Shown here: one piece after another, positions 1 through 64,000 of the stretch
Numbering within the stretch: position 1 is the first letter of the stretch
Layout of the letters: the number at the start of each line of letters is the position of its first letter
NCBI GenBank assembly: GCA_000002445.1
Contig: CH464491.1
Location: 4,320,001-4,384,000, forward strand
Length of the DNA stretch: 64,000 nt
Direction: 5' to 3'
Origin: Trypanosoma brucei
Lineage: Eukaryota
Program-made: the position numbers and the translations under genes
Notes under the pieces: generated by a model
Seen by the model: the letters and a program-made list of their open reading frames with translations, nothing else
Told to the model about the DNA's origin: nothing
Databases searched by the model: none

Positions 1-1659
1 GTACACAACACGCCCACATCGCGGATTTGCGTACTGCAGGGCTTGCATCAACTCCGACCGCAGGTAATGGAAAAGTTTGTTGACTCTCGGACAGACAGAC
101 ACAAACCGGTTCACCACAGCATTTCCCTCCCCCTCCTCCTCCCCCTCCATGGCACCACTAACACCTAATGCATAACGGGGCTTGCAACCGTCGGCGGTTG
201 TATCTGGGCAGCACAGTACATAATTGCAGTTGCCACGTAACCCCTCATGTACTTGACGCGGAGGGGCTCGTAGCAACACGTGACCCTCAACACCAGCGTG
301 ATAACCCGTGCTAAACTGCAATTCAACCGCGCCACTCCTCAAACAACCCTCTGCGCTGCTGTTGGCCGCGGGGACGTCTTCCTCATCTGCCCGAGCACTG
401 ACATGACACTTGCGGCTTGCCACATTGCTCGTACCCGAACCAACCACACAACCAACCTTACGGTTTGGAGACACTAATGAAATAACGACATATCCTACAC
501 TACTTTCCCCTCCTTCACTGGGATACGCCATGTAACTAGCGATGTCTTTACTGTAAAAACGCTCAGACATGCGGTACGATCGGCTAGACATGTCAAGAAT
601 AATCTGCGTATCAGCGACGGCACTAGTGACTCTCAACAGCAAAGGGATCAACACACCCAAAAGATCTGAATCAATAAGTGTATCAGCAGCCACCTGTCGC
701 TGCAACCAATACATGTGACCAATCGTCAAAGGTGAGCTCTTCATTACTTGGTGTACCCCACTCACCTCTGGGACGCATGATATCTCATCCTCCAGGAACG
801 ACGCCAAACTCGCCGCTTCACGAGAGGTGGTTTCCGCTCCCACCATGTCATCTTGCCGCTGCGCAACGACGCACTCATTAACCGAAACACCTGCAGGTTC
901 ATTAGGTGGTAGAGCGGAGGGAGAATTCGATGTGTTAAGAAGGGCCATTGGGTCGCAAGTGGATTGGCGGGGAAATAATTCTGCAGAAAAGAGCAGCGGA
1001 TGAGCGGGGTGTTGTGTGAACACGGCTCCGCGGCCCGAACTCTGAGCACTTTGTGCGTGCCGAAGCAACTGCCAGAGGGTCACAAAACGGACAAATGGAA
1101 AAGCGGAGTTCACAATGAGCAAAAGACCCGGTGGTCCCGTCATGATGTCAACAAGACGTTGGCCCTCTGCCCCCGTTACCAACCCCTGCCGCTCGTAATA
1201 TTCAGCGAAAAAACGGCGATGAGCATCTCGGGCTTCCTCCGCTCGTTCCTCATCCGACTCAATGTCCGCTTCCATAACATTCTCCACATCAACCTCCGTA
1301 TCCGACGTTAACGCCAGCTCCTCGAAAAAGTGACGGGCAAGTTGCATGGTGGAGACCGTCCGCTCCACCGCGTCGTCGGCGTCTTCCTGAGCTAAAAAAG
1401 CAGCCGCTTCATCATCATTAGCGAACGAGACGCCCTCCACGAAGCCACCGGCGTCACGATCAACAGGATTGGGAATTAAACGTACTGGACGGGCGTTGGT
1501 CCACTCACCGCGCAGTAACTCACGGCGGTCTTGCGGAGTCATCCGCCCGATATCGCCCCAACCATGACGTAGCGAGGCAGAGGGCATGTCAGTAATGGAA
1601 CGTGGGATTCGGCGACTTCCACCGCGTTGCAACAACATCAAATGAGTGGTACGGATCAT
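1..1659 (-). CDS. Hypothetical protein, N-terminal ~553 codons; the 3' end lies beyond the left window edge. Weak, unconfirmed resemblance to the N-terminal region of NOL1/NOP2/Sun RNA methyltransferases.
   Basis: Reverse-strand ATG at 1657-1659 opens a frame with no stop down to position 1 (hand-translated: MIRTTHLMLLQRGGSRRIPRS...RRFFAEYYERQGLV...LIPLLLRV...IILDM...). It is absent from the ORF track only because there is no in-window stop. GC-rich, coding-like composition contrasting with the flanks. The F-x-x-YY-x-x-Q and IPLLLxV...ILDM spacing recalls NSUN2/Trm4, but no AAPGSKT AdoMet motif follows ILDM. Confidence 0.55.
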   Translation of the reverse strand, partial: MIRTTHLMLLQRGGSRRIPRSITDMPSASLRHGWGDIGRMTPQDRRELLRGEWTNARPVRLIPNPVDRDAGGFVEGVSFANDDEAAAFLAQEDADDAVERTVSTMQLARHFFEELALTSDTEVDVENVMEADIESDEERAEEARDAHRRFFAEYYERQGLVTGAEGQRLVDIMTGPPGLLLIVNSAFPFVRFVTLWQLLRHAQSAQSSGRGAVFTQHPAHPLLFSAELFPRQSTCDPMALLNTSNSPSALPPNEPAGVSVNECVVAQRQDDMVGAETTSREAASLASFLEDEISCVPEVSGVHQVMKSSPLTIGHMYWLQRQVAADTLIDSDLLGVLIPLLLRVTSAVADTQIILDMSSRSYRMSERFYSKDIASYMAYPSEGGESSVGYVVISLVSPNRKVGCVVGSGTSNVASRKCHVSARADEEDVPAANSSAEGCLRSGAVELQFSTGYHAGVEGHVLLRAPPRQVHEGLRGNCNYVLCCPDTTADGCKPRYALGVSGAMEGEEEGEGNAVVNRFVSVCPRVNKLFHYLRSELMQALQYANPRCGRVVY

Positions 1660-1945
1660 TTTGTTACCTGCAGCAGCAGCAGCAGCAGTTATAGAACAAA
1701 AAAAAAGAAAAAGAGAAAGTACCTTCCCCCTCCCTCCCTCCCTTCCCCCTTGAAGAGAGGAAAAAAAAAAGAAAACTCCGGTACCTCTAAGCGTTTTGAA
1801 GCACGCTGCAGAGGGGGAGGAAACGAGGGGAATACTAACGAAACGTGTGTACCACCTCTGATATGGTTTTCAACTACTACTCAATGGACAGCGTAATGAA
1901 AGCAGAAAATTAAAGAAATTAAAGAAATAGCTGGACGAAAAACCT

Positions 1946-1980
1946 GTATGTGTATGTGTGTGTGTGTGTGTGTGTATGTG
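1946..1980. repeat. (TG)n microsatellite
   Basis: tgtatgtgtgtgtgtgtgtgtgtgtatgtg read directly. Confidence 0.9.
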
Positions 1981-2233
1981 AACAATTTCATCAAGTGAAT
2001 GAATTAAATAATAATTGAATGAATGGCAGAGAATAGATAAGAAATGACAATAGCACGTCACTAAGCGACTTAATGAACGGCTCTACCACCAAACACATGC
2101 GGTGACCTCATTCCAATAGGGTAGCACGACAAGATAACAAACGCATCAGCATAAGCAAATAGCGTGATGTAGCAACAGTGACTGTAAGGAGGACCGGGTA
2201 AAAAAAAAATAAAGAGAAAAGAGTCAAATTCCG

Positions 2234-2530
2234 TCACTTCGTGAGCTCCTGTATCACAACAAGCAAGAATTCCTCGTGGCATTTGATAATAATTTCGTTG
2301 TTGAGGGATCGTACTCGCACAGCATCAAGAGACTCATCCGCACTAAACAAAAGAGCAGCATCACGCGCGAGGTCGGCTGCCATGTTGCTGTACGCCACGG
2401 CACGGTTTCGATCCAAGTCTTGAAAACTATCACGGATTGGTTCACCGTTGCGGTTGCACACAACAGCGCCTGCAACACCTTTCGTATATGTAATGAGTTC
2501 CAGCACACTTTCCACGCGCTCACTCGTCAT
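2234..2530 (-). CDS. Dynein light chain, roadblock/LC7 type (98 aa)
   Basis: The C-terminal 98 aa of ORF 2234..2686 reads MTSERVESVLELITYTKGVAGAVVCNRNGEPIRDSFQ...RVRSLNNEIIIKCHEEFLLVVIQELTK, matching roadblock/LC7 proteins in length and order (KGVxGxxVxNxxGxPI ... RxRSxxNEI ... FLxVIQ). The longer ORF-track N-terminus runs through a (CA)n microsatellite, so the ATG at 2528-2530 is the likely start. Confidence 0.8.
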   Translation of the reverse strand: MTSERVESVLELITYTKGVAGAVVCNRNGEPIRDSFQDLDRNRAVAYSNMAADLARDAALLFSADESLDAVRVRSLNNEIIIKCHEEFLLVVIQELTK

Positions 2531-5500
2531 AATGACAGTTGACACGACTCTGCTGAATACAATTACGTATAAATATATGAATATGTGTTGGTATTCTAAT
2601 GCGTGGTGGCACACTAACAAACAAACAAACAAATAAACACAAACACACACACACACAACTTCAATTTTGTTCAGTTTCACCCACACAGTTCCCTCTGCAA
2701 TAGGGAAAAAGGTGCAATCGGGTCTTGTATTTTAATTCCCCTTTGATCCGTTAATACGGATTTCGCTGCTTCTTTTATTTTTTTAAAAAATTAAAGTTCT
2801 GTCTCTTCCTTTGATTCCCTCAAGTTGTTTTTTTTGTTTGTTTGTTTCCCCTCCTTGAATCTTACTTTATGTAGTACCTTTCCATGGAGTTAAATGAGGA
2901 GTTTTTTTTAAATAAAAAAAAAGGAGAAGCGAGGAGCAAACAAACAAACGAAATAAGATTGATTCAGCCAAACCACATGATGCAAAAGGCACGTAATGGG
3001 AAAATATTACAACAATAATAAGGTAAAAAAATATATAAATATATAAGAAAGGATATGAATAATAATAATAATATGCTCATGCCAGTGATAATGCTGCAGA
3101 CACTTTGAGCACAACATTCTACATTGCTGTTTCTTTTCCTTTTTTTTTGTGTATGTGGGGCGGGGGTTTCCTTGTATTTTCCTTCTCTTTGTTGTTGTTG
3201 TTGCTTTTATGTTCTCCTCTTATATTTATTTTTCCTTCCTTTTTAATTCATTTTGAAGGGAAATAAAGAGGAAGTGTACTTTTCTCTTTTCGTTTCTTTT
3301 TGTTTTTTTTGTACAAACTTTTGTACCCACCAAAAACTAAAAAAAAACAAGGATTAAATAATACCCACCGGCATGAAGAACGATGCGCTACGCTGCTTTC
3401 TGATGCTTGTGTGTTCGTGTTGGTATATATATATATAAGAAAGTGGGAGGTGGTGGGACACTTTTTTTTTTGTGTGTGTGTATATATTCATTTTATTATT
3501 TCATTTGTGTATTTTTTTTGAAATTTTTTTAAATTTAATTTTTATTTTTCTATTTCATATTATATTTTATATCTCCTACAAGTGTGAGCGGCGCCGCTTT
3601 TAAATTTCCCCACACTCACAAACATATATTCCCATCTTTTATTGCACCATCATTATTATTATAATATACCGCCATTAACACAAACACCACCACCCTTCAC
3701 ACACTAGCGAGAAAACAAACAAACAAATATAAATATATAAATGTTTCTTTGTTTTATATTTATATATTTATCTATATATGCCTGTGCAAATAATAATATT
3801 TTTTGTTAAAAAAGGAAAAGGGAAGAGGAAAAGTATTTGTCAACGAGCGTAGGGACGAAAAAAAAAAAAAGAGGTACACAGGAATAAAATTTAAAAGGAA
3901 GAAAAAAATTCTGCAAGAAAAAAAAGGGGAAAGTAATAAAAACAACAACAACAATAATAATAATAATAGTACTAAAAAGAAAGGGAAGCGGAAGAAGGAA
4001 GAAGGAAGAATTTCGCATGAAAATGCAGAAGTTCAACACGAAACAAACCAAAGCAACCACAAAAAAAAAAGCAAGCCAAAGAGCGAATACATCAGAAAAA
4101 GAAAAAAGAAAGAGGAGAATTTAAATAATAACAGACGCACGCGTACCATAACGGGAAAAGAAAAAAAAATGAGAAAGCAAAGACACACATAACGTTTGTT
4201 GCGACATTTTGTTTTTTTTTCTTTTTTCTTCTTTTTGAAATAATAAACACTGATAGCAGCGGATAAAAGAAAAAGGAGGAATCCTTTTTTTATTGTTTGT
4301 TTGTTTGTTTTCCTCCCTTTTTAATTTAATTATTGGGGAGACGGAGCGAACTCTGATAGCCCCTACAAACGGCGATGTTGCAGAAATAAAAACCTTTTTT
4401 GTTTTTTTCTTTTCATTTTCTTCTTTTAGGTTTCCACTATATCTTCTCAAACCGTATGCAAAATAATTCTTTTCTTGGTCTTCTTCATTTCAGCGACATT
4501 TCTTCCACTTTTTTTTTCTTTTTGGCTTTTCTTTTTTATTTTATTGTATTTTATCTTTTTTCTGATTTCGCCTTTTTGTGTGTTTGTTTTATTATTGCTG
4601 CAGCAGGTAAGAAGAAGAGTGAACTGAGTAGAGTAGACATCACGACACAAAACGATAATAACAATAAAAACAACAATAATAATAATAATAATAAAACACC
4701 GAAGGCAACAACGCAAAGAAATGGAGAAGGGCAAAAAAAAAAAGTAAACACTGCGCAAACATCCCACCCATTCAAGCATCCAAAAAAAAAAAAAAACATA
4801 AATTTATACTCGTTTATATAAATAAATATATAAATATATTCTCTTTTTTTAAAAAAAAAACATTCTAATGATACGTGCCATCAAAGCATTTTCGTATATT
4901 TCTTATGCACAATGATATCATGACTTCAACTTTCAGTTGCAGGTGAATGTCATCTCCCCCTCTTTTTCTATCCTTTTTTTTTCCTATTATTATTATTCTA
5001 TTTTTTCACTTCACACACATATATATATATACATATACATATATTTGTATTGCCGCGTTTCATTTCACTCCTTTTCTTTTCTCTGCATCCTTTTTGTTGT
5101 TGTTGTTGTTTTCTTTTTCAATTTGATTTCTTCGGTAATTGTGTTTAACCGAAAGTAATGTAGGAATGAAAGAACGGATGAAAAAGAAGCCGGCAGTAAA
5201 GAAGAGGAAACACTCCACCGGCGATAACATGAACAATAATAATAATAATAATTTATAGCTAATAATAATAATAATATAACTATCGACAGATCTCAGGGAG
5301 AAACGGAGATAAAAAAGAAAAAGCGCAAAGAAAAAAAAGAAAGAAGGACGGGGAAGATCGATTTAGACATTATTATTATTATTATTATTTTGCACGGCGG
5401 CACGGTATACACCTTCAAAATGCACACATGTAACTTGACTATTGAAACAAAAAACAAATCAAAACAAAACAAAAAAAAAAGAACGCAATTCAGAATTCCA

Positions 5501-6423
5501 CCTCCTTCACTCAGTCAGTGGCTTTTATTTGTTATTATTATTTTTTTTTGCAGTTCTGTTGCTTTTTGGTTTTTTTTCTCTCTTTCTCTCTCTTTTCTCC
5601 TTCCTTTTTTAAAAAACATTTGCTCCTTTTAAGTACTTTTTGTTTAATTGCATTTGCTACTGAAGCCAATAAATTTTTCTTTTTTTTAAAAAAAATACTA
5701 CATAAGAAATAAAATATTCAAAACAAAAAATAAAATAATACAAAATAAAGACGACTTCACTTTCTTTTTTTTTCCCCCTCCTCCTCCTTCTCTCCCTTGT
5801 TCCGTCTTGATTTCCACAACAACAACAACGCAAAACTTAAAAACAAAAAAAACACTATCGGGAACCGTTTTCTTTTCTTTTCTTTTCTTTTCTTTCTTTC
5901 TTTTCGTTGTTATTGTTGTTTGTTGTAGTTGTTCTCTCCCTTCTTTTTGAGTTTTCGATTTCCTATTAATATCTCCCTTTTCCTTTTTCATTTCTTTTTT
6001 TAAAAAAAAACAGAAAAGGGAAATTAAAACACCCTCTCGTGTTGTCATTATTATTATTATTATTATTATTATTGTTACTACTACTGTCCCCTTCATAACA
6101 TCACCTCCTTTAAAAATTAAAGACACAAAAATGTCACTCGGCTTTTCTTGTGTTTATTTATTTATTTATTTTTTTCTCTTCTTTTCCTCTGTTACTGTTA
6201 CTTTTAGAAAATAGGAAAAAATGAAGGGAAAATTTGTTGTTGTTGTTTTTCAAAAAAAAAAAAAAGATTCTTTTATACTTCAGCAATTTGAAATATCCAC
6301 GATAATTCGCTTCCGTGGTTCATATTGATTTGTCTTCACATAAATAATTATGTTTATTTTGTAAGCGCTTCAGCGTGTAGACACGAGAGATGTACTCCTC
6401 ATCACGCTCATTCTTCACTTTAC

Positions 6424-6428
<5 letters not shown>

Positions 6429-6471
<43 letters not shown>
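6429..6471. repeat. (AT)n microsatellite, ~21 units
   Basis: Uninterrupted atatat... run. Confidence 0.9.
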
Positions 6472-6472
<1 letters not shown>

Positions 6473-7303
6473 CTTTAAAATAATTTCAGTCAATTTTAAA
6501 CATTATTATTATCATTATTATTATTGTCATTATTATTATTACTGTTATGATTTATCACCACTCTGTAATAGTAGTAGTAGTGGTAGTAATAATAATAATG
6601 ATAATAATAATCATAATAATCATAATAATATTGATGTCATCGTCATTTGCCTTCAATTCCTGCACACTTATTCACTCACTTACTCATTTATTGTTTATAT
6701 CCTCCGGTACTCTCTGCTTCATCATATATATAAATACATAAATATTTAACTTTTTTTTCAAATATTTATATGTATTTGTGTGCATTTGCGTATGTGTGCA
6801 TTTGGGTGTTCGTGTTTACCGCCAGCTTTCAAATATAATATATATGCTACACATTTCCTTCCATTAATTCCTTTTGCTTTTGTCCCTTTTTTTTCTTTTT
6901 TTCCTTTCTTTTTTGCTGTCATTTTCTAAAGGGAAGAAATCAAAAAAAAATTGTTCGTCATTTCACCTGACCACTGATTTGATTTTGTATATTTTGATTT
7001 CATTATATATTTATATATGTTGTTTTCTTTGTTTTCTTTGTTTTTTTTTAGTAATGCATTTCCCTTGTATAAATATATATATATAAAGTAATTATAAGAA
7101 GAACAATCATAAACAAATAAATAAGCGATGAAAAGATATTATATTTCAAACCAACAGAAAAAGAAAAAAGGAAGAGGAAGAGGGAAATGAAAAGTGGAGA
7201 ACAGAAAGGTAAAGACAGAAGTAATAGAAAAATAGATATGAAACAAAGGGAAACAATAAACAACAAAAACAGTAGTGAATCGAAGAAAGAAAGTAAGTAA
7301 GAA

Positions 7304-7323
7304 AGGAAGGAAGGAAGGAAGGA
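7304..7323. repeat. (GGAA)n microsatellite
   Basis: aaggaaggaaggaaggaagg. Confidence 0.85.
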
Positions 7324-8242
7324 CAAGAAAAAAAAAAGAGGGGGAAAGGGAAAGCCAATCAATCAATAAATTAACAGTTAAAAATAATTATAAATAGTGA
7401 TTAAATAACAAAAAAAACAAAAAGAAACAGAAAATAAAAAGTTATATCATATCATATAATTTTATATAATAATGGTGGCGAAGACCCGGAGAAAAAAAAA
7501 CAAAAAAATTGAGAATGTGTCCAAAAAAGAAAAACCAAGAAAGGAAAGAAAAGGAAGGAATATCAAGTAAGGGAAACTTAAGTAAATAACACCTTCACTC
7601 ACCCACACCTTGAAGCACATCGAAGAGTCCAATAAACACATTAAATGCATAAATATAAATATAAAAATATATATACGTCTTTTGTTTTTTTTCTTCTTTC
7701 CTCTTTATTTGGTTGTTTGTTTATACGCTTACGTCCGTACACGCGCCTGTGTGAGGGTGTGTAATCTTTTTTTCTTTTTTTTAAAAAAATTATTCTTTCT
7801 TTCTCTTTCTCTTTCTCTCTCTCCCTTTCTTTTTCCCTACCCCCTCCTTTTAAACTTCTTTTTCTTTTTCTTTGTCTTATTGTTTTTGTTTTTGTCTTTG
7901 CTGTTGTTGTTGTTTTGTTGATTTTTTTTAAAAATTTTTTTCTTTATATTTATATTTACGTGTTTGTTGGACTCATATAAATATGTGTACATATATTTGG
8001 TGTGTGCTCGCATGTTTGCATGCATGCATGCGTGTGTTTGTGTTTGCGTGTAAATAACCCTTTTCCTTATTTTTCCTTCCTTCCTTTCTTTTTTTCTTTT
8101 TCTTTTCTATTCCAATTCTCATTTCTCTTAAAACTTCTCTGTTATTATTCTCGTCTTTTTTGTCTTTTGTCTTTTTCTTTTTTTTTTTAATTGGGCGCGT
8201 GTGTGTGTGGGGGTGGGGGGAAGTAAATCCAGGAAATTAAAA

Positions 8243-8245
<3 letters not shown>

Positions 8246-8282
<37 letters not shown>
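8246..8282. repeat. (TA)n microsatellite, ~18 units
   Basis: Uninterrupted tatata... run. Confidence 0.9.
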
Positions 8283-8283
<1 letters not shown>

Positions 8284-8370
8284 TTTTTTTTATTTTTCTT
8301 CTTTCGGTTTACTTTTTCGTCGTTTTTATTTCTTTTCGTTTCGTTTTCTCCTTACTTCCTCTGTTAACAA

Positions 8371-8470
8371 TAATAATGATGATAACAATAGTGACTATAA
8401 TAATAATAATAACAACAATATTAAAAATAATGGTAATAGTAATAACAATAATAATAATAATAGTAACAGT
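8371..8470. repeat. Compound (AAT)n/(AAC)n trinucleotide repeat block
   Basis: aataatgatgataacaatagtgactataataataataataacaacaat...aataataataatagtaacagtaat. Confidence 0.8.
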
Positions 8471-10204
8471 AATATAAGTCACACACACACAAAAAAAAAG
8501 ATTATAAAAGAAAAAAACAGAAAGGAGAGGAGAGGAGAAAAAAGGAAAGAAAAAGTCACACTACAAAAAAAAAAGAAAGGGGAAATAAAGAAGAGAGAGA
8601 GAGACAAAAATGAAAAAGGGTCGATCACCCGTGGGAGGAACGTGTAAATTAAATAATAATTGCCGTATCTTACAGATGTACATATGACACACACACAAAA
8701 AAAAAAAGAAAGTACAAAACAAAAATATATTTATATCAATTCTTTATTTATTTTAAATTTTTATTTTATTTCTACAAGAAAGGTCAACACAAGAGAATGG
8801 AGTAATCGTAACGAAAATGCTAAAATCTAAAAAAAAAATTCTCCCTCCCCTCCACACCATACCAAAACAACGAAGAAAAAAACTAAACTAAAACAACAAG
8901 AATAAAAATAAAAATAAAAAAAAAGATAAATTAAAAAAAATTTAAAAAAAACATAATAATAAAAAGACATGAAAAATCAGAAGGGAAGGAGGCAACACAC
9001 CAACAAGTAAATAAAATATGCCATAAATAAAATGTGATGTGGCCTCGGATTCCGCACGCTCACTAAATATAAATATTTATATATTTATTATTATTATATA
9101 TATATTTATATATTCTCTCATCAAACCCCTCCTCCACTTGCTTCTTTTTTTTTATTCTTTTTATTCCTTTCCTTTCTTCCTGCGTTATGGGATTACACCC
9201 GCATCTCTCACAAAAGAAAAAAGAAAAATAAAGAAAAAAAGAAACCCGACAACAACAACAAAAAAAACACACATTTCTCTGCCCGTGTTAATTCGGCACG
9301 CCTTTCACTCCCTCCAATTTCCACCCTCTTTGTTTCCTATAATATATTCATTTTATTTATTCATTTTATTTTATTTTTTGCCTATCCGTCCGTGTTCCTT
9401 TCTTTTCTTTTTTCTATTTTCTTATATTTCTTTTGTGTGGACTCCCGCACGCGAAGAGGGCACAAAATATTTCTCACTCGCCACAATCTCCAAACCCTCA
9501 AACTAAAGAGAAGGGAGGGGAAAAACAAAAAAAGTAGAGAAGTAAAACAAAAAGAAACCATCCCCCAAAGCGTCAGCTATCATATAAATAAATATATAAA
9601 TATATATAAATATATAAATATAAATAAATATATATTTATATAATTTCCTATTCCTTCTTTTAATCTTCTACAAAACTGAAAATGTACGTTTTTTTTTTTC
9701 CCTCCCCACACTTTTTTTGTTGTCTAATAATCATTTCGCTGCTTTACAGCTTCACTACATAATAAACAACAACAATATACTTCACAAACAACACAATAAC
9801 CAAAGAAAAGTAAATAGTAACAGACAAAACAAAACAAAACAAAAGCATCATTGGAACCCTTTCAAAGGTGGTCAGTTATTTTAATAAATTCATTCATTTA
9901 TTTATTTCATTTATTTTCCTTTCCTTTTTTTTTTTTACCCCTCATCTATTTCTTTTATTTTATTTTCTTCCTTTTTTTTTTATTCCCCCCTTTTTAATTC
10001 CTTTTTCATCCCTTGTTTAGTTTTTTGTCTTTCCTTTCCTTTTCCTCCTTCATTCCCTAATTGTTTCTGAAGTTGATCATGAACCCCATCAAAACAGGGA
10101 AATTGAGATGCACTTTTTTCTTCTTTTTTAAAAAACAAAACAAAACAAAAACAATAATTTAAAGAAAGAAGAAGAAAAACGTAAAGGAAGAAAAAAGAAG
10201 AAAA

Positions 10205-10221
10205 TGATAATGATGATTATA

Positions 10222-10252
<31 letters not shown>
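10205..10252. repeat. (ATA/ATG)n trinucleotide repeat
   Basis: gataatgatgattataataatgataatgataataataataataataat. Confidence 0.85.
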
Positions 10253-11353
10253 TATTCAAAAATGAAATAGGAGGAAAAGACACTAAACAAAAAAAAGTAA
10301 AGGAACTTGAAAAGTGAGATAAAACAATAAATAAAAGCAAAACGAAAAAAAAAACAAGAACAAAAGGACGAAAAAAAAATGGCAATGAAAGGGATTGGGA
10401 TGAAAAAGAAAAAAAGAAAAAACAAAAACAGAAACAAAACAATACAGTAAAAGATAATGATAATGATGAAGCGCTCGGCGTGTTAAAGTGCAACAATAAA
10501 AAAAAAACAAAAACGGTTCAGTGGACGGAAAAGTCGAAGGTTACTGGAAACAAAAAGCGTAGACGGGAAGGGGAAGAGAGAAGCAGAGTTAGAGGAAATA
10601 AATAAAACAAAACAAAAAAGTTTTTATATTCTTCTTTTATTATTATTATTATCTCCTTTACAATAATACTAATAATAAATAAAATAAATGAATAAAATGA
10701 TAACAACGGAGAAGAACGTAAAAGAGGAGCAACAAAGCGGAAGCAAACGAACAGACACACTGATGGAAAAATATGATGAAATATTTTTTGAAAAAAAAAA
10801 GGAAAAGAAAGGTAAAGTAAGATTGGGGGACTAAGCACACACACAAACAAACATGAATAAACATATAAAACTAAATATATAACCAAATATATAAATATTT
10901 ATGTGCTCACTCAATATCCCCCTTTATTTTGTCTTTTTCAGTATCATTATCATTATTTTATTTTATTTATTTATTTATTCTCCCCCTTCTTTTCCTTTTT
11001 TTTATATTTCCCATCTTATTTTTCTTTCTTCCATTTTGTTCGCTACATCATTTCATTTCACTCTTTACGTTATCTCTCTCCATCTCTTTCTCTCTCCTTC
11101 TCTCTCGTTGTTCTTCCTGCATCACAACTATTTTCAGTTTCTTTTTTTTTTGCTTTTTTTTGATTTTGTTGCTGTTGTTATTTTCTCTCCCATCTCCCTT
11201 TCTTTTTTTTTCTTTTAAAAAAAAAGCAAAAAAAAGTTTTTTTTTCCCCTTCCTCCAAATGATCCGATCAACGCACAAACGCACAAACACACACTTCGCT
11301 GTTGAATCATTCCCTCCCTCCCCAAAGAAAAAAAAACAAAAAACAAAAAGAAG

Positions 11354-11418
11354 CTCACTCACTCACTCACTCACTCACACGCACGCACACACACATATAT
11401 ATATATATATATATACAC
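11354..11418. repeat. Compound microsatellite (CTCA)6-(GCAC)2-(AC)n-(AT)n
   Basis: ctcactcactcactcactcactcacacgcacgcacacacacatatatatatatatatatat. Confidence 0.9.
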
Positions 11419-11771
11419 CATTCACATATTCAAACAAAAAACGAATGAAAACAAAACAAGAAAAAAAAGGTAAATAAAATTAAATTAAAGTAGGAAAAAA
11501 AACAAAAAAAATTGACGCCACAACAATTTGTTGAAGCAAACGAAGAGGGGAAAAATATGAAAAATGGACAAAGGAAAAGGGCAGCAGCAGCAGCAGCACC
11601 CGCTGCTGGTGCCACACACAAATTCACTCATTTGTTCAATCACTCATATCATTAAATACGTATATTATATATATCTACATATATGACAGAACACATTTAC
11701 GCAATAGTAATAGTAATAATAATAATAATTATTATTATAGTAATAATATATAGATATATTTACTTATGGAA

Positions 11772-11797
11772 ATATATATATATATATATATATATAT
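11772..11797. repeat. (AT)n microsatellite
   Basis: atatatatatatatatatatatatat. Confidence 0.85.
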
Positions 11798-14700
11798 CAA
11801 ACGCAGCAAGAAAGCGGATGGTATTTAGTATTGGAGCCATACCGCCTCATTCCTCAGGCTTCTCACCTCCTTTATTTTTTTCTTCTCTTCTCACTTGTGC
11901 CTCGTTTTTTCTTTCTTCTTTTCTTTTCTCTCAAGTTTGTTTTCTGCTGCTTACACAAAAATGGATGTAATGCGTATAAGCAACCGCACAACAAACCAAA
12001 CAAACAAACAAAAGAGTTAGAGGAAAGGTTACAAGTGATGATAATAATAATAATAACAATAAGGGAAGAAGAGAGACCCAAAAACAAAATAAAACAAAAC
12101 ATTGAGCAAATGGAAATAATAATAATAATATTATATAAATTATATATATATATATATATATACAATATAAATAAATATATATACATATATAAATATATAT
12201 AATTATAACAATAAAACAAGACGGAAAAACGCAGTGAAACATGAAATGTAGTTACAGAAAGAAAACCAAACAAGCAAACATATAAAAAAAAAGAAAAAAG
12301 AAAGAGAGGGGGAAAAGGAAATCAGAAGACACATCAACACTCCGCCAAAGTACGAAGAATACGGAGCATACAGATAATATATAAATATATATAAATATAC
12401 ATATGTATATAACATAATAGAAAGAACATAAAAACGAAAGAAAAAAAAACGACGGTCAATCACCAATCAAAACGTCAAATTGATCCCGAACGGAACAAAG
12501 TTGTGGGGAACGCGAAAACAAAAAAAAACACCCACAAAAAAGACGTGGCGGTGGTGGTGGTGGTGGCGGAAACTCAAAAACGAAAAAAAAAGGAAAAGAG
12601 TGAACCGAGCCGCAGGAGACAAATATCAGGACAAGAAAAAAAAAACACCAACCCACACATATGCCTAAAAGCGTCAAGGGAAGAAGTGGCCATCAGAACT
12701 GATAACAATAAAAAAAAAACAATTGATGAAAAGAAAAGTAAATGACAGATTTGACGACGACAACAACAATAACAAGTAAACAATAATAATGATCACCATT
12801 ATCATCATTTATATCATCACAATGCCACAACAACAAAAAAAAACAAAATCACGGAAACTCATCCCTTCTCTCTCTCTCCCCCTCCCACTCGCCTTTTGTT
12901 TCTTTTTGAACTTTATTGTCGCTGTTTCATTTATTTCTTCCTCTTGATTCGTATTTATTTATATAAAAGAAAAACCATTGCTTCCTCGGACTCCCACACG
13001 AAACAGCCTTTAAAACAAAACAAAAGAGCGCTAACAGAGAAAGTCAGAAGGCAAAGAAAGAAAGAAAAAACAAGTCAGGCACACAAATATGTAATTAAGT
13101 ATAAATTTATAAATATAAATCTCCACCACAACGCAAAAGATAAATATCAAGATTATATATATAAATAATATAGTTTTTACATATAATTTTAAATTAATTA
13201 TGGCGTAATGAGGGGACCTGAAATATCCAAAAACATTGAGAACGAAATCCACAGGAAAGTATACTGAAACCCAGTAGAGAAAGGGGAAAAGAAAGGAGGT
13301 AAAAAAAAAAAACACACACACTTACAACCAGAGTGTCAGAACCTTAAATATAATTAAATATGGTTTAATAGGGGGCAAATATAAGTAAATATAAGTAAAT
13401 ACATATAATACATATGCACCATATGTATAGATGTGTCATTATTAGCTAAAAGGCGGGAAATACACAATCACAAACACAATCACAATCACAATCACACACG
13501 CAATATAATAACAATAATGATGGTAATGGAAGAATTCATACGTAAATGTATGAAGGGACCATAACATGAAAAGAAAGAGAAAAGAAGGAGGAAGAAAAAC
13601 AAACAAATAAAAACGCAAAACATAATCAAAAAAAGGAAGGAGGTATTTTTCTTTTTCATCTTCGTGTCTTTACTGAATTTTTTTTAGATTGCTTTGATTC
13701 TTTAACCTTGTTTTTTTTACCTTATTCTTTGTACTCAGGAGGTGGGGACGGGGGGGGGATATCTCCCGCGAAGCAAATTGAATGATGATAATGATAATGA
13801 TGATAATGATATGGCAAAGCAATTAGTGCCGGGGTTGCGTGGGGCAAGTTTTAGAGGGATATGAGGAGAAGGAGAAAATAAAGAGGGGAAAGGGGGGAAA
13901 TGAAAACAGCAAACACAAACACAGGAGCCTATTTATGTATTCATTTTATTTGCTTATCCATTCATTCATTCATATTCAATCCTTCATTCGGTCGCAAAAG
14001 AGAGGTGCACGCATGCGCTAATGTATTCAACATGTTGGTGCAAAATATATCAAGCGAAAGAAAAATAGTACAAAAAATGAGGGAGGAACTAAAGGAAAAC
14101 AGAAATGGGCTGGCACGCGAGTTTTTCGAATAGGGCAAAGTGTAAAGGGAAAGGGAAAGGAACAGACAGGTACGCGCGCGCCCATGCATTTAAATCACGC
14201 GCACAGGAGCCCTCCACCCGCCTCATATTATTATTTTTTTCTTTTTTTTAATCACCCCATCCACCCACACCCCAAAGACGAGGGGAAATTTCCTTGTATT
14301 TTTTTCTTTTTTCCTTTCCTTCTTCTTTTTTTTTTCTCTTATCTCCTCTCCTCTTTTCCTTCTTTCACCCTCTCCTCTCCCCTCCCCTGTCACGCCCTGT
14401 AATTGTCAATGCCATTATTATCACATTGTCATTAGCTCATTCAGTTATTTTATTTCACTATTGGTTAGGTTTGATATTTTGTTATTCTTTTTTTAAATTT
14501 TTTTTTGCTTTCCCTCTTCCCCTCCCCCCTCTCCCCTCTCCGTTTCTTTCTCTTTCTTTACTTTACTCTCCTTTCCTTCTTTTTGAAACTCCTTTTTTTT
14601 AAATATAATTTTTTCTTTCTTTTTCTTTGCTTTGTTTTTGTTTTTTCAGAGGGAAAGTTGGATCAAACTTTTTTTCTCTGTGACTGGCGTTGTTTGTGTT

Positions 14701-16180
14701 GTTCTATTATCATTATCATTATTATAATCATTCATTTTCATTTTTTCCCCTTCCTCTTTTTTTTGTCTTTTTTCTTCTTTTTTTTCCTTTTTCTTCTGTT
14801 ACCTTTTTATTATTTTATTTTTTTTGTTATTTTTTATTTTATTTTATTTTATTTTTTGAGCGTTACTGTCCTTTTTTCTTTGTTGTTGCTGGGTTCCAAA
14901 AATTCGGCGAGTACTCCAACAACAATAACAATAAATAACAACACGGAGGGAAGTGAGAAGGAAGCCACACACATATATGTATAAACATAAGCACAAACGC
15001 ACGCAAACACACAAAAACGAACAAAAAAAAAGCAAAGGAAGGAAGGAAAGAGACACTAAAATGTCTGAACTTCCACAAGTGACAAAACAAATACGGGAAC
15101 GGAAAAACGAAAGAAAAAAAAAGGAAAGAGAAAACAAAAACAAAATAAAATAATAAAATAGTAAAAGATACGCACAATGAAAAAAAAAAAGTACAACATA
15201 CATACTTTTATAACTCCCTCCACAAATGCACATGACCACTAGCCACGACCACGTGCACACAAAAGAAAAAAAAAGGAAAAGGGAAAAGGAACAAGGAAGA
15301 ACCAGAGGGAAAAGGGAAAAAAAAAGAACAACAACACACTTTTCCAATGTGTTTCTCATAATATATATATATATATTCATATTTATATTTATTTATTTAT
15401 ACCTACAAATATATAAATATAGGTGTGTCTGTGCATTTGTGTCTATGTTCATATATGTGTTCATTCATTCATTTCCCCCTTGTTTTTCCTTCCTTTCCTT
15501 TCCTTTCCTTTCTTCTCCCTTTTTTTCTTTTTCCTCCTCCCCCTCTTCTGTTAGTCTATTTCAAATATTAGGTTTTTGGGTTTGTCCTTCCCCTATTTCT
15601 TCCCTCGCTTCCACAGCTCGTTGGAAACATGCGGTCTCACCATTTTGTATTGGTCATCAGTATTTTACTTCGTATGGTGTGTCGCAGCCTCTTTCGTTTT
15701 GATCATTTCACTTATATCGAGTCTTTCTTTTTGATGTGTGTATGTGTGCGTGTGTGCATGAGTTCGATTCTTCTCTCCCATTCGACGGGAATGTATGGGC
15801 TCAGTCATCTTTTCTTTTCCTTTTTTTTCGTGATTACTTTTTCCTTTCGTCTTCATGCTTCAATTTATGACCCATACATACACATAAACAAACAAACACA
15901 CACACACACACACACGGACACATGATTTGCTCCGCCTAAAGCGCTACATCGACATCACTTTACTTCTTCTCTTCGCTGTTTCCACGCTTTGCTCTCTCTC
16001 TCTTTTTCTCTCTCGATCTCTCTTTTTCAATCCTACGACTGCTCCAAATACTTCAACCGTTTTCTTCGCTAACCGCTAGTTTCTTTTCTTCTGATCGTTC
16101 CTTTTCACGTCATGCATTTCCCCCCCCCCCAACACACACACACATTCTTCCACTTACCATCACCTGCTTTCAGTTGACTT

Positions 16181-17809
16181 TTACACATATGTAAGCAACA
16201 GCGGCGAGATGACGTAGTCGGAGGCGGAACTGCGTTGGTTAACAGGCTGCCGCGACACCTCAGGTCCCGGGAGCTGTGAAGCCTCCGGGTGCTGCTGCCG
16301 CTGCGTAAAGTATGGAGAAGAAGGGCTTAATGGCATCGCCGGCATCTCCGCCGGAGAGTTGTTCGTATATGAAGTCGGTCGCGAGGTGTAGACGGGCTCA
16401 AACGAATACCCCTGAGACGCATTCAACACACGAGATTGTTGTTGTTGTTGTAAGTGGGGCGGATGATGGTGGTGGTGGTGGTGATGATGATGCGTTTGCT
16501 GTTGTTGTTGTTGCTGCTGAAATGAGTTGTGGTGATGTTTGTAAGACGGGCCCGGTGGCACTACGAGTGGACCTCTACCTTGTTGCATTGGGCCACAACT
16601 ACCGAAGGAAACAGGTCCCGCTGCATGTTGTTGGTGCAGCGGCAGGTTGTTGGTCATATAACCACTGGAACCGCCATGCGGAGATCCCGCCTGTTGATGC
16701 TGTTGCCGATAGCCACCGCGGCTCTGGTACGGGTGCCCGCCCATGTGTTGGGAATGCCCACTTAGGCCGCCGTGGGGATGGGGGTGGGAACGATGCATCT
16801 GCTGAAGCTGTTGTGGGTGAAGGTGGCCGTGGCCTCCACCGCCTCCGTAACCACCCCTGTAGGCCGAGTTGTATTGCTGCCGCTGCGACCGCATCGAGTG
16901 GCCTTGAGACGGCATTTGGGGGGAACGCGTGTTCAAATGAACACGGTGAATAAAGTTACACAAACTTCCACGCCCACACCTTTCGCGTTCGTAATGCTTG
17001 CAAAACCGGAGATATTTCGTGGAGTCACTGTGTTGAGCCTCCTCGCTGCCCTTCGTACGGTAGACTTGCTCTGAAGGCACTTGCACCGGGTTCGCTGCTC
17101 CGCCTCGCAAAGAGTGACCCGCGTTGATGTAAAAAACTGAGCCTGGTTCATGTCGCTCGTATGGTGCTTCTTCCAATAAGGCAACAGGTGTGGACCAGTG
17201 AACCAGATTGACAGTCACAGGCAAGTCACCGTCACGAGGTTCTGCAAAGGTGTGCCGACTGTGGATGAAGTCACAACGGTCCCCGTGGGCACACGAGGCA
17301 TTGGTGGAAAAGGATTTGCAAAGGTATAGTGCGTAACTCGGCTCCTTTGTACCTCTGTTTCGTGACAAATAGTTTTTCGACCCAGAAGTAGTCTCGATGA
17401 ATTCGGACGGGATACACAGCGCTTTGTTCTTGTCAGCACTCAGCACGTGGAAGCGGCGGTCGTGCTGACCCGACTCATTGGCATCGATATTATCCCCATC
17501 AGTACCCTTGTCAGGGGCCACTAATTCTGTTGGCGCCTCGAGTGGTTCCTTCTGCGGTTTGCTGCTACTGCACCTACTGTTGCTCCCGCTCCCAGGAAGT
17601 ACCTTGGTGAAACAACTTTCAGGTCGATCCGTGTTAGGCAGCACAGGGGAAAGAATGTCTAACCCCGCCTGCTGCTCCTGTGGCGAGCCCAAAGAGTCCT
17701 TCGCTTCACTCATTCTCTGCTCGCGTGTTCCCTCTTTCTTTTGCACTCTTGCTGTCACTCTTTTGATTCCACGGCTTCGAACACACACACACTCTCTCTC
17801 TACCGTCAC
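16181..17809 (-). CDS. CCCH-type zinc-finger RNA-binding protein with poly-Q and poly-H tracts (start probably the internal ATG at 17713)
   Basis: Two C-x7/8-C-x5-C-x3-H fingers (CKSFSTNASCAHGDRCDFIH; CKHYERERCGRGSLCNFIH). Q/H/G/Y-rich low-complexity C-terminal half (QQQQQQQQTHHHHHHHHHHPPHLQQQQQ). The first 32 codons of the track ORF run through a (CA)n/(CT)n tract, so MSEAKDSLG at 17713 is the more plausible start. Confidence 0.8.
   Translation of the reverse strand: MTVERECVCVRSRGIKRVTARVQKKEGTREQRMSEAKDSLGSPQEQQAGLDILSPVLPNTDRPESCFTKVLPGSGSNSRCSSSKPQKEPLEAPTELVAPDKGTDGDNIDANESGQHDRRFHVLSADKNKALCIPSEFIETTSGSKNYLSRNRGTKEPSYALYLCKSFSTNASCAHGDRCDFIHSRHTFAEPRDGDLPVTVNLVHWSTPVALLEEAPYERHEPGSVFYINAGHSLRGGAANPVQVPSEQVYRTKGSEEAQHSDSTKYLRFCKHYERERCGRGSLCNFIHRVHLNTRSPQMPSQGHSMRSQRQQYNSAYRGGYGGGGGHGHLHPQQLQQMHRSHPHPHGGLSGHSQHMGGHPYQSRGGYRQQHQQAGSPHGGSSGYMTNNLPLHQQHAAGPVSFGSCGPMQQGRGPLVVPPGPSYKHHHNSFQQQQQQQQTHHHHHHHHHHPPHLQQQQQSRVLNASQGYSFEPVYTSRPTSYTNNSPAEMPAMPLSPSSPYFTQRQQHPEASQLPGPEVSRQPVNQRSSASDYVISPLLLTYV
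16438..16518 (-). repeat. Coding trinucleotide repeats, mRNA-sense (CAA/CAG)n-(CAC/CAT)n-(CAG/CAA)n, encoding Q8-T-H10-PP-H-L-Q5
   Basis: Plus strand gttgttgttgttgta...ggtggtggtggtggtgatgatgatg...gttgttgttgttgctgctg lying inside the CCCH protein CDS. Confidence 0.9.
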
Positions 17810-17975
17810 TTCCTTCTTTCCTTAGTACTCTTTTCGCCTACGTCGCCTCCAATAGGTTTTTCTTCCTTTTCCTTGATAGTGATACTGGCAGTAGTTATAA
17901 CAATGAGTAAGGAGAGAATTGCAGTCAAAAAGAAAAAAAAGTAAGAAAAACAATTCATCACACAAGAACCCTGAT

Positions 17976-17985
17976 CCCCCCCCCC
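17976..17985 (-). repeat. G10 homopolymer (mRNA sense) upstream of the CCCH gene
   Basis: cccccccccc on plus strand. Confidence 0.9.
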
Positions 17986-19824
17986 TCTCCCTCCATCTCC
18001 TTTTTGGCCCCCTTTCTTCCGTATTTTTTATTATAACAATTAACTATTTATTTATAGAAATATCCCTTCTTCCTTCCTGGTCGCTTGTTGAAATCTTTCT
18101 TCACATAGAACGGTCGAGTGGAAGTGGCGAGAAAATAAAACACAAAAGAAGAGTGGCGAGTGGCGACGAGGCAGCGATACGTAGAGCGCAGGGCAGCCCT
18201 CTAAGAACAGAAGCCGAATGCTAATGATGACAACGATAATAATTGCAGCAAAGACAGTTGTGAGTATGATGGGTCCCAACGAAATAATGAGTACGAACGC
18301 CCCCGCAGAAGTGAAGAAAAAGAAAGGAAAGAGGACAAACAGCCCATAAACAGTAAAGCTCACCGCAGCACCCGCAGACACTGACAGTACAGCAGAGCGG
18401 GCATTACCCCAATTATGCACGTTTCTTTTTTTTTTTAAATTTCCCCTTTCTTTTCTTCTCTTTCTCCTTTGATTTCATTCGACACATTCGAGCACAACAT
18501 CAGACACACACGCAACCAATAGGGGGAAAGGGAGCATACGTTCACTTCACGGCAAAAGGAAACAATGCGGACAACCAACTTAGAAACAACTGCATGGCCC
18601 TCGACTCATTTTCCCTCAACGCAGCGCTCCTCTGTCATTTGTACTATTGCTACAAATGTTTATCCATTCCCATCCATCCACGGAAATGGGAATGCAAAAG
18701 CATGAAATCACGAAATCAAAAAAAAAAAAACAACGAAACTGCGACACCTCATTCTTAACAATCTTGACCACATTTCACATTAAGCCTGAATTAGAGTGAA
18801 AGATGTCAATATGGAAATAATACAACAGTAAAGGGAAGATGGAAATGGGAAAGAGGATGTGAAAGGCTCACCACAAGCAAATGCCGCTTCTCTCCATTTT
18901 TTCCATTCTTTTACCCACAAACAAGTTTACTCCTTGCAGTTAAATCTTCTCCCTTTTGGCAACAAAGCATGACGATTGGTGTTGTTACCGTCGTTAGCCG
19001 CTGCCGCCCACATCAATAAATATGTGGAGACAAAAGATAAAACATAAGCACTGAAACTAATGAAAAGTGAGCTAACAGTTAACTCAACAACATCAACAAC
19101 AAAAAAGTGGTAGAATGGAATAAGACCAACAACAGCAGGTTGAAAAGAAAAAAAACCCTACACTTCCACAAAACTAACACACACACATTCGTACAACTTA
19201 CATCCCTCTCCGGTCAAGTCATGGTCCACTTTCACTTATGAAAACTAATATTTACCAACTGGTGCTGCAAGTCCTCATGAATGATCGACACGGCTACGAT
19301 TCCAATTCTTTTTATTCTTTACGCATCGCCTCTCTCCCTCTCTTTCTCTCTTGTCATATGGCGCTGTGTTCTTCCCTTCCCCCGGTTGCACTTGCGATGT
19401 GCCAATTTGTATTACCTCGGACCCCTTCCTCTTAATAATACCGAATGCGCCAACACCTGGAGGAAGGGTTTTGAAACGCATATGAGTGTTACGCAAAAAA
19501 AAAGAAATACACTAAAGAGGGATCGGAGAAGTGGGAAACTGACATGCAGAATCCCCACTGGGAACACTGCCGTGTCTTTCCACAACCATTATTTTAGTTT
19601 ATGAATATTCCACATCATCTTTTCTCCTCAAGCACCCCCCCCCCTTCACTTCCACACGGTGCATTACTAATAGACGCCGTGATGGGGGTTTCTTCATTCG
19701 TCCTTTCACCATCCCAAAATAACGGAACACATCCACCACTTCAGTCCCAAAGGAGAAAACAAAAACAAAAAAAGAACATTCAACAGACCTCTCTCCCCCT
19801 CGCCCTCCCTTTTCACAATGCTTC

Positions 19825-21150
19825 TCAACCGCGACTATAAATTATCAGCGCCACAATGCAAAGCATGCTTCCGATAACAAATAGTATGCCAGGAACAAAA
19901 GAGTATATCAACAACGATAATATTCCACTTAACACAATAGAACACCCCGCTGCAAAGGCTTTCATGATATTGTCCGTATGCTTAATTACCAACGCCACTA
20001 ACAATCCGCCCACTGCCTGAACAAAAATCATTAACCACACGAGGGAGTCGAAGCCACGGAAGTACTCTTGGAAAAAAGAAGTGCCAGCATTGACATCGTC
20101 GGGCGTCGCATTAACTTGGGCTTGACCTTGAGTATTGGAGCCAGAGCCTGCGAGAAGCTGTGCGACAATATAACAAACAACGGAGTACGCGGAAAGGTGA
20201 ACGTTTTTCGTGGAGGTATGAGAACTGAGCGAAGCGTCCTTAGATTTGAAGAGCCATTCCGACATGACAGCACCTGCACTGGAACATAAAACCGCCATCG
20301 TTGTTGCCACCACACCCACTACGTAACTACCGCTGATTTCCACAGAATTCGTCTTCTCTTCAGGTTTCCGACTACTATGCTTGCTGCCGAGCTGGGCTAA
20401 CACCACACCTGCCATCAACAAAAAGAGGGCCATCCACTGCTGTGAAGAAAACGTACGACCGAGAAATATCCACAGGAGCAGAGCCGTACCGAGTATTTTT
20501 GTCTGGTAGGTTACCTGAAAGAGTGTGGGCTCCATATTCGCCAATGCCACAAACATAACATAGTTCTGGAATGCGTAAATGATGGCGGGAACGGCAGTTG
20601 GCACCGCACTTCGGTGGAGAAGCTGCAAAAGAAATAAGCCACAGAAGCCCTCTCGGTTTATCTCCACTTCTATCGACTGGGCGTCAGAGGAGAGATCCGC
20701 GGGGGCCGACTCCATGTTAGTTGCGAGCTTGGCTCCATTACTGTTATCTTCATGGCTGTCCTCATAACACAATAGTTTTTGATCCTGCTTCAAGGTTTTC
20801 ACATCTCTCATTACATCGGATCCACGATGGCCCAGCGGAGTTTCCGATGCATCGGTCCCGGAGTCGTCAAGTACGCGAGAACCGCGGGGGGCGATTGTGG
20901 AAAAAACGTCCCACGCGCACCATGCGAGAGACATTAGAAACTTTACCATCTCAGTCATCATCACAACATGAGAGGTGTTGAAGCGGTTGGAGGGATCTTT
21001 GCTGGATTGTCTTTGTTGCGTGTAGCTCATAAGTATCACAATCGTTGCATTCTGCACAGTGAGAAGCACGAGGAGAACGTAATGAAACAATGAATACGAG
21101 TTGGCCTGCGAGTTGAACTGGGAACTACTCACACTCCTCAAGGGAAACAT
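19825..21150 (-). CDS. Nucleotide-sugar transporter (UDP-galactose/CMP-sialic acid transporter family, SLC35A-like)
   Basis: 441 aa, multi-TM. N-terminal YVLLVLLTVQNATIVILMSY and C-terminal KHTDNIMKAFAAGCSIVLSGILS...ALIIYSRG are characteristic of this family. Carries a ~75-aa acidic hydrophilic insertion (DDSGTDASETPLGHRGSD...SIEVEINREG). Confidence 0.8.
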   Translation of the reverse strand: MFPLRSVSSSQFNSQANSYSLFHYVLLVLLTVQNATIVILMSYTQQRQSSKDPSNRFNTSHVVMMTEMVKFLMSLAWCAWDVFSTIAPRGSRVLDDSGTDASETPLGHRGSDVMRDVKTLKQDQKLLCYEDSHEDNSNGAKLATNMESAPADLSSDAQSIEVEINREGFCGLFLLQLLHRSAVPTAVPAIIYAFQNYVMFVALANMEPTLFQVTYQTKILGTALLLWIFLGRTFSSQQWMALFLLMAGVVLAQLGSKHSSRKPEEKTNSVEISGSYVVGVVATTMAVLCSSAGAVMSEWLFKSKDASLSSHTSTKNVHLSAYSVVCYIVAQLLAGSGSNTQGQAQVNATPDDVNAGTSFFQEYFRGFDSLVWLMIFVQAVGGLLVALVIKHTDNIMKAFAAGCSIVLSGILSLLIYSFVPGILFVIGSMLCIVALIIYSRG

Positions 21151-21643
21151 CTATAGCTTACGGGATCGTTGGAGCCCTCCCACCGCTCTCTCTCTCTCTC
21201 TCTTCAGTTTCCTTCTGCACTTCTTTATTTATTTCTTGTATGATATTCCACACCAGCCTCCCCCACAGCAACCCACGATACCGCTCCCTCCAACGTGGCT
21301 CTCCTCCGTAGTTCTTTTCCGCCACGCTGCCTTCCTCAACTCGCCTCCAGTGTGAAGGTCGTTACAAAAATATCTGTATATATGTAAAAATGTATAAACT
21401 ACAAGCGCCACTACAAGAGGACCATATGGAATGAAAACGATTAGCAAAATATGTGCCACGCAAGAAATGGTTAAATAATACGGGCCAGAAGCGTCTCGAG
21501 CACATAAAAAATATATTGCAGTAATGGTGTGCTCGTACAGTCGCCCAGGAAGGAAAGGCGCAGTGTAGCAATATATATATATATTATAACACTAACAAAT
21601 CTCCTCCCCAAAATAAAAGCTACATGCGGCGCAGCCACAGCAA

Positions 21644-23404
21644 CTACGATCCAAAGGAACGTCGCTCCGCATCGACATCAACTGCAGCGTAACGTCTCTG
21701 TACCTTGAATGGGATATTCAGGACCTCACAAAACGCGCTAACCTCACGCACTGCAAAACGACTCAAGATAACAACTGAGACTCCATGTTCACCAAAACGA
21801 CCAACTCGACCGCACCAATGCGCGTACTCCGCTGACGACCGAGGTGTCGCCAGCATAAGTACATGAGTTAACCCAGAAATATCGAGGCCACGTACGGAAG
21901 ATGAACCGGAAATAATAATTTTCCTTCCACGCGGTGCCAATGTTTTGCCACGAGTGGAAGATTCAGTGTCATTCACTTGCCCGCTGCAGCGCAGCGGACT
22001 ACAGGAGGGCACATCATCTCGAGTTATCTCAGGCTCGACAGCATCCCCTGCAAAAGCAGGTTTCAGCACCTCCCGAACGAAGAGCTCTCGGCTCGCCGAC
22101 TCCGGTAATATCACTAAAATCTTCCCCTCGTCGTAACTGTGGCAACAGGTCGAGTTTGACTGCTTCATGGCTACTGCAACACACTCCCGTTGTTCCGCTA
22201 ATGTGTCTGCCGTGTAAAAGAGGTGCTGAATGTTGGCTGGAACACTCACCTTCGATGTGTTCCCCGTTGTTGCCACTTTTTGTGAAAAACTCTGGATCTC
22301 ACTTTCGAAAATGCGGGACGTCCTCGACTCCAATATGTTCTTTTTCAAGAACCGGCGCACATGGTTGACTGTGGAGCCAGCCAAAGTGGCACTCGTGAAT
22401 ACCAACTGCACCGGCGCCTGGTACTTGGTAAAACGGTAAAGCTCTTTCATAAGTAAATTACCTGCAGCATTCGGGGATGTGGAGGGCAGCACATCATCCA
22501 CCTCATCCACTACGATGAGATCGAGGCTAGGAAGCGCAGGCGTGCGGTTGAAGGAACGGCGTTTTCGGCCCCGTGAAGCATCGCGCTTCTCGAGAGCCTC
22601 CTTGTGCCGCCGAAAAAAATTCCAAAACACCTCCGGGGTTGCGACGCACACATAAGGCCGCCGGTCCACCGCCTTCACTACGTTCCCAGCCCCGTCACGA
22701 ATCAACTCCCGTGTGAGCCGTCTGTACACTACGCCTGGAGGTACGTCGCTGGTTGCGGTAAACACGAGCCGATCATCATCCTTGTACCACCACATTTCCC
22801 GCATCCACCGGGCTATCTGCATGCAGAGGTTGTCGTTCTGAGCAAGGAAAAGGACAGAAAAAAGCTTCATCGGACCGTCACGCATCAGTCTTGCTATAAG
22901 AGCCAGACACAGAGCGAACGTCTTTCCAGTCCCCGTCGGGGCGCAGAGGGCCACGTCTTGGCGCGCGTAGAAGTGCTGCAGGGCACGCGCCTGCACGACC
23001 GTAAGGCCTTCAAAGCCGCACTTATGCACTTCCGAGGGAGACTCACCCTCCCGCAGTTGCTCAAAACGGCGGTGGAGGTATTCGACAAGGTACGGGGGGA
23101 GGCCCATCCGTTCGGGATCGAGTGTTGCGACGGGCCGTTGCCAAAGTTCCTGCAAAGGCGTCGACTGAAGCGCCGACTCGTCGATCTTTACGTCTGACAG
23201 CGACACATCACGCAGCGGCTCGGGTCTTCTGGGGGTGAACACCAGCGGTCTGCAGTCAGAACTTCGAAAATCTGTAAATTCCTCCGGTACCTCGCGGAAC
23301 CGGCGCGGAAGACGCTTCTCACTCCTCCACAAGGCTCGGACACAGCATCTCATGGCACTCTCCCCTGAAAAATCGGTGTCATGCTTTGCGATGGGTGTTC
23401 CCAC
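21644..23404 (-). CDS. DEAD-box-family ATP-dependent RNA helicase, divergent motifs
   Basis: Motif [11 protein letters not shown]. Motif [11 protein letters not shown] (DEVD in place of DEAD). Motif III FTSATL. Motif V/VI region [11 protein letters not shown]...[11 protein letters not shown]-motif-like TVVQARAL lies upstream of motif I. Confidence 0.8.
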
Positions 23405-24273
23405 GATATAACAAAGTTACGCACGCAGAACAGAGAGGGGGGAACGAAACCATGGAAAAACAGGAGAGGGTAAACAAGCGAATAAAAAGGTTAGCATAGC
23501 CTCTTTTGAAGATAAGTATGGAGGGAATGATTACTACGGTGTGCTCATCGTGGGGAGGGGAAGCTTACGATAGAAAGTACCAACGGGTGAAATGAGACGA
23601 AAAAAAACAAAAAATATATATGACCAACAAAAGATACCAAGGTCCTCTACATGCTTCAAAACATTCAACGATATACTTACTCCTCGTCGGCTTCCGCCGC
23701 ATTCTCATCATTGCCGGCGTTGTCCTCAACAACTTCTTCAACTTCATCCCCCACTTCCTCCTCACTGCTCTCAACAGCCTCATTGCGAGGTTGGGTTTCC
23801 TTGCAGCGGTGCCTCATTATGTCAAGTACAGATGAACCATAGTAAGTTGCTCCGGAGCAGGCGATAGTAAGGGCGGGCATCAGTCACCCACAACTGTTTG
23901 TTCGATATAGAGTAGAGTAGATACACTGTACTAATGGAGTGTAGCACCTCTAAATGGTAGCGATTTGGCGGTGAATTCCTTTTGCAGTTTCTTCTTTTTT
24001 TTTTTTTAGCGTTACCCTCGTCGATACACTACTACTTCTAATAAAGGTGCTAAAGATGGCTATAAAATGCAGACGCTGGGAAGAGTAAGGAAAAGTATTA
24101 TGCATTCCTCATCGTGGTTGACTGACGAAACGATAATGCGCACGCAGCGTGCCAATCGTGCCCCTAAACACGTACGCATACACACTTAAGCAAATGGAAA
24201 AAGTTTGCAAATTAATGATGACAAAACCACCATGAGCTTACCTACCGCCCAGCGTAGCAACACACATTACCGC

Positions 24274-26280
24274 TCACAGCACCACGTACAAAAACCTCTC
24301 GTAAGGAATGATTGGCTCACCGAACGCAAACTGGGCGGCTGAGGCGAAAGAGTCCAAGCTCAACTCAATGGCACCTTGTTCCTCCCGAACACGACCCATG
24401 CCTTCATGGGCAGCAGTGAGCCGTGGGCTGCAGTCGATCGCCAACTGAAAGTAATGCGCCGCACTGACCAAATGAGTTTCACGGGTACTTGACACATTCC
24501 CCGGCCCCAGTGCCACTAGCAAATCAAGGCGGCCAAGAAGCAAATATGCCTCAGCACAGTGGCTACCCACTTGCAGAGCTTTTCCAAGCATTGTCTGTAA
24601 GGATAGTACCTCATCATGGCTCAGAAGCTTCCGCTGCTCACGCATGTATCGGTCATCCTTAACCCCCCGAAGCTGAGCGGCAGCTCCCCAATTTTGCGCA
24701 AAGCGACGTTGCCTCAAGAAGTAGTCGAAAGATCCTTCAATCAAATCAATCTTGACACGCGCTGCGGAGCATAACAAGTCACAATAGGCTTGTTTCTGCT
24801 CACCCTGTACACCACTTATGTACTCTAGTCCTGCATCTGCGGCGAGCTGAGCGATGGAACCGCAGCCAACCAGCAGCGCGACATGCGCTAATAAGGCCCA
24901 GTGGCCAGCAATCAATCTTTTGTGTTTCCCACCACTACTCCACACGTCGTCGAGAGAGAAAAGTTTCATGGCAGAATCGTCAACGGGGAAGACGGCGTGG
25001 CCGGACGTGCTGGACACCTCCTGAGGTGCTTCCTTCGAGGCAGCCTCCACACGTCCCACTAACACTGCAAGAAGGTTCTCAACACACTTCTGCTTACGAT
25101 GATCAGCATCGTCCACCATATTTTGTAATGCAGTGAAGACGACCCCACACAAAACATTAAGGGGATACATCTGGCCAGCGTGACCCGCCACCTTCGAAGC
25201 CTCTTCATGCTCTCCAGAAGCAGAGTGTAACAAGGCCAACAACACGAGGACTTCAGCTTCAGCTTGACATCGCTTGAGAAGGAACTTTACTATCTCCATT
25301 GCCCTCCGTTCCTCACCGACGAGAGCACTCAGCCATGCCTGTTTGGCAAGCAATATAGCGTCCATAGGGTTTGACATGTTCCTTGCCATTACGAGCCCGG
25401 AGGAATATTCGAGAAGCTTTCGCACCCTTCCCTCCAATGTGCTGCGGCCACCACTCTCCTTAACCTCACGCCCCAGGCAATAGCAGGCCGTACACAACTG
25501 CAAAATCGTTAGCGGACAGCAATGCGCCGACACTGCCCTCTCCGCCAACCGTACGGCTTCCCGGAGTGACACTTCCGTTCCACCCTGCACCCCAAGACGC
25601 GAGCCTAACAAAAGAAACCGTGCTGCGAGCCACCGCCGCGAGCCAACAACTGTGGGGAAGGTGGTGGACGGCGCTAAACCCCCTTCACATTCAGCGTTGA
25701 TCCCTGCGACACAATAACTGTCGTCATCATCCTGCTGCGTTTGGTCCGTGGTGGAATGTTGTGAATGGTGGGCAGTTGGCATTGGTGGCGAAGAATCGCT
25801 CCCTTCTTCTTCGTCATCGACCAAAGCGCGAGACGTATCCTCCATCATACTCATCAGCCGCTCCAACGGCACATTGTTGCGCTGCAAACACGACATGGCC
25901 ACATCCACCCACTGTTGTGCTGACACAGGTGGGGAAAACGTGGGGTCTCTTCTGACTCTCAATGCGGGTTGAGTGGCGGATGCATTGTCACACACAGCAA
26001 ACGCCGCAACCGCCGAAAGCTGTTCCGGATGATCACCCGGGTTGAGCATAATATTCCGATAATCAAACACTAAGTGCGCCAGTGAGGCCCCCCCCCCCGA
26101 CTTTCTTGACAACGAAAAACAAGGGACGAAACACAAAGATGGCAGGAGTAACGACGAAATTTGGCAGCGCACAGCATCGCCCAAAAAGTTACCGCGATCA
26201 CATGTACGAATTCGGGCGGCTACGTGTGCATACTCAGGCCTTGCCACCTGTGCACAGAGAGCCGCAAATCGTGCTAGCAC
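24274..26280 (-). CDS. Hypothetical protein with TPR-like helical repeats (alternative start at 26049)
   Basis: 668-aa ORF. C-terminal region has TPR-like helices (AEAYLLLGRLDLLVALG...HYFQLAIDCSPRLTAAHEGMG). N-terminal 77 codons are R-rich (MLARFAALCAQVARPEYAHVAARIR, presequence-like) and contain a G11 homopolymer on the mRNA strand (plus 26088-26098), so a downstream start at MLNPGD (26049) is possible. Confidence 0.6.
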   Translation of the reverse strand: MLARFAALCAQVARPEYAHVAARIRTCDRGNFLGDAVRCQISSLLLPSLCFVPCFSLSRKSGGGASLAHLVFDYRNIMLNPGDHPEQLSAVAAFAVCDNASATQPALRVRRDPTFSPPVSAQQWVDVAMSCLQRNNVPLERLMSMMEDTSRALVDDEEEGSDSSPPMPTAHHSQHSTTDQTQQDDDDSYCVAGINAECEGGLAPSTTFPTVVGSRRWLAARFLLLGSRLGVQGGTEVSLREAVRLAERAVSAHCCPLTILQLCTACYCLGREVKESGGRSTLEGRVRKLLEYSSGLVMARNMSNPMDAILLAKQAWLSALVGEERRAMEIVKFLLKRCQAEAEVLVLLALLHSASGEHEEASKVAGHAGQMYPLNVLCGVVFTALQNMVDDADHRKQKCVENLLAVLVGRVEAASKEAPQEVSSTSGHAVFPVDDSAMKLFSLDDVWSSGGKHKRLIAGHWALLAHVALLVGCGSIAQLAADAGLEYISGVQGEQKQAYCDLLCSAARVKIDLIEGSFDYFLRQRRFAQNWGAAAQLRGVKDDRYMREQRKLLSHDEVLSLQTMLGKALQVGSHCAEAYLLLGRLDLLVALGPGNVSSTRETHLVSAAHYFQLAIDCSPRLTAAHEGMGRVREEQGAIELSLDSFASAAQFAFGEPIIPYERFLYVVL
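26088..26098 (-). repeat. G11 homopolymer on the mRNA-sense strand (C11 on plus), ~40 nt upstream of the candidate start ATG at 26049
   Basis: ccccccccccc read directly on plus strand. Confidence 0.9.
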
Positions 26281-26412
26281 CTCTGGGTCCGTCCCTTGAT
26301 ATTACGTGCACATTCTCCCCCAAAAGGAAGAAAACACGGCTTTTACAATAATTTACCGACAGCATAGTCTTCTTCCCACCGCTTCAGTTGGGATGCAATA
26401 ACAAATAGAAGA

Positions 26413-27828
26413 CTACACCCACCTCCTCCCATTTTCGGATAGATCGTAATCCTCGGGCAACATTTCGTCCGCTCGGCGAACCACCATTCCATGCCTCAGT
26501 GAAACGATGTTGAGACGCGCGTCAAGAACACCGCTCACCAGGGTGTGACCCTTCAATGTGGCGCCATTGAGACCCTCCGATGCCGCTATCGCTTCCTCAA
26601 CAGACGACATGCCAAGTAGTGCCGCACCAGTGAAAGATCCACTTCGGTCATCAATTGAAATGCGCACATCTACAACAGTGCCATACTCTGAAAAGCAAGC
26701 TCGCAGCTGATCGACCGTCAACCAATACGGCAGTCCATCTACTACCACATCAGGGATAAAAGACTGATGATGAGAGAATCCTCCATCCCCACCCTCGGCG
26801 GCATCTGCGCCCTTAGACGGGTCCTCGACAACCTCCACGCCCACCTCCTCCAATACACGATCCACATCTGCACGCGTGTACACATTATACTCCGGCTCAT
26901 GTAATGCAATGAAGGTAAGCTCTCTATAGTAGGCATAACAAACAGCCTGAAGGGCGTTATTCATTGAATCAACAGTCACAATAAAGTCCTGAACGTGGCT
27001 CACACCGCCGGATCGTCTATCATCCCCAACCTGCTGTTCACGCACCAACACACATGAAACTTGACCGTAGCGCCCAAAGTACGTGTTCATTGTTTCCTCA
27101 TTTAACTGGTATTCAGAAGTCATACGAACGTACAACTGGGTTAAAGCCGCAGGTGTAGTCACCACTGGTGGCCGCACGAGAAAAAGCCGGTCCAACTCCT
27201 CTGACCTCTCTGCCTGGCCCCCGGAAGTCGTCGCCGCAGAGGTCAACGACGGCTCTATCCTCGAGTCGGCTTGTGTGTGCATATCCTTCCCAGCACTGTC
27301 GACCATTCCCACAGAGTCAACCGCCTTCACCACACCACTTTCTGATGCGTCTTCACTTGTACGCACCCTAGTTTCTAACTCATTTTCCTCGCGCTCCCGC
27401 TTACGACCGCTAATTGGCTTCGTTTCTTCGCTGCTAGCCGCGTCAGGGGCACCGCTGCCACGGCCACTATCATTGATGTTATCATTAACTGGCAGATCCC
27501 GTAGGATCCCCACACTGCTGACGGGTGGCGCCACGACCAACTCGGGGAAGGATAGGAACGAAAAAATGTTAGAGCAGATGCTTCCCGCCACAGGGGAACC
27601 AAACCGGCGACTGAGGCAGAGCAAAATAAGTTTCGCGTGCTGTTTGGTGGCTGGACTCACTGATGAAAAGAAGAGTGGCACAAGAAAACAATTTTCCGCA
27701 TACACACGGTGTAGGTGCGGCACCAAATGCAGTAAACGAGCCAAATGATAAGTTTGCAGGTCCCGAGTCCCCGCTGATGTGCTCATCCCTACTGTCCCCC
27801 CCCCCACAAGTTTTTCCCTTGTTTTCAA
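26413..27828 (-). CDS. RRM-domain RNA-binding protein (likely start at 27786)
   Basis: C-terminal RRM-like fold (VVDGLPYWLTVDQLRACFSEYGTVVDVRISIDDRSGSFTGAALLGMSSVEEAIAASEGLNGATLKGHTLV). A second RRM-like segment lies upstream (TYFGRYGQVSCVLVREQQ...VTVDSMNNALQAV). The first 14 track codons include a G10 run, so MSTSAGTRDL is the likelier start. Confidence 0.6.
   Translation of the reverse strand: MKTREKLVGGGTVGMSTSAGTRDLQTYHLARLLHLVPHLHRVYAENCFLVPLFFSSVSPATKQHAKLILLCLSRRFGSPVAGSICSNIFSFLSFPELVVAPPVSSVGILRDLPVNDNINDSGRGSGAPDAASSEETKPISGRKREREENELETRVRTSEDASESGVVKAVDSVGMVDSAGKDMHTQADSRIEPSLTSAATTSGGQAERSEELDRLFLVRPPVVTTPAALTQLYVRMTSEYQLNEETMNTYFGRYGQVSCVLVREQQVGDDRRSGGVSHVQDFIVTVDSMNNALQAVCYAYYRELTFIALHEPEYNVYTRADVDRVLEEVGVEVVEDPSKGADAAEGGDGGFSHHQSFIPDVVVDGLPYWLTVDQLRACFSEYGTVVDVRISIDDRSGSFTGAALLGMSSVEEAIAASEGLNGATLKGHTLVSGVLDARLNIVSLRHGMVVRRADEMLPEDYDLSENGRRWV
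27796..27805 (-). repeat. G10 homopolymer (mRNA sense), 10-19 nt upstream of the likely ATG at 27786
   Basis: cccccccccc on plus strand. Confidence 0.9.
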
Positions 27829-28201
27829 AGGAACGTCTCCTCCGCCTGGTCACGTTCCACTGCCTTTCTCTTTTCTTTTTTTTTTTGATTGGGCTGGAGC
27901 AACCACAGTCCCCTTTGCGGTATTTGTACCCCAACCGCAACGAAATTGCCCTTGCACAGGTGTTTAGAGTCACAACAATTGAGAGGTGAGAGAAGGTCGA
28001 TGTTCAATATGAATCCTTTGAAATCGCACAGACATAACACATATGAAAAAAAAACATGACTCGAAACACTTGAAGAATAAACGGCCTAGAGTTGAGAGCC
28101 ACAAAGAAAGTGATACTCCGAACAACACACTGCGCCCTGCCAGCACAGATACCTCATTCACTTCTAGCTCTCCAGTAGCACCGCCCCCGTTTCCTCCTCT
28201 A

Positions 28202-29086
28202 TTATCCTTCCTTTAGGGGATGTGGGTCCGTCACACTATTCTTTGAGCCGTTAATTTTTGCCGCAGCGACAGACGGCTTAAGGATTGCTGCACGTAGCGC
28301 AGCACTTCGCAAAGCGAACTCGTTTACCGCACCCGTAAGGAGTAACGAAGAGATTGAATAACTCCCACTCTGTACAAATGTTATAATTCCATTTTCATCA
28401 CTAAGCACTACCGTAAGCAGCCCATCCACAACACTTTCTTCCGCTGCATTTGTATCCATTAGGAACCGCACCCCCGACGCACCTAACTTATACACACCAA
28501 TTGTCACTGCTACTGGAATGGTGTGAAACCGCAAGCGTCGACTCTCTACCTCATCACCATTAGGGAGGCGTGAGCGCGGAAGCAGCATATTGTGAATGGC
28601 GGCGACGACAGCGTGCAGTGCTGCTGCCCGAAGGCCGCCATCAGCGTTAAGGATGACCAACTCTACCTGCAGCACCCAGCAGGCTTCGCCATTAATAATG
28701 TTCAACTCTGTGAGATCCATGCAGGAGATGATGGTGGAGCGTACAAACCGGGCCACTTCACGCAAAGCGGCGGCGACTTGGTCCGTGCTGTGACTCTGAA
28801 AGAATGGGGCGGCCACATCAACAGTAAGGCGGCCCTCATCCGGCTGATCAGATGGAGGTGGTCCAAAAACGCCGCTGACAGTACAGTTCAGGCACATACC
28901 GGTGTTGTCAGTATAAAGCGTAGAGGCAAGGAGGCCATCACCACCTTTTGAGTCGCGGAGAATATGTGGCTCACGAAGGGCATCCAACGGCCGACCATCC
29001 AATCGCTTATTTTGCACAAGGAACTGGTGGACGTGTTGTTGAAACGAGGCAAGTTCCACAGCACCGGTGGCGGGTGGAAGTGACAT
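28202..29086 (-). CDS. Exosome complex RNase PH-like subunit (Rrp42/Rrp43/Rrp45 class)
   Basis: RLDGR motif (NKRLDGRPLDALREP). EACWVLQVELVILNADGGLRAAALHAVVAAI aligns with the Rrp42 EHCWVLYVDVLLLECGGNLFDAISIAVKAAL. Size (294 aa) fits the family. Confidence 0.8.
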   Translation of the reverse strand: MSLPPATGAVELASFQQHVHQFLVQNKRLDGRPLDALREPHILRDSKGGDGLLASTLYTDNTGMCLNCTVSGVFGPPPSDQPDEGRLTVDVAAPFFQSHSTDQVAAALREVARFVRSTIISCMDLTELNIINGEACWVLQVELVILNADGGLRAAALHAVVAAIHNMLLPRSRLPNGDEVESRRLRFHTIPVAVTIGVYKLGASGVRFLMDTNAAEESVVDGLLTVVLSDENGIITFVQSGSYSISSLLLTGAVNEFALRSAALRAAILKPSVAAAKINGSKNSVTDPHPLKEG

Positions 29087-29696
29087 GTAACACGACTAGT
29101 GCCTCGAGGTTGCAACAGGTGGGGATTGGGGTAGAAGAAAATACTTTCCCGTCCAGAAGGGGGAAAAAAAACAAATGCAAAGAGATATTTAAAAGGAAAA
29201 GGAAAAAAAAGAAAAAAAGAAGGGTGAAATATGGTGAAACAACAGAGAGCAATAACAGCACAAAGACGAAACATAAATCCGCCGGAGAAGCAGCGCACAA
29301 TGGTCTTATGTTTACAATTATATCTGAACATCTGAGGAAATGTCTAGCGCTACCCACGGGCCGAAAAAAAAAAAATCTCACCACCCTTTCGGCAACGATT
29401 GTGCGGCCCGGTGCGGTGGTGTCGCATCCACGATATGCCCATTCAACGTGTGCAGAAAGAGAGATATTGTAATATATAGATAGATAAATGTGTTAATGAA
29501 GGAGCAAGAGAGAGAGAGAGGGGCAAGTAGAAGGAAATATTTTCTATGCAATCCTGTTACCATTTAGGCGCGGTGTAACACAGAAATACATACACACACG
29601 TGCAACCCTGCATAAATTCTCTTTGCTCCGTTCGTTAACAAGGCAAAACATAAAATCAAATACGTTTAGTATAAACACTTGGGAGCATGGACGCCG

Positions 29697-31607
29697 TTAC
29701 GCATCCACTACGAGCTTCGTTCCGCACCCCGAACAAAACCGCTGGGACTCGAACGGTAGCTTCAAGCCACATTCAAAACAGTAACGGATCCTAGGGGCAC
29801 CCTCGGTGGATCCAACATCATGAGTTCCTTCAGCAGTAGTAGGGTGTGTTAAACTTGATACGGATAGTCTTTTATCTGTGGGGAGCCGCGCTGATGTCGC
29901 GCTCGGTGCCAGCGGTGTCTCCAATGAGGACCTTCCAGCTGCATCTAAAGCTGGTTCGGATTTGCGCGGGGGGTTTGAGGGTGCCATCACGGCTTGTTCG
30001 TGAAGTACTGGTTTAGCGGCAACGCCACGCGCCGTCAGAGGTTTTACTTCCTTTTTGACCACCTTCCCCGCAGCATTTGGTGTCGCGGAAGGTCTTGCGC
30101 TCTTCGGTGGAGCTTTGTGACGTTCAAGACACACACTTTCGTGCTTCTGAAGTCGATCTGCATTGAAAGTACGGTTGCAGAATCGGCATCGTGGCAACTC
30201 CTCCTTCTTGGCACCCAGATTTAGCCGAGACTGAACATTCTTGAAGTGGGAAACATTATTTAATTGTATTTTCTTCGCTGGTGCCGCTGGTGAAACTTCG
30301 TCATCACCACCCCTTGAGTCCACCGAAACCGACGTATTACCAGCGACTTCACTGCTTGCAGGGACTTCACTCCGTCGGAGACTTACAGAAGTTCTGTCAT
30401 TCTTTGATACCGTCGACCCCAAGCTACTCTTCAGAGAGTACCGCGCCCTACTTGTTTCGTCACGTGGAGGTGAACGAGCTCTTGGGGTTACAGCACCCAC
30501 ATCATCACATATCTTCAATCTTTCTATATCTTGATCGAGGTAATCGACTAGACTTCCAACTTGGGGACTAGAATGGGAAGCCTTCATCTCAACTCGATGA
30601 CGGGCAACACTGACAGCCTCCAAGCCACTCTTTTCCTCTGTGGATGGCTGTTGCTCCTCCCCATTCGGTGCATTGTCAGGGTCACCAGATGGACGCGGTG
30701 TTTGACTGAGTGTTGTGGGGTCCAACAATCCGGGCTCACCTTCCTTTACCTCGTCACCCACATCTGCAACGGCATCGATTTCTTCTTCCTTGTCTTGCGG
30801 GAACGCTTTCGGGATCAGCTTTTCTTTCCGTCTTGCAGTTGCTGGCTCGGCAGCAAGGCGGCGAGTCTTGTTTGGTGTAGCCGACTTTGCAACTGCTCGG
30901 CCAACAGGTCTCGACGCACTCGCGCTCCCCGGCTTGCAGCTGCGCTGATGGACCTCCAAGCGGTCAGGCAGGAACGTGCGGCCACATGTTTCGCATTTCA
31001 GTAGCATATTCTTGTTGAAATGTTCAATCTGCAGCTCATTGAATCGATCTAGCTCACGGCCTGCGAGTTTCGTACCTTTGTCAGCTCCCTTACCGATGGA
31101 TTGCTCCACAGCAGGCATAGCCTTTAGGTTTTCTTCATGGCTTTTCGGACTCATGGGCCGAGGCCCACGCTTCAAAGGATCCATGCGCTCCCATTCAATG
31201 AGTTTCTTCACGTAACACTGTGGTTGATGGATGGGAAGGCTCACACGGCTAAACTGTTGCCCACACAAGTAACAGAAGAGAAACTGTGGACGAGAGCCGG
31301 GCCCAGCCTTGCGCGCCGCTGCAACCTTACGTGGCGTTTTGTTGCTATGAATCTCGTCTTCAAGTAAGCTGTACAAACCTCGTGTCACAATTGGTGTGGC
31401 TCTCGCTCCGGCGCTGTCCCGCCCGGCGTGACTGTTAGCCTCCGTAGCAGTTTGAGGAGCCTGCGTTCTCCTTACTGAAGACGTGTGCAACCTTACCCGT
31501 GCCTTTGTGGAATTGTCATCACATGGGTCGCGGTGCTGAGAGCTCATTCGTAGCACCGCTATACTAACTTTGCTATTAAACGTAAAACAAAAAAAGATAA
31601 TGAACAA
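29697..31607 (-). CDS. C2HC zinc-finger protein (ZC2HC1/FAM164-like fingers) with C-terminal CxxC...CxxC zinc ribbon
   Basis: Three C-x2-C-x12-H-x3-C units (CYLCGQQFSRVSLPIHQPQC; CETCGRTFLPDRLEVHQRSC; CRFCNRTFNADRLQKHESVC) separated by S/P/K-rich linkers. Terminal RYCFECGLKLPFESQRFCSGCGTKL. Confidence 0.7.
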   Translation of the reverse strand: MFIIFFCFTFNSKVSIAVLRMSSQHRDPCDDNSTKARVRLHTSSVRRTQAPQTATEANSHAGRDSAGARATPIVTRGLYSLLEDEIHSNKTPRKVAAARKAGPGSRPQFLFCYLCGQQFSRVSLPIHQPQCYVKKLIEWERMDPLKRGPRPMSPKSHEENLKAMPAVEQSIGKGADKGTKLAGRELDRFNELQIEHFNKNMLLKCETCGRTFLPDRLEVHQRSCKPGSASASRPVGRAVAKSATPNKTRRLAAEPATARRKEKLIPKAFPQDKEEEIDAVADVGDEVKEGEPGLLDPTTLSQTPRPSGDPDNAPNGEEQQPSTEEKSGLEAVSVARHRVEMKASHSSPQVGSLVDYLDQDIERLKICDDVGAVTPRARSPPRDETSRARYSLKSSLGSTVSKNDRTSVSLRRSEVPASSEVAGNTSVSVDSRGGDDEVSPAAPAKKIQLNNVSHFKNVQSRLNLGAKKEELPRCRFCNRTFNADRLQKHESVCLERHKAPPKSARPSATPNAAGKVVKKEVKPLTARGVAAKPVLHEQAVMAPSNPPRKSEPALDAAGRSSLETPLAPSATSARLPTDKRLSVSSLTHPTTAEGTHDVGSTEGAPRIRYCFECGLKLPFESQRFCSGCGTKLVVDA

Positions 31608-31874
31608 AAATAATGATCACTGTGTTAGCAGGTTAGAAAAAAGAGAAAGTGGATGTTGAAATAAAATACCCCCATATCCTTTAACTCTCTCTTCCTTCTC
31701 CGCATACTATCCACAATAATGCTCATAAGCGGATTTATTCAGCTCCGCACGTACGGGGAAGGAGGTGGAACGATTACGTACACCTCCCCGCACTCTTACA
31801 AAATCTTTCCCCTCTTTATTACCGCAGGTTCATTATCTGAAACGGCAACCCTTCCGTCAGCACCCACAACACTT

Positions 31875-31885
31875 CCCCCCCCCCC
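31875..31885 (-). repeat. G11 homopolymer (mRNA sense), ~270 nt upstream of the start of the C2HC gene
   Basis: ccccccccccc on plus strand. Confidence 0.9.
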
Positions 31886-32861
31886 CGCCTCGCCTCGCCA
31901 TTCCTCCTCCTCCTTTCCCTTCATAAGCACATACAAGCAGATATGCATTTGCACATATATAAATAATTAAGTACTTCATCACATAGGGATGAGAAGGAAT
32001 AAGCAGAAAAATGAGGGCAAATAATCAGGGAATGAGCAGCCACTTATCATTTTAGCTCCATCACACTTTCCTGCGTAATGCGAAGGGAGAAGACCGCCGT
32101 GGATCCGCACGGAGACGATACAAGCAGTGAAAAAAGAAATAATTATAAAAACAACAATAATAATAACAATAATATCGATCAGCATGGGGGGGAGGTAATA
32201 CGCGAAACGATAAACGCTTTACTCAAAACAATTATGACAATAATAACAAAAAAGGTAAAACTTTTTTTTTAAAGGTGACAAATACGAGGAGAGAATCAGA
32301 GGAAAAGCGGAATCACGAGACAAATACGAGGCCGACTGGCTTCCCTCAATATCATGCGCCCCCGTCATTTCAAAAAATTGGTTTTCCCTCTGGCGCCATC
32401 TCTTCTTTTTTTTTACGTTTTTTTTTTTTCGATTATGGAAAGATCGATGTGTACACCCATCGCTTCTTTCCTTTTCAGTCCTTCTTATTTGGCTCCCCCC
32501 TCCTCCTCCTTTTCTTTCGTACAACACTTCGTAGCGCACGCATACATACACAAAAAAAAACATGTACGACCGCACAATAAAAGAAAGATATATTTAATTT
32601 AGACTTTAAAATCTCATGCTGCGTTCCCACATCCCTCCGTCAAAAGTTTTCCCATTGGCATCGCATCCGCCACATGAGATTCGTGCTTTAGTATCCACGC
32701 ACACCTTTTTACTCAACCCCCAAATGAATTAACATTTTTATTTTTTTTAAAAAAAGAGGACAGAAAAGGTAAGATAAAAGATGGAAAGAAAAGAAAAGAA
32801 AAACAAAAAAAAAATACAAACAGTTAAATAAAACGTTAAAACGATGCCCCAATCCAAAGAC

Positions 32862-33083
32862 TTACTTCGCCTTCCTCGCAAGAGACTTGGGAACATATGG
32901 TGTAGCACCACCCATCATTACAACTTCCATTTCCTCATCACTGAAGGCTCGGGGACGGAAGTGGGCCGGCAAGTCATTTATTGAGTCCAAAATGCTACTG
33001 GTGCTGCCGCTGGTGGCAGCTCTTATACCGCTGCTGTTGCTGCCGCTGGTGCTGCTGCTTGGGGACGTGCCGCTACCACCCAT
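32862..33083 (-). CDS. Candidate small protein (73 aa) with an N-myristoylation-like N-terminus (MGGSGTSP...)
   Basis: In-frame ATG at 33081-33083 within ORF 32862..33149 gives MGGSGTSPSSSTSGSNSSGIRAATSGSTSSILDSINDLPAHFRPRAFSDEEMEVVMMGGATPYVPKSLARKAK. GC-rich and coding-like, in the same orientation as the array. The M-G-x-x-x-S/T start fits the N-myristoylation consensus. Confidence 0.35.
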   Translation of the reverse strand: MGGSGTSPSSSTSGSNSSGIRAATSGSTSSILDSINDLPAHFRPRAFSDEEMEVVMMGGATPYVPKSLARKAK

Positions 33084-33601
33084 CTTGAGGCGGGCGTAAG
33101 TGAAGCGAATAAGTGGGTTGCGTCGACACAAATGCGTGGGGAGAAACATACTTCTTCAGTTGAAATAAAAATAGAGAAAGAAAAAAGAAAAGAAAAGAAA
33201 AGAAAAGACTCTACACCTTCTGGTTTCTTCTTATGCCTTTGATTTTTGGCTTCGGTGTCGGTTGCTGCTGTTAGAATTTTTCGCACCGGGCACTCACCAA
33301 AAAGAACTGGATATGCTTCGCTTTGCTTTGAAGTAAAAAGAAAAAAAAACAAACATAATACGAAGACGACAGCGGACACACAAATGCACATTGACATATA
33401 TATGCATTATATAAGCCATATTGCTCTGCTTGCTTGAAAGACCACAAATATCTTACGAACGGTAACAACCACTGGGACCGCAAGAGTAGCCGGAGAGGCT
33501 CACACACACACACACACACACACACATGCGCACGTGCTGAGTTGTATAACCTTCAAATTCCAACAAAACTGGAGATGAAACAAAATGTCGGCCTGCGCCG
33601 C

Positions 33602-35497
33602 TTAAATTTCCACCGCAGCATAACCAACAACTGTCGCAGCCCAAGGGTCGACGTCAATGATGCCAGCGTCAACATGAAGTGCCTTCTTGCCGGCAAGGCA
33701 CCGCTGAATAGCGCTAAGTCCATCCACCAGAAACCGAAATTCCCCATCAAATGACAGTTGCAAAAGGACCAACTGGGACAGTTGAGTGACTGATTCCCGT
33801 AGACCGAAACCTTTACCATCGCGGAGCGAACCCATCAGTAAATCCACATCAGCTTCGTTATCGATAACAAAAATACAAACCACAGGTAAGCCACCTTCCC
33901 CACGGTTTTCACCCAACACATGAACGGCACACTGCGGGAACAGGGCGCCAAGCCACTGCACGAGCCCAGCGAGAAGTAACTGAGAGCCACTGCCCCGTCG
34001 TCCACCTCTCGCAACCGACCCTCCACCCAACAGCATGACATTTCCATCACCGCTAATTCGCCTCTCGGATATAAGTGAGAGTACAACAGAACCAACAGCT
34101 TCAAGGGACGCGGCATGGCGCCAGGCGGATGGGCACCGCGTTGACTGCAGCGATCCCAAGTCCCGCCCCTCAAGAGCAAAAGCAAGCACGCTGTGCATGA
34201 AAGGAAGTGATGCTGTCACTGCTCGTTCCGTCGGGCCGTGAAGTGCCTTGCAGGGAAAACAGCTATTAACTGCCGCTGCCGCTGCAACAAATGGTAACGA
34301 TAATGCGGCTAACTCGGTGGAAGCAAATACGTCAACACGCCTTGCGTGCGGATAAAGGTGCGCAACAGATCCATCAGTGCACACAGTAGAAACGCCAATA
34401 TTTGTTGTCAGTGGTGCTGCGGAGAGGACCGCATCAACAAACTGCTGTTCTTCACGTGAGAGCGTGGTGTCCGGTTGTGATGGACCACAAAGTGGGCTCT
34501 GTTCGCCACACATTACCGTATCCTTCTGAAGCAGAAGTGCAACGTGGAGATCACAGTCCCACGAATGCTCCGCAGCTTCATGTGGATGTTGAAGAACGAA
34601 TACAGAACAAAGGCACTTCTGAACGTGCAACGGAAGGCAGTCAGCCCACAGATTCAGTAGCTTCAGTAGCCTGTCCTGCTCCAGTGTGCATAGTAAGCAG
34701 CCCGTTGCGTCCGGCTGGCTATCCAAAAAACGAAACCTTCCCCCAACAGGAACCGATTTTGACGCCGTCCCCCGGTTCACGTCCTTTGGGTCATGTGTGT
34801 GATGAAAATGGAACTCCACCTCCCTCATAAGATGCAATTTAATAGGTGGGGAAAAGGGTTCCAGAAAATTCAATGATAGCCGTGGCAATGGCCTGCATCC
34901 TGTAGAATCAACACGTACTCCACCAAATTCTTCCGATCCGGCAAAACCCTCACCACCAATCGGGGATACATGGGGAAGTGACTCCAAAGCATGGCGCAGA
35001 TTTCCCGCTTTAATGTCCGGTGCAACAGCCGGCACTACACTCATCCATGGACAACGGGTACAAGAGGAGACTGACATGTGGTGAGCACAAGGAGGAGGGG
35101 AGGGACGCGTCCACAACGGTCCCCTCTTCATACAATTAGCGCGAATTAGCCAACAATGCTGAGGTTTTGGCAGCCTTCGCTCCTCCACGATCATATTAAA
35201 AAAACGGGCGGGAGCTCGAATGACATCACCGGGAGCCAAACCATGAAAGACGACACGTCGCTGTTGTCGCATCTCTGGCTTACGACTTGAGAGACAGACA
35301 AGTGACTCGCACCCAGTGGGCACCATCCGCTTCCCAACAATGAATACTTGTGATTTCACCGTGCCTCCTGATCGTCCCTTCGTTGGTGGTTTCTCTAACA
35401 TATTGCGCAGCTTCCGCGTGAGCATCTCGCCACCGCTAAAAACGCATAAAGTTGTCCAGTGTGCATTAAAAACAATAAAAAGAAAAAGAAGATCCAA
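33602..35497 (-). CDS. Hypothetical protein (631 aa), no domain recognised
   Basis: Long uninterrupted minus-strand ORF with coding-like composition, in register with neighbouring genes. No motif I can assign. Confidence 0.6.
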   Translation of the reverse strand: MDLLFLFIVFNAHWTTLCVFSGGEMLTRKLRNMLEKPPTKGRSGGTVKSQVFIVGKRMVPTGCESLVCLSSRKPEMRQQRRVVFHGLAPGDVIRAPARFFNMIVEERRLPKPQHCWLIRANCMKRGPLWTRPSPPPCAHHMSVSSCTRCPWMSVVPAVAPDIKAGNLRHALESLPHVSPIGGEGFAGSEEFGGVRVDSTGCRPLPRLSLNFLEPFSPPIKLHLMREVEFHFHHTHDPKDVNRGTASKSVPVGGRFRFLDSQPDATGCLLCTLEQDRLLKLLNLWADCLPLHVQKCLCSVFVLQHPHEAAEHSWDCDLHVALLLQKDTVMCGEQSPLCGPSQPDTTLSREEQQFVDAVLSAAPLTTNIGVSTVCTDGSVAHLYPHARRVDVFASTELAALSLPFVAAAAAVNSCFPCKALHGPTERAVTASLPFMHSVLAFALEGRDLGSLQSTRCPSAWRHAASLEAVGSVVLSLISERRISGDGNVMLLGGGSVARGGRRGSGSQLLLAGLVQWLGALFPQCAVHVLGENRGEGGLPVVCIFVIDNEADVDLLMGSLRDGKGFGLRESVTQLSQLVLLQLSFDGEFRFLVDGLSAIQRCLAGKKALHVDAGIIDVDPWAATVVGYAAVEI

Positions 35498-35994
35498 AAG
35501 AAGGTCAGAGGGGGGAGGGAAAAGCTGAATCAGAAGCGAAATTAGAAAATGAACACCGAAGAACCAACGTAATAACCGGGCCTATTTGTGTCACTTAATA
35601 CCACTCATAACTCACGCAAAGAATACGAGAGCGATATGTGTATAAATAAATATTTATGTATGTGTGTGTCTGTCCGTTTTTTTTTTCACATATATATACC
35701 GTTATTGTAGCTTAATGTTGTAAAGGAAACATTATCGTCACTCGCACGTAAAAACGAAGGACTTACACCCCACGTTGTCCATGAAACGAAATGAACAACA
35801 GCAATAATAACGATAACAACAAGACAACGATAACAGGGGCTAAAGAGTTAGGGGAAAAAATCTTAAGGTGAGAGTGGTATTTCATCTTTTTTTTTCTTCG
35901 CCCTGCGGCTGCAGAGGAGAGAGTTAACGAATATGCGGTATGCAGCGGCAAGAAAGAAAAAAAAAGAGAAAATAGAGAACAAATAAAGCGCCTG

Positions 35995-38046
35995 CTAAAT
36001 ATTTGCTGCAGAACCACCTGCTGGACTCTGTTTTCCACTTCTTTTGAAGTTGAAGCCGATGTGATCCGCCTTTACGGGAGCCTCGTTAGACGCATGCCTC
36101 TGCTTGTGTAACTCGAACATATGCTCACAGTGCTGACTGTAATCCCGATGGATGTACCCAACAGCAAGGAGGGATGATACACAGGCAACAAGGACAACAA
36201 TAATCGGCAAAATCACGCACTGCCTTCCAAGACATATGGTTTTCCCCTCCTTCATCGCCTCATGGGTGTAAACCTCACCGTACAAACCACGATTAATCAA
36301 CAAAGAAGAAACAACAGTGGCGACGGTAATACAATTGTAGTATTTGCCCACATCACTAGCAAAAATGGTGCGCACAACAATAACGGATGCGGCGGCGCTG
36401 CAACCACCAGCAAACGATACAAGAAAACACGGAATGGCAAGAAGTGGAGCAGGAAGAACAAAAAATAGTGATAAAGCCACAACTTGAACCACAGCTGGCA
36501 CAAACAGCGCCGCAGTTATGGGAATACGCTCCTCCGCCGACCGGTTTTGGGAAACCATCTCGAACAAACTCAAAATAATACGACCAAACCCGCTGCCCAC
36601 CGACGTCAGTACGAGAAGGTATCCCACATAGGTGTCCGCTAGCAGTCCCCCGTCAAACGCCGCTAAAAGAAAGCGCATATTAGCTAAAACAAGAACCTCA
36701 GCGCCGGAAAGCGAAAACATTGTCCACATCAAAGCCCAAAAGCGAAGTGTCTTTATGTTGTCAGCCAGTTTAATGTGAAACTGCGGTGCCATGTAGTCGA
36801 GGTCGTCAACACAAGCTACACTTCCCACACTCTCTGACGCCGCTCGACTCACACAACTGGAACGCTCTGAGCACCTTGTGGATGTCATGGGAAGTATCAA
36901 AGACTGAGAGCGCTCAAGACACTGAAGCGGCAGCGCCATCACAGGGTATAGGGCAAGTATTGCGACGGTAGTGCAAGCAAAAGAAACACGGTACCGGTGT
37001 CCCAAATTGAAGTACATTGAAACAATGGCCTGCACAGGCAAGTAAACCATTAAAACTGCTACAATTCCAAACCCAATGGCAAATCGGAGACCAGATGGCC
37101 TCTGCCGAAGGTAAATTCTCCTCAGTCGCCGCCGCGTTACTCGCTCCTTCCGGGTAATGGTATCAACCTCAGAACCCTTCACAACATAGGGTGGATCCTC
37201 CAAATACATGTACCCAAGAACGGTGGCAACAACGCCTATGGAAGCAAGGAAGATGAAGAAGTTCCGGGTGTCCTTCGCCTCGCCTCCATAGAAAAACGCT
37301 GAGTGAATTGCACCGATGACGCCGTACCCTATTCCGGTAATCACTTTTGAAAGCGCAACCACGGGCCCCTTATCGGAAGGAAAAATCGATAACAGAGTCA
37401 TTACGGCAGCCGTGTCAAGCAGCCACGTCCCCACAGCCTGCAGCGCGGAGTAAAAAATGAACAGATAAAGATTCCCCTTTATAAAGTCATCGTAAGTTAG
37501 GGCCTGCAAGATAGCACCGACAGGTTGCGTTAGCAGGGCGAGAATGAAAACAGGCCGGGCGCCGTATTTGTCGTACACGGCACCAAGAGGTAGCATTAAA
37601 ATGCCTGCGACATCACTCCCTGTGAAGATAGACGTTATATCGTTCTGTGTAAAGTTAAATTTCGCCTGGAGCTGACCACTGTACAAATTGAACGTAAAGC
37701 TAGAAGAAACAACAAAACAGCACAGTGCACCAACTACAAGCTGCCAGAAACGTTTGGGCTCGCTCAACGCCTGCAAACCGTAGATTGGGGGCCTGTGATA
37801 AATCCAACTACCCCGCTCGCGGGAATCAGGTGACAGGCAGTGCGTGTCACGATGCCCCGTACTTTCGTATCCATCTATCAACCGCACTGTTCCCCTTGGC
37901 GAGAGAAGATGAGTGGTAGGTGCTGCTTCTTCTTCTTCCTCATGTTCCGAAACCGGCGTTGTAACATCCTCCTCAACTTGCTCCCTCAACATCGCCGACT
38001 CCGCTACCCCATACGACAGGAGGCACTGACGGAGAGAACACGCCAT
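35995..38046 (-). CDS. Nodulin-like / major-facilitator-superfamily membrane transporter
   Basis: 683 aa with ~12 predicted TM segments. N-terminal half (FTQNDITSIFTGSDVAGILMLPLGAVYDKYGARPVFILALLTQPVGAILQALTY) resembles the nodulin-like MFS domain. Confidence 0.6.
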   Translation of the reverse strand: MACSLRQCLLSYGVAESAMLREQVEEDVTTPVSEHEEEEEAAPTTHLLSPRGTVRLIDGYESTGHRDTHCLSPDSRERGSWIYHRPPIYGLQALSEPKRFWQLVVGALCCFVVSSSFTFNLYSGQLQAKFNFTQNDITSIFTGSDVAGILMLPLGAVYDKYGARPVFILALLTQPVGAILQALTYDDFIKGNLYLFIFYSALQAVGTWLLDTAAVMTLLSIFPSDKGPVVALSKVITGIGYGVIGAIHSAFFYGGEAKDTRNFFIFLASIGVVATVLGYMYLEDPPYVVKGSEVDTITRKERVTRRRLRRIYLRQRPSGLRFAIGFGIVAVLMVYLPVQAIVSMYFNLGHRYRVSFACTTVAILALYPVMALPLQCLERSQSLILPMTSTRCSERSSCVSRAASESVGSVACVDDLDYMAPQFHIKLADNIKTLRFWALMWTMFSLSGAEVLVLANMRFLLAAFDGGLLADTYVGYLLVLTSVGSGFGRIILSLFEMVSQNRSAEERIPITAALFVPAVVQVVALSLFFVLPAPLLAIPCFLVSFAGGCSAAASVIVVRTIFASDVGKYYNCITVATVVSSLLINRGLYGEVYTHEAMKEGKTICLGRQCVILPIIVVLVACVSSLLAVGYIHRDYSQHCEHMFELHKQRHASNEAPVKADHIGFNFKRSGKQSPAGGSAANI

Positions 38047-39422
38047 GGTGGTCGGTACGAATTAGACAGGTACGTATTCTACCAGAGTTATACACTAGGC
38101 TTCCCCGCTACTTTATTTTCCTTTAATTTTATTTTGCTCCGGTTACCCTTCACCTCTCTTTTTTTCTTCTTGACTTCTTTCGGATTATTCCGCTGATGTT
38201 GAAGGACAGCGGTTGCCACACGTGCCTCTTTTAAGCGGTGTTTAGTAAGGTGGAGCAGGCTTTCAGTCGAACCCTCCCCCTTTTATTATATTTTTCGCGT
38301 ATCCCCTGGGTTTCGCAGGTGAGAAGTGAATATATTTATATATGTTCCTTAAGTTATTTCTATGAACCAGCGCCACGCTATTGTAGGGGGAAACAAAACA
38401 GGAAAAAACAAAGGAAAACAGTGGGCAGAAACGGTAACAACTAGCACCAATTAAAGAAAATTCGCAGTGTTTGTAGTGTTCACCACACACGCACACACAC
38501 AGCCTTTAGGGCACAGATACGAATATGCGCACCTCATGCAGTACTGCTTTACATTTCCCTCCGCGTAACGGCGGATGCAATTCGGGAAATAGACGTGAGT
38601 TACACTCGCCCATCAGGTCACAAACGGGATGGTAATAACAATAACAGCGAGGGCGTTCATAGGGGGAAAAAAAAAATCTCAGCTGGTCCATGTAACCCAT
38701 GGAACCATATAGCATTCCCTCACGCACTGGGAACGAGATGATGCAAAGAGAAAGAGACGAAAAAGAAGGAAAGAGAAAGAAAAATAAGAACGAACAAAGT
38801 GTTCACAGGAGGAAGATGATGGGTAAAGAAGAAATAAAAGGGCCTCTACACCCATGTGATACAGGGAAGGATGCACGGCCGTTTCTCCTTCTCTTAAACA
38901 ATGCCACTGAAATCCAGCCTGCCGCATGCAACGAATATACCGGCACCGGATGTAAGGGCAGGCTGCAGAGGTAGCACACAAAAGGAGGGACCCGCACATG
39001 TATTCAAAGTGTACAATTGTTGACTGCACGGAACCACCTACAACCAAAAAAGGGGCGTATTTGTATATATATATATATATATACTGTGTATTTATGAGTG
39101 TAATGATCATTTGTGCGATTGCATTCCGCAAGATCAGGAAAAGTGGCGAGCATACTGTTAAGCACAAATTGAGTGCAGCTCATGCACACAGCAAACAAAC
39201 AAGATCGCATATAATTAAAAACAAAGATCGATCCAATCTATGTGCATTACTTTTTCAAACAAGTGTGTTAGTAAGTTCTACGTGGATCCACGAAGGCGCC
39301 TCCTCACACCCCGAGCCGCATTGTCAACTCCCCTCGCGGCGACTCCCTTTCACGCTACGTGTTGTGGAAAGAGTACTGCAGGAAATCCTCTCTCTATGGG
39401 CTGGTAAATCTATGAATTCTTC

Positions 39423-41750
39423 TCATACGGACACTGCCGACTTCGAAGAAGTAGACTCGAAGTCAGTGCCGTACTCACTATCTTTATCATCATGTTCTCT
39501 ATCACTATCCTCTTTCTCAGTGCCACTTTTACCCTTACTATCGCTGTCACTCTTTCCTTCAGAAGTCTCTTTGGATTCACTGTCTTTACCTTCCTTCGTC
39601 CCCTCATGTGATTCTGATTCGCTGCTAGAACCCTCAGTGCTTTGCCGTCGGCTCCCCTTCTCGCCCGAGTCTACTTCCCCGTCGCTTCCAGACTTGGAAG
39701 GTTCATCCTTTTCATCGTTATCACGCGCTTCCCCATCAGGTTCCGATTTTTTGCTGGCTTCACCAGCTGCGGCCGCAGCAGTGGCGGCATTATCAGCGCC
39801 CGCAGCGTTATCATCATCACTTGCATCGGCGCAGCCCTGTATGATAGCAGATAATGTGCCTCCATCTACACCACTCTCTTTGAGAAGCCGTAATATCTCC
39901 TTTTCCGTCTCCGCACGCACCTTGGCGGCACTATGTAGGTGAACCGGCTCCACAAATATGGGTGGTATTTGAACTACACGCGACAGCATTTCGTTAAGCT
40001 GCTCTGCCGCTTCACGCTCGGCCTCGCGGCCTAGCCGACGCAACTCCGTTACCTTTTTGCGGATAACATCATCAGTGTTAACTTGGGTGCTCTTCAAATA
40101 CTCCTTCAGTCGAGCATTCACCCGTTTCTGCCGCTGATATGCCTCCTTTAACGCAGCGGTCTCCTCACTCCTCTTGTCTTGGTATTGCTTAGCTTCAGCT
40201 GCTGTGATGTATCTTTCAAACACAGCTTGGGTACGCATCGCATGTGCTCGTGTCCCTTTAGGAACTGATAACCCCCTCTTATCCTCAGCCTCACCAGTGC
40301 CTCCAGAACTGCCTTCCTTCCCCTCCGGTGGCTTTGGTACCGAACGTTTCCGGCGGGCTGGTCGGGTCGCCGATCCCGGGCGCTGCTGCTTTTTCCGATG
40401 CAGTGACCGACCCCTAATAACTTCTTCTTTGCCTGAGACCGTTAATTTGAATGGTTCCACCTGTGTTGGTTGACGCTTGAGTTTCCTCTCTGCAAGTGCA
40501 AGCCGCTCCTCAGCCCACAATGCCTCGAAGTTGGGCACTCCCCCGCGGATTTTGGGTTTAAACGTCAAGTTCGGGTTGCGTTTTGCCGATGTACTTCTTG
40601 AACGCCTTTTGGGAGTCTTATCTTCTTTGCTTTCTGAAACTCCTCCGCTGACCTTTGGTTTAGACAAGGGCGCCATCACAAGTACACCGGTGGGTGGCGA
40701 TGATGATGGAACCGCCGAAGAAGGTGGAGGGGCTGTTGTCGTATGCTGGGAAGAAACAGTTACAACCGGACCGCTCACCGGCACGATGTTTGCCGCTCTG
40801 TCGCCCTGTTGTTGTACCTGCTGCTGTTGTTGCCGCTGATGTAGTTGTAGGAACTCAACCGGAGTCATCCCGAACCACGGTTGTGTACGGCCTGTTTGCT
40901 CTGCTGCAGCAACGCGTTGAGACTCCTCTGCCTTCACCTCCTCCATCTGATGCACAGCCCGTTGCTTAATGCGCTCAACTCGTATCTGTTCGTGCTCCTC
41001 AATGGCGGGCCATAACTTGAGAGCTACTTCAACCGGGACGTCGCGGATCTCTGACACCTGGCGGCAATCCCTTGCATTATGACCGCGACTATAATCCGAT
41101 TCCGACCCCCGCTGGCGGCGCGCACCCATGACCTCACGAACGTTACGCAAACCAGACACGCACAACTGCATGAACTCTTTTTCCTCCCGAATTCGTTCAG
41201 CCTTTTCCGCAGCGAGAGCTTCTACCATGACACGCCGTTGTCGCCACTCCTCTACCATGAGATCATACTTATTCATGTACGTGGAAGGCGGTACGGGATT
41301 TGACTTGAAGCGGCGGTTCAACTCGCGCTGTTCTTCTTGCTCCCGCTTCAATCGGTCTTCTTCCATGCGACGCGCATGTATGCCCCGCGGCCTCCTCAAT
41401 TCGCGCGCTTCGAAGGAAAATGGTTGCACGTTCCGCAATTTCTCCATGCGACGTTCCTGGTAATCACGAAAGTTGTTGAGGGCACTAAAGTACCGCTGCA
41501 TCGTTCTATGGGCCTCGCGCCGATGGCGCCTGCGTATCTCATCCAAACGCTCGACTGGGGAAATGGCGCGGGTGTTGTGAAAATCGGCAGTTTGAGATTG
41601 AAAGGTATTGGCATCGACGGGTTCCGGCATCTGTAACGTTTCGGGCGTTGGGTGCACAGCGGACAACTCCTTCTCGAGCAACTCCTGCTGGTGCCTGAGG
41701 TCATGAAGCTTCAACAAACTCACCATCTCTCCGTCCACCTCCGCCTGCAT
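39423..41750 (-). CDS. Charged coiled-coil protein with acidic Ser-rich C-terminus; possible FAM161/TPX2-like microtubule-binding motifs
   Basis: 775 aa, R/E/K/Q-rich heptad-like N-terminal half. PFSFEAREL and FKSNPVPPSTY segments. C-terminal ~150 aa is S/D/E/K-rich (SDSDSKGKSGTEKEDSDREHDDKDSEYGTD). Confidence 0.6.
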   Translation of the reverse strand: MQAEVDGEMVSLLKLHDLRHQQELLEKELSAVHPTPETLQMPEPVDANTFQSQTADFHNTRAISPVERLDEIRRRHRREAHRTMQRYFSALNNFRDYQERRMEKLRNVQPFSFEARELRRPRGIHARRMEEDRLKREQEEQRELNRRFKSNPVPPSTYMNKYDLMVEEWRQRRVMVEALAAEKAERIREEKEFMQLCVSGLRNVREVMGARRQRGSESDYSRGHNARDCRQVSEIRDVPVEVALKLWPAIEEHEQIRVERIKQRAVHQMEEVKAEESQRVAAAEQTGRTQPWFGMTPVEFLQLHQRQQQQQVQQQGDRAANIVPVSGPVVTVSSQHTTTAPPPSSAVPSSSPPTGVLVMAPLSKPKVSGGVSESKEDKTPKRRSRSTSAKRNPNLTFKPKIRGGVPNFEALWAEERLALAERKLKRQPTQVEPFKLTVSGKEEVIRGRSLHRKKQQRPGSATRPARRKRSVPKPPEGKEGSSGGTGEAEDKRGLSVPKGTRAHAMRTQAVFERYITAAEAKQYQDKRSEETAALKEAYQRQKRVNARLKEYLKSTQVNTDDVIRKKVTELRRLGREAEREAAEQLNEMLSRVVQIPPIFVEPVHLHSAAKVRAETEKEILRLLKESGVDGGTLSAIIQGCADASDDDNAAGADNAATAAAAAGEASKKSEPDGEARDNDEKDEPSKSGSDGEVDSGEKGSRRQSTEGSSSESESHEGTKEGKDSESKETSEGKSDSDSKGKSGTEKEDSDREHDDKDSEYGTDFESTSSKSAVSV

Positions 41751-42984
41751 CGCTGCTAGAGAAGTTTTGGGGGGGGGGAGGTGATTTATCTCCTAATTTC
41801 CTTCCTTTTCCTTAAGCGGGAGAATGGAAACAAGGCAAATGTGGTATTAACAAACAAGCAGTTAAAGAAATGAACACGTAAGTAGGGGGAAATAGGATTG
41901 GGGACGAAATACATCGCCTGCAGTCGGTAAGTACGGTAACGTAAAGCGACAGGAAATTTTAACGTAGAAAAAAGTACAGAGACGGAACGTGACGCAAAAA
42001 TAGAATGAAATAAAATAACCAATCGTATATAAAAACTAGCCGCTGAGATAGAGAGCTCATCCTCGTTTAATTGAACTGGCATCAATCATAAGAGAGTGGA
42101 ATTCGCAACCAAATTACGAAAACGAACCACGGGAAGAGACCTTCGCCTCCCTTCCCACACTTAAACGCATACACGCAGACACGGAAAAAGCGCTTCTAAA
42201 AAAAAAAAAAAGCGACTGGTATCTCCCCGATATTCGTCCCGATCAGCAGCTTGGATTGTTGTTTTTGCTGTTGTTTTGTTTTACATCAACACATCTCCTC
42301 ACCCCCATCCCTCTCCTCATGTCCCGCTTGTTTTCCCCCAGGCGAGTCCCATGCGCACACCACCACTACCCCAAGTGATGGGCACGAGGAGATACAAAAG
42401 GGAGAAAACGAACTCCTTGGATCATCACACCGAAACAACAAAACGGGACGAAAGAAAAAAAAACCTCCTTCTCCTTTTCATACTCACACTCCGTGCGCAC
42501 CAAAACGAATAAACAAGCAAACATAAACATCCAAAGCATTCGGGATTAACAGCAACCTTCTACCAGATAGAAGCAGCACAATGCTCACCAGTAGAACATA
42601 CAAATAAACAAGTGGCAGATGACCCTTCCATCCACAAATCCAGAAAGAACACCGGCAACGACTGACAGAAACAATGGAACAGATAACAACGATAGTGGCA
42701 AAACTGAATACACTCATTAAATAAAGAAAGTTAAACTAACAGTAGTGATATCTGCGCGTAGTGGCCTTCTACATCCCTTACCGCTACCTTTTATTACCGT
42801 TTCGTGGCACCAGACCCCAACGCTCCCGGCAGCACTTGATTTTTAGCGTCCACAAATGATACACGGAATATATATAATTATTATCATAGGCGGCAGTAAC
42901 AAGCGATAAAACGGCAACAGCAATCCTCAAATCCTGTACCAACCTCAGCTCCACCACCACCAACGCTCCCCTCCAATAACCTCT

Positions 42985-44889
42985 TCATTCAACACCCGCA
43001 ATCGCCCCGGCGCTTTGCCACTGGTGGTACTCAGCGACGAAAATCAATGCGCTCCCCGCCATCATGAGGATACTGCCGGTTGCCTCAAGCGGCCAAAACA
43101 CGACAGAATCGAGCAGAAGACGGGAAATTAGCAAAGAAATTGCACCACCGAAAACAAAACTACCCGGGACACAAAGCCGGCTAAAGAAGGGGGAACTACA
43201 GTGATAAATCAAATGATATAAAACCAAAAAGAACACGCTAAAGAGAACCGAGGAAAAGTCCGTCATAACTAACACAAAGAGTGAAGATTGGGTGGACTGC
43301 GTCGGTAGTGAGAAGCCACCAGAGGCATAGGATGCTAAAGCCAGCATCAGCGTTACCGTGACGAGAGTAACAAAAGAAAGAAACAGGCCACTCACCTCCC
43401 TTCCCACACTTCGAAACTGAAAGAGATAAACGCACATAGCAGCGCCACCGCTGATTGCTATGGCAACGGGCCAAAGACATCTAAAAGTCACGTCGTCACC
43501 TTCAACAAAACACCCAATGACGAGTGCAGCAAAGGCCCACACGATGAGAATGGAAGCCATAGTACTCAAAAGTGGAACATTGTGTAGCTTGAGCACCTCA
43601 TAGAGGTGAGTTCCAACAAAAGGGCAGCAACAGAAACAGACGAAACCAACCGCACTGTTAGTAAACATAAACATGCAAACAAGTGACAAAGTGGCAAGCG
43701 CACCGCAAAAAGCGACACACATAACACGCGAAATACCGCTGCAGCTACTTATCACATCTACCTCCTCACGGCCTGGGCGCCACAGCAGTGCTAAAAAAAG
43801 CAACATGATCAACGAAGCAAGTCCGCTGGACACGAAGTCTACGAGCGACACGGCAGTAATGCGTTCTATCCCCTCCCTTGGGCCTGCAATAACAGCGATT
43901 ACACCCCAATGAAGCACAAACAAGGTAACAGCAATGAACAAGCCTGCCAGCGCCAGCCATGGGTAGTGGGACTCTACTATCACTTGAATTTCATTGTGGG
44001 TTTCCACAAACGACACAGACCCAACAACTGTCTCTGAGAATCGGACCCTTTTTACTTTCTTCCCAGGGGTGCGAGGTGTCGGACCCTCGGCAGGGCCCTC
44101 AGTGCCTTTCAGACTGTTTTTAGGTAAGTGGTCGCGAAATAACAGTGGCTCCAAGTAGTCAGGCACACCATCTGTGTAGTTAACCCGAGGGACCCCTTCG
44201 GTGACCTTCAGCCCCCGCCACCCCACATCATACGAAGAAGAACCGTCCTTCTCTTCTCGGATGTCGGGCCACAACCAGCAACAATTCGGTGGCAATGGTG
44301 CACTTTTGACCACGTCCCTTTCTTTTCGCCCATTTCCAGGGTGCTGCCACGGAGTGATCACCGGACTGACAGTAAAAGCCGGTGTGAAGTCCCCCCCCGC
44401 GGCTCTGTCGTCCCGCTGATAACACCAACTCACCCTCAGTTCCTGAGTATCATGAAGCAATGGCGACCCGTAACCAACCCCATATTCCATTGAACGAACG
44501 CTATCAGCTACTGGTGTGACACTTGATGTCTTCACCCTACTGTATTCGGCTCCATCACAATCGTTGACATAACTGATCCTGTCGACATCGCAACCACCAG
44601 TTCTGCCGCTACCACCACCGCCATCGCCACAATAAACATCGCTAATGACTCCATGGCGGCCATCAGCCTCGCTTGTAGCCCTTGCAAACGTAGAACAATG
44701 TCCAGAAATAGATGTTTCAGGTGATACCGTATCCGGCGAAGCGAGGGCCACGTACGCCGTCTCCCTACCAATCGTGTAGGGAAGGTACCGCTCAATCTCA
44801 TTGTGACGCCAGGGGGAAGTTGTTTCTTCTTCAATAACGGAGCTAACGCATGACACCCCATCCCTGGACTCACTTTCCCGGGCGCTCAT
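42985..44889 (-). CDS. Polytopic membrane protein (~10 TM) with a ~330-aa N-terminal soluble domain (track ORF extends to 45018)
   Basis: C-terminal two thirds are hydrophobic helices (YPWLALAGLFIAVTLFVLHWGVIAVIAG..., ...SILMMAGSALIFVAEY). The first 43 track codons run through (TA)n (MHIYIYIYLW...), so the ATG at 44887-44889 (MSARESESRDG) is preferred. Confidence 0.65.
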   Translation of the reverse strand: MSARESESRDGVSCVSSVIEEETTSPWRHNEIERYLPYTIGRETAYVALASPDTVSPETSISGHCSTFARATSEADGRHGVISDVYCGDGGGGSGRTGGCDVDRISYVNDCDGAEYSRVKTSSVTPVADSVRSMEYGVGYGSPLLHDTQELRVSWCYQRDDRAAGGDFTPAFTVSPVITPWQHPGNGRKERDVVKSAPLPPNCCWLWPDIREEKDGSSSYDVGWRGLKVTEGVPRVNYTDGVPDYLEPLLFRDHLPKNSLKGTEGPAEGPTPRTPGKKVKRVRFSETVVGSVSFVETHNEIQVIVESHYPWLALAGLFIAVTLFVLHWGVIAVIAGPREGIERITAVSLVDFVSSGLASLIMLLFLALLWRPGREEVDVISSCSGISRVMCVAFCGALATLSLVCMFMFTNSAVGFVCFCCCPFVGTHLYEVLKLHNVPLLSTMASILIVWAFAALVIGCFVEGDDVTFRCLWPVAIAISGGAAMCVYLFQFRSVGREVSGLFLSFVTLVTVTLMLALASYASGGFSLPTQSTQSSLFVLVMTDFSSVLFSVFFLVLYHLIYHCSSPFFSRLCVPGSFVFGGAISLLISRLLLDSVVFWPLEATGSILMMAGSALIFVAEYHQWQSAGAIAGVE

Positions 44890-44892
44890 AGA

Positions 44893-44903
44893 CCCCCCCC
44901 CCC
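44893..44903 (-). repeat. G11 homopolymer (mRNA sense), 4 nt upstream of the likely ATG at 44889
   Basis: ccccccccccc on plus strand, immediately 5' of tatgagcgcc (minus-strand ATG). Confidence 0.9.
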
Positions 44904-45757
44904 AGGGACTAGAAAAGTTTCCGCACCCGCCACGGTAAATGCGCCCCAATATTGGGGTATTTACGATTGAGTAAACAACTGATCGTGCCCACAGGTATAT
45001 ATATATATATATATGCACTTATTAATGCGTGCTCTCTTGTGCGGAATATTGAAAAAAAACAAAAGAAAAAAGAAAATACAAGTTGGCACAATTTTAAACC
45101 GGAACCGCACCCCTACTGTGGTGCCAGGGACCAAACGAAGAGTGGGGAAACACGTAAATAAATTAAAAAGGAAGGAAACGGGATGGTACTTCCCTCACCC
45201 GTTGCACTGCAAATAAGTGTACACACAAATATGTGAATGTGCACACCGAATGATGATTCAGGCAGTCCCCATCGAAGCGGTGACAAGAAGAAAAGGTCAC
45301 GTCCCAAAGGGGACACCCCGTAGAGAGGCTCACACGCAAGTCACAGAAAGAAGAAGAGCCCCGGCGCTTCGGTCAACAGCTAAAGAAGTAGAAAAATTAA
45401 AGTTTTTGAAGAGGGCTAAGAACTAAACAACACAACGAGTCGAAAATATGGCATTTATCACGCGCATCGCTCCTCCCACAACCACAGAACAATAAGAGAG
45501 AGAAGGGTTTTTTCTTTTTCATTGGTGCATTCGCTTTCGGAAAGAAAGCCTTGAAAGAAGTAAAGGAGAGACAACATGTAAAAAAAAGGGGGGCGGAATA
45601 AAAGTGGATCAAGGGGGAATGAGCAATAGTTCGTACGAATGCCCACAACTCAATGAGTAGAGGGGGGCGAAAAAGCAGAAAAGAAAAACCTGCACAATCG
45701 CAAAAAAAAAAGAGCGCGTGCTTCTTACCAAACAAGGGAGCCGCTTGTGGCTTATTA

Positions 45758-48700
45758 CTATTGTGCCAAATGGAGATGTACGTCAACCGCATCATGAACG
45801 CAGGAAAAGTCCATTTCCAACAAGTGCCTCACATATGGTTCATCCCACCCATCCGTTAATCGCATGTACGTCAGTAGTTGTTGCTGTTCCGTTGCACACC
45901 CAGTGAGAGTCGTCAAATCCCTCGTTTGAGCGAGCAGGAGCAAAGCTGCAGCACACGTTTGAGTGCCTCTCGGCCCCCCATTCAAAATAGAAGGGCCGTG
46001 CAGAAACGGCCGCTGAAACCCCGACCAGCACATCGGGACAACACCGTTCGATGTAAACTGGCCTTTCAAATCGCAAATAACAGACGTCGGTGATACTTCG
46101 CTCCCCACGAGGCGCTGAACTAATGGTACGAACGTGGGTGAAATCTCAGTGGTCGAAGCAAGACCAGCTGTCACATTCAAATCATCCATAAAGACCCAGC
46201 GAAATGGCGCAATGACTTCTGGCACGATAACAACAGCGAAATGGAGAACCTTGAGGCACTCCAACTGAAGCTGTAACAGGTTCTCTTGTGATTCATCGAC
46301 GCGGCGGCTTCCACCGTTCTTCACTTCAGCGCCAACATCTGAATGAGTAAATGTTTCCGACAGCGCCCTCGCTATCTCTGGCAGAACAAGAGGCCAAAAT
46401 GGCTGCAGCAGCGCTGGATCCAACTTGGTTAGCAGCACACGGAAAAGAAATATTGCCTGGTAAATTATCGCGTTACTACGGGAACGACGACCCGGCACCG
46501 CTGTTGAGGCGGTACGAACCACTTCGGTAAATTGCTCACGTAGAAGCAGGCAAAACTCCCTGTCTGACATGAGAATAGTGGATGGCATGGACGCCACATA
46601 GAAGGTCAGCCTCCGCATCTGCACCGCGCGCTGTAGCTGCTGCTGTTCTTCATTAGATGACTGATTCACAAGTCCAGCAAAGCGATTCGGTTGAGATGGC
46701 GACGGCGTGAAAAGCTGCGCCATCTCAGCGTGGAACGCACGATCTCGAGAGAGGCGAGCGAACAAATGGCCATAGTAATGCAATGAACGCTTGGGAAGGC
46801 GGAAGAAGTCCCAATTACAGGGACCATCCAAAAGCTCTTGACGGAGACGTCGCGGGACACTGTCACTTATGCTGACTGCCGCTAAGGCGACGCGCAAAGC
46901 CGCCCGCACGAGGGGCGTCCGTGCATGAGCATCCTCATCTATCTGGGCGTCAATGCCGAACGCAATTACAGGAAAAACGGAGCGCTTGCACATGTGAACT
47001 ACCGACGTTGTAACACGATCGTGCTCCAAAAGCAGACCACGCACAGCCCTAGGGAGCACACGAGCTACAACGTTGAGTACAAAGTAAAGAGCTTCAGGGT
47101 CAACCGAGGCTGTCTCCGACGCAATGCTACTAACGGCACTCAGTGAATCCAATATTTTACAAAGCACAGACAAGCAGCGTTTCTCTTTTCCCCAAGCCGA
47201 AGAAGAAACGACCACTACCTCACTCTCTTCAGTAGTGCCCTCGGGAGGTAAAAAGTGGGAAAGACACAAAAGCATGAATGCAAGCGTCGGAACCGAAACT
47301 GCGCCGGCGGTTAGTCGAGCGTGGAAGCAGCTCATCATCACGGTCAGTACCTGCGGCATGTCATCCGCTGGTGTACGCCAAACACGCATAAATGTATGAA
47401 CGAAGTAGAGAGCGGCAGCATCGAAAGCTAACCCGGACCCGAAAACCTCACACTGGGAGGCGACAAGCGGTGCAACAGACTGTGGTTCCGCAAGAATCTC
47501 CGTCACAGCATTAATCAGCGCGAGAGCAGATGTTGAAGCCCCTGCTCCCAATAAAAGTCCCATTGACTCTGCTTCTGACAGTAACGCAGGCGAGATATCA
47601 AGTTTGGGTGCAGCCGAAATGATGGTAAGGAGAGCAACGTCCTCACCATCATTCCCCTTGCCTACTGTTGTAGCGTCTGAACCCGACCCACTGTTATTAT
47701 AACCCAGATCACTAGTCATAGACTCTTTCACCAACTCATTAAGTTGATGCACGTGCTCTTCCGCCCAAACACTGACAAAAATTCGGAAAAAATCTATCGG
47801 TATCGTTTCGCGACAAAAAAGTAGCACGCGATGGATTGCAGTTTCCACCAGAAACGCTGCTGCTGCCTCTGCAGTGATGCTGGCCTCAGAGGGGAGAACT
47901 CTTTTCCCTAATGCTGGGTCATCACGATCATCCTGTTGGCTTTGTTTGGACCTCAGCTGTGGTGCTGCTTCTCGATATTTTTTAACGCACAGGTGAACCT
48001 TACACAACGTAGCTACAATCTGCTGTATGGATTCTCGCATTACTTCTGTGCACTCCACGGCTCGCTCCACAACCTTGTGCACTATCCGTGGTGAAGCAGA
48101 CGCAAAAAGCATACGTGAGGAGAACCAGCCGGACCCAGTGTCCCCTGACTTCGCGTCGATGCTATCTTGAGCAGCAGTGGTTGCGCTTCCTGCTGCGAAG
48201 TAGTATTCAAGCACACCAAAAATCCCCTTCAAACACACCTCTACCACCCTCAAAGTCGTGCAATCCCTCAGCGACGAAGTTGTCCTCGCCTGCTGCTCAA
48301 TAACATGTATAAACGTCTGCAAAACACGCGAACAAACCTCTTCGCGCCGCTCGTGCAGGAAAGGCATAAGCCCAAGCAATGTGTCGCACCAAACGTTAAG
48401 AAGATCACGATCGGACCGGCCATGCGGGAGCAACGCTCGTGCCGCTGCCCGCTCAACTCCAATCTCCACTGTTTCGCAAAACAAGTCCATCCTCAGTGCG
48501 GATGCGCAACGACACACTACAACACTCTTATTTTCAGGAGAAGAATGCGACTCTGCAGGGCTCACATTACTAATAAGCCTCACCGAGTCCAACAGGTGTT
48601 GCAGCATGGCTATTTGCTCTGGAGGGAACAAACGGCACCGTACGACTTCGTGGAGGAGTTCGAGTATTCTTTTGGAAACGGAACCCCACGTGTTTATAAC

Positions 48701-51700
48701 CATCCTCGGCAACTGTATTAAACTCTGACTTTTCTGCAGCATCATTGTCAGTGCCTCAACAGCAGCCACGCCCAATTCTCCACCACGCCATATACCATCT
48801 GTACTTGTTTCGCTAAACCGAGGAGATAGGTTTTGGTACGCTATGCCCAGAAGCACCTGCACGAGTGCGGCAAAAGCGGAACCCACTACCACCGACTCAC
48901 CGTTCGTCTCACCTTCAACATCCCCCGACGTGTCGGAGCGTGCATTGTGGACGGGCATTGAAAGAAGTGGCAACCGAGACCCCATGTATGCTGGAGCGGG
49001 AAGCTTACACATATTAAGAAGCAGTTGCGGGGAAGAGGCAGGGTTACTCAATATACACCCAACAACTCGAACAAACTCAGCGGGTTTCAACTGATTTACT
49101 TCGTAATCCCTGAGCTCCTGATTGCTGTAAGTTGGGAGATCATCCGGCTTCTTCTCGACTCCACCACAGCTCTCAGCCGCTGGGTTGAAGCACACAAGCT
49201 GTCGGGTAAGTGAAATAAGTAATGGGTTCAATAACCGGTGAAGATACGGAATAAACTGTCGTACTGTGGACTGAGCTATCCACCTCAGTGAAGGATCATT
49301 ATGCTCTAGGGCCCGCAACAACATATACAAGCCAGGAAGAAAGAGGTTCTGCGGCGCCTCGCGTTCCGCCATCCAGAAGAATAGGATAGCAAGCCGTTCG
49401 CCGCACTCCACTGTATCCTCAACGGTAATGCCATCAAGTATTATCCGCGCTTCGTCATCTGCGTAAAGCTGCAGAAGTAGATCCACAACAGCAGGTTGCA
49501 TGCCCTCGCTACATATCCCCAATAGGTGCCACACACGTGGCACAAGCTGCGCCTTCAGCTCGCGGTTTTCGCGCATACTTTCACCAAACTGAGTGGGAGA
49601 ATCAATGGACTTCGAAAAGTCGACAAATAACTGCAGTGAGTCCCGCTGGACAGCCAAAGATGGAGAGCTCGCTGCGGCAGAAGTAACTGAATGCAGCCAG
49701 CCATCAAGCACGTCGTCACAAAGTTCGCACCTCCCCCATCCTGAAGAAATAACACGAGAGAGAAGAGTGAGGACACCGTCATTGACCCGAACAAGCAACT
49801 CCCTCCGCTCCGCGGCATGATAGGCAACAAGCTTTGTCAAAACGCTAGCGCTCTCCGTCATGATAGTTAGTAGTTTTATCTCACTTTCCTTATCGGGCAT
49901 AGTGTTCCCCATAGGATCCACGTCACTCGGCAAAGCCAATATGATATCGGTGAAGAGCAAATTGAACACTTGAAAGGACCCTTCCACCAAACAAAGGGAC
50001 ACCTCCAGTGGAGACACCATTCCACAAGCACCTGGAACCTCCGGTGCCGTAGCATGAGTAAGAGCTGAGGTGCTTGCACTGCGCAAAATACCACAGAGCG
50101 ACTGGCAGATTGCAAAAATCTCACAACGGAAAGCGGCGATCTGTTTCGCACTCCGCCGAAGCGGTACGATGGCATGTTTCTGAAGAAGGGATGCCATTCC
50201 TTTCAACTGCAAAAACCTCGATTGCAGCTTTTCAAGATAGTGTTGGTCCATACGGAACTGACGAAAGAGCCCTTGGCTGTTATCCGCTTGTGGTAACTGC
50301 TGCAAATCTGAAGAAGGCGGGCATCCTGTACTCGACGCGGCGGCACACCCTGACACATCCAGTGCAGTTGAAAGGGAAGTGGAAGCCAGGGGGGTCGAAC
50401 CATCCGCAAGTTGGTCTGCACTGTTTTCCAACAGAAAGACAATTCCACGTTTGTGGTTGACAAAGTATTCCCATGAAACTGACGCGAAGAAGGCATCTAG
50501 TACCGTTTCGACGCAGTCCACTTGCAGGGAACCTCTATTCATAAGAGCCTCCATGGAAACGAGCAAATCGCAAGCATAGGGCATAACCAATGGAACAAGA
50601 TGTTCTTTGAATGGAGTGCTCGCAAAACAAGGACCCATACCATCATACTCATCATAACTGTTAGCATCCCGACTGATCAAACTACTTCCGCTGCTCATTA
50701 TGTCGTCACCATCATGCATGTCACTGCCAACAACGGCCTTGAAGAGCACAACCAACGCCCTCAGCCATGTGATTGGCAATATATACGGGCTCATAGACTC
50801 ACCGCACTTCTTTTCACTACTATCTGTACTCAGCACAGCAGCAGACTTACATGCAGTAACGTGCAGTACATAATAGCACGATCGCTCCAAGACGCTAGCT
50901 CCAGTTACATTTGTCGACTGTTGCTGGACGGGTGATTCACCGAAGTGCAACTTCCACCAAGAGACAAATTGGTGGAATGCCTGTGCTACGTGAAAAGACG
51001 AAACCTCACGAATGAACTGAGAAGCAATATCAGGGAAAGGTCCCATCAACCACTCCACAACGCGCCGTTGAGTACTGTTGCTGCTATCCGGTGCTCCCAA
51101 CTGTTGAACCACAGCGCTCACCAAAAGCGACTTCTCGGCGAAGGTGAGCAAAGCAGTGTCATTCAGCGGAAACGCTATTATGAGAAGGTCAAGCATGAGC
51201 CTTCGTGTTCTTTCGTTCTGCTCCTGCAGAGTCGCGAATATAGAGCTGAAAACAAGACGAAGATCATTCCCAAAAAATGCGGGGGGTGCAGCTGAGTGGT
51301 TAAATCCGCTACCAATTCCCTGTTCAACCGCATGAACGCCAAAAGTAACTTCATCATCTCCATCGCCGCCGGGAATGCGATTTACCGCCTCATCAAGCTG
51401 TTGCTTCAGGTACTGCAGAGCAGAGCCGCGCAGCGAAGGCGAATTCTTCAGTGTAAACCACAAAACGCGGTATACAGCGGCATCGCCACAACGAAGCACA
51501 CTTTCAGGTGGTTTCCCACTGTCCGCAGACGACTCACCAAACTCTTCATCACGATCACGTTTGGCTGACGCCTCTGCCGCAGCGTAAGTTTTTATGATAT
51601 CGTGTATGTTCCCCATGAGCTTCAATGAGAGGCGGTACACTTCACTTTCTCCACCCTCTTCTAAACCACCTAGCAAAGCGGGAATGATACCTGGTAGCTG

Positions 51701-52165
51701 CAATGCAACTACTTCGGCGGGCAACTCACGTAGCATATTTACGTCAACAAAGTTAAGCAACTCGCACTTCACTTGTAACGAACAACGAGGCAAGAGATTA
51801 AGCACGGCGGCCAGTACCAACGGCATATGCTGCACAAGCGGGAGTGCTCCTAAGCGTTCAGAAAGGCGCTGCAGCACTTCCAGTGCTTTCCTGTGCACTC
51901 CCATCACCCCTTTCGGGTCAAGACACTTGTATATAACACGGCACAGCAATGTGGTATCCAGCGCAGACCCCACTGCCAATTCGACATTTGCCTCCAGGCA
52001 CTTCAAAAGTTGCGTGAGAGATGTCGAGAGGCCCGACCAATTTGACATGGGGGTGCGATCCATTGTCTGTAGTATTTTCAACACCTCACCATTGTACTTG
52101 GTAGCTCGTCGTGATACCTGCTGACTTGAAGTTGTTCCGTCTGGTTGCTGCTGCTGCTGCGACAT
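45758..52165 (-). CDS. Giant (2135 aa) Dopey/DOP1-like protein
   Basis: N-terminal KYNGEVLKILQTMDRTPMSNWSGLSTSLTQLLKCLEANVEL...LCRVIYKCLDPKGVMGVHRKALEVLQRL aligns in order with the Dopey N-terminal domain (KYRxYxxxVEKAL...EWADLIsxLgKLxK...aqCLxPaLPsGVHlKALEty). Size and helical-repeat character fit the family. Confidence 0.55.
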   Translation of the reverse strand: MSQQQQQPDGTTSSQQVSRRATKYNGEVLKILQTMDRTPMSNWSGLSTSLTQLLKCLEANVELAVGSALDTTLLCRVIYKCLDPKGVMGVHRKALEVLQRLSERLGALPLVQHMPLVLAAVLNLLPRCSLQVKCELLNFVDVNMLRELPAEVVALQLPGIIPALLGGLEEGGESEVYRLSLKLMGNIHDIIKTYAAAEASAKRDRDEEFGESSADSGKPPESVLRCGDAAVYRVLWFTLKNSPSLRGSALQYLKQQLDEAVNRIPGGDGDDEVTFGVHAVEQGIGSGFNHSAAPPAFFGNDLRLVFSSIFATLQEQNERTRRLMLDLLIIAFPLNDTALLTFAEKSLLVSAVVQQLGAPDSSNSTQRRVVEWLMGPFPDIASQFIREVSSFHVAQAFHQFVSWWKLHFGESPVQQQSTNVTGASVLERSCYYVLHVTACKSAAVLSTDSSEKKCGESMSPYILPITWLRALVVLFKAVVGSDMHDGDDIMSSGSSLISRDANSYDEYDGMGPCFASTPFKEHLVPLVMPYACDLLVSMEALMNRGSLQVDCVETVLDAFFASVSWEYFVNHKRGIVFLLENSADQLADGSTPLASTSLSTALDVSGCAAASSTGCPPSSDLQQLPQADNSQGLFRQFRMDQHYLEKLQSRFLQLKGMASLLQKHAIVPLRRSAKQIAAFRCEIFAICQSLCGILRSASTSALTHATAPEVPGACGMVSPLEVSLCLVEGSFQVFNLLFTDIILALPSDVDPMGNTMPDKESEIKLLTIMTESASVLTKLVAYHAAERRELLVRVNDGVLTLLSRVISSGWGRCELCDDVLDGWLHSVTSAAASSPSLAVQRDSLQLFVDFSKSIDSPTQFGESMRENRELKAQLVPRVWHLLGICSEGMQPAVVDLLLQLYADDEARIILDGITVEDTVECGERLAILFFWMAEREAPQNLFLPGLYMLLRALEHNDPSLRWIAQSTVRQFIPYLHRLLNPLLISLTRQLVCFNPAAESCGGVEKKPDDLPTYSNQELRDYEVNQLKPAEFVRVVGCILSNPASSPQLLLNMCKLPAPAYMGSRLPLLSMPVHNARSDTSGDVEGETNGESVVVGSAFAALVQVLLGIAYQNLSPRFSETSTDGIWRGGELGVAAVEALTMMLQKSQSLIQLPRMVINTWGSVSKRILELLHEVVRCRLFPPEQIAMLQHLLDSVRLISNVSPAESHSSPENKSVVVCRCASALRMDLFCETVEIGVERAAARALLPHGRSDRDLLNVWCDTLLGLMPFLHERREEVCSRVLQTFIHVIEQQARTTSSLRDCTTLRVVEVCLKGIFGVLEYYFAAGSATTAAQDSIDAKSGDTGSGWFSSRMLFASASPRIVHKVVERAVECTEVMRESIQQIVATLCKVHLCVKKYREAAPQLRSKQSQQDDRDDPALGKRVLPSEASITAEAAAAFLVETAIHRVLLFCRETIPIDFFRIFVSVWAEEHVHQLNELVKESMTSDLGYNNSGSGSDATTVGKGNDGEDVALLTIISAAPKLDISPALLSEAESMGLLLGAGASTSALALINAVTEILAEPQSVAPLVASQCEVFGSGLAFDAAALYFVHTFMRVWRTPADDMPQVLTVMMSCFHARLTAGAVSVPTLAFMLLCLSHFLPPEGTTEESEVVVVSSSAWGKEKRCLSVLCKILDSLSAVSSIASETASVDPEALYFVLNVVARVLPRAVRGLLLEHDRVTTSVVHMCKRSVFPVIAFGIDAQIDEDAHARTPLVRAALRVALAAVSISDSVPRRLRQELLDGPCNWDFFRLPKRSLHYYGHLFARLSRDRAFHAEMAQLFTPSPSQPNRFAGLVNQSSNEEQQQLQRAVQMRRLTFYVASMPSTILMSDREFCLLLREQFTEVVRTASTAVPGRRSRSNAIIYQAIFLFRVLLTKLDPALLQPFWPLVLPEIARALSETFTHSDVGAEVKNGGSRRVDESQENLLQLQLECLKVLHFAVVIVPEVIAPFRWVFMDDLNVTAGLASTTEISPTFVPLVQRLVGSEVSPTSVICDLKGQFTSNGVVPMCWSGFQRPFLHGPSILNGGPRGTQTCAAALLLLAQTRDLTTLTGCATEQQQLLTYMRLTDGWDEPYVRHLLEMDFSCVHDAVDVHLHLAQ

Positions 52166-52964
52166 CCCAACTGCGGTAAACTAAGACAACTAAAACACCA
52201 ACGGAAGGATTCGGAAGAGTCAATAGTACTAATAATAGTGATAAAGTTTTCAATGATGAGGGAGAAGTACATAAGATGGAGGAAGAGAACCTTCAAGACA
52301 GTGATGGTGACAACAACCAAAGGTAAAGCATTTTCCACGCGGAAAAAAACATCGAAACAAAAAAGGGAAGATTTGGTTTGAGAAAAACAGGGAAGCAAAT
52401 ATATGGACGCACTACAGTGCTACGAACATCAGGATCCTCACGCTCATACACAACAAGAGAGAATAGTGTCTCCTCTCTCTCTTTTCAGCTCGACCAGCAT
52501 TTAAAACTGCATTGGCGCGATTCCCAGTCAAACTGCTGGGCGGTAGCACAACCTCCCGCTTTGCAATGAAAAAAAAAAGGAAGAAAGCGGGAAAAAGCTC
52601 TAGCACAGCGGGGGGAGGGGGGGAAACATCGTGCTTCCTGGTGGTATCAGTTCCCAAATACATATTTGTCAAGTACCCTTATTGATTTACGAGACGAACG
52701 AAAATAACACAACTTACGGGTGACCACATCGGCACTCAAACTTTAAGTTACCCGACAAAAAAAAAGAGCTAAGGGAAGCGCAAGGGTGCCCGTGAAGGCG
52801 ATGGTGCACGGCACACACACCTTTCAAACCACTTATGGATTCCATGCAGTGGACTCAAAAAAAAAAAGATAAATTCCTCCTTCCACCGTAACCACAGTCA
52901 CCCAAGCTAAATTGCCCCTCAAAGCAGCTTATAAGAAACTAGTGTGCAATTCTTTTTTTTCCTT

Positions 52965-52984
52965 CTGTGCGCACGTGCGCACAG
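52965..52984. other. Perfect 20-bp palindrome ctgtgcgcacgtgcgcacag in an intergenic spacer
   Basis: Reverse complement equals itself; contains a tandem duplication of the palindromic octamer GTGCGCAC. Confidence 0.9.
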
Positions 52985-53811
52985 GTTAGACTATGCAATC
53001 AGGTCACAGTAATCCATGGCACACCTCCACGATTTGATCCCTCGAGTGAGCGGGGCACGTTTCGAAAAAAGTTGTGCGTGTAATCATCCCACGGCAGGGG
53101 ATCCGTCAAACCGCACAAAAATAAAAAATAAAAAGTGCCAACTCAACATAAAACCAATCCCTTTCGAAGAACACCATGCACCCCAAAATGCAAACGTACG
53201 CATATGCACATCCTTGTTATGCCGTGGTATAATTTGGTAACACAACAACGGGTAAACCGAGAGGCACAAATACACATCTCGTCCATAGGCAGTTCAAATA
53301 GTCGTTGATTTCATCAATTATTACAGCGGTGGACCACCGTGGAGAGCCGGTCAGGAGGGCACAATGAGAAATGTAGTTAACGTGATATACATAACTAAGA
53401 AAGAAGAAAAAAGTGTCAACTTGACATAAAATTAGGCGCAAGTGGTTATAGAAAAAAAAAAGGGGCAACAAGAGATGAGATTGAAATAAAGGACAAGACG
53501 GAAAGGTGGAGCCGAGGAAACACCTGCGGGGGAACAACACGATGATTTTAAGTAGGAGGACGGATACCGAGCAAGACGGAATGAAAAGAATTCTTTAAAC
53601 ATAAAATAATAATAATAAAAAAGAACCTTCAAAGACCATCACCTCGATCAGGTTAAGCTCATGCTTCAGCCCTGTCCCTCCGTTTATCATTATCATCCAA
53701 TCTAGTTTGAATAAAGCAATCAAGCGGCGGCCCTTTACCAAACTACTTATCAATTGCACTTGTTTCTTTTTTCCTTCCTTTTTCTTTGAAAAGAGGAAAA
53801 AAAATGTTTAT

Positions 53812-55524
53812 TCATCCAACCGTCTGCCCACTCAGCTGCCTTTTTCTCGCGATCAACAAATCTCCCTGGGCCTTCAGTGCCTCAGCCTCCTGTGCTTTCT
53901 TTGGATCGCCGTAAAGAAGGAGTAACACGGAGAGCCGGTAGTATAAAGTGGCAAGGTTTGAAGAATCCATCTCTTCCATGTTGTCATCCATTAGCATAGA
54001 ACCTTCAGATTCCTCACACTTGTCTCCATCGTTGAGCCGCGCCTCCAAAGCATTTTCTACCGCCTCATCGCAGTCGCCTCTCTCTGGAAGGCAATCCCGA
54101 AGGCACTTTTCAGCCTGCTTTAACATAAACAAAACCTCCTTCTTTGGGGCGCGCGATGCCATAATAAGGAACACCTTCGCTAGAAGATGAAGTGTCTCCC
54201 GTTGTTGCCCAGGTATGGCCTTGATTAACTCACTACTCCCAGAACCCTGGCAGCTCGTATTTATGTTGTACAAGTTGATGAACACATTCTTCACCAACTT
54301 CATACGCTGCCAAAAGAGATGTGCCGTTGGGCTTTTGAGAGCAAATTCTATCAAAGCCACTCCAAGTTCATGCATTGGCCGAGCATACGCCACGTACTCC
54401 TCCAACGAGTATATGGCCCCTTCAAAGTCTTCAGACAGGCAGCTATAGTAGTAAAGGACGTGGGACTCCACAATTACCCCAGTGTTACAGCTGTAAACAA
54501 ATAAATAATTCAAACACGCAGCTGCAAGTGAGGCACACCCCTCACTAATGGCATTTTCACTCACAGCGCGGAATACCGTGCAGGCGAAATCCACAAACTT
54601 TTCCTGATCCACTTTCTGTGGCGTGGTCCCCTCCTCTACGATGAACCGATAATGAATGCCTTCCTCCTGAGCCGGCTTCAGTGTGCAAAGGAAGAACTCA
54701 ACAGCTTGACCGATCGGATTGCGATAATCGACCAGAATGGAGTAGTGTGCATCTTCCAGGCAGCGCCACCACGCCACAAGGTCCGTCCCGTCCTCCAGTT
54801 CAGTGGTAATCTTACCGGAACGCTGTGTATATGTGCAACCGATAGTTTGACATAGCAAACCGTGGCCACCGCTCATGTGGGCTAACTGACATGCTCTTGA
54901 GCAATACTCAACGCCACCACACTCCGCGCATGTGTACCCCTGAGCATAGACGGGATCGAGACACATGGTGCACTGGGGACCAATGTATGGTGTAAGCACA
55001 AAACGCAGTTGCTGCTGCATGGCATATGGGGATCCACCTACGGTGACAGTTGCCTCACCCATGTACCAACCGTAGGCGGTATAGCCCTCACAACTCACTG
55101 TCACGTCAGACAGCATCGGCTCCGTAGAACCCACAATACGTCCCTCGAGCTGGTCGAAGTGGACGTCAAAACGGCAGGGCTCGTTGAGCTGCCAGTGATA
55201 GTGACTGCGCATCACCACGGTTGCGTAACGGTCCTTCAGTGGGCGGGGAATTCGGCCTAGCCCAGGGATCACTACCGGTTCCTCTCCACTGCTACCTTCG
55301 CAACATTCATCACTCATGGCGAATATTTTGCCTTGATGACGTACAGAGATCACTTCATCCTCTACTGCAAAGCGCAATAACACATGCCAGTCACCAAACT
55401 CACCTGAAGACTTCGTACCAGCCTTCCGACCCGTGTGCAGTAATCGCTCATCATCCGTCGCGGAGTTGGCAAAAAACGTGAAGTGAAGGGTGAAGAGCCC
55501 CGAGTGCACCCCGCCCGTACTCAT
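53812..55524 (-). CDS. MYND-type zinc-finger protein with C-terminal TPR-like region
   Basis: CTMCLDPVYAQGYTCAECGGVEYCSRACQLAHMSGGHGLLC fits the MYND C4-C2HC spacing. C-terminal helical repeats (YYRLSVLLLLYGDPKKAQEAEALKAQG). Confidence 0.7.
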   Translation of the reverse strand: MSTGGVHSGLFTLHFTFFANSATDDERLLHTGRKAGTKSSGEFGDWHVLLRFAVEDEVISVRHQGKIFAMSDECCEGSSGEEPVVIPGLGRIPRPLKDRYATVVMRSHYHWQLNEPCRFDVHFDQLEGRIVGSTEPMLSDVTVSCEGYTAYGWYMGEATVTVGGSPYAMQQQLRFVLTPYIGPQCTMCLDPVYAQGYTCAECGGVEYCSRACQLAHMSGGHGLLCQTIGCTYTQRSGKITTELEDGTDLVAWWRCLEDAHYSILVDYRNPIGQAVEFFLCTLKPAQEEGIHYRFIVEEGTTPQKVDQEKFVDFACTVFRAVSENAISEGCASLAAACLNYLFVYSCNTGVIVESHVLYYYSCLSEDFEGAIYSLEEYVAYARPMHELGVALIEFALKSPTAHLFWQRMKLVKNVFINLYNINTSCQGSGSSELIKAIPGQQRETLHLLAKVFLIMASRAPKKEVLFMLKQAEKCLRDCLPERGDCDEAVENALEARLNDGDKCEESEGSMLMDDNMEEMDSSNLATLYYRLSVLLLLYGDPKKAQEAEALKAQGDLLIARKRQLSGQTVG

Positions 55525-56049
55525 CTGCTGTTAAGAAAACAAACAACAGAACTAGATAACGCAACCCCCACGTGACCAGCCGACTGCAACAACAACGGCA
55601 CTCCTGGTCCGTATTAACAAACTTCCTCAACCTCTTTTATTTAACTGTAATAGCTCTGTGGGTTTATGGTTTTTTTTGTTACGAGTGAAAAATTACCAGG
55701 CTACACGCACTTCCGTCCTGAAGAGCGATGAGATCGAACCTACAAAACCCCGATGACAAATTCCACCAACCTAAACGGTTTCCTTAATATCTGCTGACCA
55801 CAGGTAACAAATTCAGAGCAGAGAGTAAGCGTGAAGTGTTCACAAAATAGTTAGCAAGGAAGGAGATATATAGAGGAAAAGAAAGGAACTGTACACACAC
55901 AGCGTCTCTTTTGTTTTAGGCGGCCTCCGTCTCTTGCACCCCCGTCTCCCCCACGTAAACACCAACACCAAAGAAAAAGTAAGTTTCACCTTCACAGGAC
56001 TTCCTTGGAGCCCCATCAAGCTCTCCCAGGAAACCCTTCAACCTCAACT

Positions 56050-58059
56050 TCACCACCAAGTGTCACAGCCCAGTACCTCACGCAGAAAGATCGTGGCGTA
56101 ACTGGACGATGGGAGGAAAAAGGACAGGGTCGCATCAAAGACATCACTACTCCCTCCTTCAACAGTAGTAAACGACACACTGCACCCCACTGGCCGGACA
56201 ACCGTCGCCCGTAACGCCCCTGGCATCCCCACGCCGAGGACCTTCTTCCTTTGGGCGAACTCGTCAACCGTCCCGAGGTTCAGCTCCATTAAAACCTTGT
56301 CAACAGCTGAGCGAACGCCCCCCTCGACCGATACGTTGTAACCCAAAAGCGGCAAAGTCACAGGCAACTGTGGGCCGTGTAACATGGAAAGTAGGCGGTT
56401 GAAGATGAGACTCTGCGCACCGCACAGCCACAATACACGGAAAGCATACGGCACCGCCTGTAGCGCATCGCGGCACACATCCCTCCAGAGCTGGGTGCAT
56501 TCCGTTACGTCCGCTCGGGTTAGCGTTGTATAACGCGTGCGGTGAAGGCGGTTGAGTGCCTGTACAATGCAACGTGCATCACGCAACCTCGCGGGAACGT
56601 AACGTGGTTCCATATGGGTTGGAAATAAGTCGTACAACTCGGGGGCCCCACGAAGAAGGCATCGCACAGCTTCTGGCCACCTACCTCCTAATATATGAAC
56701 ACCAATGTGGTCCATGAAACACTCAGCATGTTCACTGAAACGCTGCTGACCAAAGTAGTTCAGAAATCCCTCTTTCTCCAGTCGGCAGGACCTCTGCATC
56801 AACTCGGAAGGGGTAATACCACGAACATCACGCAGCCGGATGTGGAACATGTTCCCTTTGAGCTCACCAATTCCAACAGGTGCGGAGTGCGGTCCAGAAG
56901 TCTGCAAAATCTCCACGTAGCTTGACAAATCGTCCGTCCACGTCAAACGCAATGGAACGTCACCATCTATTCCACTTTCCTCTTCGCGAGGGTGCCGGAG
57001 CTGCCGGGTGCAGGGAACCGAACAGCGCTGGTACGTCACTGCACACTTATCCTTCATCCCTGCCGTGCAAACGGCATCAATAGGAACGCAGAAGTGCTCC
57101 GCCAATAACATACGCAGCTCCATTATATCCAAATTGCGTTTGCGGATGAGAAGGTGAGTGAAACCAACTGTTTCCCTGTTCCCGTCAACACGCTGCCGCT
57201 TTCCAAACCCACTTGACGAACCCCTGATGACCACCTGCCCATTCGAAACGCGGCATGTGATCCGGGGGTACCGCTTCGACATCACCTCGTGGAAGGAGCG
57301 TCGCACCTCCTTTGATGCAGTCACAGGGAATTTAGCAGTTAGATGAAGCGGCGGCCCCTGGGGAACTGATGCGTTCCATGCCACCAACGCGTCAGCTACC
57401 GACTCCCCGAGAAGATGCGAAAGAAGAAGAAACTCACAATCGTAGCTAACAATGATGTGATAATCAATCGCACCACCATCGCCATCTCTACAAATATGAG
57501 CACTGTCACCATCCAAAGCAATGTTTACAGGACCAGCTGTTGCTTCCCTGTGACGACGGGTCTCACTACGTAAGTGGGGTACCGATACCTTCATAGCACG
57601 ATGCAGCTGCTCTCGCTCAGCCCTCTCGTTAAACACGCCGATGTCATGCTCTTTGGTTGGAAACAAGAGGTTCCTAGCCGCGGCACAGGAAGAATACTGC
57701 GCAACAGCTTCCCTCTTACTACCAAACACCTCCAGAAGGGTTTCCAACAGAGACTCATTCAAGGAATCATCCATTGGGAGCGCTACATTGATATGCTTTT
57801 CGGAGTCGCCCGCGCTGCCGCCGCATTGCCCTCGGTTCAGTTCAGTCGCCGTGGACAAGACGGTTTGGACACTGCCAACTTCGCCACAACTATTCGTTGG
57901 TGTCCGCGGTATGGGAAGCTTGTATGTTTGGGCATCTGTTGCCTCGCCCGCGGGGTCTACCTCCGCAACGATGAAGTCCTCAGGGCAGTCCTTCAGTCGC
58001 GCAACCGCAACACGCTCTACTGGCACATGAAACTTCTCCACACCACAGGCCTGAAGCAT
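56050..58059 (-). CDS. tRNA pseudouridine synthase, TruD/Pus7 family
   Basis: Catalytic-Asp motif AGMKDKCAVTYQRCS (family GxKDKxAxT). Motif II FLNYFGQQRFSEH (NYFGxQRF). Confidence 0.8.
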   Translation of the reverse strand: MLQACGVEKFHVPVERVAVARLKDCPEDFIVAEVDPAGEATDAQTYKLPIPRTPTNSCGEVGSVQTVLSTATELNRGQCGGSAGDSEKHINVALPMDDSLNESLLETLLEVFGSKREAVAQYSSCAAARNLLFPTKEHDIGVFNERAEREQLHRAMKVSVPHLRSETRRHREATAGPVNIALDGDSAHICRDGDGGAIDYHIIVSYDCEFLLLSHLLGESVADALVAWNASVPQGPPLHLTAKFPVTASKEVRRSFHEVMSKRYPRITCRVSNGQVVIRGSSSGFGKRQRVDGNRETVGFTHLLIRKRNLDIMELRMLLAEHFCVPIDAVCTAGMKDKCAVTYQRCSVPCTRQLRHPREEESGIDGDVPLRLTWTDDLSSYVEILQTSGPHSAPVGIGELKGNMFHIRLRDVRGITPSELMQRSCRLEKEGFLNYFGQQRFSEHAECFMDHIGVHILGGRWPEAVRCLLRGAPELYDLFPTHMEPRYVPARLRDARCIVQALNRLHRTRYTTLTRADVTECTQLWRDVCRDALQAVPYAFRVLWLCGAQSLIFNRLLSMLHGPQLPVTLPLLGYNVSVEGGVRSAVDKVLMELNLGTVDEFAQRKKVLGVGMPGALRATVVRPVGCSVSFTTVEGGSSDVFDATLSFFLPSSSYATIFLREVLGCDTWW

Positions 58060-58489
58060 TCATGCCCTAAATACCGGTCGTCGACCAAGGAGGTGAGGAA
58101 CTCAGACGAAAAGAGAATGGGGAAAGACAATGTCCAAAGATGATAAATGGTGAAAGCTAACAGGAATGTTGAAGAAGTGCACTAACAGGAAGCAATCAGG
58201 GCGTGAGCAGCCTCGTTGACCTCCAGTACACTTATTTATCACCTTTTCGTCATGTGCCCGCTTACTCAGTTCCACGGGTAAAAACGAGGGGGGGAAACAG
58301 TTTGGAAAATAGGGAAACTACCACCCTTTCTAGTCCTCTCATGCTGCACTGAGTGACAGTATATGATGAATGGACGAAGGAGGCACATCCTCATAGCAGT
58401 GTTAATATGACCACTCACCAACTCACACGTGGAAAAATACATTGCCAAGCAAACGGATGCTCACTTTACCAACTACCACGTGCTTACTC

Positions 58490-61246
58490 CTAGGCCCTCG
58501 GCACGGCCGCTAGCCTTCCTGCTTCTTCGGCATCTCTTAGTCGCTCCTGTAAGCGGTCACCAAATAAGTTTGTGCGGGTTATAACTCCAATAACACGATG
58601 CCGACGATCCACTACCGGAAGAAGCCGCAGCCCCAAGTGACGGAATATATAATACGTCCGCGAGATGCACATCACGTCACGCACGTAATATGTGCTGAGA
58701 TCCACATAAGGGGAGAGGTCCACATGGCAGCGCATCGTTGATTTGGATAATAGCTCAACGGGAGGCATAGGAGGTAACCGCCGCCAGAAAATGCACTCAC
58801 GCACTTTGTTTAGATCTGCATAGGTGGCGTGAGACCGCGGACCACGGGGAGGTCCGTCCGTTACGTTGGTTTCAGGTGGAACGATAGTGTCCATACTTCT
58901 CCCCGCCTGTGTAATGATACTTTCATTGCAGTCAGTGAACGGGCCACAAGCGCTCCCTCCCTCACTTTCACACACCTCGATTCCTGTTGCCTTTGTCTGA
59001 ACCCGACCAACCGATTCTCCGTTTTTACCTCCACAGGGCACGTTGCTAGCAAGCATACTCAAGCGGCCACTATCTATCACATCTGACCCATCTGTCTCAC
59101 GGAAGTACATGAACCACAACAACAGTTCCAACTGGGAGCGGGATATGACACCCTTGTATGTCATCTTCGCCATGGCCACCACAGGGAACGTGTTGTGCTG
59201 TGTGGACTGCAGCACCTCCACCACTTGTGCAATGGACTCCACAGTGTTGAGAGTCACTGCAGGGGATGTCATGATATCCTTGGCACAAAACATATCAAAC
59301 TTGTGCACACCTGTCTGTGCCTCCAGGAAAGGCACCGACTTCAGGTCAAGCAGTGAGTGGTATAAGGAGTGGCAGAAACGATCGGCTAACGCTCGGGCAA
59401 AGACGACTCCTACCATTAGGCAAGTAATGTGGGTAAGATCCGCAGTCATCTCCATCATAATCACGATGAGAGAAAACGAGAGACGGGAGATGCCGGAAAA
59501 GTACGAGGCGGCGCCGATGAGAGATAGCACCCCAGGATCCGCCCATACCTCATTGTTGAACAAGGTGCCAACGAGCCGGCCACCCATCGCACCAATAAAG
59601 AGGGAAGGAATAACCGTGCCGCAGGATACGAACATTCCTCCCGCGTAGCTTGAAGAGAATGTGTAAAGCATAAGTTGTAGCAAACACGCGTACCACGGAA
59701 TCAGCCCCGTGGTGTGACGCGAGAACAAGACGCGTATACTATTGTAAGGACCCATCAGTGCAAGCGTCGCTAATGGATTGAATGTGTTCTCACGATCCGC
59801 GCAAAATTCGGTGAAGAGTTCAACTTTCATCTCCGCTTTGTGATCTTTCACGTACGGAGGTATTTCGATGCAACCGAACGCCAGCGGTAGCACGTAGCAA
59901 ACAGTGTTGTACGCCAACGAAAACAAGCAAGGCTCCAAAACACGCAGGAACGTATTGGGAAAGAGTCGCTCCCTGCGCCATCGCAAAAATCTGACACTCG
60001 ATACTGTGTACAAAACAGCAAGCAGCCCAAGGGCTAAGGAACCGACAACTGTTGGTATAAACGTGTAGACATTCAGCGGCACGTGGTTACCCGGTACGTT
60101 GTTGACAATAAACATTGCGATCGCCGATGGTAGAAACTCACCGTGAGTCATTGGTGATTGTGCCAGCAGATGCCAACCGCTCATGTAGGAGTTGACTATC
60201 TGAATCACACACATGCATGCCAAACAAGAGACGAAAACCATACACGCGAGCCTCACCGAAAAAAACGTGGCCACCTCCTCCATCACGAACAGCAGCCCAC
60301 CGATAGGCGCCGAGAAAGCAGACGTCACGCCACAGGCAGCACCAGCCGATATGAAACTCCGCATATCTCGTGGGTTACGGAAGGTTGAAAGCAGCGACGT
60401 GGCACCACAGTTCAACGTTCGGCTCCGCCCTGTTGGCAATCCCGCGCCAATAAGAGAGCCAATGTGAATAATCGGGCCCTCCGCTCCGACAGGAACACCG
60501 GCAGATACAACAAAAATGCAGGAGAGCGTCTTCACGATTAAATTGCGTATGTTAAACACACGGGGAAACATCACGCCATTCAGGTAAGCCATAACTTCGG
60601 GGACACCGCTGCCGGCTGCTGTGGGCATCACAAGGCAACAGAGGGAGGAGAGCAGCGCAAAACCGGCACACCATAGGATATATATTATATAGCATTTTCC
60701 AGCCACAGCCCAACTAACACCACTGGGGGTTGACCGCATTGGAAAACCTGCACCTCCTCCAACGGTCTGCGCTTCAGTCCCACCACGCCCATGGGTCTCA
60801 TGCAGATAAGTACGTAACATCCCTCGCTTCCGGCGCTCAAGATACTCGAGAGTTTGAAAAAGTAATACGGACCACAAACCAACACAAATGCCTACTGCAA
60901 TAAACATAACCCACTTGAGCCAACGTGGTTCCTTCTTCCATTGCGCCATACGCTTCTTGTAGACAGTTGACTGGGGTTCGCTGTAATCAATGCTCTCATA
61001 GTTGTCCATCCTGCGGCGCTCCTCATCCGACCGAACGTGTGTCCGCTGAGCCCTACGAAATAACGGAGGGCGAGCACGGGCAAACGCCGCATCGCCCTCC
61101 TCTTCAGTCCGCGCCAGTTCCTGAAACCATGCGCTCGTTGCGCGGTCCTTTGCATTTGTGCTCAGCGACTCCAAAACATTCCGTCGGTTCCATCCACCAG
61201 CGTCTGCCTCCTGCGGTGGCTGCGATGGCAACAACTTGTTGGACAT
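58490..61246 (-). CDS. CLC-family voltage-gated chloride channel / Cl-/H+ exchanger with two C-terminal CBS domains
   Basis: GSGVPEV, GAEGPIIHIGSLIGAG (gating Glu present), GVTSAFSAPIGGLLFVMEEV. C-terminal CBS pair (DIMTSPAVTLNTVESIA...FPVV; VRDVMCISRTYYIFRHLGLRLLPVVDRRHRVIGVITRTNL). Confidence 0.85.
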   Translation of the reverse strand: MSNKLLPSQPPQEADAGGWNRRNVLESLSTNAKDRATSAWFQELARTEEEGDAAFARARPPLFRRAQRTHVRSDEERRRMDNYESIDYSEPQSTVYKKRMAQWKKEPRWLKWVMFIAVGICVGLWSVLLFQTLEYLERRKRGMLRTYLHETHGRGGTEAQTVGGGAGFPMRSTPSGVSWAVAGKCYIIYILWCAGFALLSSLCCLVMPTAAGSGVPEVMAYLNGVMFPRVFNIRNLIVKTLSCIFVVSAGVPVGAEGPIIHIGSLIGAGLPTGRSRTLNCGATSLLSTFRNPRDMRSFISAGAACGVTSAFSAPIGGLLFVMEEVATFFSVRLACMVFVSCLACMCVIQIVNSYMSGWHLLAQSPMTHGEFLPSAIAMFIVNNVPGNHVPLNVYTFIPTVVGSLALGLLAVLYTVSSVRFLRWRRERLFPNTFLRVLEPCLFSLAYNTVCYVLPLAFGCIEIPPYVKDHKAEMKVELFTEFCADRENTFNPLATLALMGPYNSIRVLFSRHTTGLIPWYACLLQLMLYTFSSSYAGGMFVSCGTVIPSLFIGAMGGRLVGTLFNNEVWADPGVLSLIGAASYFSGISRLSFSLIVIMMEMTADLTHITCLMVGVVFARALADRFCHSLYHSLLDLKSVPFLEAQTGVHKFDMFCAKDIMTSPAVTLNTVESIAQVVEVLQSTQHNTFPVVAMAKMTYKGVISRSQLELLLWFMYFRETDGSDVIDSGRLSMLASNVPCGGKNGESVGRVQTKATGIEVCESEGGSACGPFTDCNESIITQAGRSMDTIVPPETNVTDGPPRGPRSHATYADLNKVRECIFWRRLPPMPPVELLSKSTMRCHVDLSPYVDLSTYYVRDVMCISRTYYIFRHLGLRLLPVVDRRHRVIGVITRTNLFGDRLQERLRDAEEAGRLAAVPRA

Positions 61247-62363
61247 ACTTCAGTAGGGGAAACCAAAAAAGAGAAAAAAGAAAATGAGGTGAAAGGGATT
61301 ATAATTTTATATAGTCACGCCGGTTCGCGGGTATCCGCAAGTGAAGCAGATGGGTCAGGGCACAAGAAGGAAGCACAGCAACAAACTTATTTACCCTGTC
61401 ACAAGAGGCAAAGAAGAAGAGAAAGGGGGTCAACATTTCACACAGACAAAGATGCTAAACAGGACTTCCGACTATTCGGTAGGAAACTAGTTCATGCATT
61501 ACTGAGACCGTAAGGGGAAGTCGTTCCGCTCCCCTTTAAAATGAGGAATATTTACTTAGGAAATGAACTCCGCTGTAAAATGACTTCATCATCACCACGA
61601 CTATACCTTTTGCGGTAACCACAACTTGCAGAAGAGGTAAGAAGAAGGCAGTAATAGATCAACATCCACCCAAAGAGTTATCTTATCCCACATGTATTCT
61701 ATTTGTACGACCCAACAGAATAAAAGATGAGCAACTGCAGCGGGTTAGAGCCACCAGAATATCTCTCTCACATGACTCAGGCACAGCGGCAACTAACTGC
61801 CTGTGAAGTCACACGTAGACAAAACGACATACGATAAACAACACTTTTTTGCACCCTTAATGATGAGATTGTTATTAGCATCTAAAGGCTGGCTCCACCA
61901 CTATTGTATAGAGGCTAAACACGCACATACAGCGGTAGAGGAAATGGGTGCATAAGTCATTTACCTCCTAACTTCCTTCATCCACCACCGATTTACACAC
62001 AAAAGGGAGAGGAGTTTTTTTTCTTTTAGTGCATTGATACGTGGGTTTACACTATCTTTTCCTTCCTTCACGTACTTGTTACATTTTTCTGCTATCCGTA
62101 CTTCAACATCAAACGAAGAGCAAAGAGGAAAAGAAGAGAAGAGAAGGGCAAATAAATATGAACAGTCTAACAACAGGTAATAATGTAAGAAAGTGTGAGA
62201 AACCTCCAACGGGTTGCTTCGTTTAGAAACATTTGAAGCATGGTCGAAATACTGTAAAACGTTCCTGACGGAGTGCACCGCCAGATAAACAAATAATGAT
62301 GTGGAACAAGGGAGAGAATTTTTTTTTAAAGAGAAAAAAAGAGTAACTTCACTCCTCCCAGAC

Positions 62364-64000
62364 TTATAGGTGGAACTCCTCTACGTCCTTATGCGGTTCC
62401 CCGGCGTAGCATTTGTTGCTACCATCCGCCGTGCCTCTTCTCGAGGCAACATCATCGTTGTCCCCCGACAACGCATTGGAATCTTCGTCCCTCACAGCAG
62501 AGGAACGGCGCCGGCGTCGAATGTCATCACCATCATCTGTCATGCAGTCCTTTACCCTCTTTGGTTTTGTGGAGGATATAAGTGTCGTCGGCTTCAACGC
62601 CCCACGTGTCTTCCGCCTTGATGACGGGCCATCCTTCGAAGCATTTGTTTGTCGCGTTTCCTTTCGCTGCAGCAGCAGCGATTCCCGTAGCGACAATTCT
62701 TGAAACGGCCCGCCAGTGATAACACTACCCTGAATTGAAGAAGGGACTACGCCCGAAAGAAGAAGCAACAGGCCCTTACCGCGCAGTTTGTCCCTCGTGT
62801 CTGTATTAGAAATAATACTGCTGTGATGAGATTTCGCAAACGCAATGAGCGGAGTTGGTGACAATATTTCCTTCACCTCCTCGTCACTCAGGCCCTCCTG
62901 CAACATAAGCGTATGCAACGCGAGCACCACCTCGGCGGCGATGATGCCACTGGCAAAGCGCTCGCACACGTCGTTCGCACGCTCAAGCAAAAGTTCACGG
63001 TGCTCCTGCTTGCACGGTGCCTCGGTAAGTGCGGCAAGCGTTCCCGCTATGAGATGTGTTTGCGCAGCACCCGCACCTGAAAGGGAATGGAGACAAATGG
63101 CCTGAAGCGGTGGGTGCCACTCAGGTCGCAGAAGGGCTGGGCGCAGCTGTACGATGGCACTCGTGATGGAAATGAACTGAGCATCGGTGAGCATGGCGCC
63201 TGCCGCACTGGACGTACCTGAAGCATTAATAACAGCAGTTTCCTTACGACCAGTGTCATTACAGGATTCTCGCCTCTGTAGCTCGTTCCCAAGAACTTCT
63301 GCGGTGGCCGAAAGCAATTCCTCATGGTCGAGCTTAAGGGCCCGCAACGAGCCCATGCAGCTTGCAAGCTCCTCGCCTTTGAAACTTGGTAGTATGTTGA
63401 GAGCGCGGTCGCAGAAGGGCACTGTCACTTCAGCATGACGGGTGATGCCAAGCTTTACCGAGCTGTACAGAAGTAATACAATGTCGCGCGCGGTTGCGTG
63501 ACTTGCAGAGACACGCAGACGTGGCATCATCTGCTGTACAACTCGAATTACACCCTTTAGAACGAAAGTGAATGCATACATAAGCATGCAAAGGTCGTGC
63601 ACAGTGGCATTTGCAGCCTTCTCCAGTATGTGTGTTGCTGTTGCCGAGTAAAATTCCACGTCATTGAAACCCAAAGTTGCGCACTGCAACAAAATATTGA
63701 CAAGCTCAGGAGCATCAAAACGAGACGGATTGCGCCTCGTGAACTCCACAACTACCAATAATAAATCATTGAATGGAAGACGACTACGCGTGAGGGCCTC
63801 CATCAGCAGAATCGCCTCTCGCGCCACAAGCTTCCGAGACCAGTTCTTCTGTGAAGAAAGCGAAGTGAATAGGTCAGGCAAAAATGTCTTCTTCGCCATA
63901 GGGAGGGGCGCAAGCATTGCAGCTAGTTCCACCTGAACCCGAAACGGGGCGTTCGCCGCGGCAACCGATATCATTGGCATGTGCTGCTCCAGCAGGGTTG
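62364..64000 (-). CDS. Hypothetical helical-repeat protein (possibly FAST-kinase-like leucine-rich repeats); the ORF stays open to the right window edge, so the 5' end may lie outside
   Basis: ORF 62364..63980 with no stop in the 20 nt beyond. Recurrent motifs (ELVNILLQCATLGF, DIVLLLYSSVKLGI, DLCMLMYAFTFV) resemble FASTK-type helical repeats. C-terminal R/S/D-rich tail. Confidence 0.55.
   Translation of the reverse strand, partial: TLLEQHMPMISVAAANAPFRVQVELAAMLAPLPMAKKTFLPDLFTSLSSQKNWSRKLVAREAILLMEALTRSRLPFNDLLLVVVEFTRRNPSRFDAPELVNILLQCATLGFNDVEFYSATATHILEKAANATVHDLCMLMYAFTFVLKGVIRVVQQMMPRLRVSASHATARDIVLLLYSSVKLGITRHAEVTVPFCDRALNILPSFKGEELASCMGSLRALKLDHEELLSATAEVLGNELQRRESCNDTGRKETAVINASGTSSAAGAMLTDAQFISITSAIVQLRPALLRPEWHPPLQAICLHSLSGAGAAQTHLIAGTLAALTEAPCKQEHRELLLERANDVCERFASGIIAAEVVLALHTLMLQEGLSDEEVKEILSPTPLIAFAKSHHSSIISNTDTRDKLRGKGLLLLLSGVVPSSIQGSVITGGPFQELSLRESLLLQRKETRQTNASKDGPSSRRKTRGALKPTTLISSTKPKRVKDCMTDDGDDIRRRRRSSAVRDEDSNALSGDNDDVASRRGTADGSNKCYAGEPHKDVEEFHL

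What the first reader, a model, noticed from the sequence alone, without database searches (positions are those of the whole stretch)
2690..16180. A 13.5 kb microsatellite/homopolymer stretch without genes, inside an otherwise compact one-directional gene array
Every other spacer in this window is 0.13 to 2 kb. Here about 13.5 kb contains no credible ORF and is nearly pure simple sequence: A/T homopolymers, (TA)n, (CA)n, (AAT)n, (CAAA)n, (GGAA)n, (CTCA)n. The genes on both sides (roadblock at 2530, CCCH protein at 16181) are on the same strand, so this is not a conventional strand-switch region. Candidate explanations are an unusually long 3' UTR of the upstream CCCH RNA-binding-protein gene, a Pol II termination/re-initiation or chromatin-boundary region, a centromere-like AT-rich domain, a decayed gene cluster, or an assembly problem in repeat-rich sequence. 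I cannot choose between them from sequence alone.
Basis: partly seen in the sequence, partly recalled or inferred. Interest (0 to 1): 0.65.

Follow-up and report, generated by a model that had tools for sequence, protein, structure and literature searches.

The report
Giant ZC3H46 3'-UTR spacer, Trypanosoma brucei
The 13.6 kb gene-free, AT-rich, low-complexity stretch is real; about two thirds of it is the already annotated, roughly 9 kb 3'-untranslated region of the Trypanosoma brucei RNA-binding-protein gene ZC3H46, an extreme case of a known trypanosome feature and not a new kind of element.

Summary
Between the roadblock gene (Tb927.11.16540, CDS 2234-2533, minus strand) and the CCCH gene (ZC3H46, Tb927.11.16550, CDS 16181-17713, minus strand) lies a 13,647-nt spacer. 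Its GC is 0.31, against 0.39-0.46 in the other spacers. DUST masks 52% of it, against 9% of the other spacers. It has no ORF with coding-like codon usage, no tRNA and no Rfam hit.

It is not an assembly artefact: T. equiperdum IVM-t1 has a collinear 13,737-nt spacer, and two T. equiperdum OVI contigs cover it. It is not a decayed gene cluster: the two genes are direct neighbours in T. cruzi, T. rangeli, T. grayi, T. theileri (2.2-3.1 kb apart) and T. vivax (5.4 kb). It is not a centromere: there is no 147-bp satellite, no retroelement and no strand switch.

Published supplementary data (Trenaman et al. 2024) give the ZC3H46 3'-UTR as Tb927_11_v5.1:4386491-4395447. That is 8,957 nt and maps to window 7224-16180. 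Its 3' end sits in a strong polypyrimidine tract followed by an AG, as expected for coupled polyadenylation and trans-splicing.

The remaining ~4.3 kb (about 2950-7223) is unassigned. It is probably a processed non-coding by-product. Verdict: an extreme, lineage-expanded member of the known class of very long, low-complexity 3'-UTRs of trypanosome RNA-binding-protein mRNAs. Low to moderate interest.

The parts
2234..2533 (-). Roadblock/LC7 gene Tb927.11.16540, the downstream neighbour in the transcription unit
   Evidence: Pfam Robl_LC7, E=6e-8. 100% identical to the Trypanozoon 98-aa roadblock protein. Gene ID and product name come from supplementary tables of PMC5568443.
2534..2950 (-). Predicted roadblock 5'-UTR and splice-acceptor region. 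A polypyrimidine tract lies at about 2911-2948, with the first AG about 40 nt downstream in the sense direction.
   Evidence: Read directly from the sense strand. The longest polypyrimidine tract within 400 nt of the ATG is 20 nt, 380 nt upstream. The processing site is inferred, not measured.
2951..7223 (-). Distal ~4.3 kb of the spacer, not covered by the published ZC3H46 3'-UTR coordinates. Inferred to give spliced-leader-capped, polyadenylated non-coding RNA(s), or longer ZC3H46 isoforms.
   Evidence: No coding ORF and no RNA family. The composition is the same low-complexity type. AT skew is reversed relative to other spacers. An AG acceptor follows the polypyrimidine tract at about 7066. 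No transcript data were available here.
7224..16180 (-). Annotated 3'-UTR of ZC3H46 (8,957 nt; Tb927_11_v5.1:4386491-4395447)
   Evidence: Coordinates are in supplementary file 3 of PMC11405848. That paper revised 3'-UTR annotations manually from nanopore direct-RNA, spliced-leader and poly(A) reads. The offset of 4,379,267 between window and chromosome was cross-checked on the Tb927.11.16580 feature, which lands on that gene's CDS end at window 24274. The two feature ends are 8,094 nt apart in both coordinate systems.
7150..7354 (-). Pyrimidine-rich block (sense strand) containing the annotated ZC3H46 poly(A) site at about 7224, followed by an AG at about 7066
   Evidence: Sense-strand polypyrimidine tracts of 56 nt (7299-7354) and 35 nt (7153-7187). 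Sequence read. This fits the coupling of poly(A) site and downstream trans-splice site (median distance 142 nt; PMC2936537).
16181..17713 (-). ZC3H46 (Tb927.11.16550) CDS, 510 aa, a CCCH zinc-finger RNA-binding protein
   Evidence: Pfam zf-CCCH, E=2e-6. Identical to TREU927 XP_829712/EAN80600. The CDS length of 1,533 nt matches Tb927.11.16550 in PMC5568443 supplementary tables.
10079..11262 (-). Reporter-assay fragment 'peak_4450_G' (ganciclovir selection), assigned to the ZC3H46 3'-UTR
   Evidence: PMC11405848 supplementary file 3. Indexed read counts are 0-1 and p is about 0.32, so there is no significant regulatory call.
12879..14662 (-). Reporter-assay fragment 'peak_4451_G' (ganciclovir selection), assigned to the ZC3H46 3'-UTR
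   Evidence: PMC11405848 supplementary file 3. Indexed read counts are 0-2 and p is about 0.10, which is not significant.
6429..6470 (.). Longest (TA)n tract, 21 units. It is one of six (AU)n tracts of at least 8 units; the others are at 8246-8281, 11395-11414, 11772-11797, 12142-12161 and 15361-15376.
   Evidence: Deleting an (AU)n tract from a fragment of the RBP10 3'-UTR sharply lowered reporter expression in bloodstream forms (PMC8982893).

Best explanation
The window is Trypanosoma brucei chromosome 11, with coordinates consistent with TREU927 at about 4,379,268-4,443,267. All its genes lie in one minus-strand Pol II polycistronic unit.

The gene-free stretch is the spacer between ZC3H46 and the roadblock gene. 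Its proximal 8,957 nt (window 7224-16180) are the 3'-UTR of the ZC3H46 mRNA. This is an extreme example of the very long, low-complexity 3'-UTRs typical of trypanosome RNA-binding-protein mRNAs.

Polyadenylation at about 7224 is set by the strong polypyrimidine tract and AG just downstream, as usual in trypanosomes. The remaining ~4.3 kb is most likely released as spliced-leader-capped non-coding RNA, or included in rarer longer isoforms. It ends at the roadblock splice acceptor near 2900.

A long, low-complexity spacer at this position is ancestral in Trypanosoma: it is the longest local spacer in every species examined. In the T. brucei lineage it grew about five-fold, probably through replication slippage and expansion of A/T-rich simple sequence under weak constraint.

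Functionally, the UTR probably offers many redundant binding sites for regulators: A-rich purine tracts, U-rich pyrimidine tracts and (AU)n. These would tune ZC3H46 mRNA stability and translation through the life cycle.

Shown here or in cited data: gene identities, reality of the spacer, synteny, composition, absence of genes, and the published 3'-UTR coordinates. Inferred: the fate of the distal 4.3 kb, the expansion mechanism, and the regulatory role.
For: Identity of the locus:
- The ZC3H46 protein is identical to the TREU927 protein.
- CDS lengths of 1,533 nt and 1,326 nt and the gene order 16540/16550/16560 match published tables. The roadblock CDS is listed there as 297 nt, against 300 nt here.

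3'-UTR:
- Coordinates 4386491-4395447 are assigned to Tb927.11.16550 in PMC11405848 supplementary data. That paper's annotation used nanopore RNA, spliced-leader and poly(A) reads.
- The annotated end sits in a 200-nt pyrimidine-rich block followed by an AG. This fits the known coupling of poly(A) and splice sites.

Reality of the spacer:
- T. equiperdum IVM-t1 is collinear over 21.5 kb in a single alignment, and its spacer is 13,737 nt.
- Two T. equiperdum OVI contigs cover 12.16 kb and 1.41 kb of it.

Synteny and expansion:
- ZC3H46 and roadblock are adjacent in every species. The spacer is 2.2-2.6 kb in T. cruzi, 2.95 kb in T. rangeli, 2.96 kb in T. grayi, 3.06 kb in T. theileri and 5.40 kb in T. 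vivax. It is always the longest local spacer, and its DUST coverage is about 2-3 times that of the whole locus.
- Neighbouring spacers are not expanded in T. brucei: 2,111 vs 2,131 nt and 493 vs 528 nt in T. cruzi.

Weak constraint and slippage:
- Substitutions are about 2-3 times, and indel events 3-9 times, those of other non-coding DNA in comparisons with OVI and T. b. gambiense.
- No sequence blocks are conserved with T. vivax or T. cruzi.

Same transcription unit: GC skew has the same sign as the other spacers and CDS in all three thirds of the spacer.

The class is known:
- The longest trypanosome 3'-UTRs belong to RNA-binding-protein and kinase mRNAs. RBP10 has 7.3 kb and ZC3H22 more than 5 kb, with many low-complexity tracts and a functional (AU)n (PMC8982893).
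- ZC3H28 preferentially binds long mRNAs with low-complexity 3'-UTRs.
- DRBD18 depletion leads to use of alternative polyadenylation sites in the long RBP10 3'-UTR, which carries several internal polypyrimidine tracts.
- Adenine-rich poly-purine tracts raise translation efficiency, and dense pyrimidine tracts lower it.
Against: - I could not inspect RNA reads myself. The 3'-UTR coordinates come from one manually curated annotation, seen only as rows of a supplementary table whose header I could not read. That the interval is a 3'-UTR was inferred from its abutting the CDS and from the paper's methods.
- The spacer holds 49 sense-strand polypyrimidine tracts of at least 18 nt, 12 of them at least 30 nt. 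Many shorter isoforms and internal processing products are therefore likely, and the 9 kb form may not be the dominant one.
- Polypyrimidine tracts are as frequent on the antisense strand (51). AT skew is weak, and reversed in the distal third. The sequence therefore does not look shaped by sense-strand selection.
- Faster evolution than other spacers argues against dense functional content.
- The two reporter-assay peaks in the UTR have negligible indexed reads, so no regulatory activity has been shown.
- The distal 4.3 kb has no assignment at all.
Confidence: 0.78

Rival explanations
1. Internal boundary of the transcription unit. Pol II terminates in the AT-rich stretch and re-initiates upstream of the roadblock gene, so the spacer, or its distal 4.3 kb, acts as a chromatin or termination/initiation domain and not as UTR.
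For: The length and the low GC (0.31 against 0.39-0.46) are exceptional. The distal third has reversed AT skew. The published 3'-UTR coordinates stop at about 7224, leaving 4.3 kb unexplained. Sense-strand (UG)n tracts lie near both ends.
Against: The window has no tRNA or other RNA gene. GC skew keeps the same sign throughout. The same two genes are neighbours on one strand, with an enlarged spacer, in six Trypanosoma lineages. The annotated poly(A) site has the ordinary polypyrimidine tract plus AG architecture of intra-unit processing. No chromatin data could be consulted.
Confidence: 0.1
2. The spacer hosts one or more independent, functional long non-coding RNA genes (like 'grumpy' near RBP7), especially in the distal 4.3 kb. 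This does not exclude the 3'-UTR reading for the proximal part.
For: Many strong sense-strand polypyrimidine tracts are followed by an AG. An acceptor-like site lies directly after the annotated poly(A) site. About 1,500 lncRNAs are annotated in T. brucei, and some arise from within long 3'-UTRs.
Against: Gene IDs 16540 and 16550 do not occur in the one supplementary file held for the nanopore lncRNA paper. There is no Rfam or structural signal. Nothing is conserved with other species, and the sequence evolves faster than other non-coding DNA. Processing by-products need not have a function.
Confidence: 0.15
3. Assembly artefact, or a strain-specific expansion in repeat-rich sequence.
For: Short-read and Sanger assemblies break here. 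One OVI contig ends 1.4 kb past the stop codon, and the other carries six short N runs. T. b. gambiense DAL972 has a 100-N gap at the equivalent of window ~8180, with unrelated sequence beyond it.
Against: IVM-t1 spans the whole spacer without Ns, at 13,737 nt against 13,647 nt, and is collinear. The two OVI contigs together account for about 13.57 kb. DAL972 is collinear for the 5.65 kb it does contain.
Confidence: 0.02
4. Decayed gene cluster or degenerate mobile elements.
For: The size would fit 4-6 former genes.
Against: The two genes are direct neighbours in T. cruzi, T. rangeli, T. grayi, T. theileri and T. vivax. No ORF has coding-like codon usage or a Pfam domain above the cut-off. No 250-nt bin exceeds GC 0.46. 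All repeat families found are simple sequence.
Confidence: 0.02
5. Centromere-like AT-rich domain.
For: It is AT-rich (69%) and repeat-rich.
Against: T. brucei centromeres lie between directional gene clusters, carry INGI/DIRE elements, and hold arrays of ~147-bp (or ~30-bp) repeats; the chromosome 11 type is 147 bp and 61% AT (PMC1868937). Here both flanks are on one strand, there are no retroelement remnants, and the largest tandem period is 48-49 nt with 2 copies.
Confidence: 0.01

Closest known systems
RBP10 (Tb927.8.2780) 7.3 kb 3'-UTR and ZC3H22 >5 kb 3'-UTR of T. brucei (PMC8982893, PMC9380746)
   Same: It lies downstream of an RNA-binding-protein gene inside a polycistronic unit. It is many kilobases long and full of low-complexity tracts: (AU)n, poly(A), poly(U) and internal polypyrimidine tracts. 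The gene it follows is developmentally regulated.
   Different: It is longer: 8,957 nt annotated, inside a 13,647-nt spacer. The sense-strand UA(U)6 motif is not enriched (3 copies against about 5 expected, and 14 on the antisense strand), whereas ZC3H22 has 9 copies. No reporter dissection or Northern data exist for it. A further 4.3 kb lies beyond the annotated poly(A) site.
Long, low-complexity 3'-UTR mRNAs bound by ZC3H28 and DRBD18 (PMC10090614, PMC9380746)
   Same: The sequence type matches what these proteins prefer: long 3'-UTRs with low-complexity runs and many U-rich tracts.
   Different: Binding of the ZC3H46 mRNA by either protein was not checked, because the supplementary tables were not available.
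T. brucei centromeric AT-rich repeat domains (PMC1868937)
   Same: It is AT-rich, repetitive and several kilobases long.
   Different: It has no higher-order tandem array, no INGI/DIRE elements and no strand switch. It lies inside a transcribed unit.

Membership tests
Very long low-complexity 3'-UTRs of T. brucei RNA-binding-protein mRNAs | Lies directly downstream of an RNA-binding-protein CDS, on the same strand, within a polycistronic unit | tested here: met
   The ZC3H46 CDS is 16181-17713 (-). All genes in the window are on the minus strand.
Very long low-complexity 3'-UTRs of T. brucei RNA-binding-protein mRNAs | RNA-based annotation shows the mRNA extending several kilobases past the stop codon | tested here: met
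   Published coordinates 4386491-4395447 (8,957 nt) are assigned to Tb927.11.16550. The annotation method is RNA-based. This holds for window 7224-16180 only, and I did not see the reads.
Very long low-complexity 3'-UTRs of T. brucei RNA-binding-protein mRNAs | Numerous low-complexity tracts: (AU)n, A and U runs, internal polypyrimidine tracts | tested here: met
   DUST masks 52%. There are six (AU)n tracts of at least 8 units, 51 U runs and 40 A runs of at least 8 nt, and 49 sense-strand polypyrimidine tracts of at least 18 nt.
Very long low-complexity 3'-UTRs of T. brucei RNA-binding-protein mRNAs | Demonstrated regulatory activity of UTR fragments | tested here: inconclusive
   Two ganciclovir-selected reporter-assay peaks map to the UTR, but their indexed read counts are only 0-2 and p is 0.10-0.32.
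T. brucei centromere | Located between directional gene clusters (strand switch) | tested here: not met
   Both flanking genes, and all other genes in the window, are on the minus strand.
T. brucei centromere | Array of ~147-bp (or ~30-bp) AT-rich tandem repeats spanning kilobases | tested here: not met
   The largest TRF periods are 48-49 nt (2 copies) and 30 nt (3.5 copies). There is no array. Definition taken from PMC1868937.
T. brucei centromere | INGI/DIRE retroelement present | tested here: not met
   No coding-like ORF and no Pfam hit above the cut-off. No 250-nt bin exceeds GC 0.46. Repeat families are simple sequence only.
Internal Pol II unit boundary (termination/re-initiation site) | Histone-variant, acetylation or base J marks and a break in nascent transcription | not testable with these tools
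   No chromatin or nascent-RNA data are accessible here.
Internal Pol II unit boundary (termination/re-initiation site) | Associated Pol III genes such as tRNAs (frequent at such sites, not obligatory; from my own knowledge) | tested here: not met
   ARAGORN finds 0 tRNAs, and Rfam finds no hit at gathering threshold in the whole window.
Decayed gene cluster | Orthologous loci carry genes between the flanking genes | tested here: not met
   CCCH and roadblock are adjacent in T. cruzi, T. rangeli, T. grayi, T. theileri and T. vivax.
Assembly artefact | Independent assemblies lack or collapse the stretch | tested here: not met
   The IVM-t1 spacer is 13,737 nt and collinear. OVI contigs cover about 13.57 kb.

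The most novel reading that the evidence does not exclude
The five-fold, T. brucei-lineage-specific growth of this spacer may be more than neutral slippage. One reading is that the full 13 kb serves as a platform or sponge for proteins that bind low-complexity RNA (ZC3H28, DRBD18, poly(A)-binding proteins, or ZC3H46 itself). Another is that the unassigned distal 4.3 kb is an independent spliced-leader-capped lncRNA, or an internal chromatin or transcription boundary that controls the genes downstream. In either case this locus would be one of the longest non-coding functional units in the trypanosome core genome.
Probability: 0.1. Interest if true: 0.5.

Novelty: already known. Interest (0 to 1): 0.22.

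Why it matters
Trypanosomes control genes almost entirely after transcription, and the longest 3'-UTRs belong to the regulators themselves. At 8,957 nt, the annotated ZC3H46 3'-UTR exceeds the 7.3 kb RBP10 UTR that the literature treats as extreme. The mean 3'-UTR is 622 nt and the median 388 nt.

The spacer grew about five-fold in the T. brucei lineage while neighbouring spacers did not. It is therefore a convenient natural case for asking whether such giant low-complexity UTRs are functional, for example as fail-safe redundancy or protein platforms, or mostly tolerated slippage products.

There is also a practical point. Short-read and Sanger assemblies break here: OVI is split into two contigs, and T. 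b. gambiense DAL972 is gapped and joined to unrelated sequence. It is not a new kind of element.

Tried and rejected
RNA genes:
- Rfam at E<=1 over 1-20000, and at gathering threshold over the whole window, gave only a sub-threshold SCARNA7 match outside the spacer.
- ARAGORN found no tRNA.

Conservation:
- Sensitive blastn of the spacer against the T. vivax and T. cruzi spacers gave only 24-32-nt simple-sequence matches.

Repeats:
- The repeat search found only simple-sequence families, with no segmental duplication or complex inverted repeat.

Coding potential:
- Pfam scans of the ten longest ORFs gave only sub-threshold, low-complexity noise.
- Looking up the 178-aa sense ORF, to fish for transcript-derived contigs, found nothing on record.

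Literature searches for ZC3H46 mRNA or UTR length:
- No text supplements are held for PMC9380746, PMC10090614 or PMC9200285.
- There were no hits in the supplements of PMC4845500, PMC4210626 or PMC10048164, and guessed old-style gene IDs gave no hit in PMC2936537.
- Only PMC11405848 gave the UTR coordinates.

Other:
- No T. congolense orthologue was returned by either protein search.
- I first guessed the CCCH gene might be ZC3H28 and rejected that: ZC3H28 is a 114 kDa protein on chromosome 9.
- The RBP10-target idea is not supported: sense UA(U)6 occurs 3 times, against about 5 expected.

Full report
**Where the window comes from.**
All long ORFs in the window are on the minus strand. Coding GC is about 0.52, with a trough of about 0.26-0.36 between 3 and 16 kb.

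The CCCH ORF (16181-17713, minus strand, 510 aa) has a Pfam zf-CCCH domain. It is identical to the T. brucei TREU927 protein XP_829712/EAN80600. Supplementary tables of PMC5568443 list three neighbouring genes:
- Tb927.11.16550 = ZC3H46, CDS 1,533 nt, exactly the length found here.
- Tb927.11.16560, CDS 1,326 nt, matching 19825-21150.
- Tb927.11.16540 = a Roadblock/LC7 protein.

So the finding is the ZC3H46-to-roadblock spacer on chromosome 11 of T. brucei. Transcription runs from high to low window coordinates.

**Checking the observation.**
The spacer is 2534-16180, 13,647 nt. The other 15 spacers in the window are 132-2,111 nt. GC is 0.306, against 0.386-0.464 in the other spacers.

Low-complexity measures, big spacer / other spacers / CDS:
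- DUST-masked: 51.7% / 8.8% / 0.5%.
- TRF score >=30: 30.9% / 6.1% / 0.8%.

Perfect microsatellites of at least 12 nt cover 15.5% of the spacer, against 0.5% in shuffles. The spacer alternates between purine-rich and pyrimidine-rich blocks of about 0.3-1 kb. All repeat families found are simple sequence.

None of the 24 ATG-ORFs of at least 60 aa has coding-like codon usage, and none of the ten longest has a Pfam domain above the cut-off. There are no tRNAs or Rfam families anywhere in the window.

'Nearly pure simple sequence' is somewhat overstated, and the true left boundary is 2534.

**Is it an assembly artefact?**
No.
- The chromosome-level T. equiperdum IVM-t1 assembly aligns to window 27719-6218 as a single collinear alignment, and to 12493-1 from the roadblock side. 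From the record coordinates, its spacer is 13,737 nt.
- The T. equiperdum OVI assembly is split. One contig ends 1.41 kb past the ZC3H46 stop codon. The other extends 12.16 kb upstream of the roadblock gene and carries six short N runs. Together they account for about 13.57 kb.
- T. b. gambiense DAL972 is collinear for 5.65 kb, then has a 100-N gap with unrelated genes beyond it. That is a defect of that assembly, not evidence that the spacer is absent.

**Did genes decay here?**
No. The CCCH and roadblock orthologues are direct neighbours on one strand in every species examined:

| Species | Spacer |
|---|---|
| T. cruzi | 2.2-2.6 kb |
| T. rangeli | 2.95 kb |
| T. grayi | 2.96 kb |
| T. theileri | 3.06 kb |
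| T. vivax | 5.40 kb |
| T. brucei (this window) | 13.65 kb |

In every species this is the longest local spacer. [quoted passage not shown] T. theileri stands out at GC 0.27 and DUST 62%.

Neighbouring spacers are not enlarged in T. brucei. The transporter-to-CCCH spacer is 2,111 nt against 2,131 nt in T. cruzi. The helicase-to-transporter spacer is 493 nt against 528 nt. The expansion is therefore specific to this spacer and to the African trypanosome and T. brucei branch.

No sequence block is conserved between species. Within Trypanozoon, the spacer accumulates about 2-3 times the substitutions and 3-9 times the indel events of other non-coding DNA. That is as expected for slippage-prone, weakly constrained sequence.

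**Is it a centromere?**
No. T. brucei centromeres lie between directional gene clusters, contain INGI/DIRE elements, and carry kilobase arrays of ~147-bp or ~30-bp AT-rich repeats. The chromosome 11 type is 147 bp (PMC1868937). Here there is no strand switch and no retroelement remnant, and no tandem period above 49 nt, with at most 3.7 copies for periods of 20 nt or more.

**What it is.**
Supplementary data of Trenaman et al. 2024 (PMC11405848) assign two reporter-assay fragments to a feature of Tb927.11.16550 spanning Tb927_11_v5.1:4386491-4395447 on the minus strand. [quoted passage not shown] The authors had manually revised 4,703 3'-UTR annotations using nanopore direct-RNA reads and reads containing the spliced leader or poly(A).

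Setting the upper end of this feature next to the ZC3H46 stop codon gives an offset of 4,379,267 between window and chromosome. With that offset, the Tb927.11.16580 feature (4403441-4403541) lands exactly at that gene's CDS end, window 24274. So these intervals are 3'-UTRs, and the window is collinear with the TREU927 reference.

The ZC3H46 3'-UTR is thus 8,957 nt and covers window 7224-16180. For comparison:
- The mean 3'-UTR is 622 nt and the median 388 nt.
- An earlier survey found a maximum of about 6 kb.
- The RBP10 3'-UTR, treated in the literature as extreme, is 7.3 kb.

The annotated 3' end lies inside a ~200-nt pyrimidine-rich block (sense strand, window 7354 to 7150), followed by an AG near 7066. 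This is the usual trypanosome arrangement, in which a poly(A) site is set by the next trans-splice signal.

**What remains unassigned.**
The distal ~4.3 kb (about 2950-7223) has no assignment. A polypyrimidine tract at 2911-2948 and a following AG probably serve the roadblock mRNA.

By the coupling rule, the distal segment should yield spliced-leader-capped, polyadenylated non-coding RNA(s). Alternatively it could be part of rarer, longer ZC3H46 isoforms. This is inference.

The spacer contains 49 sense-strand polypyrimidine tracts of at least 18 nt, so several isoforms and by-products are likely, as described for RBP10 after DRBD18 depletion.

A transcription boundary in this segment cannot be excluded without chromatin data. 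Nothing supports it, however: there are no RNA genes, and GC skew keeps the same sign across all thirds of the spacer.

**How it probably works.**
The literature states that the longest trypanosome 3'-UTRs belong to RNA-binding-protein and kinase mRNAs and contain many low-complexity tracts. It also reports that an (AU)n tract and poly(A) tracts alter expression, and proposes redundancy as a fail-safe (PMC8982893). ZC3H28 preferentially binds long mRNAs with low-complexity 3'-UTRs. A-rich purine tracts raise translation efficiency, and dense pyrimidine tracts lower it.

ZC3H46 itself is developmentally regulated: its protein differs between bloodstream and procyclic forms and between early and late procyclic forms, and its mRNA rises after heat shock. 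It is described as a repressor of gene expression.

The ZC3H46 UTR carries six (AU)n tracts of at least 8 units, 51 U runs and 40 A runs of at least 8 nt. It is not enriched in the RBP10 motif UA(U)6: 3 sense copies against about 5 expected.

A regulatory role is plausible but not demonstrated. The two reporter-assay peaks have almost no indexed reads. The fast evolution and strand symmetry suggest that much of the length is tolerated slippage product.

**Verdict.**
The stretch is real and striking, but it is explained. It is an extreme, lineage-expanded instance of a known class, and its main part is already annotated as the ZC3H46 3'-UTR. Interest is low to moderate. The open points are the fate of the distal 4.3 kb and whether the five-fold expansion has any function.

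Noticed in passing
L009 1-4315 (T. b. gambiense DAL972 chr 11, FN554974.1), equivalent to window ~8180: The DAL972 scaffold has a 100-N gap in the middle of this spacer. On the far side are two genes (675 aa coiled-coil; 452 aa, truncated at the gap) that match nothing in the 64 kb window. ZC3H46 is not within 10 kb. This looks like a gap or misjoin in that reference assembly.
   Followed up: partly
L003 3075-10000 (T. vivax): Between the RRM gene and the CCCH gene, T. vivax has only a 164-aa called ORF. T. brucei, T. cruzi, T. grayi, T. theileri and T. rangeli have three genes there (a ~575-aa protein, a DEAD helicase and a nucleotide-sugar transporter). This is either a rearrangement upstream of ZC3H46 in T. 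vivax or missed gene calls.
   Followed up: no
window 2534-7000: The distal third of the spacer has reversed AT skew (plus strand T>A, -0.054). The rest of the spacer (+0.08 to +0.10) and the other spacers (+0.18) have the opposite sign, while GC skew keeps its sign. I have no explanation.
   Followed up: no
window 2534-16180, sense versus antisense strand: The RBP10 recognition motif UA(U)6 occurs 3 times on the transcribed sense strand and 14 times on the antisense strand (about 5 expected). Long polypyrimidine tracts are equally frequent on both strands (49 against 51).
   Followed up: partly
window 16121-16131: A run of 11-12 C on the plus strand, which is a G run in the mRNA sense, lies about 50-60 nt downstream of the ZC3H46 stop codon. 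A similar run lies upstream of the gene at 17971-17980.
   Followed up: no
window 16440-16520 (ZC3H46 CDS): The protein has long His and Gln runs (H10, Q7, Q5). It differs by one residue in length between strains (510 aa in TREU927 and OVI, 509 aa in IVM-t1), so there is repeat-length polymorphism inside the CDS as well.
   Followed up: no
L008 11402-14456 (T. theileri): The orthologous 3.06 kb spacer in T. theileri is even more AT-rich and low-complexity (GC 0.27, DUST 62%) than the T. brucei one. The roadblock gene there was not called by the annotation but is found by tblastn at 14457-14729.
   Followed up: partly
window 6502-6626: An (ATT)n / (AAT)n inverted repeat with 42-nt arms, 90% complementary, 41 nt apart. 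It could form a hairpin or cruciform.
   Followed up: no

What the first reader, a model, noticed from the sequence alone, without database searches (positions are those of the whole stretch)
16120..44903. Recurrent G10-G11 homopolymers on the mRNA-sense strand upstream of several genes' start codons and in two 3' UTRs
Homopolymers of C on the plus strand (G on the transcribed strand) of at least 10 nt occur at 17976-17985 (upstream of the CCCH gene), 26088-26098 (about 40 nt upstream of the downstream ATG of the TPR-like gene), 27796-27805 (10 nt upstream of the likely RRM-gene ATG), 31875-31885 (upstream of the C2HC gene) and 44893-44903 (4 nt upstream of the membrane-protein ATG). Two more lie in 3' regions (16120-16130, 19635-19644). 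The opposite case, C11 on mRNA, sits at 41769-41779 just upstream of the coiled-coil gene. Five of about 17 genes share a G-tract of 10 or more nt in the 5' leader, which is unexpected by chance at roughly 50% GC. It suggests either a functional 5'-UTR element (a protein-binding site or G-rich structure) or a systematic homopolymer sequencing artefact.
Basis: seen in the sequence. Interest (0 to 1): 0.5.

Follow-up and report, generated by a model that had tools for sequence, protein, structure and literature searches.

The report
Coding-strand poly-G runs in Trypanosoma brucei
The G10-G12 tracts are real, strand-biased, length-variable poly-G runs in the non-coding spacers of a Trypanosoma brucei gene array, a feature already described for this parasite's genome rather than a new 5'-UTR element or a sequencing error.

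Summary
Seven G10-G12 runs on the transcribed-sense (minus) strand and one sense C10 run lie at the stated positions; two lengths were off by one. All seven are in the 14.9 kb of non-coding DNA and none in the 33 kb of coding DNA. Composition predicts 0.003-0.007 such runs.

The window is T. brucei brucei TREU927 chromosome 11, one minus-strand polycistronic unit. The tracts are not artefacts. Six of the seven G runs (all except 44893, which no other assembly covered) and the sense C run recur at orthologous positions in other Trypanozoon assemblies: T. b. gambiense, T. equiperdum or three read-level assemblies. Their lengths differ at every site (7-12 nt, two with a G-to-A interruption).

They are absent from the syntenic loci of T. 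theileri, T. grayi, T. conorhini and T. rangeli.

Only three sit in predicted 5' UTRs (3, 9 and 38 nt before the ATG). Two lie upstream of the polypyrimidine tract, and two lie 50 and 180 nt after stop codons. There is no shared flanking motif and no stable RNA fold.

Published data already show that G10 is 65-fold over-represented in T. brucei, is the most coding-strand-biased 10-mer in transcription start regions, and is excluded from nucleosomes. Verdict: a known genome feature, of low interest.

The parts
16120..16130 (-). G11 on the sense strand, 50 nt after the stop codon of the CCCH zinc-finger gene (the last gene before the AT-rich spacer). It is directly preceded by (GT)6.
   Evidence: The orthologous run is G12 in T. 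equiperdum and G9 in T. b. gambiense.
17976..17985 (-). G10 on the sense strand, 262 nt upstream of the CCCH-gene ATG. It lies about 25 nt upstream of a 24-nt polypyrimidine tract and about 90 nt upstream of the predicted splice acceptor. It is probably outside the mature 5' UTR. It is the only tract that fits the canonical (G3+N1-7)x4 quadruplex motif.
   Evidence: G9 in T. equiperdum, G8 in T. b. gambiense.
19635..19644 (-). G10 on the sense strand, 180 nt after the stop codon of the nucleotide-sugar (CMP-sialic acid) transporter gene. Probably in the 3' UTR.
   Evidence: G9 in T. equiperdum, G7AG4 in T. b. gambiense.
26088..26098 (-). G11 on the sense strand, 38 nt upstream of the ATG of the TPR-like gene (24274-26049). 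It lies a few nt (about 6-8) downstream of the predicted splice-acceptor AG, so in the predicted 5' UTR.
   Evidence: G9 in T. equiperdum and T. b. gambiense, G8 in two Logan assemblies. The length differences are not multiples of three, so the tract is non-coding.
27796..27805 (-). G10 on the sense strand, 9 nt upstream of the ATG of the RRM gene (Tb11.01.8310, RBP37). In the predicted 5' UTR.
   Evidence: G9 in T. equiperdum; G5AG4 in T. b. gambiense and in two Logan assemblies.
31875..31886 (-). G12 on the sense strand, 327 nt upstream of the C2HC zinc-finger gene ATG. It lies about 105 nt upstream of the nearest downstream polypyrimidine tract, roughly where the upstream gene's poly(A) site is expected.
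   Evidence: G11 in T. b. gambiense.
44893..44903 (-). G11 on the sense strand, 3 nt upstream of the ATG of a 634-aa gene with no Pfam match. In the predicted 5' UTR.
   Evidence: No second assembly could be fetched for this site.
41769..41778 (-). C10 on the sense strand. It forms the 3' end of a polypyrimidine tract 18 nt upstream of the ATG of the FAM161-like gene, so it is probably part of the trans-splicing signal.
   Evidence: A Logan assembly has C11 here where the window has CCTC10.
44391..44398 (-). G8 on the sense strand inside the coding region of the 634-aa gene. It is the only homopolymer of 8 nt or more in coding sequence.

Best explanation
The tracts are poly(dG:dC) mononucleotide microsatellites that sit in the non-coding spacers of a T. 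brucei polycistronic transcription unit, with the G strand on the coding (non-template) strand. This is an instance of a genome-wide property of T. brucei and Leishmania that has already been described.

Shown here:
- They are confined to non-coding DNA.
- They are oriented 7:1 with G on the sense strand.
- They change length faster than A/T runs between closely related Trypanozoon genomes.
- They tolerate interruptions.
- They are not positionally conserved outside Trypanozoon.

Inferred:
- They arise and fluctuate by replication slippage inside purine-rich patches.
- Their orientation follows the known G>C and T>A coding-strand skew.
- Sense-strand C runs persist mainly where they can serve as polypyrimidine splice signals.
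- Any function is generic and acts on DNA, not on individual mRNAs. Candidates are exclusion of nucleosomes from inter-gene spacers and from the region just upstream of ATGs, and possibly a contribution to the GT-rich, direction-giving sequence context that Pol II uses in this organism.
For: Identity of the window: six window proteins are exact matches to TREU927 entries EAN80600-80606, two of them only to TREU927. Synteny with T. b. gambiense chromosome 11 is shown.

Non-coding location and excess over chance.

Strand bias:
- 7 sense G runs against 1 sense C run of 10 nt or more.
- 9 against 3 for tracts with at least 10 of 12 bases G or C.
- GT-only 10-mers: 286 on the sense strand against 84 on the antisense strand.

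Hypervariability: 0 of 9 orthologous G-run comparisons have identical length, against 19 of 46 for A/T runs of 8 nt or more. Alleles at single sites run 8/9/9/11 and G10/G9/G5AG4.

No deep conservation:
- T. theileri, T. conorhini and T. rangeli have no sense G run longer than 7 in the syntenic 20 kb.
- T. grayi and T. rangeli each carry a sense C11 instead.
- The T. cruzi G9 upstream of the same gene is not shared by T. rangeli or T. conorhini at the alignable position.

Other sequence features:
- Positions relative to processing signals are heterogeneous.
- Flanks are purine-rich, 0.62 and 0.59 against a background of 0.48.
- There is no shared flanking motif.
- The three sense C-dense tracts all lie upstream of ATGs within pyrimidine tracts.

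Literature:
- Maree 2017 (PMC5359979): 858 G10 decamers in the Tb427 genome, 65-fold over expectation, and G.C runs longer than 7 bp strikingly absent from nucleosomes.
- Wedel 2017 (PMC5579346): GGGGGGGGGG is the top coding-strand-enriched 10-mer in 199 transcription start regions, with 132/7/27/19/18 coding against 17/12/3/8/1 non-coding occurrences in the five fifths. Synthetic GT-rich sequences drive directional transcription and are nucleosome-depleted. The authors also state that elements other than the polyY tract, possibly in the 5' UTR, must maintain the nucleosome-depleted region upstream of ORFs.
- Thomas 2009 (PMC2679053): G-tracts of 10 nt or more are 'peppered throughout' the L. 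major genome.
Against: - Three of the seven tracts lie within 40 nt upstream of a start codon, although that zone is only 4.3% of the non-coding sequence (binomial P = 0.0024, chosen post hoc). This hints at some positional preference that a purely neutral model does not predict.
- The strand bias in this window alone is only marginally significant (7 against 1, two-sided P = 0.07).
- The density here (12 sense G10 decamer positions in 48 kb) is several-fold above the genome average implied by Maree's count. That comparison crosses strains and counting rules, and the window was selected because it has many tracts.
- Nucleosome, H2A.Z and transcript-end data for this locus could not be consulted, so the DNA-level role is inferred from genome-wide publications.
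- Part of the length differences between assemblies could be homopolymer calling error rather than true polymorphism.
Confidence: 0.7

Rival explanations
1. The tracts are RNA-level cis-elements in 5' and 3' UTRs. They would act as G-tract binding sites for an RNA-binding protein, or as two-quartet RNA G-quadruplexes, and control translation initiation, trans-splicing or mRNA stability of the adjacent genes.
For: - The tracts are strictly oriented to the sense strand.
- Three tracts lie 3, 9 and 38 nt upstream of start codons, downstream of predicted splice acceptors (P = 0.0024 post hoc).
- All seven score at least 1.5 on a G4Hunter-type scale and could form two-quartet structures.
- All tracts checked are retained in three Trypanozoon taxa.
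Against: - Four of the seven are not in predicted 5' UTRs, and two are probably in no mature mRNA.
- Only one fits the canonical three-quartet motif.
- Predicted folds are no more stable than shuffled sequences (z from -1.6 to +1.1).
- There is no common flanking sequence.
- Length varies at every site, and two tracts are broken by G-to-A changes in T. b. gambiense, including the one 9 nt from an ATG.
- They are not conserved in five other Trypanosoma species.
Confidence: 0.1
2. At least the three tracts at 16-20 kb are functional parts of a head-to-tail Pol II transcription start region. That is, they are the known G10 runs that mark the 5' edge of T. brucei start regions. They would help restart transcription across the 14-kb AT-rich spacer toward the next minus-strand gene.
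For: - Wedel 2017 Dataset EV1 shows coding-strand G10 concentrated in the 5'-most fifth of start regions: 132 of 203 coding-strand occurrences.
- Three tracts cluster within 3.5 kb at the end of the gene array.
- Immediately downstream, 8-16 kb carries the window's strongest minus-strand excess of GT-only 10-mers, 331 against 70.
- The G11 at 16120 is preceded by (GT)6, which resembles other top-ranked start-region 10-mers such as GTGTGTGTGG.
- Genes on both sides of the spacer are on the minus strand.
Against: - No chromatin or 5'-triphosphate RNA data for this locus could be retrieved.
- Four tracts lie 10-29 kb further upstream, inside the gene array.
- In a head-to-tail boundary the termination region should come before the start region, whereas these tracts sit among the last genes of the upstream unit.
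- The T-richness of an AT-rich spacer gives many GT-only 10-mers trivially.
- Thomas 2009 found such tracts to be neither necessary nor sufficient marks of initiation in L. major.
Confidence: 0.15
3. The tracts are homopolymer sequencing or assembly artefacts.
For: - Homopolymer length differs between assemblies at every site.
- Four of the five tracts covered in T. equiperdum OVI are exactly G9.
Against: - Six of the seven G tracts are at the same positions in T. b. gambiense DAL972 and/or T. equiperdum OVI (five covered in OVI, six in DAL972).
- Three read-level Logan assemblies (ERR7929162-4) also cover two of the G tracts and the sense C tract. The 44893 tract has no second assembly.
- Two tracts carry a shared G-to-A interruption in DAL972 and in two Logan assemblies. 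That is a heritable allele, not noise.
- TREU927 and DAL972 are capillary-sequenced reference genomes (my own knowledge).
Confidence: 0.02

Closest known systems
Coding-strand G10 / GT-rich elements of T. brucei Pol II transcription start regions (Wedel et al. 2017, PMC5579346; also Siegel et al. 2009 'G-runs', recalled from memory because the paper is not held)
   Same: - Same organism.
- Same uninterrupted G10-or-longer tracts.
- Same orientation, with G on the coding strand. The coding to non-coding ratio is about 5-8:1 in the published set and 7:1 here.
- Accompanied by T-rich and GT-rich sequence on the same strand.
   Different: - The published enrichment is for H2A.Z-marked start regions. 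Here the tracts are spread over 29 kb of inter-gene spacers inside, or at the end of, a gene array.
- Whether any start region overlaps them is unknown.
G-tracts of 10 nt or more in Leishmania major (Thomas et al. 2009, PMC2679053)
   Same: - They were the only motif found at presumed initiation sites, yet they are 'peppered throughout the genome'. The authors judged them insufficient to direct initiation.
- The window shows the same picture: abundant tracts that are not specific to one kind of site.
   Different: - Different genus.
- The Leishmania chromosome 1 tracts are conserved across Leishmania species, whereas the tracts here are not conserved beyond Trypanozoon.
Nucleosome-excluding homopolymers, poly(dA:dT) and poly(dG:dC) (Maree et al. 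2017, PMC5359979; Wedel et al. 2017)
   Same: - G.C runs longer than 7 bp are strikingly absent from T. brucei nucleosomal DNA, and G10 is 65-fold over-represented.
- The tracts sit in spacers and just upstream of ATGs, where nucleosome-depleted regions are reported.
   Different: - Nucleosome exclusion needs no strand preference, so it does not by itself explain the 7:1 orientation.
- Occupancy at this locus was not examined.
Poly-G/poly-C tracts of Caenorhabditis elegans maintained by DOG-1 (PMC2211496; abstract only)
   Same: Another eukaryote in which long G/C homopolymers are far more frequent than composition predicts and are mutationally fragile.
   Different: - Unrelated lineage.
- The paper was not read beyond its abstract.
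- Strand relation to transcription, and dependence on a FANCJ-type helicase, were not examined here.
Bacterial phase-variable homopolymeric tracts, or contingency loci (my own knowledge)
   Same: Hypermutable G/C runs next to start codons. Their length changes alter reading frames, as seen here in the annotation of the TPR-like gene (591, 633, 667 and 619 aa).
   Different: - Here the tracts lie outside the coding frame, downstream of the predicted splice acceptor or just upstream of the ATG.
- No on/off frame switching of the real protein is implied.

Membership tests
T. brucei coding-strand G-run / GT-rich start-region element | Uninterrupted G tract of about 10 nt or more | tested here: met
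   Seven tracts of 10-12 nt. GGGGGGGGGG is the top entry of Wedel Dataset EV1.
T. brucei coding-strand G-run / GT-rich start-region element | [quoted passage not shown] | tested here: met
   7 sense against 1 antisense in 48 kb. The sample is small (P = 0.07).
T. brucei coding-strand G-run / GT-rich start-region element | Location within an H2A.Z/H2B.V/H4K10ac-marked transcription start region | not testable with these tools
   No ChIP-seq tracks or start-region coordinates could be retrieved. A GT-rich minus-strand signature at 8-16 kb is only suggestive.
T. brucei coding-strand G-run / GT-rich start-region element | Drives orientation-dependent transcription in a reporter | not testable with these tools
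   An experiment is needed.
Mononucleotide microsatellite | Perfect homopolymer above the slippage threshold (about 8 nt), located in non-coding DNA | tested here: met
   All seven are in non-coding sequence. Only one G8 is in coding sequence.
Mononucleotide microsatellite | Length polymorphism at orthologous sites among close relatives, with conserved flanks | tested here: met
   0 of 9 comparisons are identical, with flanks about 99% identical. Some contribution from calling error cannot be excluded.
Canonical G-quadruplex motif (G3+N1-7)x4 | Four G3-or-longer tracts with loops of 1-7 nt | tested here: not met
   Only 17969-17991 matches. The other six allow only two-quartet arrangements.
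Conserved gene-specific UTR cis-element | Fixed position relative to the splice acceptor, start codon or stop codon | tested here: not met
   Positions are 3, 9, 38, 262 and 327 nt before ATGs, and 50 and 180 nt after stop codons. Two lie upstream of the polypyrimidine tract. Splice sites are predicted, not measured.
Conserved gene-specific UTR cis-element | Conservation at orthologous genes in other species | tested here: not met
   Absent in T. theileri, T. grayi, T. conorhini and T. rangeli. The T. cruzi tracts are not at alignable positions. T. congolense and T. vivax loci could not be fetched.
Conserved gene-specific UTR cis-element | Shared flanking sequence or RNA structure | tested here: not met
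   No k-mer is shared beyond purine-rich 5-mers. Fold z-scores run from -1.6 to +1.1.

The most novel reading that the evidence does not exclude
The subset of tracts placed 3-38 nt upstream of start codons (44893, 27796, 26088) could be hypermutable 5'-UTR 'tuning knobs'. Their strain-to-strain length changes (8-11 G, or interrupted) would modulate translation initiation or trans-splice-site use of individual genes. That would be a eukaryotic, non-coding analogue of bacterial contingency homopolymers, in an organism that lacks gene-specific transcriptional control.
Probability: 0.06. Interest if true: 0.55.

Novelty: already known. Interest (0 to 1): 0.15.

Why it matters
The finding is an ordinary, published property of trypanosomatid genomes: long G runs on the coding strand, strongly over-represented and refractory to nucleosomes. 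It therefore needs no follow-up as a new element.

Two practical points do matter.

First, the tracts are length-polymorphic. When they lie just upstream of a start codon they shift upstream reading frames, which produces inconsistent N-terminal annotations between strains. The TPR-like gene here is annotated at 591, 633, 667 and 619 aa.

Second, why these runs are so abundant and why they point one way remains unsettled in the literature. A genome-wide analysis relative to mapped splice and poly(A) sites would be cheap and could show whether the proximity to ATGs seen here (3 of 7) is general.

Tried and rejected
- **Siegel et al. 2009.** I tried to read the paper for the original 'G-run' description. 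It is not held, and the related review is not held either. I therefore relied on Wedel 2017, Thomas 2009 and Maree 2017.
- **Literature searches.** Searches for poly-G or G-tract papers in trypanosomes mostly returned quadruplex reviews or false matches such as 'polygenic'.
- **Measured UTR ends.** I looked for measured 5'/3' UTR ends of Tb11.01.8270-8330 in the supplements of Siegel 2010, Kolev 2010 and Nilsson 2010. The files were either not held or were cut before these genes. Splice and poly(A) positions therefore remain predictions.
- **Start-region coordinates.** I looked for start-region coordinates or first-gene lists (Das 2017, Wedel 2017 supplements). None was available.
- **A second assembly for 44893.** Exact-protein look-ups for three window proteins (39423-41750, 35995-38046 and 42985-44889) found nothing. 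The 44893 tract therefore has no second assembly. The 41769 tract was later covered by a Logan contig reached through a homologue.
- **R-loop initiation role.** Rejected as a main explanation. Briggs 2018 found polypyrimidine and poly(A) motifs, not G motifs, in intra-array R-loops, and found GC skew inversely correlated with the signal.
- **RNA hairpins pairing the G run with the neighbouring pyrimidine tract.** Such pairings appear in two minimum-energy folds but are not significant.
- **Non-coding RNA genes.** Rfam and tRNA scans of the window found nothing.
- **Clustering of the runs in the distal part of the array.** This is not significant once the distribution of non-coding sequence is considered: 75% of the non-coding DNA lies in 16-45 kb, and 0.75^7 = 0.13 (from the segments).
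Full report
**What the window is.** All ORFs of 150 aa or more between 16181 and 63980 lie on the minus strand. An ORF that runs off the left end (1 to about 1660) is also on the minus strand. Between them lies a 14-kb stretch of 27-35% GC with no long ORF. Six proteins translated from the window are exact matches to T. brucei brucei TREU927 entries EAN80600-EAN80606, and two of them match only TREU927. The syntenic region of T. b. gambiense DAL972 is on chromosome 11 at 4.36-4.39 Mb. The window is therefore part of a Pol II polycistronic unit of T. brucei chromosome 11, transcribed from high to low coordinates. Genes include a CCCH zinc-finger protein, a CMP-sialic-acid-type transporter, a DEAD-box helicase, a TPR-like protein, RBP37 (Tb11.01.8310), exosome-associated protein 2 and a C2HC protein.

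**Checking the observation.** Sense-strand G runs are 11, 10, 10, 11, 10, 12 and 11 nt at 16120, 17976, 19635, 26088, 27796, 31875 and 44893. A sense-strand C10 lies at 41769-41778. Two lengths were one off. With start codons taken as the first in-frame ATG, my gene models agree with the gene calls in two other assemblies. On those models the unit holds 33.1 kb of coding and 14.9 kb of non-coding sequence. All seven G runs of 10 nt or more are non-coding. Composition-based simulations predict 0.003-0.007. The non-coding G-run spectrum has a gap between 6 and 10 nt. The excess over chance is beyond doubt. The strand bias (7 to 1) is only marginal on its own (P = 0.07). It is backed by G-dense tracts (9 to 3) and by GT-only 10-mers (286 to 84).

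**Artefact or real.** A T. equiperdum OVI contig that is 99.4% identical over 16.4 kb carries the five tracts it covers, as G12, G9, G9, G9 and G9. T. b. gambiense DAL972 carries six, as G9, G8, G7AG4, G9, G5AG4 and G11. Two read-level Logan assemblies have G8 upstream of the TPR-like gene and the same G5AG4 allele upstream of RBP37. A third Logan assembly has C11 where the window has CCTC10. Six of the seven G tracts and the C tract are therefore genuine. The 44893 tract is the exception, because no second assembly covering it could be fetched. Their lengths are unstable. None of 9 orthologous G-run comparisons is identical, against 19 of 46 for A/T runs of 8 nt or more in the same aligned region. 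Some of this could be homopolymer calling error. The shared interrupted alleles show that at least part is heritable variation.

**Position relative to mRNA processing signals.** Kolev 2010 gives the geometry I used: median polypyrimidine tract 18 nt, AG acceptor, poly(A) site typically 123-178 nt upstream of the acceptor, median 5' UTR 130 nt and 3' UTR 388 nt. Against that geometry I located pyrimidine tracts and the next AG in each spacer.
- Three tracts fall in predicted 5' UTRs. 26088 is a few nt (about 6-8) after the predicted acceptor and 38 nt before the ATG. 27796 is 9 nt before the ATG. 44893 is 3 nt before the ATG.
- 17976 lies about 25 nt upstream of a 24-nt pyrimidine tract, in the stretch normally discarded between poly(A) site and acceptor.
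- 31875 lies about 130 nt upstream of the nearest predicted acceptor, near the expected poly(A) site of the upstream gene.
- 16120 and 19635 lie 50 and 180 nt after stop codons.

These are predictions. Measured sites could not be retrieved. The sense C10 is simply the end of a pyrimidine tract 18 nt before an ATG. The other two C-dense tracts also lie upstream of ATGs.

**Tests for a specific element.**
- The flanks share nothing beyond purine-rich 5-mers. They are purine-rich on average, 0.62 and 0.59 against 0.48.
- RNA folds of 130-nt windows are no more stable than shuffles.
- Only one tract fits the canonical quadruplex motif.
- In the syntenic 20-kb loci of T. theileri, T. grayi, T. conorhini and T. 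rangeli there is no sense G run longer than 7. T. grayi and T. rangeli each have a sense C11 instead.
- T. cruzi has its own G7-G9 runs. The one upstream of the TPR-like gene sits next to a block that aligns with T. rangeli and T. conorhini, and those species lack the run.

The tracts are thus a lineage-specific, fast-evolving feature, not conserved gene-specific signals.

**One observation that does not fit a fully neutral picture.** Three of seven tracts lie within 40 nt of a start codon, a zone that is 4.3% of the non-coding DNA (P = 0.0024, threshold chosen after seeing the data).

**What is already known.**
- Maree et al. 2017 counted 858 G10 decamers in the T. brucei 427 genome, 65-fold over expectation. 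They found G.C runs longer than 7 bp strikingly absent from nucleosomal DNA.
- Wedel et al. 2017 searched 199 transcription start regions for 10-mers at least six-fold enriched on the coding strand. GGGGGGGGGG heads the list, with 132/7/27/19/18 coding against 17/12/3/8/1 non-coding occurrences in the five fifths. Synthetic GT-rich sequences built from such 10-mers drive orientation-dependent transcription and are nucleosome-depleted. The authors link this to the known G>C and T>A coding-strand skew. They also note that elements other than the polyY tract, possibly in the 5' UTR, must keep the region upstream of ORFs nucleosome-free.
- Thomas et al. 2009 found G-tracts of 10 nt or more to be the only motif at L. 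major initiation sites. [quoted passage not shown]
- From memory, Siegel et al. 2009 first reported coding-strand G-runs at T. brucei start sites. I could not read that paper.
- Briggs et al. 2018 argue against a primary R-loop role. Intra-array R-loops carry polypyrimidine and poly(A) motifs, and GC skew is inversely related to the signal.

**Interpretation.** The best-supported reading (about 0.7) is that these are slippage-prone poly(dG:dC) microsatellites of non-coding spacers, oriented by the coding-strand skew. Sense-strand pyrimidine runs are read as splice signals, which constrains where C runs can persist. At most the tracts have a generic DNA-level role in keeping spacers and ATG-proximal DNA nucleosome-free and GT-rich.

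A variant I cannot exclude (about 0.15) concerns the three tracts at 16-20 kb. They may mark the 5' edge of a head-to-tail transcription start region that spans the AT-rich spacer. The 8-16 kb segment of that spacer has the strongest minus-strand GT-only 10-mer excess in the window, 331 to 70. That would still be the known element.

An RNA-level UTR function (about 0.1) rests mainly on the ATG proximity of three tracts. An artefact explanation is excluded for existence (about 0.02).

**Verdict.** The interpretation as a 5'-leader element is only partly supported. The artefact alternative is rejected. The phenomenon is already described for T. brucei and Leishmania, so interest is low.

Noticed in passing
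window 2000-16000: A 14-kb stretch of 27-35% GC. It has no ORF over 182 aa, no tRNA and no Rfam match, and it is rich in A/T homopolymers and AT microsatellites. It lies between two minus-strand genes. In T. grayi the orthologous CCCH gene is followed about 3 kb later by the next same-strand gene. The 8-16 kb part has a strong minus-strand excess of GT-only 10-mers (331 against 70), whereas 4-8 kb is balanced. It may be a head-to-tail boundary between transcription units, or an origin.
   Followed up: partly
window 24274-26280 (TPR-like gene) and its orthologues in L001, L002, L009, L010: The same gene is annotated as 591 aa (TREU927, T. equiperdum), 633 aa (T. b. gambiense) and 667 or 619 aa (Logan gene calls). 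The N-terminal differences track the length of the upstream G run (11, 9, 9, 8), which shifts the upstream reading frame. The extensions are probably annotation artefacts, because the predicted splice acceptor lies just upstream of the run.
   Followed up: partly
L005 14351-14361 (T. grayi) and L007 4103-4113 (T. rangeli): Each of these syntenic loci carries a sense-strand C11 in an inter-gene spacer and no long G run. This is the opposite orientation to T. brucei.
   Followed up: no
window 16131-16143 and about 44985-45003: A (GT)6 repeat directly abuts the G11 at 16120 on the sense strand. In T. b. gambiense the GT repeat is one unit longer and the G run shorter. A (TA)9-type repeat lies about 90 nt upstream of the G11 at 44893.
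   Followed up: no
window 13750-13758: A plus-strand G9 (C9 on the minus strand) is the only long G/C homopolymer inside the AT-rich spacer. Its orientation is opposite to the seven tracts of the gene array.
   Followed up: no
L001 7269-7472 (window about 23690-23890): A 67-aa gene is called between the TPR-like gene and the DEAD-box helicase in T. equiperdum, but not in T. b. gambiense. It was not examined.
   Followed up: no

What the first reader, a model, noticed from the sequence alone, without database searches (positions are those of the whole stretch)
32862..33083. Candidate 73-aa N-myristoylated small protein in a 2 kb spacer
The spacer between the C2HC gene and the next hypothetical gene contains a GC-rich, coding-like minus-strand ORF starting MGGSGTSPSSS..., with Gly2 and Ser6 fitting the N-myristoyltransferase consensus. 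It is followed by a Ser/Thr-rich tract and an acidic C-terminus (FSDEEMEVVMM). Kinetoplastids encode several small myristoylated membrane- or flagellum-targeted proteins of this size, and such ORFs commonly escape annotation.
Basis: partly seen in the sequence, partly recalled or inferred. Interest (0 to 1): 0.5.

Follow-up and report, generated by a model that had tools for sequence, protein, structure and literature searches.

The report
Trypanosome Kgd4/MRPS36 gene, not myristoylated
The small ORF is a real, conserved gene. It is the Trypanosoma brucei copy of Kgd4/MRPS36, a small mitochondrial adaptor known from yeast and mammals that ties the E3 enzyme to the 2-oxoglutarate dehydrogenase complex; it starts 22 codons further upstream, so the "Gly2" is internal and the myristoylation idea fails.

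Summary
The 73-codon minus-strand ORF at 32862..33083 exists as described. The same frame stays open up to an ATG at 33149, giving 95 aa. This 95-aa ORF is already listed in Ericson et al. 2014 (PMC3942054) as Tb11.NT.212_1. It sits on its own 1631-nt trans-spliced mRNA (window 33325->31695), whose 176-nt 5'UTR has no AUG, and it carries a CDD "DUF2638" hit, which I take from memory to be the old name of PF10937.

I confirmed the following:
- It matches Pfam PF10937 (Kgd4-YMR31) above threshold, with the same score as human MRPS36.
- It has both family motifs: N-terminal PLIRF (E3-binding half) and C-terminal LPxxFRPxxFSxEEMExxxxGG (E2o/core-binding half).
- Orthologues lie in the same syntenic slot in T. 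b. gambiense, T. vivax, T. theileri, T. cruzi, Leishmania and an unnamed kinetoplastid-like assembly.
- Purifying selection acts on both motif blocks, including the 22 residues upstream of "MGG".
- The internal Met-Gly is brucei-specific; other species have K-S-G or K-N-G there.

N-myristoylation is therefore not supported. The best explanation is the E3-recruiting fourth subunit of mitochondrial OGDH. Its localisation and binding partners are inferred, not shown. Novelty is low: the ORF is catalogued but uncharacterised in trypanosomes, and it is missing from the NCBI/UniProt-derived protein sets searched.

The parts
32862..33149 (-). Complete CDS, 95 codons plus stop. T. brucei Kgd4/MRPS36 orthologue, identical to Tb11.NT.212_1.
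   Evidence: ORF list. Identical sequence in Ericson 2014 suppl. file 1. PF10937 hit of 25.8 bits against a cutoff of 22. Syntenic orthologues.
33084..33149 (-). N-terminal 22 residues (MFLPTHLCRRNPLIRFTYARLK). Basic, with no acidic residue. Inferred mitochondrial import information plus the E3-binding region.
   Evidence: Conserved in all kinetoplastid orthologues. pN 0.24-0.45 against pS 0.57-1.09. In yeast, deleting the N-terminal domain required an added MTS for import, and that domain binds E3.
33102..33116 (-). P-L-I-R-F motif (residues 12-16), the N-terminal signature of the Kgd4/MRPS36 family.
   Evidence: P and F columns are invariant in the PF10937-positive set A3. hhalign of N-terminal blocks only: probability 87%, E 4e-6. 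Chance of the motif within 30 residues is about 1e-4.
33081..33083 (-). It is followed by Gly24.
   Evidence: It is the second AUG of the mRNA. The Met is not conserved outside the brucei group.
32994..33083 (-). Ser/Thr/Gly-rich variable linker (residues 23-52), encoded by an imperfect (AGC)n-like repeat.
   Evidence: TRF repeat at 32998-33059. 36-nt in-frame deletion in T. b. gambiense. pN is about equal to pS. Low pLDDT.
32898..32993 (-). C-terminal family motif SILDSINDLPAHFRPRAFSDEEMEVVMMGGATP (residues 53-84). Inferred E2o / E1-E2 core-binding region.
   Evidence: The Pfam alignment covers profile positions 66-116. hhalign of A2 against A3: 99.2%, E 3.5e-19. Only confident helix is residues 71-78. 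pN 0.08-0.36 against pS >=0.71.
32865..32897 (-). Basic tail YVPKSLARKAK (residues 85-95). This extension is conserved in the kinetoplastid sequences; the human and yeast proteins end 1-3 residues after the GG.
   Evidence: Alignments A2 and A3.
33150..33325 (-). 5'UTR of mRNA Tb11.NT.212 (176 nt). It contains no AUG and includes a (CTTTT)n tract at 33183-33208.
   Evidence: ORF offset [177-461] in Ericson 2014, mapped onto the window. The three other listed ORFs of that transcript land exactly on window ORFs at 32896, 32563 and 32185. No ATG in the UTR. Repeat found.
33326..33354 (-). Trans-splice acceptor: a polypyrimidine tract (about 33331-33354) followed by the AG at 33326-33327, immediately 5' of the mapped transcript start.
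   Evidence: Sequence read directly, together with the transcript coordinates.
31695..32861 (-). 3'UTR of the same mRNA (about 1,167 nt). It fills the rest of the 'spacer' and ends about 150 nt upstream of the C2HC ATG.
   Evidence: Transcript length of 1631 nt, mapped. No Rfam match.

Best explanation
The locus encodes the T. brucei orthologue of Kgd4/MRPS36, the small fourth subunit ('E4') of the mitochondrial 2-oxoglutarate dehydrogenase complex (OGDH).

Proposed mechanism:
1. The gene lies in the sense orientation of a minus-strand polycistronic unit.
2. It is processed into its own trans-spliced mRNA, Tb11.NT.212. The spliced-leader acceptor AG is at 33326-33327, the 5'UTR is 176 nt without any AUG, and the 3'UTR is about 1.17 kb.
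3. Translation starts at the first AUG (33149) and gives a 95-aa, largely disordered protein.
4. The basic, acid-free N-terminus directs import into the mitochondrion (inferred).
5. The N-terminal PLIRF motif binds the E3 (dihydrolipoamide dehydrogenase) dimer. The C-terminal LPxxFRPxxFSxEEMExxMMGG helix motif binds the E2o core. The Ser/Thr-rich linker tethers the two.
6. E3 is thereby recruited to an E2o that, as in other eukaryotes, is expected to lack a peripheral-subunit-binding domain.

Shown here: the ORF, its transcript context, family membership by sequence, both motifs, synteny, and purifying selection.
Inferred from yeast and mammalian work: localisation, binding partners and function.
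For: Family membership:
- PF10937 Kgd4-YMR31 hit above the gathering score for the T. brucei protein (25.8 bits against 22) and for all five syntenic orthologues first recovered (best E 2.3e-6).
Yeast Kgd4, also from memory, gets 104.9 bits.
- Profile-profile comparison of the kinetoplastid set against a PF10937-positive set: 99.2% probability, E 3.5e-19 for the C-terminal motif.
- The N-terminal PLIRF block aligns separately at 87% probability, E 4e-6.
- An HMM search of 1.84 billion representatives returned 87 relatives, mostly 70-125 aa (12 of them from 188 to 971 aa). Most carry both motifs at the same relative positions.

Conservation:
- The order hypothetical gene -> small ORF -> zf-C2HC (followed by RNase PH where the locus extends that far) is kept in T. 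b. gambiense, T. cruzi, T. theileri, T. vivax, Leishmania and a Logan assembly.
- pN is well below pS in residues 2-22 and 53-95, while the linker looks near-neutral.
- The three T. b. brucei / T. b. gambiense substitutions clear of the indel are synonymous, and the indel is in frame.

Transcript:
- Identical 95-aa ORF at positions 177-461 of the 1631-nt transcript Tb11.NT.212, with a DUF2638 CDD hit.
- The mapped 5' end is preceded by a polypyrimidine tract plus AG, and the 5'UTR has no AUG.

Independent functional link:
- In other eukaryotes the same module is fused to a lipoyl domain.

Function in yeast and mammals:
- The N-terminus binds E3 and the C-terminus binds the E1-E2 core or E2o (PMC4214781; PMC9974300).

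Structure:
- The AF2 model is mostly coil with one helix at residues 71-78, as expected for a motif-based adaptor.
Against: - No peptide from this ORF appeared in three T. brucei mass-spectrometry data sets, including a mitochondrial proteome.
- The Pfam score is only about 4 bits above threshold, and the HMMER alignment covers only the C-terminal half.
- There is no experimental evidence in any trypanosomatid for localisation or for association with OGDH. No paper in the searchable library links Kgd4 or MRPS36 to trypanosomatids.
- I could not fetch T. brucei E2o to check that it lacks a PSBD.
- No solved structure of a relative was found by sequence.
Confidence: 0.85

Rival explanations
1. 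One reading: translation starts at the internal AUG (33083). This gives a 73-aa cytosolic protein whose Gly2 is N-myristoylated, targeting it to membrane or flagellum.
For: The string M-G-G-S-G-T fits the loose NMT pattern G-x-x-x-S/T (read directly from the sequence). The internal AUG has A at -3 and G at +4, which matches part of the T. brucei Kozak consensus gaaAanAUGgCc (PMC13069569). A pyrimidine-rich stretch followed by AG lies immediately 5' of this AUG, so an alternative trans-splice site cannot be excluded.
Against: It is the second in-frame AUG of the mapped mRNA. The first AUG also has -3A and no AUG precedes it. Met23-Gly24 is absent in every orthologue outside the brucei group. 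The 22 residues it would omit are conserved, selected, and contain the E3-binding motif of the family. The family is mitochondrial-matrix, where NMT does not act (established knowledge).
Confidence: 0.03
2. The ORF is a chance reading frame inside UTR or intergenic sequence of the neighbouring genes and is not translated.
For: Other-frame ORFs of 101-124 aa occur in the same spacer. No MS peptides were found in three data sets. The Ser-rich part is a simple (AGC)n-like repeat.
Against: The frame, both motifs and the syntenic position are conserved from Trypanosoma to Leishmania, at saturated synonymous divergence but low non-synonymous divergence. The Pfam match is above threshold in all orthologues. 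The ORF sits on a separate trans-spliced mRNA and begins at its first AUG.
Confidence: 0.02
3. It is a true Kgd4/MRPS36-family protein but works elsewhere in trypanosomes. One option is a mitoribosomal small-subunit protein, as the T. melophagium annotation 'Ribosomal protein S36' implies. Another is a partner of the E2o pool reported to act in kinetoplast-DNA inheritance rather than in the TCA cycle.
For: The T. melophagium orthologue is named 'Ribosomal protein S36' by its source. From my own knowledge, T. brucei alpha-KDE2 has been reported to have a second, kDNA-related role (Sykes and Hajduk 2013); I did not check this here. The kinetoplastid-specific basic tail has no counterpart in the yeast or human proteins.
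Against: The ribosomal assignment was shown to be a co-sedimentation artefact in yeast and mammals. Kgd4 co-purifies with KGDH and not with mitoribosomal proteins (PMC4214781; PMC9974300). Both OGDH-binding motifs are conserved in the kinetoplastid proteins. Lipoyl-domain fusions tie the module to 2-oxoacid dehydrogenases.
Confidence: 0.08

Closest known systems
Saccharomyces cerevisiae Kgd4 (Ymr31), PF10937 founder
   Same: A small protein with an N-terminal P-[LM]-I-[RK]-F motif near the start and a C-terminal LPxRFR...hExxEhExIxxGG motif, joined by a poorly conserved linker. In yeast the N-terminal half binds E3 (Lpd1) and the C-terminal half binds the Kgd1-Kgd2 core.
   Different: 95 aa against 123 aa. 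The linker is Ser/Thr/Gly-rich and repeat-encoded. The T. brucei protein continues 15 residues past the GG (ATPYVPKSLARKAK), whereas yeast ends 'GGAW'. The Pfam score is much lower (25.8 against 104.9 bits), because the model matches fungal-type sequences far better.
Human/mammalian MRPS36 (OGDH 'E4' subunit)
   Same: Same Pfam score (25.8 bits). VKPHTPLIRFP aligns with LCRRNPLIRFT. LPQKYRRKLVSQEEMEFIQRGG aligns with LPAHFRPRAFSDEEMEVVMMGG. Cross-linking places the N-terminus on E3 and the C-terminus on E2o.
   Different: The human protein ends right after the GG. The trypanosome protein has a shorter N-terminal lead-in (11 against 20 residues before the motif).
Peripheral-subunit-binding domain (PSBD) of bacterial E2o, and E3BP of eukaryotic PDH
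   Same: Functional analogue: a device that recruits E3 to an E2 core. MRPS36 is proposed to replace the PSBD missing from eukaryotic E2o.
   Different: No sequence or fold relationship. The PSBD is a folded helical domain inside E2, whereas Kgd4 is a separate, mostly disordered polypeptide.
Small N-myristoylated kinetoplastid proteins (for example Leishmania SMP-1 and HASPB, and calflagins; recalled from memory)
   Same: Small size and an M-G-x-x-x-S/T string.
   Different: Here the Met-Gly is residue 23-24 of the conserved ORF, is lineage-specific, and is preceded by conserved coding sequence. No homology to those families was detected.

Membership tests
Kgd4/MRPS36 (Pfam PF10937) | Sequence match to the family HMM at or above the curated gathering score | tested here: met
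   25.8 bits against a cutoff of 22, E 3.6e-5, for both the 73-aa and the 95-aa forms. All 5 syntenic orthologues match. A CDD DUF2638 hit with E 1.9e-6 was reported in 2014.
Kgd4/MRPS36 (Pfam PF10937) | C-terminal motif LPxxFR(x)3-4 h-S/T-x-E-E-h-E-x-h-x-x-G-G (core/E2o-binding half) | tested here: met
   hhalign of A2 against A3: 99.2%, E 3.5e-19 over 33 columns. L60, P61, E73, G80 and G81 are invariant in the kinetoplastid set.
Kgd4/MRPS36 (Pfam PF10937) | N-terminal P-[LM]-I-[RK]-F motif within about 30 residues of the start (E3-binding half) | tested here: met
   PLIRF at residues 12-16. It aligns to human PLIRF and yeast PMIKF (hhalign of N-terminal blocks: 87%, E 4e-6; chance about 1e-4). 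It is present in most of the 87 HMM relatives.
Kgd4/MRPS36 (Pfam PF10937) | Small (about 80-125 aa), largely disordered two-motif adaptor with a variable linker | tested here: met
   95 aa. AF2 mean pLDDT is 62.7, with helices only at residues 71-78 and 88-91. The linker varies in length and evolves near-neutrally.
Kgd4/MRPS36 (Pfam PF10937) | Mitochondrial matrix localisation | not testable with these tools
   Only indirect evidence: the first 22 residues have 5 Arg/Lys plus 1 His and no Asp/Glu in T. brucei, and the pattern is similar in all orthologues. No peptide was found in the Panigrahi mitochondrial proteome.
Kgd4/MRPS36 (Pfam PF10937) | Physical association with E2o (or the E1o-E2o core) and E3, and a requirement for stable E3 incorporation into OGDH | not testable with these tools
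   Known for yeast and mammals. No trypanosomatid data were found.
Kgd4/MRPS36 (Pfam PF10937) | Partner E2o lacks a peripheral-subunit-binding domain | not tested
N-myristoylated proteins (NMT substrates) | Gly immediately follows the initiator Met of the translated product | tested here: not met
   The first AUG of the mapped mRNA is 33149, and the Gly is residue 24.
N-myristoylated proteins (NMT substrates) | Met-Gly start conserved in orthologues | tested here: not met
   T. vivax has RKSGD, T. theileri KKSGV, T. cruzi KNGAS and Leishmania AKSCG at this position. None has a Met there.
N-myristoylated proteins (NMT substrates) | G-x-x-x-S/T substrate pattern after the Met | tested here: met
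   M-G-G-S-G-T-S, read directly from the sequence. This is relevant only to a hypothetical 73-aa product. No dedicated predictor was available.
Mitoribosomal small-subunit proteins ('mS36') | Stable component of the mitochondrial ribosome | not testable with these tools
   The literature reassigns the family to OGDH, and mitoribosomal proteins do not co-purify with Kgd4. No PDB chain related by sequence was found.

The most novel reading that the evidence does not exclude
In the T. brucei lineage only, the newly acquired internal Met23-Gly24 might be used as an alternative start. This could happen through alternative trans-splicing at the pyrimidine-rich stretch plus AG that directly precedes AUG 33083, or through leaky scanning. 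The result would be a second, cytosolic, N-myristoylated 73-aa isoform. It would lack the import and E3-binding N-terminus but keep the E2o-binding motif. That would make this a dual-targeted or regulatory variant of an OGDH subunit, comparable to the trypanosome proteins whose mitochondrial and cytosolic forms arise by alternative trans-splicing (recalled from memory). Nothing in my data supports this beyond the sequence strings. Nothing strictly excludes it either.
Probability: 0.03. Interest if true: 0.55.

Novelty: already known. Interest (0 to 1): 0.15.

Why it matters
The value is mainly in annotation. The T. brucei OGDH complex very probably has a fourth subunit that is missing from the NCBI/UniProt-derived protein sets searched and from several trypanosome genome annotations. 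In one genome it is mislabelled 'Ribosomal protein S36'.

Anyone modelling or purifying trypanosome OGDH should include it. This applies especially to work on the reported second, kDNA-related role of its E2 subunit (my recollection, not checked here).

The presence of both binding motifs in kinetoplastids (Discoba) also supports the view that the Kgd4 adaptor dates back to early eukaryotes rather than to fungi and animals only.

It does not open a new question. The myristoylation idea, which carried the finding's interest, is not supported.

Tried and rejected
- A single-sequence search of the 73-aa ORF against 5.8 billion proteins found nothing, because the sequence is low-complexity and the index is word-based. 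The profile of syntenic orthologues was needed.
- Exact-sequence look-ups of the 95-aa ORF, the 73-aa ORF, the C2HC neighbour and the T. congolense neighbour all returned 'not on record'. T. congolense, the closest outgroup for the Met-Gly question, therefore could not be examined.
- PDB sequence searches with the single protein and with the profile gave only chance hits with E >= 0.45.
- The AF2 model has mean pLDDT 62.7 and pTM 0.22. That is too low for a meaningful fold search, so none was run.
- Rfam found no RNA family in the spacer or anywhere in the window. A non-coding RNA reading was dropped.
- The Vasquez 2014 ribosome-profiling supplements do not contain the peptide sequence. Parsons et al. 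2015 (ribosome profiling and SL mapping re-annotation) is not held in the library. I therefore could not get Ribo-seq evidence or a current TriTrypDB gene ID.
- I checked whether the E3 gene lies nearby. Ten of the 13 larger window ORFs not already assigned from the syntenic loci were Pfam-scanned; none is a 2-oxoacid dehydrogenase component.
- dN/dS ratios could mostly not be computed because synonymous sites are saturated. I report pN against pS instead.

Full report
**1. What is in the sequence.**
On the minus strand an ORF reads MGGSGTSPSSS...KSLARKAK from 33083 to the stop at 32862-32864. This matches the finding. It lies in the 2,054-bp gap between a C2HC zinc-finger gene (ATG 31547; PF13913) and an upstream 607-aa hypothetical gene (stop 33602). 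The full ORF is therefore 95 aa: MFLPTHLCRRNPLIRFTYARLK followed by the 73 residues. 'FSDEEMEVVMM' is not the C-terminus, because 16 more residues follow and the end is basic. The CDS has GC 0.55 (GC3 0.60) against 0.38 and 0.40 in its flanks. ORF length by itself is unremarkable, since the same spacer has other-frame ORFs of 101-124 aa.

**2. Organism and neighbourhood.**
The upstream neighbour is 99% identical to a T. brucei gambiense DAL972 protein, and its T. congolense orthologue is TCIL3000_11_16540. The window is therefore T. brucei chromosome 11. All ORFs of at least 250 aa in the window, except one at 38998..39942 (+) that overlaps a longer minus-strand ORF, are on the minus strand. 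That indicates one polycistronic unit, and the small ORF is in the sense orientation.

**3. Family assignment.**
- Both the 73-aa and the 95-aa forms hit Pfam PF10937 (Kgd4-YMR31, 'alpha-ketoglutarate dehydrogenase component 4') at 25.8 bits, above the curated cutoff of 22.
Yeast Kgd4, also from memory, scores 104.9 bits. The trypanosome protein is thus as good a member by this model as the human one.
- A profile of kinetoplastid orthologues against a PF10937-positive alignment gives hhalign probability 99.2% and E 3.5e-19 over SILDSINDLPAHFRPRAFSDEEMEVVMMGGATP.
- The N-terminal blocks alone align LCRRNPLIRFT with human VKPHTPLIRFP at 87% probability and E 4e-6. The chance of such a motif within 30 residues is about 1e-4.
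- An exhaustive HMM search of 1.84 billion representatives returned 87 relatives, mostly 70-125 aa. Most have P[LMS]I[RKQ]F near the N-terminus and ExExxxxGG near the C-terminus.

**4. Conservation and selection.**
- The gene order hypothetical -> spacer -> zf-C2HC -> RNase PH -> RRM is kept in T. b. gambiense, T. cruzi (two assemblies), T. theileri and T. vivax.
- tblastn finds the small ORF in that spacer on the same strand in each: 83, 91, 82 and 79 aa.
- A profile search then recovered annotated orthologues. These are a T. cruzi YC6 hypothetical protein (PF10937), a T. melophagium 'Ribosomal protein S36', T. grayi DQ04_01701100 (numbered next to the neighbour's orthologue DQ04_01701110) and a 98-aa Leishmania sp. 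Ghana protein (PF10937).
- The Leishmania gene and an unnamed Logan assembly show the same synteny.
- Every orthologue that is complete at its N-terminus starts 11 or 12 residues before the P-x-I-x-F motif.
- The T. brucei Met23-Gly24 aligns to K-S-G, K-N-G or K-S-C elsewhere, with no Met.
- Synonymous sites are saturated (pS 0.57-1.09). pN is 0.24-0.45 in residues 2-22 and 0.08-0.36 in residues 53-95. The linker shows pN about equal to pS.
- Between T. b. brucei and T. b. gambiense, the three substitutions clear of the indel are synonymous. The one indel is 36 nt, in frame, and lies within an (AGC)n-like repeat.

**5. Transcript evidence from the literature.**
- Ericson et al. 2014 (PMC3942054) list 'Tb11.NT.212_1 [177-461]' with exactly this 95-aa sequence.
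- Their tables give a 1631-nt transcript, no MS peptides in three data sets, no TM segment or signal peptide, genome-BLAST conservation in T. congolense, T. vivax and Leishmania, and a CDD hit to the DUF2638 superfamily with E 1.9e-6. From memory, DUF2638 is the earlier name of PF10937; I did not verify this.
- Mapping the offsets puts the mRNA at 33325->31695. The three other ORFs listed for that transcript land exactly on window ORFs (32896, 32563, 32185).
- The 5' end is immediately preceded by AG (33326-33327) and a polypyrimidine tract. This is the expected trans-splice acceptor.
- The 176-nt 5'UTR contains no ATG.
- The first AUG has A at -3, the main feature of the T. brucei Kozak consensus gaaAanAUGgCc (PMC13069569).
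- The whole 'spacer' is therefore one mRNA, and 33149 is its first AUG.

**6. Mechanism.**
In yeast, Kgd4 co-purifies with KGDH and not with the mitoribosome. Its N-terminal domain binds E3 (Lpd1) and its C-terminal domain binds the Kgd1-Kgd2 core. An N-terminal deletion needed an added MTS for import (PMC4214781). In mammals, cross-linking places the MRPS36 N-terminus on E3 and its C-terminus on E2o. The protein is proposed to replace the PSBD that eukaryotic E2o lacks (PMC9974300).

The T. brucei protein has both motifs, an acid-free basic N-terminus and a flexible linker. Its AF2 model is coil with a single confident helix over DEEMEVVM. I therefore infer a mitochondrial E3-to-E2o tether in OGDH. 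Localisation and binding are inferred, not shown. An independent hint is that in other eukaryotes the same module is fused behind a lipoyl domain.

**7. The myristoylation hypothesis.**
The M-G-x-x-x-T string is real. However, it is internal to the predicted product and specific to the brucei lineage. A start there would delete the conserved, selected N-terminal motif. The family is also a matrix family. I give this hypothesis about 3%, kept alive only by the theoretical possibility of an alternative trans-splice site at the pyrimidine-rich stretch plus AG just 5' of AUG 33083.

**8. Novelty and score.**
The ORF, its conservation and its domain hit were tabulated in 2014, and orthologues carry PF10937 or 'S36' labels in some genomes. 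It is nevertheless missing from the NCBI/UniProt-derived protein sets searched for T. brucei and from several annotations. No searchable paper discusses Kgd4 or MRPS36 in trypanosomatids. This is an ordinary, useful annotation fix rather than a discovery. I rate it already known, with interest 0.15.

Noticed in passing
Proteins P0053, P0054, P0061, P0063, P0078, P0094, P0102, P0105; locus L008 3564-4232: In unnamed eukaryotes, a set of 188-327-aa proteins fuses an N-terminal lipoyl domain (PF00364) to a C-terminal Kgd4 module (P[LM]I[RQH]F ... EExExxxxGG). For 5 of the 8, PF10937 scores above threshold. In L008 a 38-aa lipoyl exon lies 114 nt upstream of the Kgd4-like piece P0020, which suggests an intron-containing fusion gene. 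This looks like an 'E3BP-style' arrangement for OGDH. I do not know of a description of it.
   Followed up: partly
window 32998-33059 (imperfect GCT/AGC repeat); L001 8330-8581: T. b. gambiense carries a 36-nt in-frame deletion (12 aa) in the repeat-encoded Ser-rich linker relative to the window. The three other substitutions in the CDS are synonymous. Linker length appears free to vary, which fits a flexible tether.
   Followed up: yes
L001 8857-9204 (-), equivalent to the window + strand within about 32220-32580: The T. b. gambiense DAL972 annotation calls a 115-aa ORF on the opposite strand, inside what is the 3'UTR of the Kgd4 mRNA, while missing the real Kgd4 ORF. It is probably a spurious gene model.
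   Followed up: partly
window ~2,000-16,000: An AT-rich stretch of about 13 kb (GC 0.26-0.36 per kb, against about 0.5 in genes). It has no stop-free run longer than 201 codons on either strand, no large tandem repeats and no Rfam match. Minus-strand genes flank it on both sides (1..1869 and 16181..17809). That is unusually long for an intergenic region inside a polycistronic unit.
   Followed up: partly
window 33183-33208 (AAAAG x5 on +, i.e. CTTTT x5 on the mRNA strand), then AGs at 33153-33158: A second strong polypyrimidine tract followed by AG dinucleotides sits inside the mapped 5'UTR, a few nt before the start codon. It could be an alternative trans-splice acceptor giving a very short 5'UTR. 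Either site leaves 33149 as the first AUG.
   Followed up: no
window 32865-32897 (residues 85-95); alignment A2: The kinetoplastid Kgd4 proteins share a basic extension after the family's terminal GG (ATPYVPKSLxRKKK). The human and yeast proteins lack it and some other relatives carry Lys-rich tails. Its role is unknown.
   Followed up: no
P0011 (T. melophagium): The orthologue is annotated 'Ribosomal protein S36'. This historical name has been superseded by the reassignment of the family to OGDH.
   Followed up: yes
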